From Candidatus Omnitrophota bacterium (GTDB lineage: Bacteria > Omnitrophota > Gorgyraeia > Duberdicusellales > 4484-171): a DNA stretch of 60,962 nucleotides. Positions 1 through 60,962 of this stretch are shown here, one piece after another. A program made the position numbers and the translations under genes. Numbering within the stretch: position 1 is the stretch's first letter; every line of letters begins with the position of its first letter. The stretch is taken from NCBI GenBank assembly GCA_028713415.1, contig JAQTOI010000003.1:1-60962 (forward strand), read 5' to 3'. The notes under the pieces were generated by a model that did not search any database, was not told where the DNA came from, and was given only the letters and a program-made list of their open reading frames with translations.

Positions 1-140
1 ATAAGTATCCAGGCGCAGATGAGAGAATCGAAATAAAAGAAAAATCAAGCTCTCCTGTTTCCTCAAACTATCTGCCTTCGTACAGCCCGCTTATATTTTC
101 TGGAATAAACTTAAACGACATTCTATCTGGCACGGGAGCG

Positions 141-3100
141 TTGGCCGTAATAGCATTTCTAGGCTGGATAATAACCAAAAAGGCATATAGGTCTATCGCG
201 CAGGCGCGTAAATTCAAAACTCTGGTTAAGTCCATAGAACAAGGACCATCTTCGGCAGCCTATCAGAGAGAGTTGATACGATTGTTCCAATATTCCCTGA
301 GCCCCAAAGAAAGAAACCACGCAGAAGCGATGCGCATGTTTAAATACTTAGGCGAGTTATTAGAGAGCCAAGGCGCCAACTCTAAAACAGCGCAGTTTGT
401 ATTAGACTATTTTCTGTTCTATGGAAGGTTTGTTTCAATAAAGGCGTTCCATTTTACCAGCTGGCTGCTTAAAGCAATCAGTTATGATCTTAGAGCAGGA
501 ACAGATGTGCATGTCTTTTTCATATATCCAAGGAGCTGGGTGCTGCACCAGTTCATGTTAGCGGAAGCGCGGAAAATCAAAGAAACTTTAGAACGTAACG
601 GTAAACGCCGCGCAGCAAGATCTTATGATTTGGAGCACCGTGTGCATAAGCTTTATTTTACCAATGATATGGCCGCCTTAAATGCTTACCCTGAACATGG
701 AATAGAGCGTTTCAGCTACCAAGCGCAGTTAGCGTACCTATTTACTCAAGGTGTTTTTGGACACAAGAAAGTTATTTTTGTTGATGTTACTTCAAAGGAC
801 AGCCCTATACGTTATATCTCAAGGCTTATAACTGATAAAGAGTTAGTATCTCTGTTGTCTGGCGCGCAGCCGCCTTTTATTAATATTTCGCCGATTGAGA
901 AAGAAAGCGTTTCTCTACGCGTGTTGGTAAATCAAGGTAGTCCCGATTCCGCTCCGGACTTTGATTACTATATGCGCGGCGATAAAGAAAGCCGCCTGGC
1001 TGCGCAGGGGCGTTCCATTGCCGTGCTCTTAGGAGAAATCTTAGAGCCGCAGATGAGGCTTGAATTCGACCCAATAGAATTTGTCGGTGCCCAGGGCAGG
1101 TGGCAAGAAGGGCTTAAAGTGGTTCAGTCACCGCTTCATCGCTTAGCGGCTTTAAGCACTACCTTCGTTAACAGGGCAGTTCGCGAAAATATTCGAAATC
1201 TTCTTAAGATATCGTCTAGCCCTCTGAATACTCGCGCGGCAGCTATTTCTACGACGGCAGGGCAAAATAGCGTCCATCAGTTGTTGCGCCGCAGAGCAGA
1301 AAAGTTCCCCGATGCCTCATCATCTCCGTTAAATGATTTCTCAAATTCTATATCAGGTATTAATTTATTAGGCCTATATCCCGACATAGAAGGAGGCAAT
1401 ATCAATAAGCCTCACGTGGAAAGGGTCCATGCGTATGGGACACGCCTGTTGCTTGCCATGGATGTGCCGCAAGCTTTGCTGGATGCCTTTGGCCCCGCAG
1501 CCATCGGCCATGATCTTGGCGGCCTGCAGACATTTTCTATAGAACAGGTGGGCGAGGTTATAAAAAGGAATATCGCGCTGGTGGAAGAAGTGACAGGTTT
1601 GCCGATTGGCCAGATTCGCGCTGAATCTGCACGTAGATTCCCTAAAGATGGTTTATATTTCAAAAGGGTAGCTCATGACGCGGCAGGAAAAGTTTTTCTG
1701 GCACCTGCGCTTAAAGCGAGGCTTCCGGAAAGCCTGAAACAAGAAGAATTAGAAAACCAGCTTTATTCTGAAACCAGCCATGAAATATGCGGAGTATACC
1801 GCTTACGTGAACAAGAGGCCCCGGTAACGGCAGCTCAGGAATTCATTATTGCTCATCACTTTTTCTATCCCGAAAACTTTGAAGGCATGGATAAATTGGC
1901 CGCAACCAGTGGCCTTTCGGTTGCCGGAGTAAAGTTAGTACTGGATACTTTGATTTTTAGTGATGTTTTTGAGAACGGAAACAATGCCGATAGGCTGCGT
2001 ATTTTAAGAAGAAGCCCTAAAAATCCGGAAGGAATAAGATACCAGCCTTTACAAAGGACATTTGAGTTATTTGATCAGTTTTATGGCGATAAAGGCTTAA
2101 GCAGCTTGCCCAAACAGACCATGCTTGAAATATTAGCCGGATGGCATGGTGCTGCCCTTCGCGATGAAGTAATAGAAATTATTAAAGAGGGACGTCCGGA
2201 TACATCATCTGATGCTTTCCGGGAAGAAGAACTTGATTGGGTGCGGCAGCAATTAAGAAATTACGCATCCAGTCCTCTTGTTGATAACAGGAACGAGTAT
2301 CCTAGCGCTTTAGAAAACGCGACTATATTTTGCCGCGATTCAAAACACCTCATCGAAGGCTTACCTGATCCTTTTGGCCAGGGTGAGATTGTATATCCGG
2401 GATTTAGCAATTGGCTGCATGAGGTGCTTGAGGTAACATTTGCGGAGAAACTCTTGCAGTATAACCAGGGAGAACAAAATTTATTAACTATTAACGCGTT
2501 TCAGCAGTTAATGAATTATAGATATACTCATTGGATGGCGCTTATGGAAGCGCTCCAGAATGCCGAAAAATTCGGCTTAAGTAAATATGAAATATACGAA
2601 AATGCTTATCACTTTTTGCTAAGTGGTTTAACAATTTATTACCTTAGTCAAAAAGGAGGCCGCGGCAAGAGAAAAGGGAAAATGTTTGAGGCCATGGTTG
2701 ATGATGAGAGCAGATACTTCGTGCAAGAACAGGATAGAGGAGATCTTAAGCCAAGAGTTTTAGAAATTTTCCAAAGGCGCTTGCTTCCGGATCACAGAGA
2801 GGCTTTTGCTGAAGTCGAGCAATTTATGCAGCGCGCAAGCGTTTCAGTTGTTGGGGGTTCGTTGCCGGGTATGGAGAGGCAGGCTTCCATAGCAAGTAAA
2901 GAAATTATGAGTATGAGCCTCATTACTGGTTTGCATATGAGGATGAAGGAGAGAACCGTTACAAAGCAGAATTTTCCGGATGATAAACACGCATCTCAAG
3001 CCACAGGATCTAGCCGGAAAAAAGCGCAAAGCGCCAAGGCGCAAAATCAGCCGATGCTAAAGGAACCGAGGCATCCCGTTTTAGAGATTCTTAGAAAATT

Positions 3101-6100
3101 GCCTTTTAGCGAAAGCATGGGTATTCCATGGCGGCAATTTTATCTTAATATGCAGGCATTCGAAAGGTTATTTTGTTTAAAAACGGATACACTCTATGAT
3201 CTTATCGGAAAGATCATAGCTGGTTTTAATACAGGCATAGAAGAGACTCATCACGGCCTGGTTCAAGCGGAAATGAGTCAGATCATTGGGATGGTAGAAG
3301 ATTTCTTTAGAATAAAGAAGGCTTTAAAGTCTGCGAGGTTTTTCAATTACGGCCGCGATTCCGGAAGAGGCACAAGCCTTGTGTTTGCGCCCGCGAAAAT
3401 TTCCGCTTCGAAGCTGATTTCTTCCCCGCTTTCAGCTGATACATTGGTAGAATTCACCAGAGAACAAATAGGTATCTATTCCGGGCTTTTCCATTTGCCT
3501 TGGCAGGAATATAACCCGGTTTATCTCCCTGTACAGCCTAGCGCTGAATCTAACGGTAAACAAAGCATTATCAGTCCGCTTGCGATTAAAGAAGGCATGG
3601 CTCTATTGGCTCTTGACCAGAGGCAGCCGGTCATCAATCCTTTAGTTATCGCTGGTGACTACTTTGAAGCAACTCGGCTTGATCCAAGAAAAGTCATAGC
3701 GGCAATATTGCCTCATGAAATCGGGCACAGCATATTATGGACATTAGGCAGGTCAATAGAAGGCTTGGGGACAATTTGGGATATAGTATCTGCCGAGTTA
3801 GATCTGCCCGAATTGTTACCGCCGGAGCAGCAAGCATTCAGCGGTCTGGGATTGAGCGTTATTTTCGGTGCAAGAATCTTGCGCCCAAGTTATGAAATAA
3901 TAAGGATACAAGATGTTAATATTTTGTATTATCACATTCGTGAAACTATTTGTAACGCAATAGGATTGCAGCTAATACCCAGTCACATTTTTAAAGCAAA
4001 GGATGCCCATCCGGATTATTCTAATCACGACACTTTATACGCGTATGCGCTTGAATACTACGGAGAACTTTTAGAAAAGATAATCGCTGTAGCTGATAAT
4101 TTAAGCCTTACTTCGGACGCCGCAGAGGCCGTTCCGACGTTAGCAAATGCCTATAACCCTTTTGAGGATGTTATTCTTGAAGACGGTTCAGCTCTTTGGT
4201 CAAAGTATTACTACCTTAGATTAGCCGTTATGGAAGCTTTCTTTAAAGACGCGCAATCGCTTGAAGGTCTTAATCCCGCACTTCTTAAAGAAATCGGAGA
4301 GTTAATCCGCGGCATAGGGGCCGCTATCGACAGGCTGATAGCAGCGTGGCCTAATGCGCAGGCGCGAAGAGAGAAAAAACTTTATAATGATCTAGTAGCG
4401 GCATTTTCCGAAACTCACGCGAACGCGCGTAAAATTGTTCTCATTCAGCCCCGCGATAAACGTCTTAGTGCTTTTTCGGATAAAAGAGTTTCAAGCCCGC
4501 TCTCAAATGGCGAAGCAATAGCCTTCAATAACCCGACAAATAGTTCAAACCCAACGCGCGGGCCTCCGGCGGATAAGGCTCACGAATTATCCTCTTCAAA
4601 TTCTTCAGAGGAATTAACCTCTAGCCCCGTACAAAACGGCCTGGTTTATAATCCGGGTTTAGCGACGATAGGGGGCCTGGCTAAGGTCACCTGCGGCTTG
4701 GCGATATCTTTAGCTAAGGCCGGCTACAGAGTCATTATTTTTACTCCCGGATATAGCCATCCAAAATATAACTACGGCCAGGTGCCTTCAACGCTTATCA
4801 GCGATACCAGAGATGTTAGTGTAAGCTTAGGAAGCAAACAGGAGAGGCTCACCATAAAAAAATTAGATTTAGGCCTTATTAGCATAGTTACGCTCACCCA
4901 TCCTGTCATTTTTGAACGGCCCTATGTTGACGCATTAAGAACTGAACAAGCAGTGTTATTTTCAAAGGGTTCACTGGATGTTATGACACAGCTAGGCTTG
5001 GTGCCGGAAATAATTCACGCCCACGACTGGATGGCCGGTCTGGTGCCCGCATATTTAACCGATACTCCCAGATACCAAGAATATTTTACAAACGCCGCTT
5101 CGTTATTTACTATTCATAATGCCTTGCACCAAGGATGGGTCGGCATGGATAATGCTACAAGAATCAGTGTTTCGCGGAACATAATAGAATTTAAAGATTC
5201 CGTCAATCTGATGAAAGCAGGCATAGTTACTGCTGACGCTGTAAGCACTGTCAGCCCTCGCTATGCCCAGGAGATACAGACTTCTGATTACGGTTGCGGC
5301 TTAGAAGCATTTTTAAAAACCAGAGGGGTTGTCGGAATTAATAATGGCCTCTGCTTAGATTGTAACCCAAAGACCGCGGATATCGCGGCCAATTTCAGCG
5401 TTGACGACGGAATTGAGGCTGTATTGCCTGCGAAGTTAGAAAACATGCAGGCCATTCAGGAAAGATTTGGGTTAACAAAAGATAGAAATAAGTTTCTCGT
5501 CGTCTTGGCAGCACGCCTGGATAGGCAAAAAGCAATAGAACTTCTGGTTGAAGTTATCCCCGCGGTATTAGGCAAATACACAGACGCGCAATTCGTCATA
5601 GACGGCCCGCAGTTCGCTGATCCGGCCATAGCCCAATTGCATACAATAGCGCAGAGGCAGGATTTTCAGGGAAGATTTGCGTTCCGGCCGGAGCAGGAAT
5701 CCAATAATTACAGCGTCCTTGCGGGAGGAACGCTAAACTTAGCATGGAACGCGTGGGCGCCATTTGATTTAGTCGCGCGTGAAGCTTCGCTTTTGGGAAC
5801 TCCTTCAGCGCTTAGGCTCACAGGAGGTTTAGCTGAGTTTGTTCCCTATGACGAACAAACAGGCGAGGGTGAAGCCTTTGCCTCCGATGAGTATAGCGCA
5901 AAAGCACTTCTTGAGGCAATTGAACTTGCGAGAGATACCTATTACAACCGGCCTTCACACTGGAAACTAATAGTCGAGCGCGGCATGCGTAAAGATTTTA
6001 CCTGGAAAGAATCGACATGCCGATATGTAGAGCTTTTTACGCGGATGCAAAGAACTAAATTCGGCAGAGCTCTACCCATAAACGGCCTGATAACGATAGT

Positions 6101-9100
6101 TACTCCAGAAGCCTATCCTAATGTCCTGCAAATGGCGCTCGTTCGTTCCAGTTCCCCCTCATCAGCGGTTTTTGATTTGGCGACTGTCAGAAAAATTCTA
6201 GTGTATACGCAACCTGTGCTTCGAATCCAGGTGGTTAGCATCGAAGAAAAAGGTAAAACCATCAAAGCCGCAGTGCTTATTTCTAAAGACAACACCAGCG
6301 ACAGGCTCGTTTTTATATCTTCCAAAGACCGAGAGTTGGAAGTTGATAGAGATATGGGTGTTTGGCTGTATCTTACATTGGGTGCGTCTCAGGCAGTTTG
6401 TGTGCAGCCAGGCGCCTCAAACCGCATGGTAAAAAGAAGGCCGATTTTGTTACGAGTGGCCGCGCCTACTCAAATTGAAATAAAAGAAGAAGACGTTCTT
6501 CTGCAAAGTATTCCACAGAGCGGAGGCGTAATTGTTGCGCGGAACAAAACCAATCTTGGCCCAATAAATATAGAAAGGCGGCAATTTAATGTGGGCAATC
6601 GTACCTTTGAGGTTACGGGCATCTCAGAGGAGCCTTACTTGCTTTTTGTTGCTGATGAGGCTGGAAGGCTTCTGATGCTTGCCCCCCATGACATACGGCA
6701 AGCTAAAGAAGGAATATGGTTTGAATTTATCGGCTCAAGCAGCGGCCGGAAGACGGATAATCCCAGAGTGCAGATTTTTGCTCCAGGCCTTGATATCAGG
6801 CGTCCGGATATGAAAAAAGCCGGCCTAGGAGAGTCAAGTTCTGCTGTGATTGCTACGTATAGCGTTGATTTATTTCGGTTGCGGCAGCTTAACGGCCAAA
6901 GTACCTCTTCCGTGGCTGGTGGAAACTTTGGTTCTGCCGCAGCCGTTTCTTTTAATAAAAATCGTTTGGTTTCCCTCAACGCTTTAAGCTCGCCTGTTTC
7001 GCCGGATGCGAGTCAAGGCGGGCCTAGCGCAGCTACTATCCAAGCTACAAGCCGCAAGCTACAAGCCGCAGGCAGGGCAAATGGTATAAATAATATTAGC
7101 CCCGCACTTTCTACAAGAATAAATATCGAAGTAGCAGAAAGTGCGGGACAATTCGCAGACGGCTTACGCCTACGATTTACGTTCGCACGCCTGCGCAGCA
7201 GGCAGGCTGCCGTAAATCGTCTGCTCATTGGAGGTGTATCATGGTCCGTGGTTTTGAAAACCTTGAGATTATCAATTTCACTCATACCAACAGAGGCATT
7301 TTTATTTGGGCAACATATCCGGGATGGGCTTCAAAATACATTTTCTTTCTCCAGGGTAACGGGAACCTTAGAGGCAAAAACAGCGGCGGCGCATGGGGAG
7401 AGGTTTCAAGCACTGCCAGTAAAATTATCAGAGAGAAACTTTGCTCAACTATTTCAGACAGATTCCGGATATCATAATACAGATTTAGGCTTGGCTTCTT
7501 CTCCGGATGTTGCAAACGAAGAAAAAATCGAAAGCATCCTCGCGGAATATCTTCTTACCCCGGGTTTTTGGCCCGATCAGCAGAGAGTATTGGATCGATT
7601 AGAAAAAGAGGGGATTAATCCAGACTATTATGTACCCTTTTTGTCTAACATGGTGGAAAGCAGGAAAGAGGAAGCTGCCCAAGTTAAAGACGATATACCG
7701 CGTGAAAAATTTAGCGGAGAAACTGACAAGTTAGATAATTTAAATAGGCTTGCGGTATTTTACTACATACTTACCCTATTTGAAAATTCCGTCATTTCCG
7801 GGATATTATGGCGTTGGGCAACTTTTGCTTATATGGGCCCTGAAGAAATCTCCAGCCATAATATATTCTTGAGAACTTTGATGCAGGGATTAGAGACCGC
7901 CATAAAAACAGATCATTATCACGGAGATACTCAATATGCCGAAGGTTTCGCCTGGTATATTTATCATTTCTTAAGAGATTTCCCAAGCTGCTACATTGCT
8001 GAGTTTTTTGACTATTTAGTTGACCGTCACCCCGCTCATCACAATAGCCAGGCTCCGGCTGTCGCAGGCCAGGTTATTATGACTGATGAAGAACGCCGGA
8101 GCCTTAAGCAGGCTTTTAGAACTTCACGCGAAGCGGAAAGGGAATTTGAGGATGATAAATCTACAATTGATGCGGTTATTGAAATATGTTTAGGCGACCA
8201 TGTTGATGAGTCGCTTGACGTGCAGGAAGCAGCCAGAAAATTACGCGCGAGCGGTATTCCCCTTCAGGCAATAATCAGATGTTTACAGATGAGGCTTGGC
8301 ACAGGCCAAAAAATACCGCAATCAATGAACAGGCTTATGGCTTTGCTTCATCACGGGCCCGGCCAGGGCGCAAAAGCTCCTTCTGTCGTAAATGCAAATG
8401 ATTGCGGATTGGGAAGAACGCATCCTACTACGCCAAGGCTTCGTAGGACAAGGATGATCGCAGATGGCAAGACCGCGGCTGAACGCGGGGTAAAAACAGG
8501 CTCATCGCCTTTGGATGGAAAAGGTTCTTTGGGTGGGTTACGCGAGGTGATACATATAGTCAGGGCCTTAAACGTCTCGCTTAAAACTTCAAGAGACTGG
8601 AGGGCTCAACGAAAACAGATTCAAAAGCTGGGTAAATTAGCCGTCCCCTTTGCCGTCACAGCCTTAGTCCCCATACTTGAAAATCAGGATTTAGAGATAT
8701 TGCATCGCGATGTGGTAGAGGCAATAGGCAGGTTTGACGGAAATAATTTGAATAGAACCCGTTATGCTCAAGCCGCCCTCGCATTACATACGCTTATCTG
8801 GCGCAGGACTTATTTCGGCCTTCTTGAAATGGATGCGCTTGCCAAAGACGCTTTTGAAATTTTATGTAAACAGATAGCGCTTGCTATACCCGATATCCTG
8901 GACATAAGCCTTTATGTTCTGGAAAAGATTAATATTGTTTTTTACATGGCGAATGAAGCTGAATGCCGCTACTGCATGCAATATATGCTTGATGCGGCAA
9001 AGCTCGCGCTCGAAAGAAAAAAGTTTCGTGAGGTGCCGCTGCTTGTGACGGAAGTGAGACAAAAAGTCTGCGAACTTAAGGGTTATTTAGCGCGTACCGA

Positions 9101-12100
9101 GATAGTGCGGGATGGCCATTATATAGAACACTTAGATGAGTTGATTGTTAAAGCGGATGATATACTCGCGCGATTAAATGATTTTTCTCATTCATCCGCG
9201 CAAGCCGGTTCACCTGCCATAAGCGTTTTAAATCCATTCCGGTCAGTATTATTTTTTACTCCAAGTGTAAGCGCTTCCATTGCTGGGAATACGGATACAC
9301 ACGGATTGAGAGGAACGCATCCTACTACGCCAAGGCTTCGCAGGACAAGGATGATCGCAGATGGAGGAAACACGGATGTAGAGGGATTAAAAAGAGGGTC
9401 GTCGCCGCTAGATTCACATTCTCGCGCGCTTGCTGTAAGGAATAGCCACCTTACTGATTTAGCAGGTAATTTTATGTTACACGCTTCCTCATCTGTGCCT
9501 GCTGATAATAATTGGGAAAAAATAGTTGATATTACTTTCCAGAAAAAAATTGCTGCTAATTATATTTGGCCGCGGCCTGATTCGGTTCCAATAGAGGAAG
9601 TATCGAATGCTATTAGCGGAAGCATTGGAACGGAGATGGAAGGCGAATTCCCGAGTGCTTTAGTATATCCCGCGGTCGATATCTTACTCGGCGACTTAAT
9701 TCCTAACTCTGTTGATGCTGCTTTTGAGGCGGTTGATGAAGGCCAACTCGCAAAGGATAAAGCAATGGTAAGGTTTATTCTTCTGGGCAATAAAGATAGA
9801 CACGTATTTAGAGCAGAATTATCGGATAACGGTATAGGTGTGCCGGCTTATATTTTTCAAAAATGGCCGCATTTAGAAGGACTACATTTAAGTGCAGCTT
9901 TAGGAGGAATAGTTTTAAGACAATTAACTACTAAACGCGGTAATAATCTTGGCCGATATGCGGGAAGACGTGGCCAGGGGGTAGTTAAAGTTTTAGCCAC
10001 GGCAAAAGATTACGGCCTTGCGATATCTATTGGATCTAAACGCCGGGGTGAAACGGCGTATATTTTCAGGCAATTGTCGGATGGAACAAGAAGCCTCATT
10101 CATTCTGATTTTAAACACGCGGGGACGAGGATTGTTATAGATAACATTATTCCCGAACGGGAAGTTCGTTTGGGTGCTAGCGAAATAATCGAGGCAATTC
10201 GGGCTACGGATCGTGATTATGGAAGCAGCCCGATAGTCGGAAGCACACAAATATTGATAAAAAATTTAGAGTATGGCATTGCTTTGACACCAAATTTAAA
10301 TCCCTGGAATATTGCCAACCAGGTTTATCATTTAAATATAGATGGTAGAAGCGTGGAAATCTCCAATTTCAAATATGTAAAGATAAAAATCGCGGATAAG
10401 GTTATTTATCTCGGCACACACCACAACGGCGCTTACTTCTTTACCTTGTTGTCTTTTAAGGAGGGTTTATTAAGCGGCAAAGAAACTTTTGCCCACATAG
10501 ACCAGCTTCATCATCCGGATAACGGGAAATTACAGGTTGTTCTGCCGTCACCGGATGAGGATACGAGTGCGCATCTTAGATGCCTAAGCACCCAATATCA
10601 TGCGGCTCAAGCGACTAACCGGCAAGCGGTTACCAGGACAAATTATGTAACCGCGTTAAAAAGTTTATTTCCCCAAATGCGATTTGTATTCTTGAGGGAT
10701 ACGGATAGGCCTTCTTTTGACTGGGGCGACATGAGCTTCGACTGGAGCGGTTCCGTATTTGACTTTAGACAATCGATAGAAGGAGGAATAGCGAGCGTGG
10801 ATTTAGATATAGTAGCTAAAAACCTTGACCGCGCAGATGCGCTTAGCGCATTACTAAACTGCATCGTAAAGATAGCAAGCCAGTGCAAACTTGTAATGAT
10901 TTTTACTTCCCCTGATTATTTAGCTCCTGCAGTCGCTACAGAAGCCGCAGAAATATTTGCCAGCGATCTTTTGCATGCGATTGAGGGTAATGCGAAAGGA
11001 TCTTTTGTGATTAACGCAAGAGAAGGAAGTTCGCCGGCAGCTATGCTAAACCGGCATTTTCTGGAACAGATGTCCGCTCCTCTAGCTGTATACGTTGAAA
11101 CTGAAAATAGGATAGCTACTGGTTATCCTTCTATCTGGGAGCATCTTATGCGCCAAAGTGACCAGCATTTGGCCGGCAGGATATTAGTATTGTTCCAATG
11201 GCGCAAGCAGCAAGGTTTTAAAGTCTTACCGCGCCTTGATTTATTAGTGCGGCAACTTTTGCCTCAAGATTTAAGTAACCTTTCAGAAAGTGACCAGATA
11301 AGTTGGGTTTTGAAATACAAGATACAGGAATTTATGGAATTATTCGGAATATTTACTTCTGATGTGGAAAGAGGCAGCACCGCGCAAATAGAAAATACCG
11401 GGCTTCGCGGTATGTCGGAAAATGCTGCCCAACAGATATATAGTGAATACAAGCAGGATGTTAGCGAGTTTATTTTAAATGTTTTGAAAATAGCAAGAGA
11501 CGTGGTTTTATTCCTGCGAAAAGCCCCCTTTATTGTTGAAATAGGCTGCTCAACCGGACGCAGCGCACACCTATATATACCCGATGCAAAAGGGATATAT
11601 CCCGGCCTTCGTTATGTCGGGACCGACATATTCAGGCCTAAGAATCTTGTTCTCGGAAAAGAAGAGTTTATTTTACATGATATACTGAAAAGCCCTCTTC
11701 CTTTTGGAGAAAAGCCGGATATTATCGTATTTACTAACGTGGACATGCATCTTTCACCTAGACACCATTATTCCCAAGATGGTTTTGACAGCGGGAGATT
11801 ACGCGCCTGGCGTAATATTCTGCAAAGCACCAAAGAAGGAACGCTTATCCTGGCAGGCAGTGCCAATTTTGCAGAACATAGGTATATAACAAGAAAGAAT
11901 AGAATCGTTAGAATTCAAACTCCAAGGGAAGCTATTGCGGTTATAGCAGAAATTAAAGGCACCTCTTCTTCTCCCGCGAAAGATATAGGATGGTCTTCTT
12001 ATGTTGATGCGCGTGAGTATTTTAATTTCGGTAGTGGAGAAGAAGGCTCTTCGCCTTCCGCGGCATCTTCACGTGCACTGGCGGCGTTTAACGTACAAGG

Positions 12101-15100
12101 CTCTTTTGATAAAGTTACCACAGTCAATACTAAATTGTTGCTGCCGCCAGATGTTCTATTCCAAAATATTTCTTCTCCGCTGATGATTAGGAATCCATAC
12201 GAACATCTTACGCAAAAAACACGCGGACCGCCAGCACTAAGCACTATACGCTATGCACAAATTATCAGATTTCCTCACAGGGTTGTTTCTTCACCAATCC
12301 AGCCATTATTATTTTTTACCCCAAGTGTAAGCGCTTCCATTTTGAAAAACGCGTCTGATTACGGATGGCGTGTTTCTTCTCCGGGAAATAAAGAATCATT
12401 GGCGAAACCTATGAATTTATCGGAAAGATGGATATTTGAGCTGGCACGTGATAGTGAGGGGGCCTCGCTTAGCCCAAGTCAAAGCGGGCCTGCCGCAGCC
12501 CTTCGATTCGTTTCAACTCACTCAAAACGCTCCGCAGCCCCCTTACTGGGACGCTCCGCAGCCGGTTTATCTATCGCCGGGCCTAGCTTGCCTCCGGAAG
12601 CAGAAGGTAGAAATCAACTTGGTGCATATGCGAAAAAAGCTATTGCGTTGAAAACACTTTACGATGATGCGCATAACAGTAGAATAACATATTTTTTAGA
12701 GACAACGAAAATGAGGCAAGCGGCGAAAATGGTTTTTAGTCATACTCCTTGCCTTGATTGTGTAAAAGGCGCAAAGGTTTTAGATTTAGCGATAGGTAAC
12801 GGTCTTGTGTCGGGGTTTGCTTTAGAGTATGGGGCAAATGAAGTTGTTGGGGTAGATATATCGCAAGGTATGCTTGTTTGGGCAGAGGAACGGTTGGGAT
12901 CTTATCGGAATAGCGGGCGTACTATACGCATGGTTCATTCAGATATTTTAGGCTTAAGCGATCGCCTTAGAGATGAACAAGGCCGGGTAGAGACATTTGA
13001 TATTGTAATTTTCGGTAATGTGCTTTGCTATTATGATTGGCATGTTCGTATGCACATAATCCAGGAATCCGTTAGTTTTCTTAAAAAAGGCGGGCGTCTG
13101 GTTACTTTATTCCGTAGTATTGATGAAGGCGGTACAACGATGGCAACGCGGCAGTATGAAGATTTGTTTAAAACTTCCGGATTACATCAGGTAGATAGTT
13201 ATATATGTAATAGGGAGACAGATGAGGATCTGGGATTAGAAGAAGGCGAACTTGAACTAGTAATAAATGAGAACGTTGTTGTTTGGGGGGACAAAAGCGT
13301 GTCTAGCCCAACCATGTCTTTCAATGCACAAAACATCTCTTTTGCAGGCTCATCACCGCTTAAACTTTTTAACGCGGAGCGCACAAATATAGCAGGAGTA
13401 CACGTGGTACCTCTGGGCGGTATTAATGGCCCGGGAGCAAGTTGTTTCTATGTAAAAGTCGGCACTACGAGATTCTTGCTTGACGCCGGCCAGGGTGTAG
13501 GAAATCAGAACTTTAGCCCACGGTTTGAGTTAATAGATGAAGGCGTTGATTTCGTGCTCATAAGCCACGCGCACCTTGACCATATAGGGTGTTTACCGGA
13601 AGTGATTTGGCTTTTTGGCAATGTGCCTATTTTCAGTAATTCCGACACCACGCAAAAAATCAAATTGATGTTAAAAGACCACATGGCAATAGTCAGCCGC
13701 ATGAAATTGGGGAGTTACCGGAAAAATGAGAGCAAGATTAGAAGGCTGATTAGAGATACGTTAAATAACAGGAGGACCGTAGAGAGGAATAAATATTATC
13801 AGTTCGCGCAAGATTTGAAAGTAATTTTTCAGCCTGCAGGGCATCTGACTGAAGCCGACACAATCATCATGGTCACACCCTACTGTAATGTCATGTATAC
13901 AGGCGATCTTTCCTGGGAGATAACCCGGACCGCGAGGCGTATACATATACCTGATGTCTCCATTGATACGCTTTTTAGCGAAGCAACCTATGGGAGCAGG
14001 TCCCATCCTGCTACACGCCAGGAGCGAGAAGAGGAGCTGGCGGTAAGAGTCAATGAAGTTATGGCAAGAGGAGGGATACTGCTAATTCCTTCAATCGCCA
14101 CACGCGTTTCAGAGCTCAGCTTTATCTTCGGTCATCATTTCAAGGCAGGTAATTTCAACTCTGAATTTACCGTTTATCTTGACGGCCCTCTTGCCAATAA
14201 AATGCTGGCTGTTGATAGAAGTAATATTAGGTGGATGCCGCAGGATACGATAGACCGGCTTGGATCATTCATCAGAAATAGTAAAATTCAAAAATTGGTG
14301 GCGCAAGATAGAGAGAATATATTAAGAAATGCTAGATGCGTGATCATCGCTACTTCCGGCATGCTTGTCCCGGGAACGCGCTCATACAGGCTCATGAAGC
14401 AAATCGCTTCTGACCCAAGAAACGCCATAGGCCTGAGTAATTATCAGGCTCGCGGAACAGTCGGAAGGCAGGTTAGAACATTTGTGGGCGGCGCGCGCAG
14501 AGGCGATTCTGTCGTTACCGATGAAGACAAGATTGTGATGAATGCCGATGTTTATGAATTCTCTTTTTCAGGGCATGCGGACGCCGGGGAATTACGAACC
14601 ATGATAAGCACTATCAACCCGGTAAGCACGTACTTGGTTCACGCAGAACAAGAGGAAAAGGATGGGCTTCTCTGGAGTTTATCAACAGGCTTGCAGTATC
14701 AAGGTAATATCGAAACACCCGAAATCGGTGAAGAAATAGAGGTGCAGTCATTATGGAAAGAAGCGCGCAGGGAAGCCTTTGACGCTACGCCTGCCGAGCT
14801 TGCTCCTGCTAAGAATTTAGAAATTAAACAGGAAGCCAGAGCCGTCCGCTCACAAGAAAGATTAGAGAGGATAACGCAGGAACAGATAGAGAGAAGCAGA
14901 CAGTTTCAAATCAGGGACGTTACGGAAATTATAACCGGCCTTTTTGGCTTAAGCGCGCAAGATAGCGGCATAGTCAGGCAGGCAGTAGAGCGGCTTGCGC
15001 AAGATGCAGGCGCGCAAAATAGAAACGCAGCCAATTTGCGGAGTGATTTCCAGACATTAGCCAGACAATATCGCAAAGAACAAGTTAGCGCCCAAGAGAT

Positions 15101-18100
15101 TCTAACAAGATTGGGTAATCCCGAAATAACTATTTCGCCGGCTCAAAGCGCCTCCGGCGTTGTTTCTTCTCCCGCAAGAGATAGAGGTAAGGAACAAAAA
15201 AGTAAAAAGGAGAGTGCCGGGAAAATAACAAAGGCAAGGATTGAGGCCGCAAGGTCAACTTCATCCCCCGCGATAAAAGCGGTTATCCCGGACCTTGGAG
15301 GTGTCATAGTTAATGTCAACTATGCTTTGGTTGCGCAAAGCTTGGCGCGGTATAGCAAATTAAGCGCGCAGGCGATTGAAGAAAAATGGTTCGTTTCCGG
15401 AGCGCGGAAATTGTCCGATTTAGGCGTTATCGATGATGCGGAGTTTATCAGGATGATGCGCCAGGATTTGCAGTTAGGTGATATTGATGAAGAAACGTTT
15501 ATTAGAGTTTTTAATTCCGGATTTGAAATAAACCGAAAAATGGCGGCACTGCTTACTGCTTTAAAATTACAAGATCTCAAAGTAGCGATTCTCTCAAATA
15601 TAGGGACTATACGCTATAAATATGTAAGAGATTGGCTTACGCTTGGAGGCCTGGATATTAACAGGTTAGACGGATTTTTTGCTTCCTGCGTACTAAAGAT
15701 GGTTAAGCCCGACCCGCGTATATATAGATATGCTTTAGAAAGGTTAGAAGTCGCAGCCAGCGAGGCAATTTTTATAGACGACGTTTGGGAAAATGTAAAG
15801 GCCGCGCAAGCATTAGGTATGACAGGAATCCAGTTTTTGAACGTGGAAGATTTAACGAAACAATTGATCCGGCTAGGAGTCATCAACGCCGCAGACCTTC
15901 AAGAAAAGAGGGTTTTCTCCGTGATATCGTCTCCTGCTTCCGACATCGAAACCACGCTGAAAGTCTCAAGCGTTATTCCACAGGAGGTAATTTTAGAAAG
16001 ATTGCGCCAATATGCTCGGGATAGATTTACCGCGAGATTGCTTGGTAAGGATAGAATGGTAATCCCTGATTCTCTTGCTGAAGCAACGCGCAAGAGCAGA
16101 GCGCCACCGGCCCTTCGACTCCTTCCAGTCGCTCAGGACGTCGGCACGAGAGTGCCTCCAGTATCTTCAAGCCCCTTGCAACAAGACAGCCACCCGCGCT
16201 ATTCGCTGCAGCATTTCTTTGAAGAAGGCTTAAGAAGATATAATCAAGAAGGTTTTGTTTGGGCAGATAATTTTATTTCCCAAAATAGCCGGGCAGGTAT
16301 ATTTTCTGACTCAGGAAATGGTGCATATAACGGTCGCGCTTTTTTTGACGCGGTGCTCAAATTAATGCTTGTCCCCGGAGAAGTTGGCTTGCATAAGGGG
16401 TTAATATGGATTCTGCAAAGACAGGATTTAGCGGAAATTTTAGGCGAGGGGGTATTGAAACCCGGAGAACGGCAATGGATTATTCAAGAAGGATTATCGA
16501 TGTTTGCGCATTTACAGCCGCTATTGTTACCTCGCAATGTTTCTCCTTATAACAGTGATATTGGCGATGCCCTACGGGATTTAAAATTCCATGCCGGCGA
16601 TGAAGGAAAAGTGGCTCTCACTCAATACGATCCTTTTGAGGTGAGGCTTACGCATACTAAAGTCGAGTGGTTTAAGGGGAGGCTTTACCTGCGCTTACGG
16701 GCTGGCGAAAAGGTAGAAAAGATCCTGTCTTTTGATATGGCAGAAAAAGAAGAGTCCCCGCAAACTATTTCTTACCGGTGGCATATTGAACCTTTGCGTT
16801 ATAGAGATTTCCTTGATTTAGATTTTATTGTTGCTGATACAAGCGGACAATTTTCATTTGCCGTTGCGCACCGGCATTTCGAATTTATCGAAAAGATTAC
16901 CCCGCAGAGTATCCCGCTGGAAAAAATAGATTATCCGAAAGTGCAGGAATTAGAGGGTATAAACGTAATCACTTTTATAATGGAGGCAATGCTGCTTAGT
17001 GATGTTCTTAGCGGCGCAATGAGCGGCGGCCTTGGAATACTTAACGGTGGTTTCCTGCGTGCTTCACGTTACTCAGGCGCCAATTTATATTTTGCCTTAC
17101 CACGTTACCGCACAGGAGCGCAGCAATTTATGGCGGATGGGCAACAAAAGGTGAGGAAGGGTGTTGGATTGGATTATTCGATTTTACTTAATGGTTATGA
17201 AGACTCACTTGAACGCTGGGAAAAAGTAAAAGAGGCGGAAGTAGAATTTACGCTTGAGGGCCAGCAGATAAAAACCAAAGTTACGCTTTTAAAATTGGCT
17301 TTAAAGATTGACGCTCCCAGGCCAGATGTCCATATATTATTAGTAGATTTGACTGATGATGTTTCTGGCGCTTTATACCCCGCCAAGCCTAATTCTAAGG
17401 AGCGCTTTAAACAGGCAGCATATTTTGGAAGAGCAGCGCTTGCAGCATTAGAAAAATTAGATATAACTCCCCAAATACTGCGTTTTCATGAAGGCTATCC
17501 GGCAATCGCGACCATACCGGATTTGTTTTGCCATCCGGCCGTATCCCAAAATCCGCGTTTTATGCAAGCAAAAAAGGCAATATTGGGCTTTAACCACGCT
17601 GCCCAACCACAAGCTAATCCTTATATTTTACCGTGGCATATAGAATCTATTCTGGGTTATTCTTTATCGGGAGATTTTATTACCGAGCGTATTATTGATG
17701 GAAGGACTTTTAGAGTGTATGACCCATTTTATGCTTTAAGCAATAAAGCGGTGCGCGTGGGAACGGTGAGTTTAGAACATCTTCGGGTTATGCGGGAAAC
17801 TTTCCCGGAATTTGCGCACAAATATTTCACCATAGAAGATTCTATTTGGCCGTATTTCTGGATGTTGCCCCAGCAGCGGCAAAGAGAGGGCCGGGTGCTT
17901 GGTTTAGAAGAAATTTGGAGTGCAAAAGCGCTGGCAGAAGCGCGGATGATTGGCTACATTAAAGGTAAATCCGGAGTTGAGCTTATTTCCGGAAGGCCTA
18001 CTATCGTAGAGGCCAGGCGTATCGCGGATTATAAAGATAACTTATTTTTTACGGGCATGCAGGGAAGAGATGGCCTAAAAGGTATTTACTATATTACCGG

Positions 18101-21100
18101 CGAGCCGCAGGAAGGCGCATTAGGTTTAAATTTTATCGCAGCCGGCACTGCCCATGAGGATGACGAGTTAGGCCAAATTTGGCAGCAGGAATTAAGAGGG
18201 TTTTCGCGAGATGAAAGATTGAGAGGAAAATTTGTTTATTTTACCTGGACGCCGGAGGATTCAGCCTATATTATTCCAGGCGCAAAAGCGTGTTTACAGA
18301 CTTCCATACCGCCGTTAGAAGCTGCCGGCATGGCAGACATGAAGCACATGATTTGTTATAACTTGCTTGTTTCAAGTTATACCGGCGGGCCGATTCAGCA
18401 CATTACTAATATACTGCATCACAGTCCCGGGCCATTCAACGCAAGGCCTATGCGAGGCTGGAGAGAAAAATTAGCAGCCTGGCTCAAATGGTTTTATCAA
18501 TATAAGGAAGCCGACGACTACGGGAATGGCTATTTATTTGAACCGTTCGACCAGATGAAGCTGCAGGAGTGCTTGGAAGATTTATCCGCGCGCTTCTACG
18601 CGTATATATATCATGAAGAAGGCCGTCAGCCGCGCGATGTTCAATCGCCCAACGAATATTGGCTTAATTCGGTCCGGTGGTATATGCAAAATCGCCCGCT
18701 AGCAGTCCTTACCAACATGCAAAATGCGGCAAGAATGCTTCCGGTGGTGGACAGCCGCACTGCCTCAATTAAGTTTTCCGATGTTTACGCAGAAACACAA
18801 AACAAGCAGCTTGATTATTCGCAGTATCCCGAATTATTGCGCCGCACGCTTGATGACTTTCGTGCTAGGCTAAACGAGCAAGGCTCATCGCCCACGCGCC
18901 GAGAAAATGTAAATAGCCGTAGCTTTCTAGGCGCTTCTTCGCCGCTAAAAGAATTTGGCAAGCTTGAGCGGGATGTTTTATGGAAAGCAATGAATTCCGG
19001 AGGCGGCCAATATGTAATTATAAGCAATAGGGATGGAGCTAATTTATTTTCTGCTTTTGTCGATGGGCATCGTAGAGAAAGGCCTTCAGACGAACGCACG
19101 CAGCAGAAGCTTTCCGCTGTCGCAGCTGCCTTCACCGATGCAAGAAGAAAAATCTTACAAATCAGCAGGCACGCAATCGATAGAGGAGAGAAGACTGCCG
19201 AATTGATTATTAAAAGACCGATTACGGTTGCTTCTGAGTTATACATGGTGTTAAAACTGCCTGGAACCGCCATCATGGAAAGCGGAGAAGCTTATTCTGC
19301 GGCAAATGACGAACTTGGTAATTTAACGGTAAGAAAAGATTCTCTTCAAAATGCAGATGTTAGGCGAACCAGCGCTACCCGTAGAGGTGAGAGAACCATA
19401 ATTTCAAGAAAAGCATTTAACGACATTGCTGTTGCTTATCCCGCTTTTGGCCATACAGCAGTTGTAACGCTTAATCAAGGCGCCAGCCTTAGAGGAAAAA
19501 GATTAGAACAGCATTATCAAGGCCTTCTTATGCAGCGCATAATTCTTGAGGGATTAAGACGAGAAAATCTCATCGATAGCCCAAGATATCAAAAAGAAAC
19601 GAGCCGTATTACCGAAGAACTTAGGCTTTTGGCTTTCGAAATTGATATTGATACAACTTTCGGTCTTGATGACTATTCTGCCGGAATTATTACTGTCAAC
19701 GAAGAACAGAATCTTGCAAGAGAGCCAGTTTTCGGTATTCCGCCAGCAATAATTTCAGATATTAAACCTATGGAATTTTTAGCCGGCCAGCTCCAGGCAT
19801 TTATACAGCGCCCATCAGCCCCGTTGACTCCGGAAAACAGAGAAATTTTGCAAATCCTTAAGTCAGCTTGGTCTAGCTCAAAGTTAAGAGTAACGATTGA
19901 TGCGCATATTTTAAATGTGATGGTTAACGTTACTGTCGTTGACGTTGATGACGCAAGGCAGCTTACGGGCACTGCAGGAAAGAAGTTTAGAGTAAAGCTT
20001 GAAACAGGAGTAGTGGACGGAGAGGGGATACTGCATGTGTATATACCTTTGCGCGTTTGGAACGAGGAAAGTGTGTCCCGCGCGCCTGGTTTATTCTTTG
20101 ATATAAGCAGGGAAATAATATTATTTTCTCGCCAAATCGATATTGAGAAAATTTTTACTTCTGGAAAAAGTAGCGGCATAACCTCTTCGCCTGCCTCGGA
20201 GAAAGTGTCCTCCAGTCTGGCAGAAGAAGCCAAATATGAGAACCAGCATAATCCTGCGAACGACAGCGCAGTACAGGCTTTTCATCTGGCTTCCGGAGTG
20301 TCTATTGAGGATATTCTTTGGCAGACAAGGCATGCCTGGAAAACAAACCCCGGAGAAAAGCCACATTTTGATTTAAGAGAATTTTTTATCGCCATCTGGG
20401 ATCGGTTAAAATATCGTGGCCCTTACGCCTACCATCTAGGCATCACTGACGCACGCATCAGAATTGCCTTCTACAAACGTCAGCTCATGTTAGTTTTCAA
20501 ACGTAACTCCGATGGCACTTGGTACGCCACTACCGAGTCCCAAACGGAAAGAATCACTTCGGTTAGGCTTGAACATAAAATTGCCGACATTCCTGAAAAT
20601 GCCTGGGTAGGTGAGGAAGAGCGATCCCAAACCTCTTCGCCTGTTGCGGATGACAAGTTCCCCACAGGTGATTCTTTTGATTTCGTCTGGGATACGCCGC
20701 GCGAAGGCCGGCGCGTAAATAATGAAGGCCGCCTGAAACAAATTAAAGCAATTACAATGCGCTTTGGAGGAGTGGTTCCGGATATAGAAGTTGCTGCGCA
20801 TCTTGGAATACAAGCTTTAACTTTACGGCGCTGGGCTAAACAAAGTAATGTAGATTTAGAAAGTTTGGGGGTTGTACATGTGCGTTTTCATATCGGAGAT
20901 GAAGATGTTCAGCTCGACGATGAAGTGCTTTGCAAGTATTATATTTTAGAGCTGATGTTTTTAAATATGGCACTGATTAATTTGACTAATAGGCAGGCTG
21001 ACTTGCGGGAAAAAGCCAAATGGGAAGAGCTAGCGCCGGATGAGGCAGAGGAGTTTGGGCACGTTGACTGGGGCTTGAGCCATATTGGGCAATATTTGAG

Positions 21101-24100
21101 GCGTCTTGCAGCGGAAGTGAAGGATCCGCAGTACGATATTAATAAAGTTACCGGCAGCAAAAATTATCGCCAGGCCAGCCGTACATATATTAGCGATGCT
21201 GCGCAGTTATTGGAAGAAAATAAAAAAGTAGCAGCGAACACAAAATTAGTTGCGGCTATCGTTTCTTGTTTAGGAAAGGAGCTTGAAATTCTTCATCAGT
21301 CGAGGCATGCACAAGCACCGCGCGAGCGCTTCTGGAAACCGGCAGCAGACGGGTATCGATTAAGGCAAGGAAGGTTTAGGAGCTATTCGGCAGCTGGCGG
21401 CGCGCTAAAAGTTGCAGTCAAAAGCTATAGTATCACTACCCACGAATTACGTTGGCAGGCAACGCAGGCTATTGACCATGCAATTGACTCAGAATTAGAT
21501 GAGATAGAGTATTTAGGCGATTATTTACAGAATATTGGCGAAATACAAACGAAGCTACGCCATATACTTGATGGCGGTTGGCGCACGCTTACCTTTGAAG
21601 AATTCACGCAATACCTCAAAAAAATAGAGGCAATTATCAAGAGGCTGCATCCGCTTTGGATTGTAGAGAAAGTTTTTGCACAGTATGCCTTGCATTTAAC
21701 CTTAGGGTTACTCAAGGCCGGATTAAAAATGAGCGACTTAGGGGTATTTTTACGTTTAATTCGGCATACAGATGAATTTTTAAATATGGCAAAAGGATTA
21801 TTTGAACGCCGGAGTGATGAATGCTCAGCGATAATTGAGGGTATTGAGCAAGGCAATCAAAGAATTGTCCGCGAGGAGGTAACGGCACAGAACAAGGATA
21901 TTGTCGGTAGAATAAATCGAATAACAACTCTTTTGGCTGAATCAAAGTGGGAAGCGGCACGAACGCATGCCTTAGGGTTAAGCCAGCGTAAAGATGTTAA
22001 CCGCGAACCTGAGTTCTGGGGTTTAGCCGGGCTTTTTGGTTGGGTAGCAAGAGAATTAGAAAATTTGCCTGAAGATAGAGGAGCGTTTGATAAAGCTTTA
22101 GCAAATATTAATGGCGCGCTGGTAAAGGCGCGTATACGCATGCATGAGGTTGCCTTGCTCGGTGACTTTATGATACGGTTTAGAGAAGCTTATAAACAAG
22201 CGCGCCTCGCCGGCCAGCCTCCAAGCTGCCGCGAAACAGTGTTTAATCAAGTGTGGCTTGAGTTTGCGCGAAGTAACAACTTTGTGCGCGGCTCACCGCA
22301 CTTACGCATCAGGTTTTTCCAAGCCGCTATGCCTTTGCCGTTACAGATTTCTGACCTTTTCAATCCTAAAGAGCGCGTTCCTAACCCTGCTTTTGAAATT
22401 ACCTCGCAAATTGCCCGCTTACAGTATTTCCGGTCATTACCGGATGCACTACAATCGTCCGGATTAGCCCAAGATACGTATCCTGAGACTAGGGCGACGT
22501 TAAAGAATTTTGTGCGTCAAGGAAAAACGTCGTTACACATGCTTAGCGCAATAGGCGAACATTCTGAGCGGCAGATAATCCTTGATGCTTTAGGTGATGA
22601 TATTTATCTTTCGCTTCTTGAGCCGGGGTTGCGCAGCGAGCAGCGCGAAACAATTGCCAAGGCCCTGGATTTATTTTTGCATCCTGGCCCAACTGATTTT
22701 GCGGAAATAAGCGACACCGCTTTAGAGGAAATTAAAGAAATTCCAAGACTTGTTGCTGCTGCACGAACGCACATTCAAGCGATGTTAACTAAATATTTTC
22801 CAACGATTAATCCCATATTGGCTCCCGCGCAAACTATTGTTTACGCGTTAAGCGGTATAACTTCATATCTAACTGGCCCGCTTTATCGCTTGGACGCTGC
22901 CCGAGAAGAAGTAAATGCTCTCACCAGACAGATAGAAGCAATTTTATCCGCTAGAAATAGCATAACTACCGCCTCTTCGTCTTCGGCTTCTGTTGAACCG
23001 CAGGAAGCTTCTTCACCCTTGCTAGATAAATCCTTAACCATAAAAGACCTGCCGAAACTTAAGTATCTAGAAGCCCAAATCAGGCGGCAAATTTCCGCTT
23101 ACGGAATTGAATGGCTTATCGGAAACGCTACTTATGCCTGGTCATCTAGTCATTTACTCTTGTTTGCCCCCAATGCTTTTGCTGGAAGAAAGTGGTCAGA
23201 GTGCGGCTTGGTTGCAGACTTAGTTAGCGAATATGCTTCGCAGGAAAGCCTGGCCGCCTCGAATATAAATCTGATATTAAACCGTATCCTTTATCGGCAA
23301 CCGCTCGACCCGATAACGGCAAGGCCGGCGGCACGGATAGTAGATGCGAAGCTTTCTGCTATCAGGCACGGCCTCGTAGTAACGAAAAGCGGATTTGTGA
23401 TAGATCCTACCGCGCTTAACCATTTTTCGAAAGATTATCCGGTGTACATACCAATCGAAAACCACCCCTTTGCTCAAGCTATTCTTTCTGCTTTATCTGG
23501 TGAAAGAGCGCAAGAAGCTACGCAAGTTTCTCTTGACTCGGCTAATCAGGCACGCTCGAGCTATAACGGAGTACATTTTAGTTACTTCCCGACACAAGAA
23601 AGCAAAGATGGCCTTGAAACCACGATACAATGTTTACCGCTTGCCGTGAGCGTCCTTGATGAAAACAGAATCATCACAAGTTTTATCGGATTCGGCCTAA
23701 GCCGCTTAAGGGGCCAGGGATTGAAATTAAGTTTCGCTTTACACACGGATTATAACGTTCTTAACAGGGCCCGCCAATTATACGAGATCGTACAAAGCTG
23801 CCGCATGGAATCTCATATACCGGTTTTGGAATGGTCCCAGTATAGAAAAGAAGCAGCTAATATTTATCAAAGAAACGACGATACGGAAATGCTTGCATTT
23901 TTCCAGAAAAGAATCGTGGACAAAGGTTTTGGGGGCTCGGAATTAAACTCGGCTCTTGAAATAGTTCCCGGAGTACCGGATGAATTGCTAAGAGTTTCTT
24001 ATAGGTCAGTAATAGATTTTAAGCTTTGGCTTTTATTTATGTCAAGGCTTCCGGATATCTCTTCAAAAGTATTTAAAGGGATTATAGATTCTTCATGCAG

Positions 24101-27100
24101 CCCTTCTTCCGTGGCTTACGGCGGAAGAATTATGCGCCGCCTGCCGCAGCCCTTCGACTTTGTCCGGAAGGCTCGCACAAGCTCGCACCCATTATTATAT
24201 ATAGGTAAGCAAAGCAGGGAGATTTCATCGCCTTTTGCCAGTTTATGGTTTAATGGGGCCAGGTCAGTCGCCTGGCTGAATGTGCATGGGTTTGTTGAAA
24301 ATAAAACGCAAAAAAAGGTTCTTGAAGTGCAGGGAAGAACTGCGTTGCAATGGGCCGGCCTCCTTAAACACGCTTTTGATGTCACAGCCTCTGTAAGCCA
24401 TAAAGAAATGCGTACCTACGCCAGATATCTTTTTAGGGATGTTATACAACAAGTCGATACAATTGTTATCTGCGGGCATTACTTCTATGCTATTTTTGAT
24501 GAAGGCGGCTGCATAGAGCAGGCAGTAAGAGGGATATGCGATGCTTTTGGAAACAGGTGTTTTGAGCTGGTATTTCCTCTTGACCTGATTGAACATTTTG
24601 TGCGAGAAGGCTATGCTGTAAGCCATGATGATTTGTTGGAGGTTTTAGGATTTACGCAGTTAAGCCCAAAGACTAGCCGAGTATATTTTGACGGTGTTGT
24701 TGACCGAGCATGGAATCCGCTAAATTCCCTAAAACCAGTTCATGTCTTTAAAACCACGCAAGCAACACTACAGTATCTTGCATCTTCTTCTATTGATAAT
24801 TTCGGTTCCCTCGAAACCACAAAGCGCGCACCGGCTGTGGATAGGTCAGCCATGGCAAGTTCTGCTATTCTAAGTATCAAAGAATATAACGATGAAGCCG
24901 AGATTTTGTATGGCGAGTTTCGTGAAGAACTCGCTAGAGCAGGTAACGATGAGAATTTTCGCGAAATTTCAACAGCGCAAGCATTACGAAACTTTCTTTA
25001 TCAGAATATGCCTGCGGGCTGCGAAAGAGTCAGAAGTTATTGGCTCCTGACACATTATGAGGCAATTGATGAGAAAAATATTCAGGTAGCTGGCCGTGCC
25101 CTCGAGCAAATAAAAACCGGTACCTTTAAGCCTCCAGTGCACACATCAATCCAAGCGCGGCGCATTGAGCGCGTAATAGGGTTTTTAAGAAATTCAGAAG
25201 TACTCGCAAGCGGAGACAGGGCCAAGCGGCTGGGTTACGAGGCGATGAGGCTTCAACGGCAGCTCGCTGAGGCAATAAAAACTGCGTATTCAGCCATGCC
25301 GGAAAATCATCAACAAAATGGCAACGGAAAACAGCATCTTCCCAATACCCCTAAACGAGCTGTGCACGAAGCAAACGCTGCCCTTGAAGCAGGTGATTTA
25401 GCTAACGCCAGACAGCTTTTAGCTTTAGCATACAACTTATTAGCGCATACACCTGATGCAAAATTGGCCAGACGAGCAGAGAAGCTTAGAGAACAGATTG
25501 CAGAGAAAGGAGGAGCTTCTTCGCCGAATCACGGCAGAGGTTACAGTCCCCACGATTTTATTAGTAAAAACCCACAACTGCAAGGCGTTAGTGAGGCCAG
25601 CCAGTTAATGGGGAAGGGTTGCGTTATCGAAGATGAGTTAGACTACGCCATTCAAAGAGTTAATGGTATCCATGTTTTATTGAACGAATCTTCTTTGAAC
25701 GATGCGGCCTCTACACATGCCTTTTTAAATCTGTCACAAGCAAATAGCCGTTTAGCCTCTGTTCTGCTTGGATTTGAAGATGAGCATATGTTTACGCCAG
25801 CTAATGATGCCGAAAAACAGGCTTTAATCAGACTGGTTAATCTTCTTAATTATGCAGCAGGCACGACCTTAGGAGTTCTTCGCGCTGCCGTGCAAGGAGA
25901 AACACTTAAAATTATGAATCACAAGCCAGGCGTTATTCGCGCAAAGAATCTAAAGCCTGAAGATATCAGAGAAAATACCGTCGCGCAAGCAAGGCGTGGC
26001 CTCGCCCAGTGGATTTGGGATGCAAGGATTGGCACTAATTTAACGATTAACACCATTGACGAAGGTATTTTAGATTTGGCAATGCTTACCTTTAACGATC
26101 CCCAGACGCTTCAACGAGGATTGAGCCGTTACATTGATAACTTGGTTATGTTTGCCCACACTAACGTTCAAATCTATGTTTTTGATGATACCTTAGAGCA
26201 GGAAGTGGCACGTCAAAATCAGGATATCGTGCGTTCTTTATCTGGGGTGGCTAAAGAGAGAGGATTGCACAAGGGTGTAATTTACATTGGGCCGGAAGAC
26301 AGGAAAAAGTATAAAGAGGCACTTGTTAAAATAGCCGCTCACAATACTTCTGAACTAAAAGAGCAAGTGCGTTTGTGGGTAGAAGACACGCTTTATCCCA
26401 GCGAGGGCGGCAACCGTAACTTTATCCAGCTTTATCTTCAAGGCCGCAAAGTCCTCATGGTTGATACCGACAGTTTACCTTGCGTATTTGCATTTAGCGC
26501 GTTTGCATCTAAAGAGCCATTGAAAGACGGTGGATTAAGGTATAGGAATCCTTTAACTATCTATGAGATATTTGGGAACAAGAAAGCAGATTCGTCAACA
26601 GAGTTTGCGGTGGTTGAAATTCCAGTTGACTTTATAGCTGGTTTTAGCAGGTTGTTAGGAAAACCAGTAGAAGATTTACAAGGGTATGCGAAATTAGCCC
26701 GTTCACTCGATCTCATGGACAGGCATATACAAGAAGAGTTGCCCCAAGACGGGGGTATTGTTACTCATGTCAGGTCTATCTCTACAGGCGATGACGATTT
26801 TACCATAACCCACATTTCCGAGGCTGTTCCTGGCGCCATTGAAGAGTTGTTAGTTCAAAACAATGGTATTGAAGCGGTAGGGATGCCGCTTGAGCTTCTT
26901 GAGCAATTCCTTTATCTTGGTAAGCCGTATTATCAAGCTGCGTTGCTTGCGCCCATACACTACCCTGTTGTGGCCCGTAGAGGTTTAAGTTATGGTAACC
27001 AACTTGCTATTGATTTACGCGAATGGGTTACCCCAATTATGGTAGGAATGCGAATGTCAGACTTCTCAGCTTATATGCTGATGTCATTGGTCAATCCTGC

Positions 27101-30100
27101 AGCAAGAGTAGGGACTTCGTCTATAGGCGGGGGGCATTTAAGGAGTACAAATCTTGCCGCGCGAAGCGGGCTGGTTGCGGAAGCAGACAGCGAAATTATG
27201 ATGTGTCTTTTCTTTCATCCTCTTTCGATTATTTTAAGCTGTCTTATCGGCCGTGACGCAAGTAAAAAGCCTTCCCAGGAGGAAATTGACGCTATTTTAG
27301 CAGAATTTGGCCAAACCTATATCCAAGATGCAGCGAATATTCAATTGCTTTACCCGGGAACTAAAGAGCGCCTTAACCATATTACTTTGGCTGTTTTGTG
27401 TGCGCAGAAACTGGCTTCTGCATTGGAAACTTTAGATTTTCCTAAAGCACAAGCCTTGCGAAATTTTGCAATCCAAATGCGCGCGCAATTTGGTCAAAGT
27501 ATAGGGGATTTAGATAATGAAAGAGCAGTTGAAGATTATATACTCAGATCGCAACAGGTGGGAAGAGAACAAGCTCTTCGTTTCGCCAGCATGCTTATCC
27601 ATTGGGGAGTTATTTTGCAGGCAGCCAGAGAAGTCAATAAGGCATTTCAAAATTCCCCAGCAGTTTCTTCTAGCGTAACCGATTCATTCACCGGCATCTT
27701 TGGCCCTCAAGCGCAAAAATTTGTCGTAAGCACAAATTTTAGATTAGAAAATATCGGCGCGGAATTGACGCTCGCGCTTAACAGGAGGGCAGTATGCAAT
27801 CTCTACAGAGTTACTCGCGAAGATTTCTGGCACGGGATTTTTCTTCGTGAATACGAAGATATTTCGATAGAAGAAACAGCTAGCGTGCGCCAGAGAGTCA
27901 TCAGGGGGTTGGCCGCCCGCATTATCGCAAATATATTCAGGGTTGCTTTCTATGATTTGTTGTATGAATTGGCAAAAGATGAAGGAGCGCCGGCTGTGTT
28001 GTCCATGCTACGCGATATTATTTTTGCTGAAGGTAATCACGTTAATTTTGATGTAGAAATTATTTATTATCCTTTACTCATAACGCTTTTTTCTGAAAAA
28101 AGAGTAACCGGTATGATAAAGCGCGTATCAGGAAAACTGGATTTGCAAAGCATTAGAACAGATTTGCTGGGTATACCTGTGAGGCTTGGCTATGGCCAAG
28201 ACGAAATATTCTTTGCCCTATGGGGGCAAACCTATGCTTACCTGCCGTCTTTACTTACACGAGAAAACGACTTTATTGCGCATCATAAGAGGATAACGCG
28301 TGAAGGAGCGGACAGAAATATTTTTGCCGATATACCACTGCCGCCGCAAAAAGAGGCTTCAAGCGCATCGCAAGCCCTGTTTGATGTTCAGGAAAGGACA
28401 AGGCAGTTTATAGAAGATTTATATTACAGGTACTATCTGCGTTTAGGTTTGGGCAGGTATGATGAAGCAGCCGGAGAAATATTAGTGAGTTCTCTGCGTC
28501 CCGTGAAATACGGAATGTTTCAACATACTCCCTTTGAAATCTTAGACGAATTGGTCTCTTTTGCCGGCATTGTTCCCGAATCTAAAATTTACATGATTGG
28601 CGGAGACGGTAAAACCGCGTATCTATTGGCTACTTATGTTGCGATAGTTGATCTCATGGAGGTTGACCGTAAGGTTTTTAATAGAGGTTATGCAGTGCGC
28701 ACGCAGCTTAAGAGAGGCGTTACTACAAATTTTGGCGGCCAGATGCTTCAAGAGGATTCGCAGTATATGGAAGATTTGCTTGGCCGCGTGCGGCTTATGC
28801 TTGGAGACGCGTTCCATAAACATCCCGACCTTTCAAAATACGACGCTTTATACCTATATTACCCTGAACCCGTCCAGCACCTTCAGCTCAGGTTCCTTTA
28901 TACGCTAAATCGAGTATTATCTGACCCTATAAAAGGCCTGCGGGATGACGCGCATTTTATTATGTTGCGTCAGCACGGATATGATCCCCTGCCGCTAGAG
29001 AATCTGACGTTAGCCGCCAGCAAAGCAGTTACTGTTGATGTTACGGCAGGAGTAAACGATTACACGCTTTATAAATATCGCGTTACACAACGCATGCCTT
29101 TTACATATCGAGTTTCATCGCCTATTTCTATTTTCGGCAGCCTCAAAACCGCAGAACACGCCCCACCTGACGCCACGCGCTATGCGCTATGCGCTTTGCG
29201 TTCTGGCAGTTCGCCTGCCTCGCTGACAACGAATCAAGGCGGGCCTGTTCAAACGGCGGCTGCAGCTTCGTCCGCAGTAGCTTTACGTACGCATTATCTT
29301 GAAACAGGTAAGGTTAGTTCAACCACAGAAACTTTGAATTTAAGCAGGTCAATGCCGCTGTATCCGGATAGTATGATTCAGGTGCACTTGCAGACTCAAG
29401 GCGTGATCCATTACAGGGGCCCGCCGTTGGCAGTTTCTTCACCGCTCGCGGGTAAAGGACAATTCGCGCAATACGGTTACATATCCGATGCTCATCCTCT
29501 GCCGTTGGCCCTGCGGGATTTGCGAAGATTAGACGCTCTTCTAGATCAATTCATAAGATTATTCCATGGCAATCTTCTAAACACACAGCTTTCAAGCGTA
29601 ACGATTGAGATTGAAAAATTAGAAGAAGAATTGGGCTTACGCATGAGGCATGACGCATTCGAAAGAAAATGGCTTGGACAAGTTTTTACAATCTATCCTT
29701 ACGCGTATGCATACCCCACTTTAACTGCTGTCTTGCTGCACAATAGCGCTTTAAGAGAGCTTAAACGACTAATGGCAAGCCAGCTGCGAAAATCTCCCGA
29801 GTCAAATATCGTTATACGCATAGACGGTAAAACCGGCAGCGGTAAAACTATGCTCGCTCAAATACTGCGTGAGTCTTTTGGGGGATTCATGGCACCCGAA
29901 GCAATACATATAAGCAACGTTCAGCGCCTAGAGGCGCTTAATGACGGTCCTATAGATTGTTTAAGACTACAGGCAAATCCCGAAAGTAAAGTTTTTATCG
30001 TTGAGGGGGTGCATCAACCAAAGCGTATAGAAATTTCAAATGCGAGGCCTATACATCAAATACGCGTATTTACAGAATTGGCTGACAGATTACGCTACAC

Positions 30101-33100
30101 GCGTATCTTAGAAAAATACGGCCGCGAACTTACTGGAGAAGAGCATTTCTTTGACGAAGATGAACTCGCTATGCCTGCGATGATGCATGCGCTTTGTCAA
30201 ACCCAGGTTCTTAAACTTGCGCGAATAAAAAATATATTTGACCGTTATTGGCAGGTTGATCCCGCTCGTAGGCAATCCGATATCGTTATGAGGACGGCTG
30301 ATGATTTCGAATACGCGCCCAGGGCAAGTTCAGCGATTATGACAATAGCGAGGTTGCTTGAAGCGCATAGAGATGAGTTAAGAGCAAACCCGGGTAATAC
30401 CTTAACGGATGTTGCGCGTATAATCCATATGTCGCGCCCGGCAATAAGTAGATTCTTAAGTGTTAATCACTGGGCAAGAGCCACTTATAATATTCCTGTT
30501 GATTCAAGTAAACCAAAACTCATAATTCCGGAAGAAGGGGCAGAATTATTTCGTCTCGAAAGGCCTGACGGCGCAGGCACAGTAAAAATAATTGAAGTTC
30601 ACGTGGGGTCGGAGAATACTGACGCAAGCCCTATTGATCTTGCGTACCTAAGAGCCTATCAAATTCAAAGAGGTTTCATAGTGCCGGGACAAATTCCGGA
30701 AAGAGAAAGAAAAGAAATAGGATTAAGTAACGTTAGCGATAGAAATATCCTCAGGTTAGAGAAATGGATAGCCAGCCAATATCAAGAATTGCGACAATTC
30801 GCGAGATTAAAAGAATTCAGGACAAAGGTCGGCCGGCGCGTTAATCCTTTGGATGTATATTCCGGTTTAGCCATATTTGATTACAGAGTGTTAGTTGAGA
30901 GCAGGGTTAGCGCTGATTTCGCGTTCGTGCTTGTAAATGGCGCCGTAAGCATGTATGTCTTGAATCCCTATAATCCAAACCGGCCCGTTCCTGTTGGTTT
31001 CATTTCTCAAGAGGAAGGATTCGGGCAATTATTAAGCCGGTTAAGACAAGGGATTTTGCTGAGCCAGATTATTTCATTTCAAGGGCCACATTACTACGTA
31101 AATCCTGCTGAATTTACGAAAACACCCGATAGCGGTGCAAGTTCATCGGCTATACAACAATCTGGCACAGAAGGCGTAAAAATCGGCGACAGCGTTAAGG
31201 TTTGGTTCCAAAGGCTCGCTTATTTTGATAACAGTCGGGACGCTTCCGGCCTGAGGGGAGAGTGTATAACTGAAAGCGGACAGCGCTATGATGCCTTTGT
31301 GATTACGCAGGATTTGGGCTGCCGTATCCCCGTTAGCCGCGACAGCGGAAAATTTGAGTCATATCTGGCGAAAAATTTTATTGAACCTGGGAAAACCTAC
31401 AAAGCGAAAGTTGTAGTAATAGAGAGAGTTATGTTTTTATTTACCCCGAGGAGTTGTCTGGTTCAACCTCTTCCCCTCCTACGCTCTTCGAGCTTCGGAG
31501 GGCAGGCGTGGCTGGTGGGGTCCAAAGCATTTTCTTCATCGCTTTTCAATCGGTGGCTGCTTGTCCTACGAAGCCCGTCAAGGAGTATACGTACATATTC
31601 AAAGGGCGTAGTAGGAGTGGAGGACTGGGCGCCCCGGGGTTTATTGTTGTTACAAGCTGCAGCCGTGGCTGTTTGCCCTATATTATATATAGGTAAGCAA
31701 AACCGCTCTATTTCATCGCCTCTGGATATTTCCGGCAGCCTCAAAACCGCAAAGCGTACACCACCGATAGAGAAAGCTCATAAGCTCTTAAGCGCATCAG
31801 CTCTTAGGAGGAATGAGGGACGAAGGACGACCGCTTCGCTGGGACGAGTGACGAGGGACGAAGGGGGTTCGCCTGTTACCAGAAAGGCAAGTAAGTGGCT
31901 ATCTGAACAAGGTATCTTTTTGCCAATGGCGATCACAAATGAAGTTTATCCGGTAAGACTTGATCAGTCACGCCATATGACGGATGACCATAAATATGAA
32001 CTGCCTTTAGGGATAGTTTCTAATAATCGCTATATAAGAATAGCTGCCGTCGGTAAAGTAATTTACATAGGCAGCCATCATCACGGATCCTATCTGTTTA
32101 CCCTATTATCATATATTGAGAATTTGATCGATGGTACAGAAAACTTCGCGCATATTGATTTTAGGCATCATCCCGACAATGGTACTTTAATATCTAACCC
32201 GCCATCATTAGACGATAAAATGGCTGAACATATAGAATATATGGGAGGTAGTAAGAATGGCTGTGACCTTGGAGTGGCTAACTATATTACTGCACTTAAC
32301 CTGGTATTTCGTTATATGCGGTTGATATTCTTATCAACAGAAGTAACAGAATCTAATTATGGCGGTGCGCGTTTTGATAAAAAAGATCGTGTTTTCACTT
32401 TCAGAGAGCATTTAACGCATGGTATTGCAAGTATAGATTTAGATATTTTTAATGACCATTATAATTTGGAAAACGCCGTAGATGTATTGAACTTGATGGA
32501 ATATTTGGCTGCTTTAGTAAGCGAGGCGAAGGTAATAATGATTTTTGTTTCTCCGGGTTTCTTGGATAAAACAAGAGCCATGGACAATATTCTTCCTAGC
32601 TTTTTAAGCTTTTTAAGCGAGCGACTTGCGGCTCTTCCAGCACACAATTCAAATAATACCGGTCGTCCCTTCGTTTCTGTTCCTCGACGAAACAGAGTGG
32701 TATTCAATGGGCCTACCGGTTCCCCAAAAGTTTTTAGTCCGCAGTTAACCGTTAATACTTTAAGAAAAATATTCATTGCCAGTTCTCCTTATGCTTCCGG
32801 CAGCCTCAAAACCGCAATTCTTGCCCCGCCCCCATCAACAATGAGCCATGAGCTAATAGCTATGAGCTATGTCGGTAGTTCGCCAAGCATAATATTTCCA
32901 GAATATTTGTGCGCTCTTAAGAGCAAGTGTTTGATACTTCAACTACGAAATTCGTTTCATAACAATGAATTAATAGAGCTTGTTTTTGATCATCCGCAGG
33001 ATTTAGATAGTTTCTATGTAAGAGTTAATCGTAAGCTAACTGGCCGGGTTTTTCTACGCGACGAAGGAGATACCTTAAGGATCCAATGTTTTCATCCTTA

Positions 33101-36100
33101 CGCAAATAAAAAAGAAAGCGATTACGAAGGCCGGCACCATGCCACTGTAATCGTTGCCGGGATTGCCATTCTGGCACGGCAATATAGCAAAAAGTTAATT
33201 ACCGATAACAGGGACGAAGCGGCTTTAGTTGCTGCCTGCAAACGTAACTTTGCTGATGAGGTAAGAAATAAGGAGACAGAGTGGCTATCCATCGATAAAC
33301 TTCCGATAGGATTTTATGATTATCGCTTAGTCGGAGAGGTATTTACTGATACTGGCCGAAGCGCAATTTCTTCTGAAGGTATTGAGCGGGTTGCTTTTGG
33401 CTTGAGATTGGTCTTCTTAGAAGAGGAAAGTTATCGAGTTAAATATACGCACAATTTAAATACGGGAGAGGAGCGCGCAACTGATTTTATTGTCCGCGTT
33501 GATAGCCAGGGATATATCTATTACGCCGGCGAAGAAACAGAACTTTGGCCGCCAGATAGGCAACTGAGGATATATACTTACGAGAAGAGTTTGCAGCTAC
33601 AAGGCAGCCCCCGGCCTGTTATCTCTGATTATACAGTTAAAGTAATTTCTCTCAAGCTGGCTAAAAGGGCAGGCTATATGCCTTCTGGCAGCTCAGCTGT
33701 CCAAAATACTTTCGGCACCCTCAAAACCGCAAACCGCGCGCCACCGGCTCGCACAAATTCCAATTTCCAAATTCCTCCGGATTACAGTTCTTTCCCTGCA
33801 GAAGTAAGCAGCTCGTCGGTAAATAATCTTAGTATTTTTAAATGCCGGCCGGGACAATGCGTGAAATGTTGTGAGATTCCTATAGGAGTAACTATCCCTG
33901 ATTTACTGCGTATTCGGGAATATTTCCTGCAAAGAGGCATTGATAAGAGTTTTGGTAGATTATTTCAGGAATTAATTACTGGTTGGATAGTGTCGTTTAG
34001 TTTTGAACAATATATTTATGTAATTCCTAAAATAAGACACCCCTGCCCATTTATTAACTATCAACAAATGAGATGTCATATTTACAGCCACAGGTTTATC
34101 GCTTGTCTTGGTTTTCCAGAAATGGTATTAGCGGCCCGCACCCAAGGCCTCGCGGATGAGGTTAATAGCAGAGCATTGCAACAATTAGTCGAAGAAGGTA
34201 TAGATTGTGTTGATAGGGCAATGATAACTGATTCGAGAATTGAACTGATGAATAGGCTCAATTCACTGGCCTGGGACGAATATCACTTTACCGCAAGCCT
34301 GCTTGGAACCGAGATAAGTTATGCAGAATTAGAACATGCTAAGCTCACAAGCATTGACGGGATAAGGCAATATTTTGTCGGATGTGGGATGGAAAGGATG
34401 GCCCTAGATAAGGTTAGACAATTAAATAACCCAGATAATTTTGCTGCTTTGTTAGCTAAAGCTTCTCCTTATCTAAAGCGGAGGCGTTTGCTAATGGAAG
34501 ACATTGATGGGGCATCTTCCAGTTCTTCTCTGCAAAATAATCGCGGCAGCCTCAAAACCACGCAACTTGCACCGCCATATTCAGCTCATAGTCGACAGTC
34601 CATAGCATCTTCAGCAGTATCATTTGAAGTCAAAGAGCTTTTGCAGAAAAGGAAGAAAAATCGTAGCGAGTGGGTATTTATTCTTAGAAACTTATCCAGC
34701 AAATTTTCTGAAGGCACAGCCACAGCCAGCCGCATCGCAGAAATCTCTGACGGCAAATTAACCGCACAAGGCGTGCGTTCCGCCTTGGTAAAGCACTCTA
34801 TCATCTACGAAGAAGCAGGTATGGTGGGGGGTAGGCCTTCGAAAAGAAATAGCTCGAATGCCCACAAAAAATCCAGTTCTCCCGTCTTCTTTTCGAACAA
34901 AACCGCAATTCACGCACCATTCGTTTTGGCGCTTATTGAAAAATCAATCCGCGACAACATTGTTTCTTCTGCGGTTGTAACGCCATCGAAGGTATTTGTA
35001 ACTAACGAAGCCTATCCCGTGCCTCTTTTTAGATCAGGTGATATTCGAAACGATGATGTGTATAAATTACCTATTGGAGAGATTTCCAGCACCCGCTATA
35101 TAAGAATAGCTGTTGGAAGAAAAGTAATTTACATAGGAACGCATCATCATGGTGCGTATTTATTTACTTTACTTTCGTATATCGAAGGTTTGATTGATGG
35201 CTTAGAAAATTTCGCGCATATTGATTTTAAGCGGCACCCAGACAATTCTCTTATCACCAAAACCCCACCATATTTCGTGGCGAGCGTAGATCTGGATATC
35301 GTTAATGATCTTGAGAATCTAGAAACTACACAAAATATGAAAGATCTTCTGAAATGTGTGGCTGATGTGGCTGGCGAAGCTAATGTAATAATGATTTTTG
35401 TTTCTCCTGGTTTCTTGGATAAAAGACGAGCCATAGGAACTATTGTTCCTTATTTCGTAAATTCGTTGTTTGCGAAATTAGGAATTAATCCAGCTGATTT
35501 AATTTCAGAGGCTCAACCCGCAGGATATAGATATGCTTCATTCTTTTCCAGAGGACGATTGGTATTTAACAATGCTGGGCTAAAAAGAATAGCTTTTACT
35601 TCGAAGCTGTCGATTGACGCCTTAAGAGAAAAGTTTACAGCAAGTTCGCCTTTAAATACTTTTGACAACCTCAACACCGCAATTCATAATTTACAAGCTA
35701 ACATCGTTTGTAATAATGAGTTAAATGTTAAATCCGGCAAAGCGGAAGCATCTTCTGCTGCGGTAATAGGTTTATCGGGAATTGCTATCGTTTTATCCGT
35801 ATATTTGTTGATAAAAATAAATAACAGGGTTCAAGAACGGAACATAATCAAAATCGCTTTTATGAACGAATACGCGATAATTAAAGAATTAATCGGTAGT
35901 GAATTATATGATGAAGCAGTCCAAGCGCTACGGATTTTGATTGATAAATTGGAAAGAGGAATTGATGGTATCTATAATTTTGGTGATTTTGCAAATAGGG
36001 GAATCTTAAAAGAACTCTATTTTAAATTAGGATACTGCCTATGGTTTTTAGCCGAAGAAAAGTGGGATATGCGGGAATATTTATTAAAGGGCGCTTTAGA

Positions 36101-39100
36101 GGCTCTTAATAAAGCAGATAGCAATGAATCTTCTGCAGCGGACCTGATAGATTTAATACAAAAAGATTTACGAAAAGAATTGCAAAGCGCGGAAATAAAT
36201 TCTATAGAAGGCCAATCTTCGGGAAACACATTAATTAGAGGCTTAGAAGTTGTAGATGATGAGAGCATATGCCAAAAGAAATTTGAGCAATTTGAATATG
36301 CCGCAGCAGCAAGAAATAAGCAGTTAGCAGGCAAATGTGCTAAATTTTTGTCCGAAAGAAAATATTTTGGCCCGCAATACGGATTTCCAGATTCTAGCCA
36401 TAACACTTTTTTCCCTGCAGCCATTGCTATCCGATATGTAAAAGTAATGATGATGTGCCGCATGTACCGGGAAGCGGAAGATATGTTAAGGTTGATAATT
36501 TATAAAATACAAGATACTACGGCGGCAATAGATTTAGTTAATATCTATTATGATTTAGGTTTATGTTGTTATCGAAATAATTCTTTAAATGAAGCTGAGA
36601 TTTACTTCTCAAAAGTCCAGGAGCTTACAGGACAAGAAATTTTCTTTTTAAAGCAAATTCAAGAAACGCGAGGCAAAGGCAAAAATGCCAGTAGCTCGGC
36701 AGTATACAAACAGATACAACCAGTATTTTTAAAAGCTTTCGGCAGCCTCAAACACGCGCAACTTGCGCCGCCACTTCACGTATCAGGTAGCACGTATCAC
36801 GTCGCACGTTTTAAAGACCTGTTACCTGTTAACTGTGACGTGGGACAGGATAATAGGGGCAGTTCGCCAATCGAAAATACTTCCAAACTGCAAAAAACTC
36901 TTTACCAACTCACCTTAAACGCGCATCAGCCCACAGGAACGCGCTGGTCGCGTGTGCATTACTTTGCTACTTACCTTCCGGTTTTAGTGTCTTTGCTCGA
37001 TCCTGAGTTACGCAATATACACGGAAATAATCACCGTCCAATAAGGTTTAATTACAGCCTTTCTTTAAGCTTGTCCAAAGAAATTTCTACTTATACAGCC
37101 TCGATGTTAAGCATTATGAAAGGGGGTCCGGAGCAATTTAGGTGGGATAAACAAAAACGGCGCATTGGAGAATTAGTCGAAGAGCAGAAGCTGGACGAGC
37201 ATATCGCGTTATTGCTTAAGCCGTATAGAGAATGGACGGATGCTGACGTGCAGATTGTCGGCGTTCATCAATACTTTCTACCTTCCGACACTAAATACGA
37301 ATTGTGGCCGCAGTTTACCGAGTTCTATCAAAAAGCAGCTACCGGCAACGGCTTATTCAGTAAGGATTTAAAAGATGTACAAGGTTTTAGTGATAGCGAA
37401 AAGCTAACGGCTAAGGCGATGCTTTTAGGAATGACCCTTGTATTTTTCAACCGTTTTATTTTCGCCAACGGGCCGGCAGTTTTATCCGGTGTGCCGATTG
37501 ACAATAAACACCAGCCAGAGATGTTTGCCGATGACGAGGTTATTTATGTCGATGGAAACCGTAAGTGTTTAGAGAGCATGTACTTTGAGCGCAAGGTCGA
37601 TTTTACTTCTTACCTTAAAGTAGAAAACGAAAACCATTTTATAGCTCTTGCCTCAGATGATGCAAGCTGTAGCAGATTAGTTTATGAAATGACCAAGGCA
37701 ATGGCAATATTCCCTAATTTAATTGCCTTAGTTTCGATATCTAATGAATTAGCGATTGCCGATAGAGAATCTAAAACAGTAGAGGAAGTTATTGTTGGCG
37801 AGCGTGCTAAAGGATACGGTAAATATCATAAATTAGAAAGCCGCAGCGGCCAGATTGATTTTAGCATTTGCCCTCATATTATTTGCGCGGCCATTGCCGA
37901 ACAGCCCGGGCTCATGGAACGTTCCCAGGACGTTGAAAGCCAAATCATTCTTGCCAAGGAGCATTGCTATGATGCCTACGGAATCAAAATGCGCTGGGTT
38001 TGGAACGCCGAAGGTAATATGGACGGCCTATATTCAGGCTTGCTTAAAAAGCACGGCATTGAACTTGCTTATGTAGGAAATGACCACTTTGAAATAATAA
38101 AACAGGCAAACGGAATGGGCAACCTTAACCGTATGCAGCCGGTAACCTTTCAAACCGGCGTACCGCGCGCGAGATTAGTTAAGCTTTTTGGAAATTATAA
38201 CAATGAGTGGAAACCTTTCTTTTATAATCCCGACAGTCCTAATAATGAGGGCTTTATCTGGTTTAAGAGAGGAACAGGACAGGTGGAAAGATTCAGGCGC
38301 TACCATACTAATAGAGGCAGCGCATTTAATGGCTATCAGCGGGCGATGATGTTTAAGCTCTGGCAGGAATCAATGGGGACGATTCTCTGCCCCTATACTC
38401 AGGACGTCCGATATGTAGATTTTGTAGGGTTAGGCCCATCAGACCAGCAGGCTTTAGTTATGGCCTCTCATATTTTAGGTTGCGGTAACGTGCCTAACGC
38501 TCCGGCAACTGAACAATATGGTAGTCATCCTCAAGTAAAAATTGTTAGTGAGTTTACCGATATGGAGAATTGTATTCGCCGATATAGAGGAAAATACGAT
38601 GGTTCAATGATTTGGTGGTGGTACCTGCATACCGTAATCCACAATGGTATAGCTAATACAGTAACTGCCGGTGAAGTTATTAATCTTGCCCACCACCTGC
38701 AAAGACAGGGCGAGCCATCTTTCGCTCACATAGCGGTCCTTCCTTTAGGCACCTGGCATGGCGGAGCAAGCATTAGAGATTGGATAGGAGGTTGTTATGA
38801 ACATTCTCTTCTTTATGGTTATTTAAAGGCGGTTATAGAAGGTTTACTTTCTGCGGGAATTCCTTATTGGAGGAGTAAAGGCGCAACTGCTCAAACTGAT
38901 CAACTCTGGGAGAGAGGAATTTTTCTTGGCGCCCAAGTCAGTTGTTATGCCTGGCATCTCGTCCGTAATCCCATAAAAGACCAAAATCCCCAAGTCTTTA
39001 CGCAATTATTTTTCCATCACCTGGCTTGGACGATAGAGCGTGCTTGGGAGCTTGGGTTTAGCGTGGTGCCTCCTTTAGTAAATGGCCACGTGGCAGGATT

Positions 39101-42100
39101 CTTGATGAACGTAGAGGGAGTGCAGATTAGGCGTGATTTAAAAGTTTCCGGGCGAGCTGCCTTGCAAGGTTTGTTAAAAGCAAAACAGTCTGCGAAAGAA
39201 AAAGGACCAACACAAATTGTTTCATTGGAAGAGATAGCTACATTGATAACATCGCGTTTTACGCCCATAGCGGAGAAATTAATTTCAGGTAATGCCGGAG
39301 CTACGGATGAGGCAAGACAATTTTTTAATTCTCTCAATGTTCCGCAGCTTAATGGAATCATTGAGGCGGCCTTAAGAATTGGAAGCTCACCGTTAGATCT
39401 AAACGAAAGTCTCCCCAAAACTTTAATTGCCGTGCTGGAAGATGAGATTAAAAATGACGGTTTTAATTTTTTGCATCGATTATTTTCCGCACCATATTTA
39501 AATTTAGATAGATTGATTTTGCTTTCACCTCAGGCTATGATTCGCACATTAGCTAGCGCAATCCGCGCCGTTACAAAAAGTACTCGTCAAGAAGGACTCG
39601 CAAAATTATTCAATTACGCAGAGCAGTTTAGCGTTAGCACTGATTTTGCCGATAATACTTCCGTGCATAACGTAGATGAGGCTGAATTTATAAGACAAAG
39701 GCAAGATGAACAAGATCGCGGGCGTAAGACAAAAGGCGGAGGAGGCGTTGTTTTCGAAATCGCACCGCTGAAACTTTCTGAACGAGGAGTGGAATTCAGG
39801 GTGTATGTTCCCGGCGCACAGTGGGTTTCTGTTGTCGGAGACTTCTTTAAAACTATAAGCAAAAAAGACATAGCGTGGGGCTGGGATCCTGCCCAGTTTC
39901 CTATGGAAAAAATTGGTGCTGATATTTGGCAAATAACCATACCGCTTGAGCCATCACTTGATGTTTACGAATATCGTTTTGGTATAGCTACAGATGCAGG
40001 CGGCTCTTGGGATGAGATACGGCCTAACGCAGACAAGAATTTCCGCCTTAAAGTGAGTCAACCCTATGCAGCCGGGCAAACAACGTTTCCCGGCCGCATA
40101 AAAGCAGGCGCTACTATTTACGAAATGTTTCTAAGGGCATTTGAAAACTTTGGGCCAAAAGAACACATGAAAGAGGGAATGAGTGTAACTACCCAGCGCC
40201 TTAGTTCTGAGCATGTTGATATAGTTCAGATTATGCCGGCCCATTTATTAGGTATTGAAGCAAGAAAGGGCGAGCCTGGTTCGCCATATTCCATCAGGAA
40301 CTATTTTCAAATTCAAAGCACAGAGACCGCGCCAGGAGGTTATCTTGGCGAAGAGGGCCTTCTTTATTTGGTTAAGAGTTTTGAAGAAAAAGGTATAGAT
40401 GTAATATTTGACGTAGTGCTTAATCATACAGCGCCTGATCATTTTCTTATCAAACATATGCCTCATATGTGGGTTAGAATCGCCGGCCAGGCAGTTGCGC
40501 CTAACAATGCTTTTGCTGATGTACGTCAATTGAATCCGCTAAACCTGGATACGAGGGATTTCGCGCTTGTGTATATGGCCTGGCTTATTGCCCGTTTTGG
40601 CGCAAGGGGTTTTCGCGCTGACGTAGCGGAGTTCTTGCCTATAAGTTTCTGGAATGAATTGTTCGCCAACCTGGAAAGATTTGAATCTTGGTTTTATCCG
40701 AATAGGCAACGCGGCAATGGCTTACTTAAAATCATGGAAGGAGGAGTGGAAGATAAAAGGAGTGAAAAAGATGACCCGCGTTATATCGGTGAAGGAAGGT
40801 TTAACTGCGCTTATAATTTTGAACTGCTTAATGCTATAGAGGCCTATTCAAAAGGAGAAATAGACGCGATAGCCTTAACGCAAGTTTTAGCGGCGCAAAT
40901 AAATTCAGGTATACCGCATCTTTTACAATTGAGTAACCATGATTGGAGCCTTTATCATCAGCCTACTGTTGCACGCTTAGGCAAGCTTATACGGCCATTT
41001 ACCTTCATTCAACTGACCGCAGGCGGACCTAATAATTTATCATTTTTATTCAACGGAGATGAAGTTGCCTATCCTTATCCTGTAGATCATCATGGTTTGC
41101 ATCATTTGAATTTAGAAGCAGGTGACAGAGGGTATTACCTCTGGCGTCTTAAGGTCATTTCTTCTGTCCGTTTGGAAGAATTGCAGCCATTAGCGCAAGT
41201 TCAGCCGGAATTTTTACCTGATGTGTTTTCTGATGAAGAGGTAAAGAAAACTACCCTTATTTACCGCAAAGTTATCGGTCAAAGACAATTTTACTATTTG
41301 GTTAATCTGGATAGGGAAGGCAAAGAGCGCTGGCTTCCAATCAGCGGGCTTATCGGCAGAGAATTAAGCGATGATGAGACATTGTATGATTTTGTCGCTG
41401 AACGCAGCCTTAGCCGCGGTAATGGCTGTGCCTATAACATTCGTAAAGGAGAAACGCCTGGCGAAAACAAAGAATTTATTGTTTTAGCAATCGATGACCC
41501 GCTTATGCTTGAGGTGAGAAAAAATACGGTGCCGCAATCAGCGCAAACCGCTGCCAGTTCGCCGTCTGTCCAGCCGCAACCCGAGCATAAGCCGGCGGCA
41601 TTGTCAACACGACGAGGGAAGGCTTTCTGGGAAGATCGGCAGCTTATGAAAGTGATGCTAAGTTTTGCCGATAAAAAGAAACACTCTAAAGAACATACAG
41701 CGGCATTGGTCCGTGAAATTGAAAGAGTGGAAGGTGTAAAGCTCAAGATATTCGACGCTGTCAGCGTGGGGCATCCGAGACAAGGCATGCCTTCGTGGAG
41801 AAGGCGCATTCATCAATTTGAGATAGTCCGTGAAGATAATGGACAAATGTTGTATCAAATACCGAAAGACCCTGCTTTTAGGGGAATGATAACTGTTAAG
41901 CGTTACATCCCGGAAGGTATTCTGGATACATTTTTTGAAATCAATCCGCATTCTCCCACGGCTCACAAAAGTCCCCTAAGTTACCACTACTTTATTTGTC
42001 GTAGTGATGACAATGCTACCTATTACGATGAAGGATTGCAAATATTCGAACAAAATTCACCTTATATCAATGTTCAATGTATTACAGAAGAGGATTTTAT

Positions 42101-45100
42101 CCGCAATTTTATGCCGCCCGGAAAAAGGTCGCATATTATGAGTAAAGGACTAAGCGCAAAAGACCGGGAAGAGTTTGTGCGGTTCAATGATGCATTATCT
42201 GATCTTTATCATAACGTTAGGCCATCCCTAATGCTGCATGCCGATTATCCTCATGCCTGCGGACATAGCGCGAGTGCAAGCGGTAAGGCGCTTGAACTTC
42301 ATGGTTTCACGGGTTGGATTCCTCACCAAACAAATATGCCACACGGAGATACCGTGCAGAATTATATAGAGCTTACTGTCGCAGACGTAAATCTTGTTTT
42401 GGATATGAATGCCGATACTTCAGAATGGCGTATAATCGATAGCGGGAAGAACGTATGGGAAATGCGCAATGTTGGTATCGTTGTCTTACCCAGGTGGGAA
42501 ATCAAAAATAATGCCGGAAGATACCGCATTTATCATCCTTATTCGGTCTATGAAACTTTAGCAAGAGTAAAACATGAAGATATTAAAATGCCGGACGGAA
42601 CTTTTATCCCTGCGAATATCGACGCTGAGGGTAATTGGTTGCCCGGATACGTAAATTTGTCTCCGGGTGTGACCGCGCCGCCGGCCGCCGAGGGTCCTGT
42701 CAGCTCGCCTGCCAACTCGAACCAAGAGCGGCTGTTGCAGGTAATACACAACGGCATTTACGTCTTACCTATATATTATATAAGGCTTGAAGGTAGAAGC
42801 AGAGACCCGGGAATAGGAAAATACACCCAGGTGGTGCCTTTCGTGAAGGAGCATGTTTTGCCTTTAGGTCATCGCGTAGTATTATTTTTGCCTTTTACCA
42901 TGCAGCTTCCCTGGTCGCAGTCACCCTATGATTCGGCTAATCGGCGATATTTTAATACTGATTATATTGACTGGGGGGTCGTCCCTGAGGCTCAAAAGTT
43001 TTTAGGGCAATTCGGTTATTACGGCCATTCGCAAAGAAGCATTGATTATAGAGCTTTACGTGAAAGAGAAACTAAAATAGGGATTGCAGCTTTTTTTGAG
43101 TTTAGAGAAAATAAAGATGGCCAGTATAGGCAGCGTTTTACCGATTTCAGGCAATTTGTCCGTGAAAGAGAAGAAAAAGAGAGAAATGGTGCTATGTGGG
43201 ATCTATGGGATTTAGAACATATCGGCAGATACCGCGCTTTCAATCATCTTTTGGGTAACCAGGAAGGCCTTTGGGTGCATGAGGGAATGGATTGCGGTTG
43301 CCAAGAGCATCATCCTGTTGTGGAAGCTTATAATGCCGATATTCAAAATAAAGATTTTCAATATGAGGATTTAATTGATTTTTATAAGTATCAACAGTGG
43401 ATAGCGACAACGCAGGCGTTAGCCATGGCGGAGGGTGTGACTCGTCTTGGAATGCTAAAAGGGGTCGATAATCAATTTTTCGACGCCAAAGGAGGGATTG
43501 ATTTCTGGCTATTACGTAAATATTATGAAACTTTTGAAAAATCTCCTGGGGTTCCGGGCACAGGTGATGAACCAGACCAGAGATGGATGTCTTTGGCTAT
43601 GCCGAATTGGCAAGCATTAGCCCAGGTTGGTTATGAGCCTTTTCTTGCGCCATATCATCATATTCTTGGGAATCTTAAAGCAAACGCCATAAGGGCTGAC
43701 GCCATACACTTTTTATTTGCTTGGATTCACTGGAAATGCGGGCCATACGCGGAGAATTTTCAATCTTGGCAATCACCGGGCCAGGGCCTCTTATATAGGC
43801 TTGATGAAGTTTTTGATTCTTACGGAACATTCAGGATCGGTGAGCTTCTTGGGCCAGGGCCTGATTATGTTGCGCGCATGGGATTTAATAATTATAAGTG
43901 GCATTTTTACCGGATATGGAAGTGGAATAATCCTATAGATTTTAATCCCGGCTGGAATATAAAAGCTTTAGAGCTTCACGACGGTACGCGTTTTTGTGTC
44001 GATCCCGAATATCGTTTTAATCCTTATGCCAGCCACAGCGAATTGCGCTATCGCCTGGAAGGGCCGGGAGGTTTTAAGGAATTGATGAGCAGGTTTTTCT
44101 TAGGCAGCCCGGATATTCCTATGATTTATGCCGGCGATGAAGTCCTTGACCAATGGTGGCTAAATAATCCATGGTTGCCTACGGAAATGATGGAGAGAAA
44201 CTGGGCGACGAGGATGCCCATAGAAGGAGACGATGATTTTGACTCGCGAGTTGCAAACGAAATGTTTACGCACCGCAGGTGGATAGGAGAACAACTTGTA
44301 GCCAGAAATCCGGCAAGCCGGATTTCTTCTTCGCCGGCCGCAGGTGAAAACCGCTCTATGCCCGTGGATTCGTTACGCACCCTTTTCTGGCCGATGAATG
44401 CATTGCGCCGGCGCGGAGATTTCTTAAGCGGCGATATCAGGGGCAAAGAACTACTTGCCGAAATGGCGGCAAAAAAAGGTTACAACAGCCTGCTTGATTT
44501 TCCGCTAGCTCAAACCGGACATTGGCTGGCAAGCCCTTATGACGCAATCAGCGCGTTTGCCTACGACGCTATCAAAGGCTTACCGTTAGATGAAATGATG
44601 ACTGAAGATGACCTATCGCTAGCTCTTGAAGAGGCGTTTTACGATTATTTGCTGAATACCTGTATGAAGTTGCGTGGCATACCGATTCAATCAAAGGAAG
44701 ATTTCTACCGGCGCATAGAATACGCTCAAAAGGCTACAAGCGTTCCTCATACCTTTGTTTACCTGGTGCGACGGGCGGTACTCTGGCATTTGTACAATAA
44801 AGAAAATATATACCAACGCCTGCAAGATAACGACGCTACACTACGCGGCCTCACCGATTACATAAACGCCGAAAAGGATTGGCTGGAAGGCTATAGCACT
44901 TTCCATGTTTTATATGATCATTATAACGGCGCCTGGTGGCGTGACTGGCCGAAAGGCTTACGTGACCGCAATCCTCGGGCTATTGACGAATTCATGAAGG
45001 CTGATAATGGAAACAATAACCGCAGGAAAGTTTTTTATGAGTGGCTCCAGTGGAGGTATGAGTTGCGCTTGAGCCAGGCTGATAAACTTTTTAAACGTGT

Positions 45101-48100
45101 GGGAATTACTATCATTGCAGATATGGCTTTATATCCGGCAGATAATAGCGCAGATGTTTGGTGGAACCAGGGGCTCTTTTTGCCTGAATGGGCCGCTGGC
45201 GCTCCTATTGATGAAGCTTGCCTCAAAGAACAGAACTGGGGGTTACCTCCTTATGCCTGGATAAGAAAGTTTGCTTCGGTCTTACGTTACGAACTTGCCA
45301 AGATCAGGCGCCAGCTATCGCATGCCCGGGGCTTACGTATCGACCACATTTGGGGCCTTTCCCAGGAACATCTTATTTACAGGGATGTATCGCAGGGTAA
45401 GCAATCAGGTTTTGTTCCGCGCAGGGTCCAGGATGCCATCCACCAGCAGGCAGCTATTATCAGCGCGTTTTGCGAGGAAGCACGCAAACATAAGGCATTT
45501 CTTGTCGGTGAGAATATCGGCATACGTAATCCGGCCATCGTCGATGCGCTCTATCAGCATTGTAGCGACGAAGGTAATTTGCTTCTTACTAATGTCACCG
45601 GCTGGCGGCCTTCACGCGTTAATAACCGCGATATTATCGTATATCCGTATGATTTTACTTCTGCAGCCTCCGGTGATACCCCGATGCGTTATGCTGAGCG
45701 TATGCGCTTAAGTGATTACCAAGATGCTTGGTGGGGCCAGACCGCGGCATTTCTTGCCGCGCGGGGCGTCTATGTTGATAGGAACAGGCATACCTTTAGG
45801 CAAATCGAAGACTTAGTTGAAGCTTGCATTACCGGTATCACACCGCGCGGTATACTTCCCTTTACCTGCACGACAGTCGCGCGTTTCCTGGGCCTTAGAA
45901 ATTTTATGTTTAATATTCCCGGAGAACAGACTCCGCATCTCTGGTGCGGTAGGCCGGAAGTTTTTCTTGAAGACCTCATCAGCCGTATTGAACAAGAGGA
46001 CGCTAAGTTTAAAGAAGTACTTACTGCTGCGCGAGCCGGCACAATAGAAGTTGAACATTTCGCCAGCGTACACGGCGTAGCATCAAAAGCCCTTCGGGTC
46101 AAATTCGACAATCAACTCTATGGTATTATTTACAATGATAGCGATAGGGAAGAGGAGGGCAGAGTAGACTTCTATCTGGATCAGTTGGGATTCGATTGGT
46201 ATAAGCCCTTTGCCTTACGTGATGAAATTAGCAGACAACTCTTTGTCTTTGTTCCCGGTAAAAACTTACATGATTTCGGTATCATGTACTATAAGCTTGC
46301 CCCGCACCAGGCGCATATTTTCCGCCTTACGCATACCAATCGGGATTCTTTGTGCGTTGATTTGCCGGTTATTGAAGCGCCGGCACCAAGAATTCTTTTT
46401 GCCGGAGATTCACATGCCCGCGGATTAAGAGGCCTTAGTGAAAAACGCATCTGGGAGCCGCTAGCCTGGGGTTATCGTGGTCCGCTGTTAGAGTTATTGC
46501 GCGCAAATGGTTTTGATTATAGCCCGCACGGCCCATTTAATGAGCCTGACAATCCAAATGTCTATGATCGCGCGCACCTGGGCTGGGATGGTATTTATAC
46601 GCATACGGTATATCCCAACCACCCTACTGCGTCGTACGGTTTATACGAACTTATGCAATTGCACCTTGAAAATTCTATGCCACTCCCTAATCCAGAGCAT
46701 TCCGCTGTTTTAATAGATATCGGAACAAATGATGTTTCCGATCTGAATGTAAATATTGCTGAGTCTGTTCATTACCTTGAAGAGACAATTAAATTTATTC
46801 ATGCGCACGATGCGTCAATTGACGTTTATGTAACTCATTTATTGCGCCGTGGGGACAGCATCAGGTCAGAAGAATTTAACAGCGCGGTTGCGGAGATGAT
46901 AGAGCGCCTTAAGAGCGAGCAGCCCGGTAAACAAAACATCTATCCGGTTGACATGCGCAAATTGCGCCAAGACCCCGATTGGCAAACGAAATTTTTTGCA
47001 GATGATTGGCATTATAACGATGAAGGCTTCGATGCCGCGGCTAAAATTCAGTGCGAGGCAATCCTTGATGTGATTAACCCGATGTGGCGGCCTGTTGCGT
47101 CATCTCATGCCAGTTCCCCTATAACCTTTAAAGACTTGGATTTGAGCACGCAAGAGGTCATTGGTGAAGGCGGGGTCGGCCGCATCTATAAAATTAATGG
47201 CGGCAACCATCCTTACGCGGTAAAAGTATACGGCGCGACAGAAGAGGGTCTGGCTGGTTTACCAAAACAGGCAATTGAATTGCCGAAATATCTTTTACGT
47301 ATATCCCGATACGCCAGGCATCTGCCGGAAAATAAATTTATGCCTCACTATTATGAAGAGGGCTATTGCACCCTTGTTAAAGGCCCTAAAGGCGATGAGG
47401 TCGCGCCGGCAGGCAGATTCTTTGGCGCAAAATATCCATTCGTACTTATGGATTATATGCCGGGAACCAGCCTTAAGAAACTGTTAAAAGGCGGCAACAA
47501 AGATATAAATATCGCTGATAATTGGCAGCACAAGATTGTTGCGGCTTTAAGTATTGCAGAGGCGCTTACTCAGTTTCACGCCGCAAAGCTTATCGTAAAG
47601 GAATTAAAACCAAGCCATATATTGCTCAATGTACAAGACAGAAGGCTTAAGGCGTGCCTTATTGATAATGACGGTGTTGTGCCTTATCCTTATAATTGGC
47701 AGGAAAATCCGTGGGGATTGCCGGACATAGTCAGGCTTATTCGTACGCCGGGTTACTGCGAAAGCGTCGAACCTTTTACGTCTGCTTTAAGCAGAGAAAA
47801 AATGCTCAAATCTGCAGCAACGTTTTTTACCCCTCAATGGGACATTTACAGTTTCGGGGTAGTTCTTGTTTGTTTATGCGGCTCAATCGATTTTAGAAAC
47901 CATATAGAAGCTTCGAATTGGGAAAAAGCAGCACGCAGGATAAAACATGAAATTGCACAAATAGCTGCTCAGCCTGATAAAGAAGACCTGATGATGGTAA
48001 AAGCTTGTTTTCAGGTGGCGGCAAAGTGCATTTGTCAGAGAAGCGATCGTTTTGGGAGCATGGCTTTTGTGTCAGCCGCGTTAAGAGAATGTTTAAAGAT

Positions 48101-51100
48101 GGCCAAAAACGTGCTTCCTGGAGATTCACCGTGCGCATCAGGCCCTGTTAGTTCATCTGCTTCAGCCGGCAAACCGCAAAGTGTGCAATTTTACGGCTGC
48201 GGCACGCCTGAACGCATTCTATCAGCTAAAACATTGCCCAGCCCTTCGGAGTACCTCAGGGCGCCGACACATGGTGGCTTCAGCCCTCTGGCTTGGTTCG
48301 ACTACGCTCACCACGAGTCGGCAAGGGCGTCGTTGGACTCCAGCCCACCAATGGCAAATGGCAAAGGGCGAATGGCTGATAGCAATTCAAAGACGTCGCC
48401 GCAACGCGGCTCCGGCCCCGGAAGTATCCGGGACGTCGCAAATAGCTCCAGCCCCGCATCTGGCTCTGAGCAAAAAGCAAAAGAACAGCTCATCGTCCAG
48501 CTAAAAGAAACGCTTTTGCAGGTTCTTACCGCAGAATCAATAGCTCGGTTTAACGAAGATGATTTAATCGGTTTGGCGCTTTTTACCTTGGAGGACTTGC
48601 CGAGAGCGCAAAGGATAGAGCTTATCGGCGCGGCATTAGAAGCTCACAGTATGGACCGTCAAAATGCGGAAAATATCCTCATTGCCTTGTGTGACGCAAA
48701 TTCTTGTGGAAGGATAACGCCTCTTTTTGTAGCTGCAGGTATGCCTGAAGTTTACGAAAGTTCATGGCCGACGCAGAGAGAGGACACCTGGATAGGAGAA
48801 GAAGCACGGGACGTAATTAGGATGGCAATGCTTAATGTTTTTACTCAAATATTTAATTATTTTCATATTTATCCGGATAATCAAAAAACAGTTGTTGATG
48901 TCGGAGCCCGGCGCGGATGGCTTGAGAAATTATTGGGCCAGGAATGGCAAAAGGTTATAACCTTGTTTGACAAAAATGCTTTTTATCTTCTCGAAGCCCG
49001 TGAACAAAGCCTAGGAAAGAATTATATAACCGGCAGTGTTTATGAGTTGGCAAAATACTTACGCGATATAAATTTAATTCTTTCTCTGGATACATTTGAT
49101 ACCTTTTTGGATTTAAGCTGCGCCGCAGCGCAGTGCGCGGCAGCGCTTTCTCCGGCTGGATTAATTATTGTTGTCAACGGCCCGCCAGTTCAGATTGAGC
49201 CGCTTGTCCAAGAGTTGGCTGAACAGGGAATAGTTTATTCTCCTTATTGCGTCGAATTTTTTGATGCGGAAGAGAAGCGCCTTGCTGCTGAAGAAGCTTA
49301 TCATCAATGGAAAAATCTTCCGGAAGATACCCCCTCAGATTTAGCACGGAGTGTCTTTAGCCAATTTTTAGATATCCGCGATAGGTTAGCATTCGATAAA
49401 GATGAGTATTTTCAGGCTAAATTGATACGCCTGTTAAAAATGGAAGGCTTAGAAATCCTGCTTCCTTCGAAAGCTGCACAAAGAGGAATAATGGGAAAAT
49501 ATATAGGCGCAAAAGAAGAAAGGCACAGAAAAGTTTCGCCGACGGCAAATTGCTTTACCTTTTACAAAGGCAGCGGGCACTTGGGATTTGACCCTAAGAT
49601 TCCCTTGGGCAAGGTTGTTGAAGCGGTTGGCTTAAGAGTGGTTATGGCAAGAAAACCTGAACCGTCTCAGCCAAGCAGGAGGCCTTTAAGCTCAAGCTCC
49701 CCGTCAGTAAATATGACTAATCAAATACTCCAGCCCAACTTTCCTGCGGAGTTCGCCGGCCGCGTAGGTTATCAGATACTGGTTGACCGTTTTGCTAATG
49801 GTGATAGCTCAAATGACCCAACCGTTCTTGACACAATGGACGATATTGGGGGCTGGCACACCAGAGATTGGAATAAGCCTTGGTATGAGTATGACCAATG
49901 GGAGATGGACTGGGCAAAAGCAAACCGGAAACACCCCTTAGAGATTATTTGGAAACGCCACTACGGAGGGGATTTACAGGGCGTATTGGACCGGTTGGGT
50001 TACTTAGCAGAATTAGGTATCGGTTTTATTTATTTTAATCCGCTTTTTTGGGCGCCTTCACATCATAAATATGATTGCCGTTCTTTCCATCACATTGACC
50101 CCACCTTTGGCCCTGACCCCAGGGGTGATAAAGCCTTGATGTTAGAGGAAAACCCGGTTGTTCCTGCTACTTGGAAATGGACCAGAGCTGATAAATTATT
50201 TTTAGATGTTATTGAAGCAGCGCATTCAAGAGGAATTTTGGTAGTATTGGACGGTGTGTTTAATCATACTAGCCGGTATTCCTTTGCCTTCGCAGATATT
50301 TTGAGCAATAAACAGGATTCGCGGTATGCCAGCTGGTATCAAATTACGCATTGGGATAGCGAACTGGCCGATGGTTTTGACTATTGGAAATGTCTTGGTG
50401 ACAAATCTTTGCCCGAAGTCAGGCGTGACGGGGATTCTTTAGACTCCGCTTTTAAAGAATATGTGTTTAATAGTATTACGCGTTGGATGCAGCCGGGAGT
50501 CGTCGCCGGACGCAAGCGCCAAGGCGTTGACGGCTGGCGGATTGATACAGCAGATCGCCTTCCGCATGTATTCCTTAAAGAATTACACGCAAAAGTAAAG
50601 TCATTAAATCCTGGCGCGATAATTATCGGAGAAGTCTTGGCTGTTAGCCCGGAGTATCTTCGAGGAGACGAATGTGATTCCTTAACAAACTATTCTTGGC
50701 TTTTTGCCCTGCAGGAGTTTTTCATCAACCAGGAGAGCCGCATCTCACCCAGTCAATTTGCAGGGCTTATGCGCGATTTGTTTACCGCCTATCCTTCACA
50801 AGTACAAGATTATATGTTGAACTTCTTAGGTTGCCACGATACAGAACGTATTATCAGTGCGATTCGCAATCCAGACATGGCTCGACGCGATTGCGGTAAA
50901 CATTACAACAATTCAAAAGTTCTTCATAACCCCAGTTATGACATTGGGCCTGCAAGCGAGCGGGATATTAAAATCCAGCAGTTACTTGTTTTATATCAAA
51001 TGACCGCACCCGGTATGCCGGTAATTTATTATGGAGATGAACTGGGCTTACCCGGAGCAAATGACCCTTGCTGCCGCGTTCCCATGCCCTGGCATATTGT

Positions 51101-54100
51101 TGATAGAGGCGCAAATCCATTGCACAGTTTCTATAAAAAGATGATTGCTATGCGTAACCAATCGCTTGCCTTGCAACGCGGGACATATGAAGTAGTGCGC
51201 ATTGATGATGAGCGGCAGCTCTTGGCATATCGCCGTAGTTACGAAGACGAAAATGTTTTTGTAGTGATAAATAATAGCGATAGCGAACGGATTGTTTCAT
51301 TACCGCTCAATTCAATATCTGGTATCCAACCTATTGTTAATCTCGTTGATGATAGGCGATACCAGGTGCAGGATGAAAGAGTAACTCTTACTTTAGCTGA
51401 CCGCAGCGGAGCTATTTTATCTGCCCTAGGCTGTCCAGCTAAAAGCTCATCCCCCTCGGCGCGAGATTTATCAATGGCAGTACATTTTTACGGCCGCGGC
51501 ACGCCTGAACGCATTCTATCAGCTAAAACATTGTCCAGCCCTCAGGTAGCCCCCCGCGCCCCGCCGCAGGAAAACGCCGTACCTAATCGTTCTTTTTTCA
51601 ATTCCTTAACTTGTGCATCTTCCAGTTCCTTGGAAGGGGCGCTTCGCAATCAAACTAACCGGCCGCAATGGCGCAATCAAGTTAAAAGAATCATACAGAT
51701 TACTGGCTGGACCGGTACGCTTATAAATTTGGCGATTACCCTTCTTTTCCTACCACAGATTTTACCTCTCTACATACCCTTAGCATTGGAAGGTTACGCG
51801 TTAGCTCTATATTTCTTCTGGCTGAGCCGGTATAAAGATTCCCGTTTATTCCAGATGGCGATGGCTGTTATCGGCCTTGCGTTTTTCTTTGGAGTTTTTC
51901 ATGTGGCATTACCGTGGGTTATTCCTGCCGTCAGAAACAGCGCAGAACGCACATTTTCTGAAGTCGCATTGATTATCGCGGCAAGATTTGCTCTTATGCT
52001 CCCTGCCATTTTTGCTTCCAAATATTTATGTACAAAATATTTTAAGTTTTTAACACCCAACCCGAAAGCTAATTTTGAATTCAAGTGGAAAGAGGAGCTA
52101 TGGAAATCATTTAAATGGGCGTTTGTCGGCGGAATAATCGCGGGTTATTACATTTCCTATGTAGTATACAATTTTCTTTCGGTAAATATCGATATCGGAT
52201 ATACAAGTTATATCCCGTTTTTGGAGGGAAATCTTTCCATATTGGCATTGAAGGCCGCCTTTGACTTGGGTCTGGCTACTATTTTCGTGCATCATGTCCT
52301 TACGTTAGTGGTGGGCCCGGCTTTTTGCGAAGAGATGAATCTTTTAAAGGAATGGGGTAAGGGCAGTGGCAGCTTAAAGAAGTACATTAAAAAACAATAC
52401 ACTATAGCGTCCCCTTTGAGTTTCTTATTCTGGTATCCGGCTGTTTTTCTTCTTTGGTATCTTTTCCCGCATTTATCACTGGGCATGATACTTACGCAGG
52501 CGGCATTTACCGTTGTTTGGACCGTAATTTATGAACGGATTGTGCAATTCTGGAAGAATGGAGATAATTTTGTAGATGTCGAATACAAAGAAAAAGCTTT
52601 AGGCAAGCAAAGAGCTGCTTCTTCACCTTCGGAAGATTTGTCCGGCGACAAGCTTGGGGCAAGTCTGGAAGCTGCCGCTTTATCATCGAAATTTAGCGGC
52701 ATAAATTTTTCAGAAAAAAAGTTCAGACTTATTGATAAAGTAATGTTAGAGATTGACGCAGAGATCCGGCAGGAGCATCCTGAAAAACTCCTGGCAGCAA
52801 ATCTCGATGTTCAATATCAAAGAACACCGTCGCTATACGCTGTTGCAGTAATTGAGGAATTAGTTAAAAGAAAATTGATGGCTTCGCACAATAAGTTCGG
52901 CGATGTGGGCGCAGGCACGGGCGCAATGCTTATCTTGGTCGTTGCTTTGACCCAGGCCGGGGAGGCAATAGGCATAGAACCTGATGGCTACCTGCGCCAA
53001 AAAGGCCGGGAGGCAATATTACGCCTTCAGAAAATGGGCGTTATCGATGAATCCCGCATAAGGTGGATTCCAAAGGGCTGGGAGGATTCGACCGATATAT
53101 TAGGCCAGCTCGATGCCGCATATTTATATTCTCCGGTTCAAGCCCCGGATCACTGGGCGATTGACGCCAAAGTGATACGTAGTTATATGAGAACAAATGC
53201 ATATCTGCGTGTTGCCGGTGTCGGACAAAGCGGTCCGGGCGCACTTAATAATTTTTCTTGCCTCGCACAAACTTCAGCTATCGGTTCGGAGGCCCTCACC
53301 AAAGCCCACCGCGTAGGCGAGTTTTGGTTAGGCCGCCAAGCGCCGGGCGCCAGCTCGCCAAATCATAATGTGCCTCTTTCAGACGGCATGGAAGTTTTTA
53401 GAAAAAGGGTGCAGCAGGCAACAAGAAGAAACGCGGAAGGGGAGTGTGGGCAACAAGAGAAGATAGATTCTTTGATTATGCAATTGCTTACTGGCAGCGA
53501 GAAACAACACTATGATGCGCTTGGGGAGTTAGTTGCAATCAGCGGATCTTCGCGTAAGCCTTTTTTCGGGCTGGGTGATACAAGCCTTAGCTTTAAAGTT
53601 CGCAAATCCCTGGGTGAAGCGTTAGGCAGCTTGGTAGGTAAAAGAATGATTCAGGTCTGCAGAAGAATTTTTAATGACGAGCGCATAGCTGGTGAAATCC
53701 GCCAAACTGCAGCAAGGTATCTGTTTAGCCTTGGTAAACGCGTTAAACCAAGAATGATGCGCACCAGCTTCCCGGTAGCAGCCAGGTCCAGCCGTTATAA
53801 TATAGTATGCGTATGTAAAGGTAATCTTTACCGGGGTCCCTTTTTGGAATTTATGATACGCGATTACCTAAAAAGAAGGAAGTGGGGAAATTATTTTTTA
53901 GTTCGTTCTGCCGGAACTTCGGCGTGGATAAATAGTGTAGATCGTGAATATGAACTAAAAAAGCAAGGGGAAATACAGCTTAGCCTCTATCGGCAGGTAA
54001 GCGTGACGGAATCGATGCAACAATTTTATAGTGGTATTTCTCCTCGCAGGTATTTGTCTGAGCGTATGTATAAAACTGCAGATGTAATATTAACAGTTAG

Positions 54101-57100
54101 CCCGGATATTAGCGCCGTCAAAAAATCTATTTTAGTTACCGAATTCCTGCCAGAATACCACCGGTATTTTCGTCAGCCTATTCCCGATTCCGTATGCCCC
54201 GATTTCAATCTGCTTATTGATTTATACTCCAGCTTATTAAGGTCCGGTTTAGGCAAGGCTATTCAGCAAGCGGTTGGAGAGATAAAGCAAGCAAAAAAAC
54301 AATACAAAGGAAATGAAAACAACAGGGATCAGGCCTCAAAATTAGAAATTGACCGCGCCAGCTCGCCGGAACAAAGAAAGCCCCTGGTTATCTGCGGTGT
54401 GCGCGTTAGCCCAGATATTGATGAAGAAGGAATCAAAAAATGGATAAACAGGATTTTAGGTAAGTTTCCAGTGCAACAGCATGATGTTTTTATCGGTTTT
54501 CCATCGCATCCTTACATAAGCGATATAACTATTGAAGGATTGCCTATTGGTTGCGTGGTTGGCTATAACGGCCTAACCGGTAATAGACAAGAGCGCGAGT
54601 CAGATTATGTTATCTATGATCATAAAGGCACTAGAAGTGTATTCTTCATGCAATATGGCTCTGCAGTCGATTTAGATAAGAGAGCGGTATCAGTTGGTTC
54701 GTGGCGGCTTATTGTTCCTTTGTGTGCGGAGGCGATTGCTGTTTGCATGATGGATACAAAAAGTTTATTGTGCGACGCTGCGTTCATTCCGATATACACT
54801 TTAGATAGGCATGGTGACATGTATACACAGAGATTTTATAGCGCTATAAGGAAACCGGTTATGGGTATGGATCAAGGGTTGCAGAGAACTTGGCGTGTTA
54901 TTACGCCAAAAGGGATATATGATTATCAAGGCCTTTACAATTGCGCAGTTGCTTTAACTATAAATTCAGACGGTCGCAATACGCTTGGAATTTTCCGTGA
55001 AGCGCAAGCCCGCGCGAGAAATCCAGAAGATAAAACTTCAAGCCCATCAAGCTCTACTATGGCTGACCCTTGGCACCCAAATGACCGGGGTTATGAAGTA
55101 ATGGCAGAGGCTTGGTTTAGAGCTTTAACTGACCCTGAGGCCGCAGTAATCGCTAAGTTATTAACGGGGACGTCGGCACGCTCCGCGAAAGCTGCGCAGA
55201 CCTCCAGCCCCGTGCCGGAAAATACAGGAGGGACACTTCCCGACGGGATTTTATCACCCACACCTTTAAAGCAATTTGTTTTTAATCCTGCAGAGCATCA
55301 AAACGATAAGCGTCTTGCGGGGGCTGTGATAGAGTGGTTCGGCGTTGCGGGAGATTTTAATTTATGGAAGCCGCGCGAATGCGATATCAGCAGAGTTTCC
55401 CAACAAGGTAAATACGAGATAACAATCGCTTTATCGCAAACAAGCCGTTATAAGTTTGTTATTAAGTTTTTGGGTAAAGCGCACCTTGAGTGGTTTACTG
55501 ATATTCATTCTCCCTTTAGAGATAAACGCGGCAACAGTTTTGTTATAGCTCAACCGTCGGAAGTTTGCCCCCATTCATATTATAGCGGAGGAATCGCAGT
55601 GCATAGAAGTAATGTGCCTGGGCTTAGCGCGGGGCAGGTGGTAATGAGTGTCCGCTTAGCTTCAGATATTATAAAAGATAGTCAGCAACTTTTAGTAGTA
55701 AGGAGAAGGCTTTGTGAATGGTATGATTACCAAGGGCAGCCACCGGTGAGGCACAAACACGATTTATTGCACTCAATATTACTGAGTAAGCTTGATTGCG
55801 GGCACGAAGTTATGCAATATTACTTTAAGAATTTCCCATGCGCTCTATATTTTGCAATTAGCGATGCAGCCGACAATGGCCGAGACAATATTGATGTAGA
55901 AGGAATAGCGGTAGTAACGTATAGGCCAGAAGGCATATCGGTAGATTATTTAGAGATTAAGCCGCAAAATAGGCTCGGCCCAGAACGATCACGCTTTGTC
56001 GGTGTAGGCCACCAGCTCATTTTTCATATTTTCCATAGTTTACTCAAAGAATCTCACGGTTTTCGTGCTAACCTCAATACTGATACTTTACTCAGCGATG
56101 GAATTGTAGCCGGCCAGTGGTACAGCACCGCTGAAATGGAGGAACGCGTGGTAGCGCGCGTAAGAAGGACATTGAAAATTTTTAATGAAAACGTTTATTC
56201 GCGCGATTCATTAGGAAATCAAGCAAGAGATGTATTGGCAGGGTGCCTAGATGACGCGATGCGATTGCGCACAGCGAGTTCGTCCCTCCTCAACAAGATA
56301 AGAGTTTCTCCACAAGGACATGCGATACTCTCATCGGCCTCTTTAACGTTTAACACGCACGAAAGAAGCGCATTAAGCTATAGGCTTTTTAGAGATCCTC
56401 ACAGTAGTAGCAGCCCAAGCCAATTGCCGAATATACAGAAGGTTGGCTCAAGTCCTCAAACCCCTGATGCTTCAAGTCCTCTTGACGGCAATCAAGCTCG
56501 TCAGCCCAACGCCGGGCAGTTGCCGCACGTAGAATTACAGTTAACCAACTATCAAGGAAGATACAAAGTGGTTCAACCACAACCCCAAGCTTTAGCCGCC
56601 AATGGCCAGCTCAGGGGCCACCTGGACGGTTTATTAGGCCTGCTCACCACGTATATGCCAAACGGCCCTCCTTTTACACTTATAATGACTGAAAATGCCG
56701 CAGGCATTGATCATACCCGTACTTCTCATATCCTCGATACTACCATAGTCGTTACTGCACCGGCAAGCAGAAGATTGACCGTACATTATTCATTTTTTGA
56801 TTTTCCTATTACAATCCAGGCTGATATTCTACGTATCCGTTTAAGTTACTTAAATGGTTTAACAGAGCCATATATTTATCAAACCGGACTTTCTCATTTC
56901 GCAACATACCGCAGAAATAATCCCCAGTCTCCGGATGAATTAACCAAATTTTTAGAAGAGGCAGCAAGATACGGTTATATATTGCCGGATATGTACCGAA
57001 TTACTTTAGAACAATTACAAAGGCTTCATTTTGGCGACTTAGACTTCCAGCTTTTTGTTGCCGAAGGAAATCATTTTCAGGCATACGAGAAACTTGGCAG

Positions 57101-60100
57101 CCATCTTATAACTACAGGTGGACAGCATCTCGGTACATATGTAGCAGTGTGGGCGCCTAATGCTAAAAGCGTCTCGGTTATCGGAGATTTTAATCAATGG
57201 GGTGTTACCTACAGCCATGTACTCTCGAATTATTCAGGTATCTGGCACGGTTTTGTTCCCGCACTGACTAAGGACAAGCGTTATAAGTACCGCATAACAG
57301 GCGCTGACAACGTAGTGCGTGACAAAGTAGACCCCTATGCTTTTTTTAATGAACATCCAAGCCGTGGCTATGAGCAAAGCACTGCATCACTTGTTTGGAA
57401 TTTAGATTACCAATGGCAGGATGCTGCTTGGATGAACGCCAGGCGTGCAACACAGTCGTATGGCAAACCTATTGCTATTTATGAAGTTCATCTTGGTTCA
57501 TGGATTCGCAGGCCGGATAACAGCCAACTCAGTTATCGGGAGATTGCTGAGCCGTTAGCTGAATATGTGAAGGGTATTGGTTTTACTCATGTTGAGTTCT
57601 TACCCATAACAGAACATACCTTTGAAGGTTCCTGGGGTTATCAGGTGAGTAATTACTTTGCGCCAACTTCGCGTTTCGGCACCCCCCAGGACCTGATGTA
57701 TCTTGTGGATTATTTACACCAGCAAGGTATTGGGGTTATTCTTGACTTTGTCCCTGCGCATTTCCCTAAGGATACGCAAGGATTAAGCCGCTTTGACGGA
57801 ACAGAGCTTTACGGCCATGCTGACCCGGCTAAGGGAGAGCACCCGCATTGGGGCACCTACATATTTAATTATGGCCGCAATGAAGTGCAAAGTTTCCTTA
57901 TCAGCTGCGCTTTGTTTTGGCTGAAAAAATATCATTTTGACGGCTTGCGTTTTGATGCTGTTGCTTCCATGCTTTATCTTGATTATGGTAGGGATGGAGG
58001 GCCTTGGGTTCCAAATAAGTATGGTGGAAACCAAAACCTTGAGGCAATAGAATTTCTATGGAAGATAAATTCAAGAGTTTTCAGCGAAGTGCCCGGAGTT
58101 TTAACTATTGCTGAGGAATCAACTGCCTGGCCCGGGGTAACTGCGCCGGTGGCCATAAGCGGATTGGGATTTTCCCTAAAATGGAACATGGGTTGGATGC
58201 ATGATACGTTACAGTTCTTAAGGACGGATCCATTTTTCAGGCACTATGACCTGGGCCGTTTTACCGGTATCTTAAATTACAGCTTTGACGAAAGATTTCT
58301 CCTTGCGCTTTCTCACGATGAAGTAGTGCATATGAAAGGTTCATTGCCCAACAAAATGCCTCAGGAGGATTGGAGGAGATTTGCCAATGTGCGGCTGCTC
58401 TTTGCCATCCAGTATGGTTTTCCCGGAAAAAAACATATGTTTATGGGTATGGAGTTTGGCCAATGGCGCGAATGGAACCATAACCAAAGCCTTGACTGGT
58501 TTCTTTTGGATGATTGGGATTCCTGGCATGCAGGTATGCTTAGATTAGTCAGTGATCTTAACGGTTTTTATCGAAGAGAACCTTCATTATATGAACGGGA
58601 TTTTGACCGCAGGGGCGTTGAAGTAATTAACTTTGATTCTGATAATACTGTTTTGTGTATTGGCCGCAGGGGTAAAAATCCAAACGAGATGCTTATTTGG
58701 GTTTACAACTTTACTCCGATGGTGAGATACGATTACTGCGTAGGTGTACCTTGGCCTGGCATATGGCAGGAGGTATTTAATAGCGATGCTCAAATTTACG
58801 GTGGTTCAGGAATCGGCAATCTGGGCGGTGTAGATGCCCGGGAGGTTCCTTTCCACGGACGTCCTTATTCAATAAATCTTACGCTCCCGCCATTAGGGGC
58901 GCTCGTGTTCAAAGTAGTACGCGCCTCCAGTTCTCTGTTTTCGACAAGGCCGTTTCCGGGCTCCAGCCCCCCAATGGCAAATGGCAAAGGGCGAATGGCT
59001 GATAGCAATTCAAAGACGCCGCCGCAACGCGGCTCCGGCCCCGCGCAAAAACCATCAAGGCCTCTGATTATAGAAACCGTAGTGGTTGATCAACATGAAC
59101 TTGAGATACATAAACGGGAAGAGCGTTTAGATATTGTGGGAAGAGCCGTTAATGTTCTGCATACTAAATCGCCTTACTGCGGTTATTTTGGTTTTATGGA
59201 TGACAGAGGAAGGGCAATCGTCCTGCACTATTTTATTATTTCTTTTATTGAAGACGTTATTGTAAGGGCGCTGGAAAACAAAGTTCCTCTTATTTGGGAG
59301 AAATGGGAAGGCAAACCCGTACAAAGATTGGTATTAAGAAGAAAAGTCGGAAAATTTATCCGAAAGACACTATCCAAGTTTACTTTGGATGATATTCATC
59401 AATTTCTTGTAAATAGTACCATTGACCATGAAGTAAGGCACATTGAAATAGAACGAGGCCATTTTATCCCCAATAAAGGATTTGTTAGCCATGTAATTGC
59501 CGATAATGGAGAGGAATCCAGAGCCTTTATCGCCAAAGTCGCCGGAGAAATAGATTGTATGTTAACGGGTTATGCCGATAAATACCCTCCGCAACTTGAA
59601 TTCCTGGTCGACATTGATATGTTAGCATCCCCCTCGAATGCGGTAGGGTATTTAGCTTCAGCTATGCTGATGAAAGAGCTGGTTGGCGTAGATTTTGTAA
59701 GTTATGAGCAGTGGGATGAGATTAAAGCTTTCGCGGCCATCGAACAATTACGCTCTTGTTTGGATAGGTTATTATTGGGCGGATTTGATGTAACCATGTT
59801 CAGGTGGAAAGCCGCCATGGTAAAAGAAAAAATTGGCGCAGTATCTAATAGAAATGGGCGTTCCTCAAGTCCTTCAACCCAACGAAAAGCTGACGCTGTA
59901 AAGAGTAAACAGATCATAAATCTAATGAGATTTAACAATCGGTTGCGGCAGGATAACGCCAGTTCACCCCTAAGCATTCAAAGTAGCTATTATCCTGCAA
60001 CTCTGTTTGGAAAAAACGTACCTGCTGACCAAAGGCAAAGAGAAAATTTTATGTTCTATCTGCGCCAGGCCGGAAAAGAATTAAATACGGATTTTGATTT

Positions 60101-60893: not shown

Positions 60894-60899
60894 TTTATT

Positions 60900-60962
60900 A
60901 TGAAAATGAAGAGGTATATGTGGGCCCAGCAGCAGTTGAAGATGAGATCGCTACCAGCAGTC
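60900..60962 (+). CDS. Possible 5' end of a downstream ORF (truncated by the window edge)
   Basis: ATG at 60900, 6 nt after the giant ORF's TAA, and open for all 21 codons to the window end ('MKMKRYMWAQQQLKMRSLPAV'). No clear Shine-Dalgarno sequence. Too short to evaluate. Confidence 0.2.
   Translation, partial: MKMKRYMWAQQQLKMRSLPAV

Follow-up and report, generated by a model that had tools for sequence, protein, structure and literature searches.

The locus examined here raises the question of whether a single reading frame that runs through almost the whole of a 60,962-nt stretch of DNA (the window) can be one genuine gene and, if so, what kind of protein it encodes and how that protein is organised. 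A sequence-only reading had described one frame of more than 60.8 kb, with about 20,300 sense codons, closed by a TAA at 60891-60893. This is borne out: the TAA is the sole stop in + frame 3, which is open from nt 3 to nt 60890 and holds 20,296 sense codons, and with a stop probability of 0.059 per codon (window base composition) the chance of zero stops over this length is ~1e-534. The remaining five frames contain 795 to 1665 stops apiece with a longest open run of 606 nt, and the biggest competing ORF in any of them is 186 aa, exactly the limit given earlier. In each of the twenty-one 3-kb blocks GC1 (0.48-0.56) is higher than both GC2 and GC3, a coding signature that is uniform from end to end. 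On the evidence of the single in-frame stop, the codon-position composition and the lack of a rival ORF above 186 aa, nearly the entire window belongs to one genuine giant gene, of which it covers the 3' 60.9 kb (3..60893, + strand, 20,296 codons plus TAA).

Since the first codon of the window already lies inside the open frame, the ORF is 5'-truncated and 60.9 kb is its minimum length. The earlier statement that the frame fills the window therefore stands in that the frame is open throughout, but not as a description of its complete extent. Another ORF in the same frame begins with an ATG 6 nt past the TAA and leaves the window (60900..60962, + strand). Rfam and tRNA scans of the window gave no matches, and the window holds no taxonomic marker gene. 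Neither TRF nor self-BLAST found tandem repeats anywhere in the ORF, and its self-comparison revealed minimal internal paralogy and a non-repetitive build.

Modules of the encoded protein

Comparisons with Pfam (E ≤ 0.01), PDB and NCBIfam identified 18 recognisable domains of unrelated families, ordered within the frame and all on the + strand. The ordered enzyme motifs noticed from the letters alone are thus real, with the first recognised domain (GT5) starting at nt 4656 and the last (GlgB) ending at nt 58922. For some 75% of the protein no family could be detected, and relaxing the Pfam threshold to E ≤ 0.5 in the dark regions scanned added nothing credible besides a weak second GT5-like stretch at aa ~5722-5829. 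Every enzyme module except GlgB scores below the curated family cut-offs.

A set of modules for α-1,4/α-1,6-glucans is the most legible part of the chain, comprising a GlgA-like GT5, a canonical GlgB, a GH77-like module, two further GH13 modules (one with CBM48) and a YihX-like phosphatase. The GlgB (1,4-α-glucan branching enzyme) module at 57033..58922 (aa 19011-19640) consists of CBM48, GH13 and Alpha-amylase_C, matches PDB GlgB with E = 1e-204 and shares 55-58% identity with ordinary bacterial GlgBs. Its GH13 regions II-IV are intact (GLRFD, AEES, LALSHD), and with 853 bits against NF008967 (cut-off 577) and 789 against TIGR01515 (cut-off 464) it is, by the NCBIfam equivalog models, a bona fide GlgB. 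The GT5+GT1 glycogen/starch-synthase-like module at 4656..6050 (aa 1552-2016; PF08323 E = 4e-50, PDB GlgA E ~1e-33) has a non-canonical active site: it carries Ala at the position of E. coli GlgA E377 (NAWAPFDL) and is missing the lysine of KTGGL (K15; ATIGGL here), while equivalents of H161, R300 and K305 and the fold are kept. It reaches 259.8 bits against TIGR02095, under the cut-off of 328.45, and judged from these features it does not qualify as an ADP-glucose glycogen synthase GlgA.

The GH77 4-α-glucanotransferase-like module at 44400..45572 (aa 14800-15190; PF02446 E = 9e-55) has the RIDH nucleophile motif and the GEN(IG) acid/base motif; its third catalytic Asp is uncertain, and it stays below the MalQ equivalog cut-offs. 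One of the further GH13 modules, α-amylase-like and joined to CBM48, lies at 39783..40862 (aa 13261-13620; CBM48 E = 4e-7, PDB 4gkl E = 3e-21) and shows regions I (DVVLNH) and II (GFRAD). The other (GH13b), at 49698..51413 (aa 16566-17137; PDB E = 2e-74), is neopullulanase/cyclomaltodextrinase-like with a complete D/E/D triad (WRID, GEV, CHD). The HAD-IA phosphatase at 15273..15887 (aa 5091-5295) resembles YihX (glucose-1-phosphatase) and has intact DLGGV, SN, KPDP and DD motifs, with 73.5 bits against NF006991 glucose-1-phosphatase, under the cut-off. The α-glucan emphasis covers a minority of the modules.

Beyond the glucan set are a β-CASP RNase, methyltransferases, an SGNH hydrolase, three ureohydrolase-fold domains and LMW-PTP-like and pseudokinase-like domains. 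The metallo-β-lactamase/β-CASP ribonuclease module at 13395..14693 (aa 4465-4897; PDB E = 2e-37) is closest to aCPSF1/FttA/CPSF73, and all of its motifs were found (D, HAHLDH, AGH, GD, SEATYG, SGHAD, VHAE), with 203 bits against TIGR03675 and its cut-off of 580. A SAM-dependent methyltransferase occupies 12765..13112 (aa 4255-4370; PF13649, PF08241 and PF08242, E 1e-10 to 1e-11), and a second methyltransferase-like domain 48873..49202 (aa 16291-16400; PF13489 E ~1e-4, below its cut-off). The SGNH/GDSL hydrolase at 46380..47045 (aa 15460-15681) has blocks GDSH, GTND and DDWH. A degenerate protein-kinase-like domain at 47415..48038 (aa 15805-16012; PF00069 28.5 bits, cut-off 31.7) has the HRD Asp replaced (KELKP) and no DFG, and the LMW phosphotyrosine-phosphatase-like domain at 53802..54242 (aa 17934-18080; PF01451 23.8 bits) has CKGNLYR as its CX5R loop. 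A putative Zn/Fe-chelating CxxCxxCC domain lies at 33837..34352 (aa 11279-11450).

The ureohydrolase-fold domain, here called domain X, occurs three times: at 10230..10982 (aa 3410-3660), at 31935..32612 (aa 10645-10870) and, shortened, at 34980..35492 (aa 11660-11830). The arginase/ureohydrolase fold of the first copy is predicted by AF2 (pLDDT 89) and Foldseek, with peptide arginase OspR, agmatinase and formiminoglutamase as matches (probability 1.0), and agrees with invariant His/Asp columns. Judged by their motifs, GlgB, GH13b, β-CASP, HAD and SGNH look catalytically competent, and the GT5 module (E377 to Ala, no KTGGL lysine) and the kinase-like domain may have a binding or regulatory role.

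A Kyte-Doolittle scan gave ~8-9 credible TM segments in the 20,296 aa, five of them within one module. This polytopic membrane module (51558..52586, aa 17186-17528, 5-8 helices) is homologous to two copies in a Ca. Omnitrophica protein of 5,410 aa (P0001) at 27-32% identity; its AF2 model from 3 sequences is unusable (pLDDT 44). The strongest predicted helix (KD 2.5) is at 35757..35813 (aa 11919-11937). The predicted helix at 120..176 (aa 40-58) has 0 K/R in the preceding 15 aa and 6 in the following 15 aa, so that by the positive-inside rule the sequence after it is probably cytoplasmic. The chain ends in an orphan C-terminal tail of three SSP-delimited segments (58962..60890, aa 19654-20296), into which no match reaches beyond aa 19690; GlgB matches of ~1,200 aa that seemed to share this tail are tandem double-GlgB proteins.

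An ordered tripeptide between the modules

The tripeptide SSP occurs 62 times in the ORF against 4.8 expected (48..59969, + strand; first copy 48-56, last 59961-59969), with the consensus [A/S/G]-S-S-P-[L/S/A/V]. The copies start at nt 48, 1215, 1320, 2268, 3420, 4491, 4620, 6150, 6987, 7497, 8502, 9399, 10224, 11028, 11967, 12048, 12171, 12288, 12375, 13302, 13350, 15165, 15261, 15927, 16167, 18885, 18936, 20184, 20634, 23010, 24225, 25518, 29115, 29208, 29436, 31713, 32781, 32877, 34875, 35643, 36861, 39384, 41556, 42702, 44328, 47112, 48339, 48447, 49695, 51447, 51534, 52620, 53352, 54360, 55038, 55203, 56409, 56448, 56472, 58962, 59865 and 59961. They divide the protein into 63 segments, 43 of which are at least 100 aa long. 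This gives ~43 different modules, each some 150-1200 aa long (median ~310 aa), with short hydrophilic SSP-bearing linkers between them; 26 of the SSP-delimited modules are dark.

Not one of the 62 copies falls inside a domain core (14.3 expected), an SSP is found no more than 30 aa away from 13 of the 34 domain edges (5.7 expected, P ~0.001), and each recognised domain is contained in one SSP-to-SSP segment, none being split. The flanks are poor in hydrophobic residues. A mere S/P-rich linker composition is rejected as the explanation, because the tripeptide permutations of SSP are not enriched and local shuffles yield a mean of 7.3 and a maximum of 18 copies compared with the 62 observed. The motif is encoded by 43 distinct 9-mers. 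SSP is thus an ordered motif, selected at the protein level and placed at module boundaries, and its presence over the entire ORF argues for a single evolutionary unit. Together with the uniform coding signature and the 18 ordered domains, it upholds the earlier view that the frame is coding along its whole length. No description of an SSP-type module delimiter was found in the literature searched, and the delimiter appears to be undescribed.

ORF-specific modules recur in a handful of named large proteins, all of them distantly related MAG proteins of Ca. Omnitrophota/Omnitrophica, on which the probable assignment to Omnitrophota rests: P0001, which has the membrane module; P0139 (7,094 aa) and P0179 (2,673 aa, partial), both Ca. 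Omnitrophota, which have domain X; and P0031 (Ca. Omnitrophota, partial), in which a GlgB is embedded within a larger ORF. Degenerate-pattern scans of GTDB genomes and JGI metagenomes, based on 5,000 aa of dark sequence and on the domain-X alignment, yielded no ortholog of the giant ORF, and neither did homology searches with shorter ORF segments; an exact 49-mer was likewise absent from both collections.

We also looked at delimiters in these and other large relatives. SSP recurs in P0179 (13 copies vs 0.9 expected), and P0001, P0148 and P0173 have a periodic RSE[L/M/V]R instead. Homologous modules that are bracketed by SSP in this ORF are bracketed by RSExR in P0001, a swap of the pattern expected if the sites co-evolve with a recognising factor. 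No enrichment of RSE was seen in 20 ordinary genes neighbouring P0001. P0176 and P0031 show no delimiter motif, and the tripeptides HIA and GIT enriched in P0139 were rejected as delimiters since they derive from a 31-aa tandem repeat. Delimiters are thus apparently protein-specific and could be processing sites.

Organisation, alternatives and meaning

Giant ORFs of tens to >100 kb are common in Omnitrophota (West-Roberts 2023, bioRxiv 10.1101/2023.11.21.568195; Seymour 2023, PMC10066038; Nielsen & Lui 2026, bioRxiv 10.64898/2026.06.07.730766), and multi-enzyme giants with GT5/GT1, methyltransferases, glycoside hydrolases and HAD have been described in this published work. West-Roberts et al. 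cover 46 giants, and Nielsen & Lui 5,761 proteins of at least 10 kaa. The Archaeovorin type protein, from Velamenicoccus archaeovorus LiM, has 39,678 aa (bioRxiv 10.1101/2023.11.21.568195; PMC10066038), and the class is defined by an ORF >90 kb or at least 30,000 aa (bioRxiv 10.1101/2023.11.21.568195), compared with which the present ORF is 5'-truncated with 20,296 aa visible. It resembles Archaeovorins as one ORF of tens of kb that is mostly unannotatable, with scattered TM helices and with a sequence little conserved between genomes, its nearest named relatives being Omnitrophota MAG proteins. The likeness extends to a GT5 glycogen-synthase-like module, GT1, SAM methyltransferases, glycoside hydrolases and HAD on one chain, represented here by PF08323 with GT1; PF13649, PF08241 and PF13489; and GH13 three times with GH77. 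The features listed for Archaeovorins include HEAT/TPR, NUDIX, SecA-DEAD, a C39/S8 peptidase (usually N-terminal) and numerous TM helices (bioRxiv 10.1101/2023.11.21.568195). Within its visible 20,296 aa, the N-terminus lying outside the window, the present protein differs in giving no Pfam match to HEAT/TPR repeats, NUDIX, SecA-DEAD, a C39/S8 peptidase or a lytic transglycosylase, and in having ~8-9 TM helices vs 42 in the LiM protein. GlgB, GH77, GH13/CBM48 and β-CASP, present here, are absent from the main text of either preprint (West-Roberts 2023; Nielsen & Lui 2026).

The Class 1 'multi-enzyme metabolic cluster' of Nielsen & Lui (2026, 10.64898/2026.06.07.730766) is similar in that proteins of at least 10 kaa are tiled by many Pfam families, none dominant, with a sugar-metabolism module (PF08323, PF00534), a methyltransferase/HAD module, a membrane anchor and sequence-level uniqueness. 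The present ORF has ~17 distinct Pfam domain types, each at most three times, over its 20,296 aa, and its predicted TM helices agree with the TM helix or signal peptide found in 94% of the Class 1 catalogue (10.64898/2026.06.07.730766). Pfam content is the sole basis of that catalogue, and the paper leaves inter-module delimiters or linkers unmentioned (10.64898/2026.06.07.730766). By its domain content the gene fits the published Archaeovorin/multi-enzyme metabolic cluster giants, a kind already known from Omnitrophota, and with the named large relatives of its ORF-specific modules confined to Ca. Omnitrophota/Omnitrophica the earlier comparison with Omnitrophota/OP3 giant ORFs was well placed. 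Fused glycogen enzymes of ~1-2 kaa (GT5+GH77, GT5+GH57, GT5+GT35, PGM+GT5 and tandem GlgB; P0002-P0018, P0122-P0131) link the same families covalently, but they join 2-3 domains, with a GT5 ~30% identical, whereas in the ORF these families are scattered across 55 kb, with dozens of unrelated modules in between.

We consider it likely that this is a genuine giant gene, most probably of Omnitrophota, encoding a non-repetitive megaprotein that is at least 20,296 aa long and tethered to the membrane, and whose ~43 modules form a scaffolded multi-enzyme assembly. Such a scaffold would hold many activities at fixed stoichiometry, close together, at the membrane. From the charge around the first helix, at least the stretch with GT5, methyltransferase, β-CASP and HAD would be cytoplasmic, the substrates of the α-glucan enzymes would be cytoplasmic glycogen, and the SSP sites would serve as hinges between modules or as recognition sites.

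A tentative refinement of this main view is that the chain is a bacterial polyprotein, cut at or beside each SSP by a cognate protease that would free ~43 proteins. The protease may reside in the missing N-terminus (compare the C39/S8 domains of other giants) or be encoded at another site of the genome, and the RSE[LMV]R relatives would be cut by a protease of other specificity. West-Roberts et al. propose cleavage and state that information on the cleavage points is lacking (10.1101/2023.11.21.568195); SSP provides the motif at every junction that a polyprotein with defined cleavage sites would carry. Its order, its placement at module boundaries and never within domains and its selection at the protein level speak for such processing, as do the exchange of SSP for RSExR around homologous modules and the ordinary frequency of RSE in the neighbours of P0001. 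Viral polyproteins of the picornavirus, flavivirus and potyvirus type likewise have unrelated modules in one ORF with a short, recurring, lineage-varying motif between them, but in the present case the cleavage is hypothetical, no protease domain was found in the window, the organism is cellular and the modules are more numerous by an order of magnitude. Against processing, the visible 20,296 aa gave no match to a protease domain, the literature searched yielded no protease known to be specific for SSP, a Pro right after the scissile bond blocks many proteases, and SSP might just as well work as a hinge, as a helix N-cap or as a site of modification. Held with the same reserve is the wider proposal of a hidden grammar in Omnitrophota-type giants, in which protein-specific delimiters might be recognition sites of a co-evolving processing factor and units of ~300 aa might be released or individually regulated.

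Unlikely, in our judgement, is the function published for Archaeovorins, extracellular attack or adhesion, with the chain mostly outside the cell, binding and degrading surface polysaccharides of a host or prey. Such proposals exist for the giant of V. archaeovorus LiM and for further Omnitrophota giants, and several glycoside hydrolases, CBM48 modules, an SGNH esterase and some TM helices would suit it. The identifiable carbohydrate enzymes, however, target α-1,4/α-1,6-glucans and not cell-wall polymers, and the canonical GlgB, intact GH13, GH77 and GlgA-like module as predicted argue for an intracellular α-glucan role instead of cell-wall attack. The β-CASP RNase, SAM methyltransferases and HAD phosphatase depend on substrates found in the cytoplasm, the positive charges next to the first TM helix lie on its C-terminal side, and only ~8-9 TM candidates occur in 20 kaa. 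No lytic transglycosylase, peptidase, dockerin, lectin or adhesin repeats were detected by Pfam in the visible 20,296 aa.

The scaffolded megaprotein also has to be weighed against an operon without stops, in which each module would have an internal ribosome-binding site and start and be translated by itself, and the gene would be one only formally. The median module of ~310 aa is the size of an ordinary gene, and the RSE[L/M/V]R of the relatives looks superficially like an in-frame AGGAG followed by a start codon. We regard this as very improbable: the RSELR codons are varied (CGN/AGR, TCN/AGT, CTN/TTR), which rules out an in-frame Shine-Dalgarno plus start codon and any such signal at the DNA level; SSP is followed by an in-frame start with an SD-like sequence upstream no more often than random sites are (6/62 vs 9.3), and Met is depleted after it; and the total absence of stops would be left unexplained. 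The suspicion that linker repeats mark chimeric joins, or that stops were lost through consensus errors, is fainter still. Repeated linkers are indeed present (103 nt at 91% identity as the longest, 89 nt at 82%, and a family of 38-55-nt elements at 63-80%), but at these lengths and identities they could not have collapsed an assembly, random joins would not hold a frame open for 20,296 codons, and the codon-position composition of the twenty-one blocks and the SSP grammar extend over the whole ORF. The usual accounts of very long bacterial genes have gene length alone in their favour and are negligible here, as a PKS/NRPS megasynthase is rejected by the absence of KS, AT, ACP, C, A and PCP motifs or Pfam matches in the ORF, and a repeat-built adhesin (Ig-like, cadherin, RTX, dockerin, TSP3) by the lack of tandem repeats and the near absence of internal paralogy.

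The gene alone would not surprise a specialist, being one more giant of the Omnitrophota type. It is an unusually legible one, with a canonical GlgB, an intact GH13, a GH77 and a GlgA-like module whose catalytic residues are naturally substituted. SSP, or RSExR in relatives, offers an objective basis for cutting giants into modules, usable in structure prediction. The delimiters also give a testable proteomic prediction, that termini will be found at delimiters, which bears on the processing of giant bacterial proteins. If the grammar reading is true, cleavage points would be predictable from sequence, the information that West-Roberts et al. lacked, and the giants would be bacterial polyproteins, 'operons in one reading frame'.

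An open frame of more than 60 kb

Frame 3 of the + strand contains a single stop across the entire window, the TAA at nt 60891-60893, and is open from nt 3 to nt 60890, that is, for 20,296 sense codons. The remaining five frames have 795-1665 stops per frame, with a longest open run of at most 606 nt and a largest ORF of 186 aa. The sequence-only reading had described an uninterrupted frame of more than 60.8 kb with nothing above 186 codons elsewhere, and had argued that this is no compositional accident. All of this is borne out: at 44.5% GC a stop is expected every ~17 codons, and the chance probability of 20,296 stop-free codons, calculated from base composition, is ~1e-534. Codon position 1 is enriched in G, and in each 3-kb block of the window GC1 (0.48-0.56) exceeds both GC2 (0.36-0.43) and GC3 (0.36-0.45). 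This uniform codon-position signature, identical block by block, and the order of domains within the frame support the proposal that it is coding throughout. Since the first codon of the window already lies in the open frame, the 5′ part of the gene is cut off and its full length is at least 60.9 kb. A further + strand ORF (MKMKRYMWAQQQLKMRSLPAV...) begins in the same frame with the ATG at nt 60900, 6 nt after the TAA, and runs past the window end; it could be either a separate gene or a continuation of the giant ORF broken by a single stop. Scans of the window for tRNAs and Rfam families found none.

Internal repetition of the giant protein is nearly nil by self-BLASTP, and Tandem Repeats Finder identified just three trivial arrays of 30 nt in the window. 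The longest direct DNA repeats are two near-duplicate linker pairs. The first (48318-48420 vs 58941-59043, SSPPMANGKGRMADSNSK..., 103 nt, 91% identical) follows the kinase-like module and GlgB, and the second (48183-48271 vs 51480-51568, HFYGRGTPERILSAKTL-SSP) is 89 nt long and 82% identical; an additional repeat family consists of 38-55-nt elements of 63-80% identity. Because these repeats are short and diverged, they give no cause for assembler collapse or mis-join, and the chimeric joins at repeat-bearing linkers that had been raised as a concern appear unsupported by the sequence. The two linker pairs, which may reflect recent gene conversion, are the sole plausible sites of an assembly problem. 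A PKS/NRPS megasynthase was rejected, as neither motifs nor domains of this class were found in the window ORF.

Enzyme modules and their catalytic residues

Pfam, PDB-sequence and NCBIfam searches placed domains of unrelated enzyme families in order from GT5 to GlgB, all in the single + frame (aa numbered from nt 3), in agreement with the motifs noted earlier. The complete GlgB module (aa 19011-19640) scores 853 bits against an NCBIfam equivalog cut-off of 577, keeps GH13 regions II-IV and shares 55-58% identity with ordinary GlgBs of many phyla. It alone reaches a curated family cut-off; all other enzyme modules score below and are divergent superfamily members, not equivalogs. A separate family of ~1,200-aa proteins (P0002-P0018, P0021, P0022, P0026, P0058) carries two GlgB units in tandem: a degenerate N-terminal one, ~30-37% identical to the GlgB of the window, and a canonical C-terminal one, ~50% identical to it.

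Judged by their conserved residues, the enzyme modules are a mix of intact and degenerate. The neopullulanase/cyclomaltodextrinase-like GH13 module (GH13b, aa 16566-17137, including the C-terminal beta domain) has a complete Asp/Glu/Asp triad, and GH77 (aa 14800-15190) keeps the RIDH nucleophile and the GEN acid/base motif. The four motifs of the HAD-IA phosphatase (aa 5091-5295; nearest YihX glucose-1-phosphatase and the epoxide hydrolase 2 phosphatase domain) are kept in a YihX-like form. The SGNH hydrolase (aa 15460-15681) keeps its blocks, and the LMW-PTP-like domain (aa 17934-18080) its CX5R. All seven signature motifs are kept in the metallo-beta-lactamase/beta-CASP RNase (aa 4465-4897, nt 13395-14693), which is nearest to aCPSF1/FttA/CPSF73. 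Its top scores are with archaeal aCPSF1/FttA and type VII CRISPR Cas14 models, above bacterial RNase J, and it lacks N-terminal KH domains.

In the GT5+GT1 glycogen-synthase-like module (aa 1552-2016, nt 4656-6050), Ala replaces the residue equivalent to catalytic E377 of E. coli GlgA, which is why the module finds its top PDB match in the E377A mutant. The module lacks the KTGGL lysine, keeps the counterparts of H161, R300 and K305, and scores under the GlgA family cut-off; as a synthase it is probably inactive or non-canonical. Neither the HRD Asp nor the DFG motif remains in the weakly matched kinase-like domain (aa 15805-16012). Also present are a SAM methyltransferase (aa 4255-4370), a second methyltransferase-like domain (aa 16291-16400), a CxxCxxCC domain (aa 11279-11450), a CBM48 + GH13 amylase-like region (aa 13261-13620) and a polytopic membrane module (aa 17186-17528; model pLDDT 44, unusable), homologous to two copies in P0001, a 5,410-aa protein of Ca. 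Omnitrophica.

Three copies of a domain without a Pfam model, labeled domain X, are located at aa ~3410-3660, 10645-10870 and 11660-11830 (nt 10230-10982, 31935-32612 and 34980-35492). AlphaFold (AF2), run on an alignment of 16 sequences, gave a confident model (pLDDT 89) with an arginase/ureohydrolase fold, matching peptide arginase OspR, agmatinase and formiminoglutamase, each with probability 1.0; the invariant His/Asp columns are compatible with a metal site. The family, ~230 aa with motifs THHxxA, HIDxxxHPDN, NYVTAL, SVDLDIF and MIFTSPG, is uncharacterised and elsewhere occurs mainly as stand-alone ~250-aa proteins. About three quarters of the giant protein has no family match, loose thresholds included.

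Delimiters between modules

The tripeptide Ser-Ser-Pro (SSP) occurs 62 times along the + strand window ORF (nt 48-59969) against 4.8 expected (13-fold) and is clearly the top enriched tripeptide. A mere S/P-rich composition was rejected as its origin, since PSS, SPP, PSP, TSP and STP are without enrichment and residue shuffles within 30-aa windows give a mean of 7.3 and a maximum of 18 copies. The copies are encoded by 43 distinct 9-mers, so that SSP is selected as protein sequence and is no DNA repeat. All 62 fall outside the cores of recognised domains, although 14.3 would be expected inside them (P ~1e-7), and 13 of 34 domain edges are at most 30 aa from an SSP (5.7 expected, P ~0.001). The motif has the consensus [A/S/G]-S-S-P-[L/S/A/V]. 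Its flanks are poor in hydrophobic residues (0.276 vs 0.35; 0 of 3,000 random sets as low), and this also holds for the 29 copies that lie in Pfam-dark regions. When the protein is split at each SSP, 63 segments result, nearly all mutually unrelated, and 43 reach at least 100 aa (100-1,199 aa); each recognised domain is contained in one segment, and just one segment holds two. Internal translation starts after SSP show no enrichment in the window ORF. SSP may serve as a hinge between modules, or mark a site of modification or cleavage.

Some extended linkers form sub-families. One of them, SSPxxxFGSLKTAxxxPP, is present in eight copies (nt 24781-36772; DNA families D1/D2, 63-80% identical). 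They are spaced 831-4332 nt apart and, from nt 31.7 kb on, 831-1119 nt (~280-370 aa); this region is also GC-poorer (0.40-0.41 at 32-38 kb).

Neither the contig itself nor a close ortholog of the window ORF was found in GTDB species genomes or JGI metagenome contigs. An exhaustive HMMER search of a 1,200-aa stretch without family match against 1.84 billion representatives gave just 49 matches. Most are ~250-aa proteins that consist of domain X or CxxCxxCC alone; a few are large, the named ones among these being the Candidatus Omnitrophota MAG proteins P0139 (7,094 aa) and P0179 (2,673 aa, partial). P0179 has 13 SSP where 0.9 would be expected; their sequence context is that of the window ORF, and they flank methyltransferase, domain X and TPR modules. 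P0139 carries a long 31-aa repeat array (...GITxxxHIAxIxxSSR...) at aa ~3980-5050. P0031, a partial Ca. Omnitrophota protein filling its own contig, has GlgB inside a longer ORF.

P0001, P0148 and P0173 show a periodic RSE[L/M/V/A]R motif (RSExR) in place of SSP, with 12, 18 and 14 copies at ~250-400 aa spacing. These proteins are of 5.4-6.2 kaa, one named Ca. Omnitrophica; P0001 is encoded at positions 10001-26233 of its locus, L001. RSExR is coded by diverse codons and located between Pfam domains, and RSE is not enriched in 20 ordinary genes neighbouring P0001. For the membrane module common to the window ORF and P0001, RSExR lies upstream of both P0001 copies, at the place taken by SSP in the window ORF. 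Each protein thus frames homologous modules with a delimiter of its own. Such a lineage-specific switch is expected where a site co-evolves with the factor recognising it, and for this reason we consider a polyprotein, with the delimiters as cleavage sites, a real possibility, though less likely than not.

Cellular location and published giant proteins

One continuous coding frame carries ~43 distinct modules, joined at an ordered delimiter. Its enzyme modules are partly intact and partly degenerate, and it encodes a few TM helices. The protein is probably a membrane-tethered scaffold holding many enzymes in cis. The first predicted TM helix has no K/R in the preceding 15 aa and six in the following 15 aa, which by the positive-inside rule would make the next stretch (GT5, methyltransferase, beta-CASP, HAD) cytoplasmic, a site that fits enzymes with SAM, RNA and sugar phosphates as substrates. 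Although they lie downstream of later candidate TM helices, the alpha-glucan enzymes likewise act on cytoplasmic glycogen. From the first-helix charges, the enzymes with cytoplasmic substrates and the glycogen enzymes, we prefer a scaffold inside the cell that serves alpha-glucan and general metabolism. An extracellular cell-wall-degrading coat is less favoured, as the module substrates (SAM, RNA, sugar phosphates, glycogen) suit the cytoplasm.

Giant ORFs have ample precedent in Omnitrophota. In several classes of the phylum, Seymour et al. (PMC10066038) found that most genomes carry ORFs of >20 kb, which they termed domain-poor and poorly conserved. West-Roberts et al. (bioRxiv 10.1101/2023.11.21.568195) reported 46 genes of >90 kb and defined "Archaeovorins" by GT5/GT1, methyltransferases, glycoside hydrolases, peptidases, NUDIX, HEAT/TPR, SecA-like domains and many TM helices. 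The window ORF corresponds to this description in part; its visible portion, which lacks the N-terminus, yielded no match to peptidase, NUDIX, HEAT/TPR or SecA-like domains. Nielsen & Lui (bioRxiv 10.64898/2026.06.07.730766) catalogued thousands of proteins of at least 10 kaa, the largest class being "multi-enzyme metabolic clusters", with PF08323, PF00534, methyltransferase and HAD among the commonest domains. The window ORF falls within the definition of this class and its named large relatives are from Ca. Omnitrophota/Omnitrophica, which supports the resemblance to Omnitrophota/OP3 giant ORFs noted in the sequence-only reading. The gene is a further Omnitrophota-type multi-enzyme giant ORF, of a kind already known.

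The module-delimiter grammar is unmentioned in the literature searched. Amylase, GH77, branching enzyme, beta-CASP, linkers, SSP and polyproteins are absent from the main text of the West-Roberts and Nielsen & Lui preprints, and a full-text literature search for Omnitrophota with polyprotein, or for RSExR strings, returned nothing relevant. Proteolytic processing of giants was proposed by West-Roberts et al. without test, and was untestable for them because information on cleavage points was missing. With the delimiter grammar, the question of whether giant proteins are processed becomes testable.

Follow-up and report, generated by a model that had tools for sequence, protein, structure and literature searches.

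West-Roberts et al. suspected that the giant proteins of Omnitrophota are cleaved and stated the cleavage points as unknown; junction punctuation of the kind reported here is not described in the literature searched. The window analysed here, a stretch of 60,962 nucleotides from a Candidatus Omnitrophota bacterium (assembly GCA_028713415.1, contig JAQTOI010000003.1), contains a gene that fits the published 'multi-enzyme' class of giant genes in this group. In a six-frame reading, frame 3 of the plus strand is open from nt 3 to 60890 and closes with a stop at 60891-60893 (ORF 3..60893), giving at least 20,296 codons plus the stop with the 5' end beyond the window edge, whereas each of the other five frames carries 795-1665 stops. 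The ORF comprises about 43 modules of the size of separate proteins (median length 384 aa), among them dozens of ordinary-sized enzymes, along with 20 short segments of 8-80 aa, namely 19 internal spacers and a 15-residue piece at the window's cut 5' end. New in this analysis is the observation that distant relatives carry recurrent junction motifs of their own at equivalent module termini.

The tripeptide Ser-Ser-Pro (SSP) marks the joints of this protein. Exactly 62 in-frame copies are present, the number given in the original prediction, compared with 4.8 ± 2.2 expected from composition; the excess over chance claimed there is borne out by 1000 residue shuffles, which yielded 4.9 ± 2.2 copies and a maximum of 13. 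SSP is the highest-ranked tripeptide (z = 26), followed by SSS (z = 12.5), and again leads against a first-order Markov expectation of 17 (z = 10.9). Since just three modules (M13, M36, and M39) are paralogous, the count is not raised by internal repeats. Shuffling inside 10-residue windows, which keeps the local Ser and Pro content, produced 10.3 ± 3.2 copies and at most 21, and the permuted tripeptides SPS and PSS occur only 16 and 4 times, so that a merely S/P-rich linker is rejected in favor of an ordered motif. The predicted coordinates were exact for 49 sites, while the other 13 pointed to the start of an SSSP or SSSSP run, whose leading Ser precedes SSP proper by 3-6 nt.

The consensus can be written as [AGSVTI]-S-S-P-[LSAVI], with P sometimes replaced by A. 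A small or aliphatic residue (A/G/S/V/T/I) precedes the motif in 59/62 sites, and L/S/A/V/I directly follows Pro in 49 (Leu in 18), in agreement with the earlier description; these preferences reach only from -1 to +1, a span resembling protease subsites. At each of the two serines, codons come from both boxes (AGY/TCN 20/42 for Ser1 and 17/45 for Ser2). The proposed free switching between boxes therefore holds, and the relative P0169 likewise uses both boxes at both serine positions. TCG is nevertheless found at Ser2 in 35% of SSP sites versus 11% elsewhere (p = 1e-7), a bias specific to these sites. As a junction mark SSP is discrete, and selection on it acts on the peptide.

Read along the gene (plus strand; residues and flanking peptide in brackets), the first junctions lie at 48..56 (aa 16-18, KEKS-SSP-VSSN), 1215..1223 (aa 405-407, LKIS-SSP-LNTR), 1320..1328 (aa 440-442, PDAS-SSP-LNDF), 2268..2276 (aa 756-758, RNYA-SSP-LVDN), 3420..3428 (aa 1140-1142, SKLI-SSP-LSAD), and 4491..4499 (aa 1497-1499, DKRV-SSP-LSNG), the last opening a 43-aa spacer. 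Beyond a full-length glycogen/starch synthase (GT5 + GT1; M07, 4620..6149), sites follow at 6987..6995 (aa 2329-2331, LNAL-SSP-VSPD), 7497..7505 (aa 2499-2501, LGLA-SSP-DVAN), 8502..8510 (aa 2834-2836, VKTG-SSP-LDGK), and 9399..9407 (aa 3133-3135, LKRG-SSP-LDSH), and, beyond the uncharacterised module M13 (10224..11027), at 11028..11036 (aa 3676-3678, AREG-SSP-AAML), 11967..11975 (aa 3989-3991, KGTS-SSP-AKDI), 12048..12056 (aa 4016-4018, GEEG-SSP-SAAS), 12171..12179 (aa 4057-4059, FQNI-SSP-LMIR), and 12288..12296 (aa 4096-4098, HRVV-SSP-IQPL). A SAM methyltransferase (M19, 12375..13301) is bordered by 12375..12383 (aa 4125-4127, GWRV-SSP-GNKE) and 13302..13310 (aa 4434-4436, DKSV-SSP-TMSF), a nuclease-type metallo-beta-lactamase/beta-CASP/RMMBL module (M21, 13350..15164) by 13350..13358 (aa 4450-4452, SFAG-SSP-LKLF) and 15165..15173 (aa 5055-5057, SGVV-SSP-ARDR), and a 222-aa HAD hydrolase (M23, 15261..15926) by 15261..15269 (aa 5087-5089, ARST-SSP-AIKA), with the HAD profile beginning 4 aa on, and 15927..15935 (aa 5309-5311, FSVI-SSP-ASDI). 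The central part carries 16167..16175 (aa 5389-5391, PPVS-SSP-LQQD), 18885..18893 (aa 6295-6297, NEQG-SSP-TRRE), 18936..18944 (aa 6312-6314, FLGA-SSP-LKEF), 20184..20192 (aa 6728-6730, SGIT-SSP-ASEK), 20634..20642 (aa 6878-6880, RSQT-SSP-VADD), 23010..23018 (aa 7670-7672, PQEA-SSP-LLDK), 24225..24233 (aa 8075-8077, SREI-SSP-FASL), 25518..25526 (aa 8506-8508, KGGA-SSP-NHGR), 29115..29123 (aa 9705-9707, TYRV-SSP-ISIF), 29208..29216 (aa 9736-9738, LRSG-SSP-ASLT), 29436..29444 (aa 9812-9814, PLAV-SSP-LAGK), 31713..31721 (aa 10571-10573, NRSI-SSP-LDIS), 32781..32789 (aa 10927-10929, IFIA-SSP-YASG), 32877..32885 (aa 10959-10961, SYVG-SSP-SIIF), 35643..35651 (aa 11881-11883, KFTA-SSP-LNTF), and 36861..36869 (aa 12287-12289, DNRG-SSP-IENT).

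The 3' part contains an isoamylase/GlgX-like CBM48 + GH13 module (M42, 39384..41555) between 39384..39392 (aa 13128-13130, LRIG-SSP-LDLN) and 41556..41564 (aa 13852-13854, QTAA-SSP-SVQP), a GH77 4-alpha-glucanotransferase (M44, 42702..44327) opening at 42702..42710 (aa 14234-14236, EGPV-SSP-ANSN), and, from 44328..44336 (aa 14776-14778, SRIS-SSP-AAGE), a second GH77 joined to a GDSL lipase-like domain without an SSP between the two (M45, 44328..47111). A protein kinase-like module (M46, 47112..48338) starts at 47112..47120 (aa 15704-15706, SSHA-SSP-ITFK), with the Gly-loop GEGGVG 17 aa on. After 48339..48347 (aa 16113-16115, ASLD-SSP-PMAN) and 48447..48455 (aa 16149-16151, VANS-SSP-ASGS), the SSSSP run at 49695..49703 (aa 16565-16567) lies ahead of a GH13 alpha-amylase with Malt_amylase_C (M49, 49695..51446), and 51447..51455 (aa 17149-17151) falls 14 aa past the end of the latter domain. 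Next come 51534..51542 (aa 17178-17180, AKTL-SSP-QVAP), 52620..52628 (aa 17540-17542, QRAA-SSP-SEDL), and a low-molecular-weight phosphatase-like module (M53, 53352..54359) between 53352..53360 (aa 17784-17786, APGA-SSP-NHNV) and 54360..54368 (aa 18120-18122, IDRA-SSP-EQRK), and then 55038..55046 (aa 18346-18348, EDKT-SSP-SSST), 55203..55211 (aa 18401-18403, AAQT-SSP-VPEN), 56409..56417 (aa 18803-18805, PHSS-SSP-SQLP), and 56448..56456 (aa 18816-18818, QKVG-SSP-QTPD). The branching enzyme GlgB (CBM48 + GH13 + Alpha-amylase_C; M59, 56472..58961) opens at 56472..56480 (aa 18824-18826, TPDA-SSP-LDGN) and is followed, 16 aa past the end of Alpha-amylase_C, by 58962..58970 (aa 19654-19656); the last sites are 59865..59873 (aa 19955-19957, NGRS-SSP-STQR) and 59961..59969 (aa 19987-19989, QDNA-SSP-LSIQ). 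An 84-nt duplication (95% identical) has its two segments starting at 48339 and 58962, each exactly on the SSP codon triplet.

SSP keeps clear of folded domains and sits where homologues that exist as free-standing proteins have their ends. None of the 62 sites falls within a Pfam envelope, and an SSP is found 4-37 aa outward of every one of the eight terminal-type domain edges, the chance of one within 40 aa of a random position being 0.11. The GlgA module is 31-34% identical to free-standing GlgA of ~490 aa over ~91% of its length, and Met1 of 120 free-standing homologues, when projected onto it, falls on aa 1541, within the SSP at 4620..4628 (aa 1540-1542, EELT-SSP-VQNG); the C-terminus of these homologues falls on aa 2024, with the SSSP run at 6150..6158 (aa 2050-2052) following 25 aa later. 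In the alignment of M13, M36 (31713-32780), and M39 (34875-35642), Met1 of the ~250-aa free-standing proteins coincides with GSSP in M13 (10224..10232, aa 3408-3410, RDYG-SSP-IVGS) and in P0169, with a degenerate GGSP in M36 (31863..31886, aa 10621-10628), with VSSA in M39 (IVSSAVVT, 34959..34982, aa 11653-11660), and with DNGG in P0123, while P0125 has DRSSP a few residues downstream; the free-standing C-termini align with SVSSPAQ in P0169 and VDNGG in P0123. Another SSA variant (IASSAVSF, 34602..34625, aa 11534-11541) stands just 5' of a ~70-aa domain common to other giants. The original prediction that SSP delimits protein-sized modules at the termini of free-standing homologues is thus upheld, as are its placements of the HAD Asp, kinase Gly-loop, beta-CASP, and GH13 relative to SSP and, for the sites at nt 34965 and 34608, which match junctions in homologues, its view of SSA variants as borders.

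Distantly related giants carry different short motifs at equivalent positions. SSP recurs in two relatives, one from an Omnitrophota MAG, so that only three SSP-type proteins have been found so far; P0169 has 13 copies versus 0.9 expected. Three relatives use R-S-E-[LMVA]-R, one uses DNGG (P0123, six copies versus 0.03 expected), and two have longer motifs. P0138 contains 18 R[SA][ED]xR sites, 17 of them RSE[LM]R (nine RSEMR and eight RSELR, <0.02 expected each), and P0163 contains 20. The shared ~70-aa domain is followed 17-20 aa on by the SSSP run at 34875..34883 (aa 11625-11627) in the window versus RSEMR/RSEAR in P0138 and P0151. No motif of the relatives falls inside a Pfam domain except for a borderline case in P0138, where a weak HEAT_2 envelope (2690-2762) overlaps the site at 2758. 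Mid-chain modules of some relatives include a sigma-70 factor and RNase III, proteins that normally act in free form.

The location of SSP at joints matching the ends of stand-alone enzymes makes a cutting site its most likely role. Judged from sequence, it is an evenly balanced call that SSP would be the recognition site of a lineage-specific, sequence-specific endopeptidase. Circumstantial points counted for a protease include the strict, short, and ordered motif, the double sites 8-80 aa apart, the different motifs at equivalent positions in relatives, the sigma factor and RNase III as modules, the duplication breakpoint at SSP, and the suspicion of cleavage by West-Roberts et al. Counted against it are the three SSP-type proteins only, the Pro in the site, and the missing peptidase: none was detected in the ~43 modules (20,296 aa) with Pfam and NCBIfam at relaxed thresholds. 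HExxH is present in two modules only (M05 and M60), neither of them assignable and neither with a meaningful PDB sequence match; for M05 no homologues were found, and its structure model, with a pLDDT of 38, is too poor to use. Several common protease families disfavour Pro within their recognition site.

A serious rival is that SSP acts as a non-cleaved hinge or docking motif. A hinge or modification site would be consistent with the coil predicted for SSP beyond the folded core of GlgA: AlphaFold places this core at aa ~1556-2024 with pLDDT above 90 and all three SSPs of the region in coil with pLDDT below 50, although the coil prediction carries little weight given that the flanks lack alignment depth. 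Pro-dependent co-translational separation, raised in the original prediction, is disfavoured, since no NPGP or 2A-like consensus precedes SSP, SSA variants occur at junctions, and relatives use the Pro-less RSExR and DNGG; the peptide-level conservation, module delimitation, and terminal placement put forward alongside it stand.

On the protease reading, the gene's missing 5' part or another place in the genome may encode the endopeptidase, which would split the chain, nascent or finished, into separate enzymes and release the short spacers, much as viral proteases act on polyproteins. The difference in motif among lineages may arise because site and protease co-evolve. Protease recognition at SSP would make the product of this giant gene a cellular polyprotein.

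Frame 3 of the window runs uninterrupted from nt 3 to a stop codon at 60891-60893 and comprises at least 20,296 codons, its 5' end being cut off by the window, with 795-1665 stops in each of the five other frames. GC content varies between 41% and 47%, and the GC skew is positive along the whole length. According to Pfam, this single ORF encodes a glycogen/starch toolkit together with accessory enzymes: a GT5+GT1 glycogen synthase (GlgA), a CBM48/GH13 isoamylase-like unit, two copies of a GH77 4-alpha-glucanotransferase, a GH13 amylase with its own C-terminal domain, a branching enzyme (CBM48/GH13/Alpha-amylase_C), two or three methyltransferases, a metallo-beta-lactamase/beta-CASP unit, a HAD hydrolase, a GDSL domain, a kinase-like unit and an LMW-phosphatase-like unit (families PF08323, PF00534, PF02446 (x2), PF00128 (x3), PF02922, PF13649, PF00702, PF10996, PF00069 and PF01451). 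Roughly two thirds of the sequence match no family in Pfam or NCBIfam, relaxed thresholds included. The segments delimited by in-frame Ser-Ser-Pro (SSP) motifs are bimodal in length, with 43 of at least 100 aa (median 384, interquartile range 305-563) and 20 of 8-80 aa.

Individual modules show features of their own. The near-invariant KTGGL of GlgA homologues corresponds to LATIGGLAKV (4659-4688, aa 1553-1562), in which Lys is changed to Thr and Thr to Ile; the remaining invariant columns, such as H193, D196, W197, R359 and K364, are intact, with E440 near-invariant (alignment numbering). Motif I of the HAD unit is DLGGV (15279-15305, aa 5093-5101), with Gly in place of the second Asp of the canonical DxD. 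Module M45 (44328-47111, 928 aa) combines GH77 and GDSL domains separated by approximately 380 unassigned residues that contain no SSP, and is either a true two-domain unit or a case of a lost junction. M51 (51534-52619, aa 17178-17539), with at least five clustered, strongly hydrophobic helices, is predicted to be a polytopic membrane module within an otherwise soluble-looking chain, and lone TM-like segments occur around aa 49, 9074 and 11928. The only paralogous modules are M13 (10224-11027), M36 (31713-32780) and M39 (34875-35642), which belong to an uncharacterized family with stand-alone members of approximately 250 aa and no match in Pfam or NCBIfam; its invariant His and Asp columns (H…H.D…HPDN … S.DLD … F.SP) point to an enzyme that depends on a metal.

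The original prediction listed 62 in-frame SSP motifs, and exactly 62 were recovered; 49 of the listed coordinates are exact, and the other 13 mark the Ser that opens a run of SSSP or SSSSP. The suspicion that chance would supply only a handful proved correct, as 4.8 copies are expected and 1000 shuffles gave 4.9 +/- 2.2 (maximum 13). Among all tripeptides, SSP is an extreme outlier (z = 26; SSS is next with 12.5), and it also ranks first under a first-order Markov expectation. Shuffling inside 10-residue windows, which keeps local composition, yielded 10.3 +/- 3.2 copies (maximum 21) versus the 62 observed, the permutations SPS and PSS occur only 16 and 4 times, and the flanks are not Pro-rich (5.3% Pro versus 4.7% overall), so SSP represents an ordered motif rather than a low-complexity linker. 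Pro/Thr/Ser-rich linkers of glycoside hydrolases and NRPS/PKS linkers likewise form predicted coil between folded units, but they are compositional and variable in length, whereas SSP is a fixed, ordered tripeptide whose local count far exceeds what S/T/P bias without fixed order produces. As previously noticed, small or aliphatic residues precede the motif ([A/S/G/V/T/I] at -1 in 59/62), and Leu, Ser, Ala, Val or Ile follows Pro in 49/62 (Leu in 18); beyond -1 and +1 the information content is near zero. Internal repeats do not inflate the count, because the only repeated units are the three M13/M36/M39 paralogues and three short duplicated segments. An association with signal peptides or membranes was also ruled out, since the sequence ahead of the sites contains no hydrophobic segment and TM-like segments number only about ten over 20,296 aa.

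Both serines switch between codon boxes (AGY/TCN 20/42 at the first serine, Ser1, and 17/45 at the second, Ser2), and nucleotide information exists only where the amino acids dictate it, apart from TCG at Ser2. This agrees with the earlier view that the peptide rather than the DNA is conserved, and a hidden DNA repeat was ruled out on the same grounds; the DNA flanking separate sites is unrelated. The exception is TCG, otherwise an uncommon Ser codon, which accounts for 35% of Ser2 codons, compared with 11% elsewhere in the ORF and 12% at other Ser-before-Pro positions; this bias is confined to SSP and not shared by Ser-Pro or Ser-Ser pairs outside the motif. It could reflect residual junction ancestry or a translational effect, and gives a hint of module shuffling with breakpoints at the junctions. 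In addition, an 84-nt segment (SSPPMANGKGRMADSNSKT[S/P]PQRGSGP) is duplicated at 48339-48422 and 58962-59045 with 80/84 identical nucleotides (95%); both copies start precisely with the SSP codons, and the sequences upstream of them are unrelated, suggesting that junctions served as breakpoints of recent duplication or shuffling.

The motif had been proposed to fall where free-standing homologues have their termini, and comparisons with Pfam edges, GlgA and the M13 family agree with this. None of the 62 SSP lies inside a Pfam envelope (P = 6e-5, with envelopes covering 14%). At all eight Pfam model edges that equal protein termini, an SSP is located 4-37 aa outward; a random position has an SSP within 40 aa with P = 0.11, and the joint probability for 8/8 edges is about 3e-8. 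The GlgA module (M07, aa 1540-2049) was compared with 120 free-standing GlgA proteins of approximately 490 aa, to which it aligns over about 91% of the length with 31-34% identity. Their Met1 projects to aa 1541 (median), within the SSP at aa 1540-1542, and their C-terminus to aa 2024, with the next SSSP 25 aa further on. In an AlphaFold model of this stretch, built with the homologue alignment, the core (aa ~1556-2024) is confident, and the three SSP appear as coil with pLDDT below 50 in flanks that have no alignment depth. In the M13/M36/M39 alignment, Met1 of the ~250-aa stand-alone members falls in the columns of GSSP (M13 and the relative P0169), GGSP (M36), VSSA (M39) and DNGG (the relative P0123), and DRSSP of a third relative, P0125, lies a few residues downstream; stand-alone C-termini line up with SVSSPAQ (P0169) and VDNGG (P0123). 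The VSSA of M39 bears out the idea that SSA variants mark further borders.

Two shared segments also lie next to junctions. A ~70-aa domain without a Pfam match (34575-34875, aa ~11525-11625; …W..L…L……T…[IV]A..S.G.L.A..[IV]R.AL..H.I.YEEAG[MI]V) is common to the window and six other long proteins and forms tandem repeats in three relatives (P0135, P0157 and P0138); 10-20 aa after it, SSSP is found in the window and RSEMR/RSEAR in P0138 and P0151. A segment FYG[CR]GTPERILSAKTL occurs twice (48225-48254 and 51447-51542); after the M50 copy comes SSP and after the M46 copy PSP, the latter apparently a junction that has decayed.

When aa 10571-11770 served as the query, a full HMMER scan across 1.84 billion representatives retrieved only 49 proteins, and the long relatives each bear a recurrent short motif of their own. 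The nearest SSP-type relative, P0169, a 2673-aa fragment from a Candidatus Omnitrophota MAG, contains 13 SSP (0.9 expected) whose serines likewise mix both codon boxes, and P0125 (1052 aa) contains three RSSP. A charged motif replaces it elsewhere: P0138 (6157 aa) has 18 R[SA][ED]xR, 17 of which are RSE[LM]R (RSEMR 9 and RSELR 8, each <0.02 expected), P0163 (6063 aa) has 20 R[SA][ED]xR, and P0151 (625 aa) has four RSExR. P0123 (1502 aa) contains six DNGG (0.03 expected), P0129 (7094 aa, Omnitrophota MAG) has four copies of a shared core PGAMN, three of them with the full RTTPGNLGPGAMNIDEPF, and P0166 (4765 aa) has several long recurrent motifs. These motifs, too, lie outside Pfam domains (RNase III, sigma-70 regions, methyltransferase, radical SAM and HAD), with one borderline exception at 2758 of P0138, where a weak HEAT_2 envelope overlaps the site. 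The giants have only single modules in common and are not colinear. A sigma-70 factor (regions 2 and 4) is located mid-chain in P0166 (aa 3739-3972) and two RNase III domains in P0138 (aa 1494-1579 and 2082-2190), in chains of 4.8-6.2 kAA. The resemblance of RSE[M/L/V]R to a Shine-Dalgarno sequence with a start codon raised the question of internal translation starts, but its codons in P0138 (CGY TCN GAR MTG CGN) are not AGGAG-like and SSP in the window shows no enrichment of Met behind it, so this explanation was rejected.

By eye, the N-terminal ~450 aa of the two RSExR-type giants, P0138 and P0163, seem alike after a signal/TM segment (…QDAH[SD]…); this region has no family assignment. For GlgA, the best matches come from Omnitrophica and Planctomycetota (31-34% identity), and a GTDB scan returned GlgA genes at only 23-30% identity, nearly all free-standing. 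Metagenome and viral scans revealed no further relatives, and a word-index search with 1445 aa gave one weak match.

On these sequence grounds, the protease-site hypothesis of the original prediction is favored, and we give about an even chance to SSP being the recognition site of a sequence-specific endopeptidase. The motif is fixed and ordered with subsite-like preferences, coincides exactly with the termini of stand-alone homologues, and occurs in pairs that bracket domain-less spacers; in different lineages, chemically unrelated motifs hold equivalent positions, which suggests a co-evolving reader; moreover, mid-chain modules of relatives, such as the sigma factor and RNase III, normally act as free proteins. 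In the window, no peptidase family was detected across the 20,296 aa, either with NCBIfam or with Pfam at E values as high as 0.1. Only two HExxH motifs are present, HEIGH at 3714 (aa 1238, M05) and HEVRH at 59427 (aa 19809, M60), with ~0.7 expected by chance, and they are possible zinc peptidase signatures of these orphan modules. Searches of both modules against PDB sequences gave no useful match, no homologues of M05 were found, and its AlphaFold model was unusable (pLDDT 38). The gene neighbors of the relatives' giants are housekeeping genes, with no dedicated protease among them; clpX (L021, 19779-20384), 170 nt downstream of the P0138 giant gene, is probably one such neighbor.

Viral polyproteins (picorna-, poty-, nido- and flaviviruses) likewise consist of one ORF with many units corresponding to independent proteins, here illustrated by the full-length GlgA and the M13 family, and they carry a short lineage-specific motif at every junction and small spacer peptides between some sites. 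They differ in that the window gene is chromosomal, bacterial, devoted to metabolic enzymes and at least ten times longer, and in that its processing is predicted and its substrate chain encodes no detectable cognate protease within the window. In C39 double-glycine leader processing, the motif is also short and made of small residues, and DNGG of P0123 ends in Gly-Gly; however, C39 sites require Gly-Gly, GA or GS at -2/-1 together with a C39 domain, whereas the window has SSP, no DNGG and no Pfam match to PF03412. C39 enzymes remove N-terminal leaders and are not known for cutting between enzymes. RiPP cassettes (cyanobactin PatE) and eukaryotic repeat polyproteins (polyubiquitin, profilaggrin and nematode polyprotein allergens) resemble the window in that recognition repeats flank the released units, but these are short peptides or identical repeats rather than dozens of unrelated full-size enzymes.

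The main rival, which we consider less likely but serious, holds that SSP (RSExR or DNGG elsewhere) is an uncleaved hinge, docking or modification site recognized by a chaperone, kinase, glycosyltransferase or scaffold partner, and that the product is one MDa multi-enzyme chain. The predicted coil at the motif, which fits the earlier hinge proposal, the mildly Ser-enriched and less hydrophobic flanks, the kinase-like and phosphatase-like modules encoded by the same gene, and the lack of a detected protease in the window are all consistent with it, and S-P is a classic phospho-acceptor context. A passive hinge, however, requires no fixed ordered tripeptide, and local shuffles fall short of the observed count; equivalent positions hold lineage-specific motifs of very different chemistry, including the charged RSEMR. 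Paired sites around 8-80 aa spacers without a detectable domain, and sigma-factor and RNase III modules in mid-chain, also speak against an uncleaved product.

If SSP were instead a scar of DNA-level module joining (short-sequence recombination or target-site duplication) without peptide function, the TCG bias found at SSP sites only, the 84-nt duplication and the mosaic, non-colinear giants would be readily explained. This is very improbable, as ~30% of the serines at both positions are AGY, two substitutions off, and the same holds in P0169; nucleotide conservation is no greater than the amino acids require, flanking DNA differs from site to site, and a neutral scar would decay, whereas 62 intact copies stand against few degenerate ones (SSA, GSP and PSP). 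Least probable is co-translational separation at the Pro, in a 2A/StopGo-like manner that frees each module without a stop codon. In its favor, conservation is highest at the Pro, 2A skipping relies on a poor nucleophile occupying the A site, and no junction in frame 3 has a stop codon. Nevertheless, this second mechanism of the original prediction lost ground: the 2A signature D(V/I)ExNPG|P with its upstream stretch has no equivalent here (0 NPGP in 20,296 aa, no information upstream of -1), SSA variants occupy some junctions, the relatives' RSExR and DNGG lack Pro altogether, and 2A skipping has been described for eukaryotic ribosomes.

Extending the endopeptidase reading beyond the window, we tentatively propose, at slightly less than even likelihood, that the giant multi-enzyme genes of Omnitrophota encode cellular mega-polyproteins. 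An operon's worth of enzymes and regulators would be translated as a single chain, which would then be cut at SSP, RSE[LMVA]R, DNGG or other motifs depending on the lineage, with the cutting proteases co-evolving with their sites.

In Omnitrophota, giant ORFs of more than 20 kb are frequent and little understood (Seymour et al. 2023, PMC10066038). Proteolysis of giants has been suspected from C39 and S8 domains, the former reported to be frequent in Omnitrophota giants, and their cleavage points are described as unknown, which blocks per-product analysis (West-Roberts et al. 2023, bioRxiv 10.1101/2023.11.21.568195). A 2026 preprint (bioRxiv 10.64898/2026.06.07.730766) defined a "multi-enzyme metabolic cluster" class of giants. 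The window resembles this class in its length (a single ORF of more than 20 kb and at least 10,000 aa), its tiling of many different enzyme domains with no dominant Pfam family, and its sugar-metabolism, methyltransferase and HAD content as in the class's module lists; the commonest Pfams of the class (starch synthase PF08323, GT1 PF00534, methyltransferases and HAD) are all present. It also shares the very low sequence conservation from giant to giant, and both P0169 and P0129 are annotated as Omnitrophota MAG proteins. The gene class is already known. The punctuation of its junctions, with variants specific to lineages, seems not to have been reported before: no account of a junction motif came up in text searches of these three sources or in a broader literature search.

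No longer genes than the Omnitrophota giants are known. The literature leaves open whether the products work as a single chain or as cut pieces, a question that the junction motifs make directly testable. A short, statistically unmistakable mark that matches the ends of free-standing homologues offers a concrete parsing rule for giants, allowing module-by-module prediction, folding and annotation as well as searches of existing proteomes for motif termini, and its variation across lineages provides a handle on the responsible enzyme through co-variation. If cleavage were refuted, the motif would still represent a new kind of conserved inter-module element. If it were confirmed, polyprotein expression of metabolic pathways would be a cellular strategy and not a viral one only, with a bacterial counterpart operating at a scale of 20,000 to more than 100,000 residues.

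Follow-up and report, generated by a model that had tools for sequence, protein, structure and literature searches.

Predicted membrane segments among cytosolic-type enzymes in a giant multi-enzyme gene of a Candidatus Omnitrophota bacterium

When one reading frame encodes a long series of cytosolic-type enzymes and also carries hydrophobic stretches at widely separated places, one has to ask on which side of the membrane each part of its product could lie. Here, we consider this question for 60,962 nt of DNA from a Candidatus Omnitrophota bacterium (GCA_028713415.1, JAQTOI010000003.1:1-60962; hereafter, the window), where an earlier note had pointed to three such places, seen a topology paradox in them, and taken this as indirect support for the cutting of the chain into separate proteins. 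Hydropathy was calculated as 19-residue Kyte-Doolittle (KD) means and dG values with the Hessa 2005 scale; our transmembrane (TM) calls rest on these two scans, plus an AF2 model for the third place. The KD scan finds all three places where they had been reported, namely, two lone helices and a block of eight (Table 1), and by the same means they are TM-like.

Table 1. Coordinates of the features discussed, counted from the first letter of the window
Feature	Position (nt)	Strand	Residues (aa)	Basis or remark
Giant ORF fragment	3..60893	+		5' side runs off contig; TAA stop 60891-60893
SSP junction ahead of lone helix 1	48..56	+	16-18	Motif count
Lone helix 1 (ILSGTGALAVIAFLGWIIT), then KKAYRSIAQARKFK	120..176	+	40-58	KD 1.97, dG 0.05
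Marginal hydrophobic stretch	27195..27251	+	9065-9083	KD 2.15, dG 1.01
Marginal stretch ending repeated module ('PILYIGKQNRSISSP')	31638..31694	+	10546-10564	dG 2.49
SSP junction ahead of lone helix 2	35643..35651	+	11881-11883	Motif count
Lone helix 2 (ASSAAVIGLSGIAIVLSVYLLI), then KINNRVQER	35748..35813	+	11916-11937	KD 2.50, dG -1.36
SSP-bounded membrane cassette	51534..52628	+	SSP 17178 to SSP 17540	SSP positions
Predicted eight-helix membrane core	51708..52550	+	17236-17516	AF2 model, alignment, loop charges
'DVGAGTGAM' stretch downstream of block	52896..52976	+		KD 1.76
T-run (TTT 60880-60882) with dependent stop codon	60880..60893	+		TTTT in overlapping contig C110

Frame +3 is open at its 5' end and runs for 20,296 codons, with in-frame Pfam domains all along the chain. 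These include GT5/GT1 starch synthase, SAM methyltransferases, MBL/beta-CASP, HAD, CBM48+GH13, GH77, GDSL, alpha-amylase, LMWPc, a GlgB-like unit, and Pkinase (32.7 bits vs a cut-off of 31.7). Over the window and the other giant-ORF contigs, many distinct enzyme families are present (GT5, methyltransferases, and HAD among them) and none is dominant. The contig that precedes the window, C33, encodes a radical SAM enzyme, an NAD epimerase, and a methyltransferase. As the earlier note had said, cofactor-dependent enzymes of normally cytosolic type lie on either side of the hydrophobic segments by Pfam, and this holds for each lone helix. With the longer T-run of the overlapping contig, the frame stays open for 2,124 codons more and reaches another Ser-Ser-Pro (SSP) motif. 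Further contigs of this 2.17-Mb genome are open over their entire length in one frame, and the giant multi-enzyme gene is scattered across many of its contigs. We read the window as the 3' portion of a giant 'multi-enzyme' gene of the Omnitrophota type, assembled from whole-protein-sized cassettes that are split by SSP junctions. None of the RNA runs searched contains the window stretch. RpoB of this genome is 45-51% identical to that of MAGs of mixed phyla, with one Omnitrophota MAG in the best three; the giant ORFs of the genome are compatible with Omnitrophota.

Giant proteins of this kind have been described. The Archaeovorin type is represented by a 39,678-aa protein of Velamenicoccus archaeovorus, and its accessible descriptions concede that topology predictions are unreliable and propose cleavage into multiple products (West-Roberts 2023, 10.1101/2023.11.21.568195; Seymour 2023, PMC10066038). 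As far as these descriptions go, our chain shares with Archaeovorins a length of tens of thousands of residues, scattered TM helices, and domains such as GT5 'glycogen synthase', methyltransferase, and HAD, among other enzymes, but its TM helices are sparser (10 in 20,296 aa vs 42 in 39,678 aa) and its cassettes meet at SSP, a motif that the accessible text does not mention for Archaeovorins. Most full-length Archaeovorins are reported there to have a SecA_DEAD-like domain and a C39 or S8 peptidase. Pfam scans listed none of the three, neither in the window at E <= 1e-3 nor, at E <= 1e-5 and 1e-4, in another 13 contigs with giant ORFs, a result to be read with an incompletely assembled gene and reportedly divergent domains in mind.

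A 'multi-enzyme metabolic cluster' class of very long Omnitrophota proteins has also been set out (Nielsen & Lui 2026, bioRxiv 10.64898/2026.06.07.730766), and the accessible part of that report lists starch synthase, GT1, radical SAM, methyltransferases, and HAD on one TM-bearing polypeptide, as here. It debates whether the content faces the cytoplasm (a 'TM-only' class) or lies outside, and it gives DeepTMHMM helix counts; per-cluster parity, junction motifs, and an eight-helix cassette are not described in that part. Several features of such giant proteins are found in our gene (more than 10,000 codons, many enzyme Pfams, and scattered TM helices by KD/dG and AF2), which is an additional case of the giant multi-enzyme kind. 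The TM helices, doubtful topology, and cleavage hypothesis for giant Omnitrophota proteins are thus, in the accessible parts of these reports, already published.

The SSP motif occurs 62 times in the window chain against 4.8 expected, and 0 of the 62 copies fall inside Pfam envelopes, which make up 16% of the chain (P = 1.8e-5). The units bounded by SSP are sized like free enzymes (510, 605, 222, 584, and 830 aa). At the first junction, the DNA (nt 18-66) is common to other contigs of the source metagenome, with loose ends at 18 and 66. The eight-helix block lies between two SSP junctions; in five homologues, the membrane cassette is flanked by another enriched motif, R[SA]ExR (6-10 copies vs 0.2-0.4 expected per homologue, n = 5, with 0 inside the block), and two more relatives have the motifs [GA]RTS and [GA]RMA in place of SSP. 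A short motif that borders protein-sized units, which one would look for in a polyprotein, is therefore present here as SSP and in other lineages as other motifs. SSP could also be a simple linker or a modification site.

Judged from its sequence, the block is a conserved, predicted membrane domain of no known family that is almost exclusive to very long ORFs. Searches of Pfam, NCBIfam, PDB sequences, Foldseek, and Atlas found no family for it, and only 7 relatives were found in 1.84 billion proteins, six of them in proteins of 1,883-5,410 aa; the seventh, a 248-aa fragment, begins within helix 2. A search of 300 other genomes from the class gave four solid matches, all within open frames 1,209-9,419 aa long. 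The block is clearly above chance, since 11 of the 18 windows with a summed dG <= 4 fall in its 1.4% of the chain, and the AF2 model is helical throughout (pLDDT 79.3, pTM 0.75). The proposed inner loops have 4/2/4/6/4 lysines and arginines and the outer loops 0/2/0/0, and the inner/outer charge pattern is identical in all eight aligned sequences. On this basis, eight spans with cytoplasmic N- and C-termini are the most likely layout. The block may instead have seven, as the AF2 secondary-structure string gives block residues 22-77 as a single uninterrupted helix, but the loop charges agree far worse with that layout. In homologue P0007, a charged insert (SHGDRLKD) separates helices 1 and 2; in homologue P0006, a Pkinase domain stops 28 aa upstream of the block. 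As an anchor, the block probably keeps both neighbouring segments inside the cell. With an even number of spans and an N-in/C-in orientation by loop charges, it adds nothing to the topology paradox.

Four polar residues are conserved in the block, E17265 (EGW), H17299 (FHV), D17421 (AFD), and E17443, and with these embedded in the membrane, the cassette is a candidate intramembrane protease that would cut nearby junctions, an idea that we consider very unlikely. It shares with the CPBP/Rce1-like proteases (PF02517) about eight helices and a conserved acidic residue that starts a helix, with F-x-x-H one helix on. Structural comparison with VIA-align returned, among other rows, Rce1 (4cad_C; Z 5.0, rmsd 6.0, 187 aligned residues) and SpdC (6u0o_A; Z 4.5), Z values that are in the noise range for helical bundles. 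Foldseek with the block gave no match at E <= 1e-3, neither PF02517 nor any other Pfam matched the eight block members at E <= 10, and an hhalign comparison with 11 aligned CPBP proteins of relatives had a probability of 0.4% (E 0.15). Of the CPBP motifs EExxxR, FxxxH, and HxxxN, the first and last are missing, and only the E...FH spacing recalls motifs 1 and 2. By sequence, the block does not match PF02517, of which genuine domains are found in the giant frames of two relatives.

The two lone helices require more care. The first hydrophobic stretch of the earlier note, 'GALAVIAFLGWII', falls within helix 1, and the second, 'AAVIGLSGIAIVLSVYLLI', corresponds to aa 11919-11937 (nt 35757-35813; KD 2.50) of helix 2, which has 22 uncharged residues in succession. 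As TM candidates, helix 2 is strong and helix 1 marginal. Hydrophobicity by itself leaves both within chance: three windows reach dG <= 0.5 compared with 1.5 +/- 1.5 in 100 shuffles, and of 200 shuffles, 30% had a lowest window that reached the -1.36 of helix 2 and 65% had one that reached the 0.05 of helix 1. Windows with KD >= 1.6 also mark soluble cores, such as the GT5 N-terminus (aa 1553) and Methyltransf_23 (aa 16373). One should likewise be wary of the marginal stretches in Table 1: aa 9065-9083, 559 aa from the previous SSP and with flanks more acidic than basic, is probably no membrane span, and aa 10546-10564 is probably an element of a soluble core, with a paralogous module ending 'PLLYIGKQSREISSP' at aa 8075. 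The 'DVGAGTGAM' stretch, which we take to resemble a Rossmann SAM-binding loop and not a membrane span, has a weak DOT1 match (E 0.23) as its sole Pfam hit.

It is their position past SSP junctions and the charges of their flanks that argue that the lone helices are probably non-random. Helix 1 begins 24 aa past an SSP, and the lowest-dG window of helix 2 (aa 11919) begins 38 aa past one; each heads a cassette of about 400 residues. In the giant fragments of this genome, four of the five isolated helices lie 15-60 aa past an SSP (background 11.7%, P = 9e-4, for a distance window picked after the data had been seen), and those that cluster sit 22-38 aa past the junction. In the five homologues, there is one isolated helix and it is not at that position, and two further relatives have none. 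No relatives of the lone-helix modules were detected among metagenome contigs, among proteins of 756-2,155 aa, or in 84 further genomes from the order, two of which belong to the genus itself. In both helices, the C-terminal flank exceeds the N-terminal one in K+R over 15 residues (0 before and 6 after helix 1; 2 before and 4 after helix 2), so both favour N-out/C-in. The Sec/Tat signal-peptide motifs that the earlier note would have looked for after SSP borders are absent at these helices, which are 19-22 residues long, have N-flank K/R counts of 0 and 2, and carry their basic cluster C-terminal of the helix, whereas a signal peptide would have a basic n-region, a short h-region, and an AxA site, or a twin-arginine motif. 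On C33, a 'RQFLGRK'-type flank with no twin arginine stands ahead of a two-helix hairpin.

The chance levels above suit an uncut, wholly cytoplasmic chain held only by even-span tethers (the block and the hairpins), in which the lone helices would be buried or interfacial, or else decaying topogenic relics of fused-in genes. Such a chain would keep every cofactor-dependent enzyme inside and need no protease, and the C33 copy of helix 1 is indeed weakened by A46S and W55R (dG 3.06 vs 0.05). Against this, the isolated helices are grouped just past junctions, and contigs from two runs (X1 and X2) match the window letters at helix 1 and so retain its hydrophobic version; selection should remove such an exposed helix from a cytoplasmic megaprotein, and to our knowledge, few soluble proteins have a 22-residue uncharged stretch of KD 2.50 followed by a basic cluster. 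We regard this reading as unlikely.

An uncut chain might instead alternate sides, with helix 1 exporting aa 59-11915 (about 1.3 MDa) and helix 2 acting as a stop-transfer before the block, and the exported enzymes acting either extracellularly or on or within prey cells. The parity is correct (the C33 hairpin leaves the chain inside, helix 1 takes it out, and helix 2 brings it back in, in agreement with the N-in start of the block), but the charges around helix 1 are the reverse of those of a start-transfer signal, and the exported part would contain GT5 starch synthase, SAM methyltransferase, MBL/beta-CASP, and HAD units, which require cytoplasmic substrates. In the accessible parts of the reports, predictions put much giant-protein content outside (West-Roberts 2023; Nielsen & Lui 2026) and a predatory lifestyle is suggested for the phylum (Seymour 2023, PMC10066038), but West-Roberts et al. 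call some of the predicted localisations 'highly unlikely'. We consider alternation quite unlikely. The whole-protein size of the cassettes and the lineage-specific short motifs at their borders would also suit cassettes made separately, through internal initiation or ribosomal skipping at the junctions, with no single polypeptide at all. This appears highly improbable, because no Met occurs in the stretch from the SSP to either lone helix and we know of no mechanism of that sort in bacteria. Moreover, giant ORFs were reported to have no catalytic RNA and single mRNAs were assumed, in the accessible text of Seymour 2023 (PMC10066038).

The explanation that we prefer, at a little short of an even chance, is a cassette gene in which the block is an even-span anchor, the lone helices are N-out/C-in anchors, and the chain is cut near the junctions. 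The hydrophobic stretches would then be the membrane parts of three cassettes. The block cassette (aa 17179-17540) would hold the chain at the cytoplasmic membrane, on its inner face, as would the two-helix hairpins on sister contigs C33 and C51, and the enzymes on either side of the block would stay in the cytoplasm alongside their cofactors. Each lone helix, with a polar tail of 24-38 residues before it and a basic cluster after it, looks like a signal anchor of the N-out/C-in type. In an uncut chain, two consecutive spans cannot share this orientation, so the paradox of the earlier note, which does not hold for the block (N-in/C-in in 8/8 sequences), is reduced to the two lone helices; likewise, the even number of spans that would undo it is found, by loop charges, in the block and not in the lone helices. 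An N-out/C-in anchor inserts only with a free, short N-tail, and the working model that we find most likely is thus a cut at the junctions or close to them. After the cut that we infer, each helix-bearing cassette would be a bitopic membrane protein whose body lies in the cytoplasm, and the remaining cassettes would be soluble cytoplasmic enzymes. The lone helices, past SSP and probably N-out/C-in, are compatible with such cutting and to this extent lend processing the indirect support that had been claimed; the cut itself we hold as a tentative and somewhat doubtful proposal. No protease domain was found by Pfam in or beside the window, and contig C91 has the sole protease-family match, a weak one to Peptidase_M48 (31.3 bits).

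Flavivirus polyproteins are chains of complete proteins; internal helices, acting as signals or stop-transfers, decide on which side each part lies, and proteases cut at short, specific border motifs. Our chain shares with viral polyproteins complete proteins in one chain, internal TM segments, and short border motifs, but it is encoded on a bacterial chromosome, it is 10-20 times longer, its junction motif varies by lineage, and its cutting is only hypothetical. Should the likeness extend to function, which we consider doubtful, the gene would encode a true bacterial polyprotein in which SSP, R[SA]ExR, [GA]RTS, and [GA]RMA would be the cutting sites and membrane cassettes, such as the two N-anchored modules and the eight-helix unit, would be released and inserted separately.

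The window is the entire contig C3 of a 160-contig, 2.17-Mb genome, and because Pfam domains lie in frame along its full length, the frame that fills it codes for protein. End-to-end open frames occur on at least 10 further contigs of the genome, and frames of at least 1,500 aa total about 87,000 residues; the giant gene or genes have therefore been fragmented by assembly. The window belongs to a giant gene of an already known kind. An RpoB scan meant to place the genome in a phylum matched MAGs from several phyla at 45-51% identity; of the best three, one is an Omnitrophota MAG. No RNA sequencing run containing this stretch was found among the runs listed.

Features of the window chain and of two other contigs of the same genome
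Feature	Position	Remarks
Giant ORF	nt 3-60893	frame +3; open across 20,296 codons; runs off the 5' end
Helix 1 (lone)	aa 40-58
GT5/GT1 starch synthase	aa about 1553-1975	Pfam
SAM methyltransferase	aa 4259-4367	Pfam
MBL/beta-CASP/RMMBL	aa 4478-4889	Pfam
HAD	aa 5091-5274	Pfam
Marginal stretch between the helices	aa 9065-9083
Marginal stretch between the helices	aa 10546-10564	end of a repeated soluble module
Helix 2 (lone)	aa 11916-11937
CBM48 + GH13	aa 13261-13482	Pfam
GH77	aa 14800-15183	Pfam
Alpha-amylase + its C-domain	aa 16734-17138	Pfam
Eight-helix block	aa 17236-17516	predicted N-in/C-in
LMWPc	aa 17934-17994	Pfam
GlgB-like unit	aa 19020-19638	Pfam
GDSL, weak Pkinase, Methyltransf_23		window chain; Pfam
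Candidate hairpin pair	C33 aa 208/242	basic N-flank, acidic or neutral loop, both ends inside
Candidate hairpin pair	C51 aa 3911/3945	basic N-flank, acidic or neutral loop, both ends inside

At the 5' side, nt 1-257 of the window overlap the right end of contig C33 (L008 19453-19709) over 257 nt at 98.8%. C33 is probably directly upstream, an adjacency that is not certain because the junction DNA at nt 18-66, where the contig graph branches, recurs elsewhere in the source metagenome. All three mismatches in the overlap are non-synonymous (Y23S, A46S and W55R), and A46S and W55R weaken helix 1 in the C33 copy. Logan contigs of two sequencing runs of one study (X1 and X2) have C at nt 70 and keep the window's letters at the A46S and W55R sites (nt 138 and 165); a third run, X3, gave no such contig. 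At the 3' side, the stop codon (within nt 60880-60893) hinges on a T-run at nt 60880-60882, which reads TTT in the window and TTTT in contig C110 (L021, reverse strand; 207-nt overlap, 99.5%). With four T, the window frame is open through all 2,124 C110 codons and meets another Ser-Ser-Pro (SSP) motif 25 codons on. Probably the giant ORF continues past the window; otherwise the difference would be one between strains or would reflect a frameshift.

Giant frames on C33, C51 and C13 (L008, L013 and L009) also hold radical SAM domains, which adjoin NAD epimerases, UDPGP, LpxC, APH, CheB and CheR-like units, so the content of the giant gene or genes goes well beyond glycogen enzymes. A giant ORF has its head on C13 (L009, L010, minus strand), with an N stretch near its start. 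Its first 3,330 aa are without SSP and carry two polytopic TM clusters (aa about 1303-1551 and 2084-2530), and enzyme cassettes with SSP junctions follow downstream.

SSP occurs 62 times in the window chain, against 4.8 expected, and none of the 62 copies falls inside a Pfam envelope, the envelopes covering 16% of the chain (P = 1.8e-5). The units that it bounds have the sizes of free enzymes, namely 510 aa for GT5, 605 for MBL/beta-CASP, 222 for HAD, 584 for the amylase and 830 for GlgB.

The earlier note had pointed to three widely separated hydrophobic places, and all three were recovered at its coordinates. TM-like windows should nevertheless be expected by chance here, because the chain is some 20 kaa long and rich in L, A, I, V and F. 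Helix 1 is TM-like with a Kyte-Doolittle mean over 19 residues of 1.97; helix 2, with 22 uncharged residues, reaches 2.50. Against shuffled chains, a crude null, the most hydrophobic window equalled the helix 2 value in 30% and the helix 1 value in 65% of 200 shuffles. On the summed insertion scale of Hessa 2005, windows with dG <= 0.5 numbered three against 1.5 +/- 1.5 in the shuffles. The block is beyond chance, since a span of 290 residues takes in 11 of the chain's 18 windows at summed dG <= 4.

The block sits between SSP copies at aa 17178 and aa 17540, and so forms one cassette. When 1.84 billion representative proteins were scanned in full with HMMER, seven relatives emerged (E 2e-59 to 3e-6), six of them proteins of 1,883-5,410 aa; the seventh (248 aa) starts within helix 2 of the block and is a fragment. 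Searching 300 other genomes of the class in six frames with the profile yielded four solid matches, whose open frames measure 1,209 to 9,419 aa, as well as two weak matches; a single-protein query of the genome contigs database gave none. An AlphaFold2 model from the eight-sequence alignment is all-helical (pLDDT 79.3, pTM 0.75). The block has no Pfam match at E <= 10 and none in NCBIfam, by Foldseek against PDB, by a wide VIA-align search (best Z 6.1, to an MxB stalk) or in the ESM Atlas (best score 0.81 against a level of 0.9); a PDB sequence profile search gave one match, to adiponectin, by chance. Kinship with CPBP/Rce1 proteases was considered and rejected (hhalign probability 0.4%); by VIA, too, their likeness to the block does not rise above noise (Z 5.0 and 4.5), and the kinship is kept as no more than a lead. 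True CPBP/Rce1-like domains (PF02517) do occur in relatives' genomes, inside a 17,786-aa open frame (G231:C5:161707-161973, E 1e-20) and a 4,704-aa one (G342:C19:11215-11532, E 6e-6), and in most relatives a separate gene product of about 320 aa carries such a domain as well.

Loop charges, taken as decisive for topology, fit eight spans for the block with both termini inside: K+R per loop is 4/2/4/6/4 for the proposed inner loops and 0/2/0/0 for the outer, a pattern that is the same in all eight sequences. The AlphaFold2 secondary-structure string draws block residues 22-77 as one helix, which would mean seven spans. A hairpin, and hence eight spans, is favoured over seven by the length of the apolar stretch at the first helices (46 residues), by the prolines clustered at its centre, and by a charged insert, SHGDRLKD, that the homologue P0007 carries exactly at that centre. 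In P0006, another homologue, 28 residues separate the end of a protein kinase domain from the block downstream of it, and in the window the block is followed by a DVGAGTG stretch that we take to be Rossmann-type; both flanks therefore look cytoplasmic. With eight spans, the block is predicted to anchor the chain and to leave its neighbours on the same side of the membrane.

The lone helices behave differently. Within 15-residue flanks, helix 1 has no K/R before it and six after, and helix 2 has two before and four after, so that from flank charges both are predicted to prefer N-out/C-in. The 11,860 residues that separate them contain no convincing span. Since consecutive spans in a single chain must have opposite orientations, these orientation signals cannot both hold in an uncut chain. 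The stretch between the helices carries GT5, methyltransferase, beta-CASP and HAD; kinase, methyltransferase and GH77 follow helix 2; and radical SAM, NAD epimerase and methyltransferase precede helix 1 on C33. Every side assignment of an uncut chain leaves some cofactor-dependent enzymes outside. The earlier note had seen a topology paradox in membrane segments set among cytosolic-type enzymes, and had counted the block as part of it while naming even spans per block, among other points, as evidence against it. The observation holds, and its interpretation is right in part. The block, by its charges an even-span N-in/C-in anchor, drops out of the paradox and so supplies part of that counter-evidence. 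The two lone helices (one strong, one marginal) stay in it and are the true remaining puzzle.

Both helices start shortly after a junction, 24 residues past SSP for helix 1 and 38 for helix 2. In the genome's SSP-bearing giant fragments, four of five strictly isolated helices lie 15-60 residues after SSP (background 11.7%, P = 9e-4), or four of eight at a looser threshold (P = 9e-3), with a distance window that was picked after seeing the data. Elsewhere, five homologues offered one isolated helix and no match to this junction-then-helix pattern, and two relatives contain no isolated helix. The lone-helix modules have no relative among proteins of 756-2,155 aa, no match in metagenome contigs, and in the order's 84 other genomes just two partial matches at chance level (30-78 residues, E about 5e-4); the N-terminal module has no match in two same-genus genomes. 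An AlphaFold2 model of the helix-1 module made without an alignment was uninformative (pLDDT 36.8). A C-terminal sorting signal of the LPXTG or PEP-CTERM type was rejected: motif and helix are 24-38 aa apart, the helix does not stand at the end of the chain, and no more than 2 of 62 SSP copies have a helix after them. Internal translation starts were likewise rejected, there being no Met from the junction to either helix.

Proposed cutting at the junctions would be the best resolution of the lone-helix puzzle. Five of the six long block homologues (P0001-P0004 and P0006) are enriched in another short motif, R[SA]ExR, with 6-10 copies against 0.2-0.4 expected; it flanks the block and has no copy within it. 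The window chain has one copy against 0.9 expected. Which short motif stands on either side of this membrane cassette thus depends on the lineage. Giant frames of two relatives (G032:C30, L108; G227:C2, L110-L111) hold [GA]RTS(T), in nine copies, and [GA]RMA, in seven. We infer that motifs differing by lineage fit recognition sites more than passive linkers. Pfam found no protease domain in the window; across the giant fragments that were scanned, the sole match to a protease family is a weak Peptidase_M48 (HtpX/Ste24-type) on contig C91 (L016, aa 1981-2017, 31.3 bits), covering the HExxH part alone.

The question of one protein or many is posed by the papers describing Omnitrophota giant genes themselves. 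West-Roberts et al. 2023 (10.1101/2023.11.21.568195) report that giant proteins of Omnitrophota carry GT5 and methyltransferase domains along with many TM regions, call some localisations ones that 'seem highly unlikely', and propose cleavage without cleavage points. Seymour et al. 2023 (PMC10066038) describe a 39,678-aa V. archaeovorus protein with 42 predicted TM helices. Nielsen & Lui 2026 (10.64898/2026.06.07.730766) apply DeepTMHMM to 916 long proteins; they set up a 'multi-enzyme metabolic cluster' class and discuss on which side of the membrane, cytoplasmic or outer, its content lies. Our search of the giant-protein literature, not aimed at these terms, found no paper on SSP junctions or the eight-helix cassette.

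What is at stake is whether the product of Omnitrophota giant genes is a single membrane protein of megadalton size or a set of many ordinary ones. The window makes this testable, with 62 candidate borders, two conflicting helices and a conserved eight-helix cassette predicted to be N-in/C-in. If the chain is cut, these bacteria would use a virus-like polyprotein strategy for an entire metabolic pathway; if it is not, the lone helices would mark a failure of present topology rules for very long chains.

Follow-up and report, generated by a model that had tools for sequence, protein, structure and literature searches.

Alpha-glucan enzyme modules and a recurring Ser-Ser-Pro junction in a giant open reading frame of a Candidatus Omnitrophota bacterium

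Introduction

The question raised by this locus is what a bacterium encodes when homologues of enzymes that build alpha-glucans and of enzymes that break them down lie in one reading frame. Giant Omnitrophota open reading frames (ORFs) that tile many enzymes have been described (bioRxiv 10.1101/2023.11.21.568195; bioRxiv 10.64898/2026.06.07.730766), with domains that include a GT5 "starch synthase" (PF08323 in 153 giants), GT1, phosphoglucomutase, ROK/hexokinase, HAD, and methyltransferases. An extracellular, prey-degrading role is favored in the literature for such giants (bioRxiv 10.1101/2023.11.21.568195), and West-Roberts et al. 2023 proposed that they are cleaved, with cleavage points lacking. 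In the literature on described giants we found no mention of GH77, GH13, GlgB, or GT35 sets, of a junction motif, or of a cleavage point. On a smaller scale, fusions such as MalQ-GlgB (Neisseria) and TreS-Mak are known (PMC11046441). An initial annotation had read the present locus as a glycogen synthesis and degradation toolkit in an arrangement not previously described; the claim of novelty is too broad, since giant multi-enzyme Omnitrophota ORFs with GT5 and sugar-metabolism domains are known and smaller glucan-enzyme fusions exist. The present study analyzes the window, i.e. the whole 61-kb stretch of DNA, for the integrity of the frame, the state of its glucan modules, and the sequence between them.

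Results

Nearly all of the window is a single uninterrupted gene, of a giant multi-enzyme type known best in Omnitrophota, and the giant ORF is confirmed as real.

3 to 60893, + strand: giant ORF, at least 20,296 sense codons, 5′ edge open, TAA stop at 60891 to 60893
48 to 59969, + strand: 62 in-frame Ser-Ser-Pro triplets, the first at 48 to 56 and the last at 59961 to 59969

The ORF is listed from 141 to 60893 (+), with 20,250 amino acids, but the frame is further open back to base 3, so that the gene extends past the 5′ end of the window. There was no stop in the 20,296 codons of this frame, compared with 795–1,665 in the other five. Composition is homogeneous, and GC3 of the glucan modules (0.37–0.47) matches that of the whole ORF (0.41), giving no sign of recent import. 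Recognizable domains are absent from about 79% of the ORF.

The chain is punctuated by Ser-Ser-Pro, the top-ranked tripeptide of the ORF (62 observed vs 4.8 expected, z 10.9), which divides it into about 45 modules of 147–1,196 amino acids and about 18 spacers of 5–77 amino acids, so that segment lengths are bimodal and module sizes gene-like. All synonymous Ser and Pro codons are used at these sites, and the enrichment is at the amino-acid level. None of 61 sites falls inside an HMM envelope (P 6e-7), every enzyme module is alone within its own Ser-Ser-Pro-bounded segment, and most full-length HMM matches (GT5, HAD, GH13, the C-terminal end of GlgB) end 1–35 amino acids from a triplet. The residue at −1 is small (A/S/G/V) at 48 of the 62 sites, with flanks otherwise weakly conserved. 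The same tripeptide ranks first in the nearest GT5 relative, P0001, in the ORF that follows P0001 in locus L081, and in a large ORF of the Omnitrophota genome CP070797.1, while another relative, P0030, carries an xSP variant; a GlgA-GlgA-MalQ fusion (P0089) showed no SP enrichment. The junction after GT5 is at the same position in P0001 even though the next module downstream differs. These junctions are candidate hinge or processing sites, and they are the new point of this analysis. The earlier suggestion that such a chain needs processing gains a new lead here, in that all module limits chosen in the initial annotation sit at a conserved Ser-Ser-Pro junction.

The modules with recognizable features that bear on glucan metabolism, or that lie among those that do, are as follows.

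4629 to 6149, + strand: GT5 (GlgA-like) module, 507 amino acids, full length; Ala1873 at the position of the invariant catalytic Glu, and Thr at that of the Lys in KxGGL
16176 to 18884, + strand: GT35-like (alpha-glucan family phosphorylase-like) module, 903 amino acids, very divergent; RRxxxYK and EAAGMADMK (PLP-Lys) retained
39393 to 41555, + strand: CBM48 with divergent GH13, 721 amino acids; regions I (DVVLNH), II (GFRADVA), and IV (SNHD)
42711 to 44327, + strand: GH77a, 539 amino acids, divergent; RADAIH, GELLG, LHDG; PF02446 E 6e-16, 58.8 bits
44337 to 47111, + strand: GH77b (RIDH, GENIG, SGD) with a weak GlgE_C-like beta domain and a GDSL esterase-like domain, one module of 925 amino acids
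47121 to 48338, + strand: Ser/Thr-kinase-like; G-loop and VAIK Lys present, catalytic loop VKELKPSH rather than HRDLKPxN
49704 to 51446, + strand: GH13 neopullulanase/cyclomaltodextrinase-like, 581 amino acids; regions I–IV intact (DGVFNH, GWRIDTA, GEV, GCHD), then Malt_amylase_C
51543 to 52619, + strand: module with five clustered hydrophobic TM-like segments (amino acids 17194–17452, Kyte-Doolittle scan)
53361 to 54359, + strand: low-molecular-weight phosphatase-like; CX5R loop present
55212 to 56408, + strand: module with a CBM48-like N-terminal part (about 55344 to 55466)
56481 to 58961, + strand: GlgB, 827 amino acids; core 57039 to 58925 (CBM48, GH13, Alpha-amylase_C) with RFDAV, AEEST, and SHDE intact

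HMM searches support the presence in one polypeptide of every glucan-related homologue listed in the initial annotation (GT5, GT35, two GH13, two GH77, CBM48, GlgB), with GT5 matching GlgA over its full length and the GT35-like module and isolated CBM48 sub-threshold, backed by motifs. Four of the eight glucan modules do not reach curated family cut-offs. GlgB matches NF008967 over its full length (852 bits vs a 577 cut-off) and is 50–60% identical to ordinary GlgB from many phyla. The neopullulanase-like module matches Alpha-amylase (E 1.4e-38) and the cyclomaltodextrinase model NF041090 (E 1e-69), and GH77b matches PF02446 (E 3e-42), its module extending to 47111 rather than ending at 46379 as first drawn. 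GH77a is far under the family cut-off with nucleophile and acid/base kept. In the module with CBM48 and GH13, CBM_48 was found at E 9e-8 and a PDB alpha-amylase (4gkl) at E 3e-22, while Alpha-amylase scored 22.0 bits, equal to its gathering score; a region III acid/base Glu was sought in this module and not found. The isolated CBM48-like domain (CBM_48 E 0.0024, 18.6 bits, under the 22.4 gathering score) aligns with the other two copies at V.GDF..W / Y / D..P. Judged by these matches and motifs, GlgB is canonical, GH13 and GH77b are clear, and GH77a and the CBM48 with GH13 are divergent.

The GT35-like module had no match to Pfam Phosphorylase and fell below the cut-off of TIGR02094, the alpha-glucan family phosphorylase model (E 7e-14, 51.5 bits vs 191.7). 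In the PDB it matched only a pair of "alpha-glucan family phosphorylases" (E 0.02 and 0.07, two colinear stretches each), and BLASTP against the real GT35 domain of a GlgA-GlgP fusion (P0110) gave HSPs at E 3e-5 and 3e-4, the two being colinear. This is possibly a phosphorylase, an assignment below threshold and backed by motifs.

The GT5 module matches PF08323 (E 5e-51), TIGR02095 glgA over positions 14–476 of 477 (E 7e-77, 259 bits, under the 328-bit cut-off), and, as top PDB match, E. coli glycogen synthase (E 5e-35); its named long relatives are all Candidatus Omnitrophota proteins. The catalytic Glu replaced here by Ala is kept in 128 of 128 GlgA homologues, and P0001 (54% identity) also carries the change, an APFD/APYD variant. 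No GlgC-like nucleotidyl-transferase match was found anywhere in the window by HMM searches, in line with the initial annotation, nor was GlgX recognizable there. With the only synthase-like module, GT5, lacking the catalytic Glu and no GlgC, the ADP-glucose route is not encoded in the window; the synthesis arm is non-canonical, and the description of the locus as a synthesis toolkit is not supported as it stood.

Methyltransferase, HAD (DLG in place of the catalytic DxD), and beta-CASP nuclease modules occur in the same chain. The TM-like module had no Pfam match, and a sixth, weaker TM-like segment (amino acids 17586–17604) lies in the module after it; this crude hydropathy scan gives a tentative count of membrane crossings, on which the side assigned to each module depends. 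Pfam and HMM searches of the window found no protease domain and no dockerin, adhesin, HEAT, signal peptide, SecA, or C39/S8 peptidase, and the lack of dockerin, HEAT, C39/S8 peptidase, and SecA distinguishes it from described Omnitrophota giants.

Discussion

Patterns detected are consistent, with somewhat better than even confidence on our part, with an intact giant gene that encodes a tethered glucan-remodeling set joined by hinge or processing sites. The window would cover the 3′-terminal 61 kb of a single gene belonging to the "multi-enzyme metabolic" Omnitrophota class, its product resembling an operon in which stop codons have been swapped for a junction peptide, with an invariant Ser-Ser-Pro between about 45 gene-sized modules. 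Eight modules probably derive from alpha-glucan enzymes, and those with catalytic residues kept, i.e. two GH77 4-alpha-glucanotransferases, the neopullulanase-like hydrolase, the canonical GlgB, and possibly the GT35-like phosphorylase, would form a maltodextrin/glycogen remodeling and turnover set, made at a fixed 1:1 ratio and facing the cytoplasm at a membrane that tethers the chain. Any net polymer would be built from maltodextrins in the manner of MalQ/GlgB, nucleotide-sugar-driven synthesis not being encoded in the stretch, and the chain may stay whole or be cut at Ser-Ser-Pro. Enzymatic activity, topology, stoichiometry, and the role of Ser-Ser-Pro we infer from sequence. That ATP-, SAM-, and phosphate-dependent modules share inter-TM stretches with glucan modules argues for the cytoplasmic face, and a 2026 preprint likewise reads its giants as cytoplasmic (bioRxiv 10.64898/2026.06.07.730766). 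The four glucan modules under curated cut-offs, the non-canonical GT5, kinase-like, and HAD motifs, and the CBM48 with GH13 lacking a recognizable acid/base suggest that part of the chain may be pseudo-enzyme scaffold.

The chain is like the "Archaeovorins" and class 1 "multi-enzyme metabolic clusters" in its ORF of tens of kb with many different enzyme domains, none dominant, and like Omnitrophota giants in its GT5 starch-synthase, GT1, methyltransferase, and HAD content, TM segments, and mostly unannotated sequence. To the GT5, GT1, phosphoglucomutase, ROK/hexokinase, and glycolytic enzymes of described giants it adds GH77, GH13, GlgB, and GT35-like modules. GT5, GT35, branching and hydrolytic GH13, and GH77 also recall the classical glg/mal genes (glgBXCAP operon; malQ, malP, malZ), but here they are in one polypeptide, interleaved with unrelated modules, with no GlgC or GlgX and with GT5 lacking the catalytic Glu, and most have diverged far beyond their free-standing orthologues, GlgB being the exception. 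Futile cycling had been thought to demand special control of such a chain, but free-standing synthesis and breakdown glg genes are normally co-expressed, with substrate specificity and allostery keeping cycling in check (PMC11046441), so that covalent linkage adds little to the problem. The small fusions (MalQ-GlgB, TreS-Mak/Pep2, GlgX/MalQ (NF011083), TreY-MalQ (PRK14507), and, among our homology matches, P0110 and P0089) share a covalent link across both glucan directions but, unlike the giant ORF, have two to four domains, 1–2 thousand residues, and no conserved junction tripeptide.

That the frame is an artefact, arising from faulty assembly or an incorrect genetic code or merging what are separate genes, is scarcely credible: although an in-frame TAG separates two such ORFs in L081, the frame has no stop in 20,296 codons vs 795–1,665 in the others, domains are complete and colinear, composition is homogeneous, and junctions are encoded by varied codons with no Shine-Dalgarno or Met enrichment. 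The unbroken 60-kb frame, which implies strong purifying selection, also weighs against a chain in which most modules are catalytically dead and serve in binding or structure, for example in holding a glycogen granule at the membrane, with few active. Such a scaffold would accommodate the altered residues of GT5 (Glu to Ala, Lys to Thr in KxGGL), kinase (HRD to VKE), and HAD (DxD to DLG), the lack of a recognizable acid/base in the CBM48 with GH13, the GT35-like module and GH77a far under family cut-offs, and the unrecognizable 79% of the chain, but we consider it very improbable, as GlgB exceeds its equivalog cut-off with all catalytic residues present, GH13, GH77a, and GH77b keep nucleophile and acid/base, and conservation of the APFD/APYD variant at 54% identity points to selected function rather than decay.

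Two other explanations concern where and in what form the product acts. The chain or large loops of it could lie outside the cell, where glucan modules would either bind and break down the polysaccharide or glycogen of prey or assemble a coat of alpha-glucan; such a reading follows the proposal for Velamenicoccus "Archaeovorins" and the literature reading of Omnitrophota giants, and would suit the several TM-like segments, which could leave some stretches external, the three CBM48 glucan-binding domains, and the GDSL esterase-like domain. We regard it as improbable, because kinase-like, SAM-methyltransferase, HAD, LMW-phosphatase, and beta-CASP nuclease modules, with cytoplasmic cofactors, are beside glucan modules between TMs, phosphorylase requires phosphate, and the window has no dockerin, adhesin, HEAT, signal peptide, or SecA. 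Nor are the walls of archaea and bacteria known to consist of alpha-1,4-glucans. Alternatively, a dedicated protease encoded upstream or elsewhere, such as a post-proline or small-P1 endopeptidase, might cut at or beside each Ser-Ser-Pro. Viral and eukaryotic polyproteins offer an analogy, with gene-sized units in one ORF and a short recurring peptide between them, but the host here is a bacterium, S-S-P is unlike known viral sites, and cleavage is putative. A true polyprotein is consistent with a strict tripeptide that is under amino-acid-level selection and kept out of domains, bimodal segments with gene-like modules, a polytopic membrane module between soluble enzymes, unrelated contents (RNase-like, methyltransferases, glucan enzymes), the small −1 residue at 48 of 62 sites, and the post-GT5 position shared with P0001 ahead of a different module; cleavage has moreover been proposed already by West-Roberts et al., without cleavage points. 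We think it possible but rather unlikely, given no protease domain in the window, poorly conserved flanks, the block that Pro-containing sites present to many proteases, and a signal that could also reflect a hinge, a helix N-cap, or a site of phosphorylation or glycosylation. If it were true, about 45 ordinary-sized enzymes would be freed, including GlgB and MalQ-like, amylase-like, and phosphorylase-like enzymes, and the ORF would be a stop-less operon. The Ser-Ser-Pro repeats give testable candidate sites at which a giant protein may be cut into pieces.

Results

The window is filled by a sole ORF, called at 141..60893 on the forward strand and predicting 20,250 aa. Upstream of base 141 the frame stays open for a further 46 codons, so the gene extends past the 5′ edge of the window and comprises at least 20,296 codons. 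The other five frames of the identical DNA contain 795-1,665 stops each and GC is even along the window (about 0.40-0.49), for which reasons a chance ORF, a wrong frame or an assembly product was rejected; the probability of an artefact is practically negligible. When the protein was tiled in 1,000-aa pieces against Pfam, about 15 domain types were found to tile the chain with none dominant, including PF08323 (GT5), Methyltransf_25 and HAD. In size and in this mixture of many Pfam families with GT5, methyltransferase and HAD, the gene resembles the giant multi-enzyme ORFs of Omnitrophota (>10,000 aa, >20 kb). HMM searches left 79% of the chain without annotation, and a crude scan of hydropathy alone gave about 8 strong TM-like segments, 5 of them clustered. 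At the DNA level, an exact 43-mer of the window was absent from three collections of genome, viral, and metagenome contigs. A 5,000-aa chunk of the protein had no match in a homologous-protein search, and the modules with no recognised domain had no further sugar-related match in NCBIfam or Pfam. Base composition is lower at 32001-38000 (GC ~0.40 and GC3 0.35, vs 0.445 GC overall), where duplicated modules and junction repeats abound. The next ORF, on the same strand and truncated by the window end (60900-60962), has its ATG 7 nt past the TAA of the giant gene.

The chain is punctuated by the tripeptide Ser-Ser-Pro (SSP), which occurs 62 times between positions 48 and 59969, whereas composition predicts 4.8 and a first-order model 17 (z 10.9). 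It is the most over-represented tripeptide, no other of reasonable count exceeding z 5, and its density of 3.0 per 1,000 aa compares with 0.04 in ordinary GlgA/GlgB proteins and 0.39 in long ORFs of 80 unrelated bacterial loci. Every module boundary is marked by SSP, and the module limits chosen in the initial annotation all adjoin one. Spacing is bimodal: spacers span 5-77 aa, modules 147-1,196 aa. Each recognised enzyme has an SSP-bounded segment to itself, close in length to the free-standing homologue (GT5 507 aa, beta-CASP nuclease 602, HAD 219, GT35-like 903, GH77a 539, GH13 581, and GlgB 827). None of 61 sites fell inside the HMM envelopes, which cover 4,236 residues and would be expected to contain 12.8 (P 6e-7), and full-length HMM matches (such as GT5, HAD, GH13, and the GlgB C-terminus) stop 1-35 aa from an SSP. 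The junctions draw on the full sets of six Ser and four Pro codons, which argues for selection on the peptide and against a DNA-level repeat. There was neither Shine-Dalgarno nor Met enrichment at junctions, and the idea that SSP marks internal starts of translation was therefore rejected.

Some junctions share more than the tripeptide. A longer peptide, SSP-x3-4-GSLKTA-x3-PP, occurs in six or seven copies at 24781-36772 with ~65-86% DNA identity (e.g. 29113-29167, 31711-31765, and 32776-32830), and further junctions with shared peptides lie at aa 1451-1494, 4011-4050, and 5263-5343. These may represent an extended recognition motif or the trace of segmental duplication. Spacers carry a [RK]-x-[GA]-P-P-[AL] motif (core [RK]-x-[GA]-P-P), and a few junctions have SSA or SSS in place of SSP. 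Two pairs of DNA repeats, 48318-48420 with 58941-59043 (91%) and 48183-48271 with 51480-51568 (82%), encode junction spacers containing …SSPPMANGKGRMADSNSK… and …FYG.GTPERILSAKTL.SP…, which follow the kinase-like, GlgB, and GH13 modules; recent duplication of junction segments apparently produced these near-identical repeats.

An exhaustive HMMER search with GT5 and its two flanking modules as query, run against 1.84 billion representatives, matched only the GT5 part. P0001, a 4,634-aa fragment on L081, an ENA metagenome contig, was the best match; the long matches next in rank (P0002/P0151, P0030, and P0057) are annotated as 'glycogen/starch synthase, partial [Candidatus Omnitrophota bacterium]', and the rest were ordinary GlgA of ~480 aa or short fusions. 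SSP is again the top tripeptide both in P0001 (10 vs 1.0 expected, spacing 250-780 aa) and in the next ORF, which lies in frame beyond a TAG (5 vs 0.4 expected). P0030, from the Omnitrophota genome CP070797.1, is punctuated by [A/S/N]-S-P, with SP occurring 26 times vs 7.6 expected, and SSP is the top tripeptide of a large neighbouring ORF. Such punctuation was absent from P0002, P0057, and P0089, suggesting that it is lineage-restricted. The junction after GT5 is co-located in the window (…VRSSSPSSAV…) and P0001 (…VASSAV…) while the modules downstream differ, which points to exchange of modules at the junctions.

On L081 the single in-frame TAG (13927-13929) parts a 4,641-codon from a 1,175-codon open stretch, both SSP-punctuated; it may mark a genuine end of a gene, be a stop that is recoded, or reflect an error. 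P0030 has GLCIVASP(F/L)A(E/G)AGLV three times, at its N-terminus (residues 7-24), internally (346-363), and at its C-terminus (3178-3190). Shorter fusions in the databases include P0110 (1,215 aa; GT5 + GT35, i.e. GlgA-GlgP), P0089 (2,093 aa; GT5-GT5-P-loop-GH77), and a GH13-like domain with GT5, P0137 and P0053 being among these fusion proteins. In the Omnitrophota P0002/P0151, GT5 is joined, judging from sequence alone, to apparent tandem UDP-glucose-pyrophosphorylase-like and nucleotidyl-transferase-like regions.

The initial annotation had placed an alpha-glucan toolkit for synthesis and degradation in one polypeptide. Scanning its modules against NCBIfam, Pfam (relaxed threshold), and PDB sequences supported homology to GT5, GH13, GH77, CBM48, and GlgB, with the GT35 module only 'like'. 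Three of the modules for degradation and remodelling are as follows.

Glucan modules of the giant ORF with their scores
39393-41555, + strand, CBM48+GH13: CBM_48 32.8 bits vs 22.4; PDB 4gkl E 3e-22
49704-51446, + strand, GH13, neopullulanase/cyclomaltodextrinase-like: Pfam 133.8 bits
57039-58925, + strand, GlgB: NF008967 852 bits vs 577 cut-off; TIGR01515 790 vs 464

GlgB is canonical (CBM48, GH13, and C-domain), with RFDAV, AEEST, and SHDE intact and equivalog cut-offs passed. The neopullulanase-like GH13 falls under equivalog cut-offs (235 vs 540) and has regions I-IV intact with the Asp/Glu/Asp triad (DGVFNH, GWRIDTA, GEV, GCHD). GH77b is clear (PF02446 E 3e-42, 145-183 bits vs a gathering score of 25), and GH77a is divergent yet over the gathering score (58.8 vs 25 bits, PF02446); on alignment with canonical GH77 both keep the Asp nucleophile and the Glu acid/base. 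Their motifs (RADAIH/GELLG/LHDG in GH77a, RIDH/GENIG/SGD in GH77b) align with RLDH/AEDLG/THDN of P0089, the placement of the third Asp being less certain. In CBM48+GH13, regions I, II, and IV of GH13 were found and the region III Glu could not be aligned. The CBM48 of GlgB scored 70.1 bits vs the PF02922 gathering score of 22.4, and the isolated CBM48-like stretch scored 18.6 bits, under that threshold, with hallmark positions common to the other two copies; its AlphaFold2 model from a 3-sequence alignment (pLDDT 41.5) was too low to read a fold.

GC3 of every glucan module is near that of the whole ORF, which suggests that the glucan fusions are old and not recent imports; recent horizontal import of GlgB was rejected in the same way, its GC3 being that of the ORF. 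GlgB has no close relative among the matches listed from 5.8 billion proteins, the best being of ≤60% identity, ordinary length, and mixed phyla. In a GTDB scan with GlgB, the matches listed were likewise all free-standing GlgB, 50-58% identical and spread over mixed phyla, so that the scan carries no taxonomic signal.

GT5 matches TIGR02095 end to end (14-476/477, E 7e-77, 259 bits vs 328 cut-off), and PF08323 is over its Pfam gathering score. HxHDW, the R/K of RLxxQKG, and TGGL are retained. The Glu of S-x-x-E-P-x-G, which we take to be E377 of E. coli glycogen synthase and a key catalytic residue, was present in 128/128 aligned ordinary-sized GlgA homologues and is Ala1873 (NAWAPFD) in the window; the Lys of KxGGL, K in 104/128 homologues, is Thr. 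P0001 has 54% identity to GT5 over the C-half and also has Ala (NAWAPYD), which argues for a conserved variant rather than decay, and a conserved GT5 without the catalytic Glu deserves attention. No relative was found in a metagenome scan with the GT5-variant alignment. Pfam and NCBIfam recognised no GlgC-like domain in the window, in agreement with the initial annotation. Of the synthetic half of the proposed toolkit a GT5 homologue therefore stands, and canonical ADP-glucose synthesis does not, given Ala for the catalytic Glu and GlgC unrecognised; the window is without a recognisable ADP-glucose route. Non-canonical catalytic motifs were seen in several modules besides this Glu-to-Ala change, i.e. 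VKELKPSH instead of HRDLKPxN in the kinase-like module (47121-48338) and DLG (DLGG) instead of the DxD (DxDG) of HAD phosphatases in the HAD module (15270-15926).

The module at 16176-18884 had no Pfam Phosphorylase (PF00343) match even at relaxed threshold, and its TIGR02094 match (E 7e-14, 51.5 bits) is far under the 191.7 cut-off. The sole PDB matches were two 'alpha-glucan family phosphorylases' with two colinear stretches each, and pairwise BLASTP against a real GT35 domain gave the same two stretches. RRxxxYK and E-A-x-G-x-x-x-x-K with the PLP lysine are kept, RRIADYK and EAAGMADMK aligning with the PDB phosphorylases, and the Ser and Thr of E-A-S-G-T-S-x-x-K are replaced; the R/K of the phosphate motif are presumably R569/K574 in rabbit numbering. 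A homologous-protein search with the module gave no match and its single-sequence AlphaFold2 model (pLDDT 33.5) was too low to read a fold. 'GT35-like' seems a fair name, family membership going beyond the sequence evidence.

Among other modules, a domain of ~250-350 aa occurs in three copies, 35-49% identical (10200-11027, 31722-32780, and 34884-35642), with no Pfam or NCBIfam match and with invariant GTHHHGAY, FAHID..HHPDN, ASVDLDI, and MIF.SP, a His/Asp pattern that we take to resemble arginase/deacetylase-fold metal sites. The MBL/beta-CASP/RMMBL module at 13359-15164 is closest to archaeal aCPSF1 ribonuclease (TIGR03675, E 6e-60), also matches 'type VII CRISPR-associated Cas14' (NF045584, E 2e-45), and is a putative RNA nuclease within a metabolic mega-protein.

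Discussion

The present analysis suggests that the intact set of two GH77, GH13, GlgB, and perhaps the GT35-like module would serve in maltodextrin handling and glycogen remodelling or turnover, as such a combination of enzymes does in free-living bacteria (PMC11046441). We lean, with modest confidence, toward a giant gene that works as an operon without stop codons, in which SSP would join the modules and be recognised as a hinge or a site of processing, the chain would be tethered to the membrane facing the cytoplasm, and the maltodextrin/glycogen remodelling enzymes would be delivered in fixed stoichiometry. The cytoplasmic side is suggested because ATP-, SAM-, and phosphate-dependent modules occupy the same inter-TM stretches as the glucan modules. 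A membrane-anchored, cytoplasm-facing topology was also argued in a 2026 preprint, which mentions no linker, motif or cleavage (bioRxiv 10.64898/2026.06.07.730766). We may speculate that the adjacent kinase-like and phosphatase-like modules regulate the glucan modules in cis.

Whether the products of giant ORFs are one chain or are cut, and where, is a question raised in the literature, and for the Omnitrophota 'Archaeovorins' proteolytic processing was proposed with cleavage points stated as unknown (West-Roberts et al., bioRxiv 10.1101/2023.11.21.568195). A true polyprotein, in which SSP would be the processing sites of a 60-kb-plus chain cut into ~45 separate enzymes including the full remodelling set, with junctions also serving as points of module shuffling, is possible if somewhat doubtful: SSP does recur as a junction motif between complete units, and Pfam tiles gave no protease domain in the window. 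An extracellular role in predation seems rather unlikely given the modules that point to the cytoplasm. Archaeovorins have GT5 as second commonest domain, and also GT1, methyltransferases, glycosyl hydrolases, and glycolytic enzymes (bioRxiv 10.1101/2023.11.21.568195). Unlike the Archaeovorin/dockerin type, the part of the gene in the window had no HEAT repeats, dockerin/TSP3, C39 or S8 peptidase or SecA-like domains in Pfam, the N-terminal part of the gene lying beyond the window. A chain that is mostly a scaffold of pseudo-enzymes would agree with the altered GT5 and is very unlikely in view of the catalytic residues kept in GlgB, GH13, and both GH77.

The initial annotation considered the arrangement undescribed, which holds only in part. 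ORFs >20 kb occur across Omnitrophota classes (Seymour et al.), a class of 'multi-enzyme metabolic clusters' contains the sugar module PF08323, GT1, phosphoglucomutase, and ROK (bioRxiv 10.64898/2026.06.07.730766), and MalQ-GlgB and TreS-Mak fusions are documented in a review of alpha-glucan systems (PMC11046441); since such giants, clusters, and glucan fusions are already reported, the gene is best seen as a member of a described class. We found no description of the GH77/GH13/GlgB/GT35-like set, or of SSP punctuation, in the literature on giant genes. The further argument that processing or tight regulation is needed against futile cycling is not sustained, as substrate specificity and allostery restrict cycling among glg enzymes that are expressed together (PMC11046441). 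The review on alpha-glucans also notes regulation of GlgE by Ser/Thr phosphorylation.

Giant ORFs of bacteria came to light only recently and are poorly understood, and the window supplies for one of them an explicit and statistically strong module grammar in which SSP coincides with the ends of complete enzymes. This grammar would allow proteomics to search for termini at predicted positions and would offer rational points at which to divide giant proteins before predicting their structures. The window further indicates that such genes can hold a coherent pathway-level set, here for alpha-glucan remodelling, and not a random collection of domains.

Follow-up and report, generated by a model that had tools for sequence, protein, structure and literature searches.

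Ribosome arrest peptides of the RAPP/RGPP kind (ApdA, ApdP, the RQH family, and SecM with RAGP) are encoded by short ORFs of 80-200 amino acids whose products are secreted or membrane-bound; the motif lies near the C-terminus, and a regulated gene follows downstream. In the portions of the literature drawn on here (PMC12992588; PMC10987492; PMC10951233; PMC7897499), RAPP and RGPP are described as ribosome arrest cores that tolerate Ala-to-Gly but no replacement of Arg, and as the most under-represented tetrapeptides of bacterial proteomes, with one RAPP and no RGPP in E. coli. Viral polyproteins concatenate complete enzymes without start or stop codons and carry a recurrent protease site per junction. 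REP/BIME elements, MITEs, BOX elements and the cyanobacterial heptamer STRR repeats are short, nucleotide-conserved sequences dispersed at coding-unit boundaries, with associated 7-nt tandem arrays. Giant multi-enzyme ORFs of Omnitrophota exceed 10 kaa in a single ORF tiled by many distinct enzyme Pfams; PF08323, PF00534, PF08241 and PF13419 co-occur in their long proteins according to the parts of the two preprints covered by a full-text term search, which mention no linkers, junction motifs or spacer repeats (bioRxiv 10.1101/2023.11.21.568195; 10.64898/2026.06.07.730766).

The Omnitrophota ORF analysed here shares these four Pfam families. Nine of its inter-module spacers bear a repeat family whose second half resembles a ribosome-stalling motif normally avoided by bacteria. 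As in arrest peptides, the core is [R/H]-[A/G]-P-P with interchangeable Ala and Gly and a retained Arg, it is preceded by a conserved stretch of ~8 residues, which would occupy the exit tunnel, and its synonymous sites are free, as expected of a nascent-peptide signal. Unlike in those peptides, the motif lies inside an ORF of 20,250 aa and recurs at junctions with thousands of codons still to follow, Leu replaces Arg in three clean copies, nucleotide-level fixation lies upstream of the motif, and arrest is putative. Like viral polyproteins, the gene strings complete enzymes together with no start or stop codons between them and has a short motif, conserved at the peptide level, exactly at module ends; it differs in being a bacterial-type gene for metabolic enzymes, in the bipartite build of many junctions (a disposable spacer between two motifs), and in that cleavage is putative, no Pfam peptidase domain or protease module being found in the window. 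With the dispersed DNA repeats the element shares its shortness, its scatter along unit boundaries, its nucleotide-level conservation and its 7-nt arrays. It differs from them in lacking a palindrome or terminal inverted repeat, in its single orientation and reading frame, in being translated, and in the peptide-level selection on one half.

The host gene and its bipartite spacers

Across the window, that is the whole 60,962-nt stretch analysed, a single ORF runs for 60.7 kb without a stop. This multi-enzyme polyprotein gene encodes ~50 enzyme-sized modules in one protein and carries every feature listed below.

141-60893, + strand: ORF with GlgA, GlgB, GH77, amylase, MBL/beta-CASP, HAD, methyltransferase and kinase modules

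The modules are joined by SSP/SSx motifs (consensus [AGSVT]-S-S-P-[LSA]). SSP occurs 61 times in the whole ORF versus 4.7 expected and, since its serines are encoded by both the AGY and TCN codon families, is selected at the peptide level. Homology to stand-alone GlgB stops 5 residues before SSS, and homology to P0121 stops 3 residues before SSP. An AlphaFold model has pLDDT ~90 as far as the first SSP and <50 at residues 304-338, which are spacer 4; it predicts a fold boundary at the first SSP and a disordered spacer. Between 24.8 and 36.9 kb, nine junctions share one layout: an SSx motif leads to a ~36-nt core, from which a variable tail runs on to another SSx.

24783-24866, + strand: bipartite spacer 1, SSS-idn-FGSLETTKRAPA-vdrsama-SSA; core 24801-24836
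29115-29216, + strand: bipartite spacer 2, SSP-isi-FGSLKTAEHAPP-datryalcalrsg-SSP; core 29133-29168 (HAPP); heptamer array GCGCTAT at 29177-29200
31713-31874, + strand: spacer 3, SSP-ldi-SGSLKTAKRTPP with a 36-aa tail ending in GSP; core 31731-31766; an 8-nt array at 31774-31806 and a 7-nt array at 31841-31861
32781-32885, + strand: bipartite spacer 4, SSP-ya-SGSLKTAILAPPP-stmsheliamsyvg-SSP; core 32796-32831; heptamer array ATGAGCT at 32841-32871
33690-33821, + strand: bipartite spacer 5, SSA-vqnt-FGTLKTANRAPP-artnsnfqippdyssfpaev-SSSS; core 33711-33746, the sole clean copy with an exact RAPP; heptamer array CAAATTC at 33754-33775
34515-34616, + strand: bipartite spacer 6, SSSSS-lqnn-RGSLKTTQLAPP-ysahsrqsia-SSA; core 34542-34577
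34872-34973, + strand: bipartite spacer 7, a decayed copy, SSSP-vf-FSNKTAIHAPF-...-SSA; residual core CAAAACCGCAATTCACGCACC at 34898-34918
35643-35759, + strand: bipartite spacer 8, a decayed copy, SSP-lnt-FDNLNTAIH-...-SSA; 5' core 35658-35685
36690-36869, + strand: bipartite spacer 9, SSSA-(12 aa)-FGSLKHAQLAPP-(29 aa)-SSP; core 36738-36773; heptamer arrays at 36777-36809 and 36817-36836

Each spacer opens at the natural C-terminal end of a module, marked by SSx, and its closing SSx immediately precedes the module that follows. The core of spacer 1 is the most diverged among the clean copies; judged by its letters, its RAPA looks like RAPPA minus one Pro codon. Spacer 8 is paralogous to spacer 4 through a duplication of the upstream module, and its 5' core remains ~78% identical to the copy at 32799 with the peptide changed and A-P-P lost. 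A first-pass annotation of this DNA had recognized the repeated SSx-core-SSx element, and both the element and its coordinates were borne out by the searches described below. Its description of the architecture needed correction. Nine junctions are indeed so built, but only 9 of the 15 SSx clusters in the interval hold a core-bearing spacer, the six core-less clusters being a single SSA/SSS (five) or a single SSP (one); a second SSx closes the other spacers but not that at 31734, with its GSP; and the gap from SSx to core and the tail, given as 3-10 and 10-25 codons, measured 2-12 and 7-36 codons. The [RHL][AT]PP motif starts 13-15 residues past the first SSx in 6/7 clean copies.

Two kinds of constraint within the core

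A search with the pattern GGCAGCCTCAAAACCGCA, allowing up to 3 mismatches, gave 7 matches versus 0.09 expected. An nhmmer profile detected the 7 clean copies with E-values between 2e-10 and 3e-9; the two decayed ones scored E = 0.23 at 34898 and E = 2.8 at 35659. The repeat family D1/D2 was recovered independently of the core pattern search. All nine copies lie on the + strand in frame 0 of the ORF; the profile found none on the - strand of the window. Mean pairwise identity among copies is 0.82 in the core, 0.40 in the upstream flank and 0.26 in the downstream flank, and the flanking modules are unrelated, bar one paralogous pair. Searches of public collections, intergenic sequence included, returned no further copies and neither an orthologue nor a second genome with the element; the evidence for constraint comes from the copies within this gene.

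The first 7 codons (F-G-S-L-K-T-A) use the same codon in 89/105 same-residue pairs versus 32.2 +/- 5.3 expected, a value reached in 0/5000 simulations, and the rare CTC codon (8% usage) in this 5' half appears in 7/7 clean copies. The 5' 21 nt, TTCGGCAGCCTCAAAACCGCA, are thus maintained at the nucleotide level. The A-P-P codons agree in 14/51 pairs versus 13.4 expected, as for random synonyms, and x-[R/H/L]-A-P-P is conserved at the peptide level only; the x-[R/H/L]-[A/G]-P-P peptide is maintained and survives across the whole ORF as R[AG]PP. The earlier claims of third-position conservation and of a DNA-level repeat kept in frame therefore apply to the 21 nt and not to the A-P-P part. Sub-families, such as the copies at 34545 and 36741, share the 3' half as nucleotides. 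The core is free of stops in all three forward frames. No RNA secondary structure is conserved, and the C/A-rich 21-nt stretch is consistently unpaired.

The tails following 5/7 clean copies carry heptamer arrays, among them the two micro-tandems annotated earlier in spacers 2 and 4, both confirmed with a 7-nt period; such arrays are present also in L046, an independent SSP-type ORF, where a spacer patch is identical at 35/35 nt between two copies. Among the dispersed direct repeats of the window, 10/12 HSPs connect two junctions (families D4, D5, D7, D15 and D16 included), with a frame difference of 0 in all and none inverted.

48318-48420, + strand: junction-restricted DNA repeat, 91% identical to 58941-59043, heptamer array AATGGCA inside
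8405-8516, + strand: junction repeat, ~81% identical to 9302-9413
9234-9281/12294-12341, 24188-24233/31676-31721 and 48183-48271/51480-51568: other junction repeat pairs

The repeat at 48318-48420 indicates that DNA copying between spacers is general in the gene. Spacer DNA acts like non-coding DNA held open in one frame, with 7-nt slippage arrays and short, direct, in-frame patches copied between junctions.

Arrest-like motifs and readings of the core

The ORF contains R[AG]PP seven times versus 0.45 expected (0/2000 shuffles reach 7), copies that may share ancestry and so do not count as seven independent events. Spacers bounded by SSx make up 7% of the ORF but hold 6/7 R[AG]PP and 10/14 [AG]PP. 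The Arg codons vary (CGC, CGA, AGA and AGG), so R[AG]PP is selected as a peptide. Other giant proteins with multiple modules, ~30,000 aa in total, contain no R[AG]PP. All RAPP/RGPP relics listed in the first-pass annotation were found; it had missed RGPP at 29415 and RAPT at 48258.

4557-4568, + strand: RGPP relic within the spacer SSP...SSS...SSP, aa 1451-1496
12222-12233, + strand: RGPP relic, flanked by SSP at aa 4011 and aa 4050
16098-16109, + strand: RAPP relic, followed 22 aa later by SSSP at aa 5342
29415-29426, + strand: RGPP relic, followed 7 aa later by SSP
48258-48269, + strand: RAPT in a spacer, at a position paralogous to RAPP at 51555 (repeat D7)
51555-51566, + strand: RAPP relic, SSP 7 aa upstream and SSSS 21 aa downstream
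60201-60212, + strand: RAPP in the last module, outside any SSx-bounded spacer

We tentatively favor the element as the conserved core of translated, in-frame, disposable connector cassettes that lie between modules and spread from junction to junction by copying. Trimming at SSx would probably remove them, and they probably impose a translational pause. Pausing, cleavage and the cause of the 21-nt fixation are what we infer. The SSx pair would provide putative processing sites at which the spacer is trimmed away; peptide-level SSP selection, the homology ends and the modeled pLDDT drop are consistent with such trimming, although no protease module was found in the window. [R/H]-[A/G]-P-P would pause or arrest the ribosome as RAPP/RGPP motifs do, or at the minimum as EF-P-dependent XPP motifs do, and translation would slow down where one module ends and the next begins. 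The 21 nt held constant might be an mRNA- or DNA-level partner of the pause, or the outcome of repeated copying and gene conversion between junctions, which could also drive module shuffling. Several points count against a pause. An R/H-type core is present in no more than 2 or 3 of the 7 clean copies (RAPP, HAPP and, as a weak case, RAPA), and the remaining LAPP (three) and RTPP (one) weigh against it because Arg is irreplaceable in characterized arrest peptides. Strong arrest is hard to square with a gene in which as many as 18,000 conserved codons still follow; at the predicted stall the first SSx would be ~16 residues from the peptidyl-transferase center, so that it is not obvious how the upstream module could fold and thereby release the ribosome; and a peptide-acting pause leaves the nucleotide-level fixation of the 5' half unexplained.

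The core could instead be a DNA repeat that itself serves no function, in leftover or duplicated connector DNA that is possibly ex-intergenic, its identity due to recent copying or gene conversion and A-P-P to ordinary Ala/Pro linker composition. We consider this unlikely, even though junction-restricted nucleotide repeats are general here and occur in L046 as well, spacers hold slippage arrays, the decayed copy at 35661 keeps its 5' nucleotides despite an altered peptide, and sub-families agree in the 3' half as DNA. Randomized A-P-P synonyms beside a nearly invariant 21 nt indicate that the copies are not uniformly young and that selection acts on the A-P-P peptide; R[AG]PP persists with differing Arg codons in otherwise unalignable spacers, and all nine copies keep one frame where any forward frame would be free of stops. 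For the earlier proposal, in which a once intergenic repeat came to be read through when neighboring genes fused, the evidence points both ways: spacers do evolve like non-coding DNA, with heptamer arrays and junction-restricted dispersed repeats, but the single strand and frame, the selected A-P-P peptide and the absence of intergenic copies in the collections searched speak against it. It is next to impossible that the assembler created the copies by collapsing or duplicating a single locus, an artefact the first-pass annotation had allowed for: the shared stretch is only ~36 nt, the copies differ from one another, and the unique, dissimilar flanks, on which ground we rejected it, encode different, partly annotated modules in an ORF without interruption.

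FGSLKTAxxAPP might be a docking or exosite motif for an SSx-cutting protease, or the released 25-57-aa spacer peptide might itself be a product. The fixed distance from the first SSx, the peptide-level selection of A-P-P, and the junction motifs RSE[LM]R and DNGG of other lineages, which suggest lineage-specific recognition systems, fit this idea. It is nevertheless quite improbable: most junctions have a single SSP and no core, so the core is not required for cutting, hypervariable slippage tails argue against a functional released peptide, the fixed synonymous sites are not explained by a peptide role, and no protease was identified in the window. Also improbable is that the 21 nt are a nucleic-acid cis-element (a small RNA or protein binding site, an mRNA processing site, or a recombination site for in-frame module exchange) with the peptide as by-product. 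No Rfam family, tRNA or conserved structure matches it, promoter, terminator and boxA signals are not above chance, frameshifting is unsupported with alternative-frame stops at ordinary distances, no copies in the public collections indicate a genome-wide motif, and no recombinase or partner RNA is known. Nucleotide-level constraint that extends to non-preferred codons and the unpaired, C/A-rich state of the stretch agree with a cis-element, as does one visible duplication of module plus spacer; every copy lies a multiple of 3 nt from every other, a spacing at which recombination within any pair would preserve the frame.

Module junctions of the giant ORF

A single ORF (141-60893, + strand), encoding 20,250 amino acids, is the sole ORF filling the window. 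A Pfam scan identified complete enzyme-sized modules spread along the ORF, with domains including PF08323, PF00534, PF08241, PF13419, PF02446, PF00128, PF02922, PF00753, PF10996 and PF00069. The modules identified by Pfam are as follows.

Starch/glycogen synthase (PF08323, 1.9e-50)
Branching enzyme (CBM48, alpha-amylase and its C-terminal domain)
GH77 4-alpha-glucanotransferase; further amylases
MBL/beta-CASP nuclease; HAD hydrolase; methyltransferases
Protein kinase; GDSL lipase; LMW phosphatase

Multi-enzyme giant proteins of Omnitrophota are single ORFs of at least 10 kaa tiled by many distinct enzyme domains, as is found here, and the architecture corresponds to that of the very long Omnitrophota proteins classed as 'multi-enzyme metabolic cluster' in two studies (bioRxiv 10.64898/2026.06.07.730766; 10.1101/2023.11.21.568195). 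Term searches of the full text of both papers gave no hit for junction motifs or linkers, and according to the 2023 giant-gene study (bioRxiv 10.1101/2023.11.21.568195) information on cleavage points is lacking. The GlgB module (57000-58940) showed no more than 59% identity to any protein in a collection of 5.8 billion. Its best relatives, 55-59% identical and with names from several phyla, are all ordinary stand-alone GlgBs of ~640 aa, of which the module spans 96-99%. Marker genes are absent from the window. No protein homologues were found for aa 10,500-12,260 in the word-indexed collection, or for aa 13,083-16,003 at E ≤1e-10; together with the low GlgB identity, these two long stretches without relatives among word-indexed proteins suggest that the source lineage is poorly sampled. 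One module family occurs three times in the ORF (10212-10922, 31854-32987 and 34965-35861) and contains invariant His, Asp and Glu residues (HHxGAY...HID...HPDN...SVDLD); its stand-alone homologues are ~250 aa long, and its AlphaFold model weakly resembles ureohydrolases (arginase, agmatinase and formimidoylglutamase; Foldseek E ~6e-4, TM-scores 0.25-0.38). By eye, the start of the ORF (141-230) encodes a hydrophobic segment, LAVIAFLGWIIT. Two antisense ORFs within the giant ORF, 18815-19276 (- strand, 153 aa) and 19673-20233 (- strand, 186 aa), are probably spurious.

The tripeptide SSP occurs 61 times in the ORF, compared with 4.7 expected from composition. Examples are found at the following positions.

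1212, SSP
2268, SSP
3420, SSP
24225, SSP
39384, SSP
47112, SSP

SSP is encoded by many codon combinations drawn from both serine families (AGY and TCN), indicating selection as a peptide, and its context is [AGSVT]-S-S-P-[LSA]. Clusters of SSP, SSS and SSA-type motifs (SSx) split the ORF into ~50 modules of 200-900 aa each. Homology to stand-alone GlgBs stops at aa 19,591, and an SSS lies at 19,596. For the module upstream of the repeat copy at 32799, homology to the closest relative (P0121) runs out at ...LRKI, three residues short of SSP. The AlphaFold model covering aa 10,583-10,960 (18 homologues; mean pLDDT 80.8) was confident through the helix leading to the first SSP, and pLDDT fell below 50 for residues 304-338, which form the spacer between the paired SSx to just past the second SSP. 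The two homology limits and the fold boundary show that SSx sits at natural protein ends. SSP is the ORF's general junction motif and its strongest candidate for a processing site; like the recurrent short motif of protease-processed polyproteins, it lies exactly at module boundaries. We infer that cleavage takes place at SSx. No peptidase family was detected at Pfam E ≤0.01 in aa 1-20,000 of the 20,250, where many modules are unannotated. On whether giant bacterial ORFs are used whole or cut, and where, this gene supplies a concrete, testable rule set, namely [AGSVT]-S-S-P-[LSA] at enzyme ends with disordered, disposable spacers between motif pairs; module boundaries thereby become predictable from sequence and can be checked by proteomics.

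Junctions were compared with those of P0137, P0162, P0150, P0122, P0127, P0168 and P0124, each of which shares a module family with the window. The metagenomic fragment L046/P0168 (JGI metagenome 3300037067) is an independent SSP-type ORF, with 13 SSP against 0.9 expected; two of its junctions share a spacer patch in which 35 of 35 nt are identical, and it carries three heptamer arrays (1882-1918, 6220-6235 and 6262-6284), all inside SSx-bounded spacers. Other members have different junction sequences.

P0137, junction motif RSE[LM]R, 18 times
P0162, junction motif R[SA]E.R, 20 times
P0122, junction motif DNGG, 6 times
P0127, spacer peptide RTTPGNLGPGAMNIDEPF, repeated 4 times

Since motifs differ among these module-sharing proteins, junction motifs appear to be lineage-specific, and short lineage-specific motifs combined with repeated spacers look like a general property of such genes.

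The two-part core of the connector cassettes

The first-pass annotation described bipartite linkers between 24783 and 36869, in which a DNA-level repeat lies between two SSx motifs. The architecture is genuine, as is the repeat, and both exceed chance by a wide margin. The 18-mer GGCAGCCTCAAAACCGCA occurs seven times in the window with up to three mismatches (0.09 expected), and a profile of the 42-nt region recovered seven clean copies (E from 2e-10 to 3e-9) as well as two decayed ones (E = 0.23 and 2.8). The copies fall within aa 7,500-12,500, a stretch nearly without annotation. The core, of ~36 nt, encodes F-G-S-L-K-T-A followed by two variable codons and A-P-P; it begins 2-12 codons after the first SSx, and the second SSx follows 7-36 codons after it, except at the copy at 31734, which ends in GSP instead. 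Mean pairwise identity is 0.40 in the 30 nt upstream, 0.82 in the first 21 nt of the core, 0.49 in the two variable codons, 0.69 in the A-P-P codons and 0.26 in the 30 nt downstream. Only the copies at 32799 and 35661 follow paralogous modules; the remaining flanks are unrelated, which rules out that the copies are an assembly artefact of one locus and leads us to reject module duplication as the sole or general origin. Target-site duplication was likewise rejected, because the two SSx of one spacer differ in codons and are therefore not a duplication made by insertion.

Third-position conservation, proposed earlier for the whole element, holds for only part of it. Codons were resampled from the ORF's own usage with each copy's amino acids kept (5000 simulations). 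Across the fixed 5' half, TTCGGCAGCCTCAAAACCGCA, whose seven codons encode FGSLKTA, 89 of 105 same-residue pairs have the identical codon against 32.2 ± 5.3 expected, a count reached in none of the simulations, and the fixed codons include non-preferred ones: CTC (8% of Leu codons) in 7/7, TTC (28%) in 4/4 and ACC (25%) in 6/6. For A-P-P, however, only 14 of 51 pairs share a codon (13.4 expected). The random synonymous sites of A-P-P indicate that not all copies are recent and that A-P-P is maintained at the peptide level. By the same codon statistics, the 5' 21 nt are maintained at the nucleotide level, either by constraint or by repeated homogenisation.

No known nucleic acid signal was found to account for the fixed 21 nt. 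RNA secondary structure, a check suggested at first pass, gave nothing conserved across the seven junctions: folds had z-scores of -0.6 to +2.8, RNAalifold predicted no pairs, and a small GCA...TGC hairpin noticed by eye failed to survive the folding analysis. The window contains no Rfam family, tRNA or tmRNA. Internal promoters and terminators were at background (27 and 14 sites against 27.6 and 13.1 expected), as were boxA-like antitermination sites (GCTCTTWA) in the tails (9 against 7.2). A programmed frameshift at CTC-AAA-ACC was discarded because first-stop distances in the +1/-1 frames, 5-55 codons, resemble the ORF-wide background (medians 10 and 8). By eye, there was no convincing match to a sigma-54 promoter, integron core site, uptake sequence or rRNA complementarity.

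A freely inserting DNA element is argued against by orientation and frame. The core is stop-free in all three forward frames, yet all nine copies share one frame, which is informative precisely because the others are open and would have a probability of (1/3)^8, ~1.5e-4, if insertions were independent. REP/MITE-type repeats contain palindromes or terminal inverted repeats and occur in both orientations with intergenic copies. Here, folding, the junctions (no inverted repeats) and the absence of plus/minus HSPs gave no such structure, and every copy lies inside the ORF on the + strand in frame 0; a profile search of the window found none on the - strand.

The element was also sought elsewhere. 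In GTDB species representatives (596 Gb), the 18-mer gave 35 single matches where chance predicts ~17; none of them has SSx/APP surroundings, and they are read as chance hits in unrelated settings. Two pairs seemed conserved: L001/L023 are antisense to a CDGSH protein gene, whereas L002/L009 are in short ORFs unrelated to the window; neither of these followed-up pairs belongs to an Rfam family. IMG/VR contained no match. A gapped pattern covering three of the window's copies gave 10 chance matches in high-GC DNA among JGI metagenome contigs, and a full HMMER search returned module-level homologues, none of which contains the core.

Repeats in spacer DNA

The micro-tandems reported at first pass (29177 and 32841) proved to be genuine arrays of 7-nt period, and arrays with differing units follow five of the seven clean copies. 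The arrays, including two in other spacers, are listed here.

29177, heptamer array GCGCTAT
31774, 8-mer array
31841, 7-mer array
32841, heptamer array ATGAGCT
33754, heptamer array CAAATTC
36777, heptamer array CACGTAG
36817, heptamer array ACCTGTT
48350 and 58973, AATGGCA arrays in two other spacers

The heptamer arrays are short and imperfect (2.9-4.7 copies, 75-94% matches), unlike phase-variable contingency loci, which have a long near-perfect non-triplet tract in an ORF. A slip of one 7-nt unit would frameshift all downstream sequence. In each of two independent giant ORFs of the SSP type, 7-nt arrays sit within spacers bounded by SSx.

All-against-all blastn of the window detected 12 dispersed direct repeats, with a frame difference of 0 in all and no inverted repeats. 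Ten connect one junction region with another, such regions covering 18% of the window; the remaining two correspond to the paralogous modules. The following pairs are junction-to-junction, direct and in frame.

8405-8516 and 9302-9413, nucleotide repeat pair
9234-9281 and 12294-12341, nucleotide repeat pair
24188-24233 and 31676-31721, nucleotide repeat pair
48183-48271 and 51480-51568, nucleotide repeat pair
48318-48420 and 58941-59043, nucleotide repeat pair

These repeat families have 80-94% nucleotide identity. In some of them there are GC-rich stretches of a kind typical for intergenic repeats, whose translations read ...THPTTPRLRRTRMIADG... and ...FDYAHHE.... The evolution of the spacers resembles that of non-coding DNA. 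The most fitting description of the element is that of a conserved core shared by translated connector cassettes of a polyprotein gene, the cassettes being bracketed by junction motifs, predicted to be disordered and otherwise free to drift through slippage and copying. Because every copy is direct and in frame, a recombination event involving any pair would remove or duplicate entire modules without disturbing the frame, and one module-plus-spacer duplication of this kind is visible in the ORF. The restriction of in-frame repeats to junctions suggests that such genes grow by the copying of connector cassettes and recombination at them.

R[AG]PP motifs and possible translational pausing

The tetrapeptides RAPP (four) and RGPP (three) are 15-fold enriched in the ORF: seven were found against 0.45 expected, and none of 2000 shuffles reached seven.

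4557, R[AG]PP
12222, R[AG]PP
16098, R[AG]PP
29415, R[AG]PP
33735, R[AG]PP
51555, R[AG]PP
60201, R[AG]PP

SSx-bounded spacers, which constitute 7% of the ORF, contain six of the seven and also 10 of the 14 [AG]PP; PP overall is not enriched (39 against 44 expected). The Arg codons of R[AG]PP are CGC, CGA, AGA and AGG, and the motifs outside the core copies show no DNA-level similarity to the core profile, which indicates that R[AG]PP is conserved as a peptide. It is absent from ~30,000 aa of other giant multi-module proteins.

RAPP and RGPP are the cores of ApdA/ApdP-class ribosome arrest peptides; the Arg is irreplaceable and the Ala-to-Gly exchange fully permissive, the ribosome stalls once the first Pro codon (that of the third residue) occupies the P site, with Pro-tRNA in the A site, the arrest resists EF-P, and both are the most under-represented tetrapeptides of bacterial proteomes, E. 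coli having one RAPP and no RGPP (PMC12992588; PMC10987492; PMC7897499; PMC10951233). Elsewhere such motifs are purged from bacterial proteins on account of the stalling that they cause. The arrest-peptide core is (R/Q/H)-(A/G/D)-(P/G/S)-(P/G), C-terminal, with an essential Arg (PMC10987492; PMC12992588). HAPP is also a demonstrated arrest core (PMC10987492) and occurs once in the ORF, in the copy at 29136. The interchange in the window, in which R and PP are retained and the second position may be A or G, matches the functional profile of the arrest core. Known arrest peptides, however, are ORFs of ~80-200 aa with an N-terminal signal or TM segment and a C-terminal motif, upstream of a regulated gene, whereas the motifs here lie at module junctions in the interior of a 20,250-aa ORF.

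A pause at A-P-P is plausible, and slowing of ribosomes is the most likely role of the peptide-level A-P-P/R[AG]PP part. If a ribosome stalled on A-P-P, the fixed 21 nt would sit 10-30 nt upstream of its P site, where its 5' edge lies and where a trailing ribosome would cover them, a suggestive relation that is only positional. One could then picture the spacers as programmed translation-arrest cassettes, with a RAPP/RGPP-type stall coupled to the fixed mRNA segment, although we consider this unlikely. With such cassettes as checkpoints or 'soft stops', translation of the 60-kb ORF would proceed in module-sized steps, and stalled or rescued products would be tidied by trimming at the flanking SSx; the most avoided bacterial tetrapeptide would then serve as punctuation inside a giant polyprotein. 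A pause at R[AG]PP would itself be the first case of arrest motifs as internal polyprotein punctuation. Among the seven clean copies, RAPP, HAPP and, weakly, RAPA fit the arrest core, but three have LAPP and one RTPP. Thousands of conserved codons follow the motifs, so a strong arrest cannot be permanent. Release by folding of an upstream module is a principle established for arrest peptides (PMC4571824), but at the presumed stall the first SSx would be only ~16 residues from the peptidyl-transferase centre, so that this route is not obviously available. The seven R[AG]PP motifs may, moreover, share ancestry.

Arrest peptides act through amino acids and not mRNA; here the synonymous sites of A-P-P are random and the upstream seven codons are fixed as nucleotides. 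An alternative source of the fixed 21 nt is concerted evolution, by copying and gene conversion between junctions. Sharp-edged patches of nucleotide identity are common at junctions, and the decayed copy at 35661 retains ~78% identity in the 5' core with an entirely different A-P-P part, both of which favour this alternative. The module that follows the RAPP spacer at 51555 (51600-52620, aa 17,170-17,490) is, by eye, strongly hydrophobic and resembles a multi-pass membrane protein.

Follow-up and report, generated by a model that had tools for sequence, protein, structure and literature searches.

Two short DNA repeats, R5 (57 nt) and R4 (83 nt), are in-frame coding cassettes of about 19 and 27 codons in the linkers between enzyme modules of one giant bacterial gene, and they were probably copied recently within that gene. 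Part of one linker would have been copied into other linkers, leaving copies that are about 97% identical. In the protein, the cassettes would most likely keep folded modules apart as polar spacers that lack structure.

The giant gene and its setting

The window, that is, the whole stretch of 60,962 nt that was analyzed, consists of one gene, which holds all copies of both repeats:

141..60893, + strand, single giant open reading frame (ORF) of 20,250 codons, with one terminal stop and none internal

Its Pfam content includes GlgA-like GT5/GT1, methyltransferases, MBL/beta-CASP, HAD, CBM48, GH77, GDSL, Pkinase, GH13, LMW phosphatase (LMWPc) and GlgB, with long stretches matching no known family. 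Glycogen/α-glucan enzymes are fused in this ORF to modules of the kinase, methyltransferase, phosphatase and hydrolase types. The source community is a landfill metagenome. All named closest homologues of the modules are proteins of Candidatus Omnitrophota MAGs (fragments of giant proteins), and the window carries no marker genes; going only by how the nearest homologues of the modules are named, the host is most likely an Omnitrophota bacterium of the landfill community.

The class of giant genes to which this ORF belongs has been described in two preprints, one on Archaeovorins (West-Roberts et al. 2023, bioRxiv 10.1101/2023.11.21.568195) and one on Omnitrophota giant genes, among them a "multi-enzyme metabolic cluster" type (Nielsen and Lui 2026, bioRxiv 10.64898/2026.06.07.730766). 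Like the Omnitrophota genes, the present one runs without interruption for more than 10,000 codons (members are single ORFs of at least 10,000) and is tiled by many enzyme domains, with a sugar-metabolism cluster accompanied by methyltransferase, HAD and kinase domains. Starch synthase, GT1, methyltransferase and HAD are common to both, and landfill metagenomes are among the sources of both. The ORF differs in that C39 peptidase, S8 peptidase, HEAT and dockerin domains were not detected in it with Pfam. A term search of the main text of the two preprints returned no mention of linker cassettes or of a Ser-Ser-Pro (SSP) or Ser-run junction motif, and in the main text of Nielsen and Lui (2026) tandem nucleotide repeats are the sole type of repeat analyzed.

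Two near-identical repeat pairs

The copies, their exact cores and the spacer between two of them are as follows:

48189..48245, + strand, R5a, 19 codons, FYGCGTPERILSAKTLPSP, directly after the Ser-run closing the kinase-like module
51486..51542, + strand, R5b, FYGRGTPERILSAKTLSSP, starting 10 aa past the SSSP that closes GH13 module 2
48338..48420, + strand, R4a, (D)SSPPMANGKGRMADSNSKTSPQRGSGP, from an SSP site to GSGP
58961..59043, + strand, R4b, (G)SSPPMANGKGRMADSNSKTPPQRGSGP, starting 15 aa past the GlgB C-terminus
48199..48236, + strand, exact R5 core, 38 nt, identical to 51496-51533
48348..48395, + strand, exact R4 core, 48 nt, identical to 58971-59018
48246..48337, + strand, R5a-R4a spacer, 92 nt, with "soft" edges at both ends

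The original prediction was exact in the coordinates and lengths of the repeats, in the two differences within each pair and in the shared frame, and the peptides that it quoted (LDSSPP and PGSSPP for R4, TLPSP and TLSSP for R5) are correct, the linkers starting or ending at SSP. All four copies share one strand and one reading frame, that of the ORF. The two mismatches in the 57 nt of R5 are both non-synonymous, and those in the 83 nt of R4 are one synonymous and one non-synonymous; across both pairs the differences are T/C, C/T, A/C and T/C, and the three of the four that are non-synonymous include C/R and S/P swaps. These private SNPs fall within 10-25 nt of the unique flanks of each copy. 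Shuffling gave no chance match to the repeats in 100 trials, and each core occurs exactly twice in the window when up to 3 mismatches are allowed. Beyond the window, two independent assemblies (X1 and X2, described below) contain extra, more diverged R4-like contexts, which are also in-frame SSP-type linkers. The R4-like family therefore has more than two copies, and its donor cannot be named.

At the protein level, neither repeat matches Pfam, NCBIfam or PDB entries. No other 29-aa window of the protein is as polar as R4, which carries S/T-P sites and, in an AF2 model that is single-sequence and poor (mean pLDDT 41), is a coil with the lowest pLDDT. R5 shows a hydrophobic pattern and a short predicted helix. 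Judged by composition and by this low-confidence model, the cassettes are most likely disordered.

Modules beside the repeats

The modules adjoining the copies are the following:

47109..48095, + strand, kinase-like module (Pkinase) upstream of R5a, starting right after SSP 15658, 31% identical to Omnitrophota protein P0164
48426..49658, + strand, methyltransferase-like module downstream of R4a, Pfam match below threshold, 25% identical to P0213
49707..51479, + strand, GH13 module 2, preceding R5b; the GH13 modules of three long proteins, P0121, P0122 and P0162, match it at 47-51% identity
57009..58949, + strand, branching-enzyme module of GlgB type, preceding R4b; ordinary GlgB proteins match it at 50-58% identity
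59046..60890, + strand, C-terminal module of 615 aa downstream of R4b, with no match to a known family

The three junctions at which the repeats had been placed are true module edges. R5a and R4a follow Pkinase (41.2 bits against a cut-off of 31.7), R5b sits past GH13 plus Malt_amylase_C, and R4b is preceded by 15 aa by a canonical GlgB C-terminus ending "...LTLPPLGALVFK". The methyltransferase-like module is bounded by SSP sites at 48447 and 49695, and P0122 and P0162 are named Omnitrophota. The description of the flanking modules as unrelated is borne out by a lack of mutual similarity in self-BLAST, yet the alpha-amylase superfamily includes both GH13 module 2 and GlgB. The joint between the kinase-like and methyltransferase-like modules holds the full arrangement of R5, 92-nt spacer and R4, the joint past GH13 module 2 holds the R5 half, and the joint past GlgB holds the R4 half. 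In Omnitrophota relatives, the homologues of the GH13 and kinase-like modules also end in Ser-run caps, followed by unrelated linkers, and neither cassette is present at these homologous module edges.

A Ser-Ser-Pro pattern at the joints

The SSP tripeptide occurs 61 times in the protein against 4.7 expected, is encoded with all six Ser codons and never falls inside a Pfam domain (0/61 sites). The sites lie 4-28 aa ahead of module starts and 11-35 aa past module ends, they match in position the module edges defined by homology, and they flank GT5, MBL, HAD, GH77, Pkinase, GH13 and GlgB. Modules are thus bracketed by SSP or by a Ser-run, and both cassettes span from one motif to the next. Most likely, the constrained part is these caps and not the cassette bodies. 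Because 7 of the 11 direct-repeat families of the gene touch SSP sites, re-use of cassettes at joints appears to be the rule, with R4 and R5 as its youngest case. Copied cassettes are an ordinary kind of event, yet they reveal a regular joint pattern that may be worth pursuing.

Probable recent copying between joints

The prediction that copying was recent holds well, since the identity of about 97% at the DNA level stands against 32-55% protein identity or at most 90% DNA identity in all other internal duplications. Because all but one of the four differences change the peptide, the linkers of relatives are unrelated and the cores are absent from the collections scanned, the near-identity probably reflects recency rather than conservation of the peptide, an argument in which the case against purifying selection is built on only four substitutions.

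Copying was also proposed to be independent of the flanking modules, and the edges of both pairs agree with this, with identity at background on one side and weak similarity on the other. At the right edge of R5, the spacer end and the R5b flank agree at 15/30 nt (P about 0.005), and at the left edge of R4 the other spacer end and the R4b flank agree at 13/21 nt (P about 0.001), whereas at the opposite edge of each pair identity drops sharply to background. The soft edges thus face one another across the R5a-R4a spacer and, because they sit at both of its ends, the R5a-R4a locus looks like a full R5-spacer-R4 cassette.

What is inferred here is how the copying took place, in which direction it went and that the cassettes serve as spacers. 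The mechanism would likely be non-allelic gene conversion or microhomology-mediated duplication, acting between joints that were already alike on one side. Classical gene conversion requires homology on both sides, and the edge of each pair that has none counts against it. Concerted evolution or gene conversion occurs in the inter-module linkers of PKS/NRPS, in docking regions and in cellulosomal scaffoldins; linkers of megaproteins are short, of low complexity and rich in Pro, Ser and Thr, evolving fast between species and homogenized within a gene. R4 and R5 are likewise short, low-complexity connectors between folded modules. Unlike in PKS/NRPS and scaffoldins, the modules beside them are unrelated enzymes and not repeated homologous ones, and each tract therefore has flanking homology on a single side.

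Assembly support across the cores

Another explanation, which we consider unlikely, is that the repeats are real but that the window follows a wrong path through at least one core. The path could instead be A-R5-D-R4-C-R5-B-R4-E, or the join from GlgB to R4b could be a chimera of strains or loci, in which case "R4 after GlgB" would be absent from any single genome. Support was assessed in two independent k=31 assemblies available as contigs only, X1 and X2, of which X2 is the deeper sample (about 7% of its contigs were left unread). In X2, the R5 core is its own unitig of 38 nt at 19.6x, with in-flows of 8.4x and 8.2x and out-flows of 6.3x and 8.6x, and the R4 core is its own unitig of 48 nt at 16.3x. 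The flanks have a depth of 7.7-8.6x, so that the cores stand at about twice the flanks: each repeat is present as two copies in the same genome, each at single-copy depth.

The earlier warning that an assembler could mis-join here is justified. The k=31 contigs break at every core and cannot bridge exact cores of 38 and 48 nt; both Eulerian paths are in frame, and these contigs do not establish in which order the segments run through the cores. One stretch, moreover, is without independent support:

58732..58934, + strand, left flank of R4b, with zero depth in both X2 and X1 and absent from the indexed runs

Depth elsewhere in X2 is 8.5x. Its R4 core has about double the depth of the flanks, and one in-flow of this core comes from a 12,561-nt contig (8.9x) foreign to the window. 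Against a wrong path, cores of 38 and 48 nt with private SNPs nearby are resolvable with k of at least 55 or with read pairs, and elsewhere X2 runs colinear with the window, at near-identity, over about 58 kb. X1 contains an exact 83-nt unitig (58918-59000) linking the window flank to R4b, and the unsupported stretch codes for a canonical GlgB C-terminus in frame. X2 also shows other short gaps in unique sequence, and the unread contigs bear on the same point. The stretch is therefore biologically coherent, but the join from GlgB to R4b is uncorroborated in the deeper sample.

Cassettes as possible functional motifs

It is also unlikely, to our mind, that R4, R5 or both are short linear motifs, that is, cassettes for recognition, docking, modification or cleavage whose identity is kept by selection or concerted evolution and whose presence at certain joints has a purpose. 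Their partners could be, for example, the kinase-like or phosphatase-like modules or a processing protease. The strongly selected SSP that bounds both cassettes, the helix predicted for R5 within its hydrophobic pattern and the S/T-P sites of R4 would fit such a role, and post-translational cleavage is suspected in the giant-gene literature, at sites that are not known. By analogy, SSP itself, and not the bodies of R4 and R5, could be likened to the cleavage sites of viral polyproteins, recurring as it does at every module boundary; the equivalent positions in relatives hold Ser-runs or hydrophobic hairpins. However, unlike in viral polyproteins, the ORF has no protease domain (no peptidase domain was detected with Pfam at E<=1e-3). 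The peptide-altering differences and the absence of the cassettes from homologous module edges also speak against a motif, as do searches with 12-residue pieces, which found no match for R5 in JGI metagenome contigs or for R4 in GTDB species genomes, and the lack of a Pfam or PDB match.

The heptanucleotide tandem

What had been described as a half-tandem inside R4 is a real 7-nt tandem, and R4 may have been built through slippage of this unit:

48350..48376, + strand, AATGGCA x3.9, tandem array in R4a, 85% matches
58973-58999, + strand, counterpart of the array in R4b

A further tandem array, besides those of the R4 copies, is located at 29177-29200. Tandem periodicity in the ORF is confined to lags 7 and 14, plus one lag-16 array, and the lag-7 or lag-14 counts were matched by 0 of 200 codon shuffles. 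The arrays all lie just downstream of joint motifs and, as 7 is not divisible by 3, a change by one unit at R4 or other joints would cause a frameshift and truncation at the joint, yielding a population of variously truncated products. We regard such a slippage-prone switch as very unlikely. Heptanucleotide tracts occur in contingency loci of Haemophilus and Neisseria, phase-variable simple sequence repeats (SSRs) that R4 resembles in having a unit not divisible by three inside coding sequence. With 3.4-4.4 units and 79-94% matches, the arrays in the ORF are nevertheless brief and imperfect, quite unlike the usual contingency tract, and the 3.9 units of R4 at 85% do not form a long near-perfect tract. 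No length variants or indels were found at the tracts in the contigs of X1 or X2, which can hide rare variants.

Mobile elements and nucleic-acid signals

Mobility of the cassettes, which the original prediction had also suggested, is not supported if it is taken to mean an autonomous element or one like a MITE, and a miniature mobile element or a DNA or RNA signal (a MITE- or RPE-like insert, a DGR pair, a structured RNA, an internal promoter or terminator) is the least probable explanation and close to negligible, for although the short near-identical copies sit in unrelated contexts, with extra R4-like contexts in the metagenome and a 10-nt direct repeat around R4, all copies share one strand and are in frame, the extra contexts are likewise in frame, and the cores were not found in the genome, metagenome or viral collections scanned. 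Rickettsia palindromic elements (RPEs) are short in-frame repeats in unrelated genes; they form palindromes, are structured and number in the dozens across a genome, some of them at non-coding sites. R4 and R5 are similar in being near-identical DNA that adds a peptide segment between functional parts in unrelated protein contexts; they differ in having two copies each in 61 kb, on one strand, with neither palindrome nor fold. Inverted repeats, terminal or palindromic, are absent from R4 and R5, their folding does not exceed that of shuffled sequences (z-scores -1.8 to +1.2) and no Rfam family matches them, which speaks against a structured RNA. There is no excess of promoters or terminators on the coding strand. 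A DGR TR/VR pair is not supported either, as the differences are not adenine-specific and no RT domain was found with Pfam in the window. The substitutions break predicted base pairs rather than compensate for them, with the R5 stem weakened from -14.4 to -7.0 kcal/mol. The imperfect direct repeat around R4 (CTCCAGCCCC / CTCCGGCCCC) merely codes for S-S-P and S-G-P.

Near-Identical Repeats in the Linkers of a Giant Open Reading Frame

A single open reading frame of 20,250 codons (141..60893, + strand) fills almost the entire window, and four repeat copies forming two pairs, R5 and R4, lie within it:

48189-48245, + strand, R5a, 57 nt, with the exact 38-nt core at 48199-48236
48338-48420, + strand, R4a, 83 nt, with the exact 48-nt core at 48348-48395
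51486-51542, + strand, R5b, 57 nt, core at 51496-51533
58961-59043, + strand, R4b, 83 nt, core at 58971-59018

The original prediction described these pairs from the sequence, and its coordinates, the mismatches (2/57 for R5 and 2/83 for R4) and the quoted peptides all proved correct; the half-tandem that it reported inside R4 is in fact a tandem array of a 7-nt unit (AATGGCA, 3.9 copies). Each core is present in exactly two copies in the window, even with up to 3 mismatches, and none would be expected by chance. Three of the four differences within the pairs change an amino acid (C/R, P/S, S/P), so nothing indicates preservation of the peptide itself. Other internal paralogies of the ORF reach 32-55% protein identity, and at most 90% DNA identity over short stretches only; all of them are much older than R4 and R5. 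In identity profiles, each pair has one abrupt and one soft edge, namely the right edge of R5 (15/30 identities, P about 0.005) and the left edge of R4 (13/21, P about 0.001), and both soft edges border the R5a-R4a spacer, one from either end.

All four copies are localized in inter-module linkers. R5a begins directly after the Ser-run closing a kinase-like module, and R4a follows 92 nt past it, ahead of a methyltransferase-like module. R5b begins 10 aa beyond the SSSP closing GH13 module 2, and R4b 15 aa beyond the canonical GlgB C-terminus ('...LTLPPLGALVFK'). Homology-defined module edges match these positions: in an exhaustive HMMER search with aa 15500-16699, the best 150 of 2,516 hits fall on query positions 160-443, 621-1011 and 1019-1200, corresponding to the flanking modules, and none of these 150 covers the linker (query positions 501-611). 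A word-indexed protein search for linker relatives with aa 15700-16500 found nothing, nor did the linkers match Pfam, NCBIfam or PDB (Pfam and PDB at E<=10). R4 runs from a Ser-Ser-Pro (SSP) motif to GSGP, and R5 comes after SSSA/SSSP and closes at PSP/SSP; both are therefore mini-cassettes reaching from cap to cap, as do 19 other short SSP-SSP intervals of 8-80 aa.

No other 29-residue window of the protein is as polar as R4 (86% polar or disorder-promoting residues), and the composition of R5 is unremarkable. A single-sequence AlphaFold model of the junction is of poor quality (mean pLDDT 41), with the linker least confident (28-39) and R4a modeled as coil, which hints at linker disorder. 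We infer that the cassettes are flexible spacers and the SSP caps the constrained element.

Two other features were noticed nearby. A 107-codon ORF in the +1 frame (48181-48504) spans exactly the R5a-spacer-R4a linker and is most likely a by-product of its GC-rich (58%), stop-poor composition. About 60 aa past R5b, three clustered hydrophobic TM-like segments (51720-52019, aa 17194-17293) sit in a 600-aa region without known family.

A Known Class of Giant Genes

Pfam modules in the ORF comprise a GlgA-like starch-synthase/GT1 pair, methyltransferases, an MBL/beta-CASP hydrolase, an HAD hydrolase, CBM48, GH77, a GDSL-like module, an LMW phosphatase, a complete GlgB, a GH13 amylase with its own C-terminal domain, and a protein kinase domain (41.2 bits, over threshold if scanned alone), and long parts are without known family. 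Giant genes of this sort have been described in Omnitrophota in two preprints (bioRxiv 10.1101/2023.11.21.568195; 10.64898/2026.06.07.730766), including a class termed "multi-enzyme metabolic cluster" with starch synthase, GT1, methyltransferase and HAD, for which landfill is among the sources (10.1101/2023.11.21.568195; 10.64898/2026.06.07.730766). From its domain content and these descriptions, the gene therefore belongs to a known class. The locus itself is present in two runs of one landfill metagenome. All named closest homologues of single modules are proteins from Candidatus Omnitrophota MAGs, several of them long fragments of multi-enzyme fusions, and these names point to Omnitrophota as the probable phylum; a check of module order found no synteny over several modules, relatives having only single modules in common. 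One such relative, P0055, is a 1,654-aa Omnitrophota MAG fragment spanning a whole 4,965-nt contig, laid out as a PGI-like module, GlgB, an unknown stretch, a TM segment and the start of a nucleotidyl-transferase. This glycogen-enzyme fusion contains no SSP motifs, so fusion into giant ORFs recurs in the phylum and the joint motif is lineage-specific.

SSP Caps and Re-Used Joint Sequences

SSP is by far the most enriched tripeptide of the ORF (61 observed vs 4.7 expected, 12.9-fold), with examples at 4620, 13350, 15261, 44328, 47112, 49695, 51447 and 58962. The sites draw on all six Ser codons, which places the signal at the protein level. None of the 61 falls inside a Pfam domain (domains make up 13% of the protein; P about 2e-4). 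The motif is found 4-28 aa ahead of the GT5, MBL, HAD and GH77 module starts and 11-35 aa past the HAD, GDSL, GH13 and GlgB module ends, and nearly every recognisable enzyme module has one a few residues before or after. Such a distribution makes SSP a candidate motif for module boundaries or processing; the main text of the two giant-gene preprints, searched by term, does not mention it (10.1101/2023.11.21.568195; 10.64898/2026.06.07.730766). Homologous GH13 and kinase-like modules in relatives carry Ser-run caps at the same positions, and the long relative P0121 contains SSS 24 times vs 2 expected; the linkers following these caps are unrelated to R5. At the module joints of P0122, another long relative, hydrophobic 'ALCALPVMFGDSLLALGFLALGM'-type hairpins occur where others have Ser-runs.

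Re-use of sequence at joints extends beyond R4 and R5. Seven of the 11 direct-repeat families of the gene touch SSP (about 7-12% would be expected for random intervals), and thus re-use of joint sequence is the rule, with R4/R5 as its youngest example. Eight junction boxes of the form '..SSPxxxxFGSLKTAxxAPP..' were also found, with ~1 kb spacing and 63-80% DNA identity, in a part of the ORF nearly without Pfam hits, and a similar FGSLDMAILAPP / FGKLKFANKAPP string is present in P0122 and P0121.

Junction boxes and further direct-repeat pairs at SSP joints in the ORF
24781-24835, junction box
29113-29167, junction box
31711-31765, junction box
32776-32830, junction box
33691-33745, junction box
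34522-34576, junction box
35658-35695, junction box
36735-36772, junction box
8405-8516 and 9302-9413, further direct-repeat pair
9234-9281 and 12294-12341, further direct-repeat pair
24188-24233 and 31676-31721, further direct-repeat pair
6987-7025 and 29208-29246, further direct-repeat pair

An HMM of the eight boxes recovers all eight and a few weak partials and misses R5a and R5b, and membership of R5 in this family was rejected. The four further pairs (77-90% DNA identity; peptide examples 'THPTTPRLRRTRMIADG..GSSPLD', 'LFFTPSVSASI', 'P[LI]LYIGKQxRxISSP' and 'SSPxSxxxxQGGP') look like older cases of the re-use of joint cassettes.

Short Tandems at the Joints

Tandem periodicities were scored at a threshold of 17/21 self-matches. 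Three arrays were found at lag 7 (two of them in R4a and R4b), two at lag 14 and one at lag 16, and none at the other periods from 3 to 18 at this strict threshold. The null expectation per lag is about 0.01, and none of 200 codon shuffles attained the counts seen at lag 7 or lag 14. Most short tandem arrays in the gene are of period 7, 14 or 16; these, and one further TRF array, all lie just 3' of an SSP or a 'GSLKTA..APP' box.

Short tandem arrays in the ORF
7041-7070, tandem array
29177-29200, tandem array
31774-31806, tandem array
32841-32871, tandem array
36777-36809, tandem array
48350-48376, tandem array, in R4a
58973-58999, tandem array, in R4b

The heptamer units differ in sequence between arrays, and the arrays fit a slippage origin of linker sequence. 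That they act as a frame-shifting switch is conceivable but unsupported, since the arrays are short and imperfect and no length variants of them appear in contigs.

Origin of the Repeats

In the simplest reading, the joint between the kinase-like and methyltransferase-like modules holds the full R5-spacer-R4 unit, and two other joints recently received parts of it by copying or conversion; we infer both the mechanism and the direction of copying. The interpretation originally proposed, that the linkers were recently duplicated or gene-converted independently of the modules, is upheld in that part, and its further suggestion of mobility as an element is not. No inverted repeats were found at R4/R5, the pair differences are not adenine-specific, and the window contains no reverse transcriptase. 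RNA folds of R4/R5 do not exceed those of shuffles, the R5 substitutions weaken the predicted stem, and no Rfam family matches, which led to rejection of a structured RNA; an internal promoter, terminator or start ('MANGKGRMAD') in R4 was also rejected, its coding strand having no excess of such signals. Taken with the lack of linker domain matches, mobile-element, DGR and RNA-element readings are therefore unsupported. The exact R4 core is absent from GTDB species genomes, JGI metagenome contigs and viral contigs, and the exact R5 core from viral contigs; codon-degenerate 12-residue pieces are absent from JGI metagenome contigs (R5) and GTDB species genomes (R4).

R4 and R5 are a fresh instance of a familiar process, intragenic linker copying, in a known class of giant gene, and duplicated linkers alone are an ordinary by-product of recombination in a long modular gene. 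The junction pattern is a more interesting lead than the repeats, and a second lead is a possible structural difference between populations at the R4 core. The 2023 giant-gene preprint describes the cleavage points of such proteins as unknown (bioRxiv 10.1101/2023.11.21.568195), and the 61 SSP-capped boundaries, together with the re-used cassettes, provide concrete candidate boundaries for splitting such proteins into units.

Assembly and Sample Differences Around the Cores

The two landfill runs, X1 (about 3x) and X2 (about 8.5x), were available as contigs built at k=31. In X2, the exact 38-nt R5 core forms its own unitig (19.6x) with exactly two in-flows (8.4x, 8.2x) and two out-flows (6.3x, 8.6x). 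The exact 48-nt R4 core is likewise its own unitig (16.3x), flowing out to both expected right flanks (8.4x, 7.7x). Of its two in-flows, one is the spacer (4.9x) and the other a 12,561-nt contig (8.9x) that is absent from the window. This contig ends in '...CGCGAACTTCAGGGTGAAAGTTCCAGCCCC' plus the R4 core, reading in frame '...RELQGESSSP' followed by ~36 nt resembling the R4 left edge. Another X2 contig, sharing 48425-48454, continues into 'TGTGCCGGGAAAGCTTATG...' (in frame 'VPGKLMIPDV'). From these two contigs, either the samples differ structurally here or additional R4-type linkers occur beyond the window; X1 contains R4-like contexts of greater divergence, and members of the R4 family are therefore present beyond the window.

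X2 is colinear with the window and almost matches it in sequence over two ranges, about 200 to 58731 and 58989 to the end, with a few short gaps elsewhere. The left flank of R4b (58732-58934, 203 nt) has zero depth in X2 and is in no indexed run. It encodes a normal GlgB C-terminus in frame, and in X1 an exact 83-nt unitig (58918-59000) joins R4b to the window's left flank. Either the two samples differ in structure directly upstream of R4b, or the GlgB-to-R4b join of the window is a strain or locus chimera. The warning that an assembler could mis-join at the repeats was legitimate, given that k=31 contigs break at the cores and the samples disagree at this flank. The cores are only 38 and 48 nt, and each copy has private SNPs near its unique flanks, so that with larger k or with read pairs an assembler would normally separate them. 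R4 and R5 are the sole short-read-ambiguous places in the 61-kb gene, R4b with a discrepancy between samples, and claims about its length and module order therefore depend on resolving them.

A far-reaching reading, which we consider improbable, would have a joint code (SSP cap, optional GSLKTA..APP box, short 7-nt tandem, next cap) serve as both a polyprotein processing or boundary signal and a substrate for module shuffling, with R4/R5 as the latest exchanged cassettes and the R4 core as the breakpoint of a ~12.5-kb structural difference between the populations of two landfill samples. If it were true, giant genes would gain, lose or reorder enzyme modules via recombination at linker cassettes.

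Smaller differences were also seen in X2. In one contig an additional T follows position 60879, 12 nt ahead of the giant-ORF stop; in that population, the last few codons would change and the stop would shift. At 7149-7234 and 39880-39952 there are variant contigs of lower depth whose differences are clustered (7 within about 80 nt), suggesting that the sample contains paralogous sequence or a second, related population.
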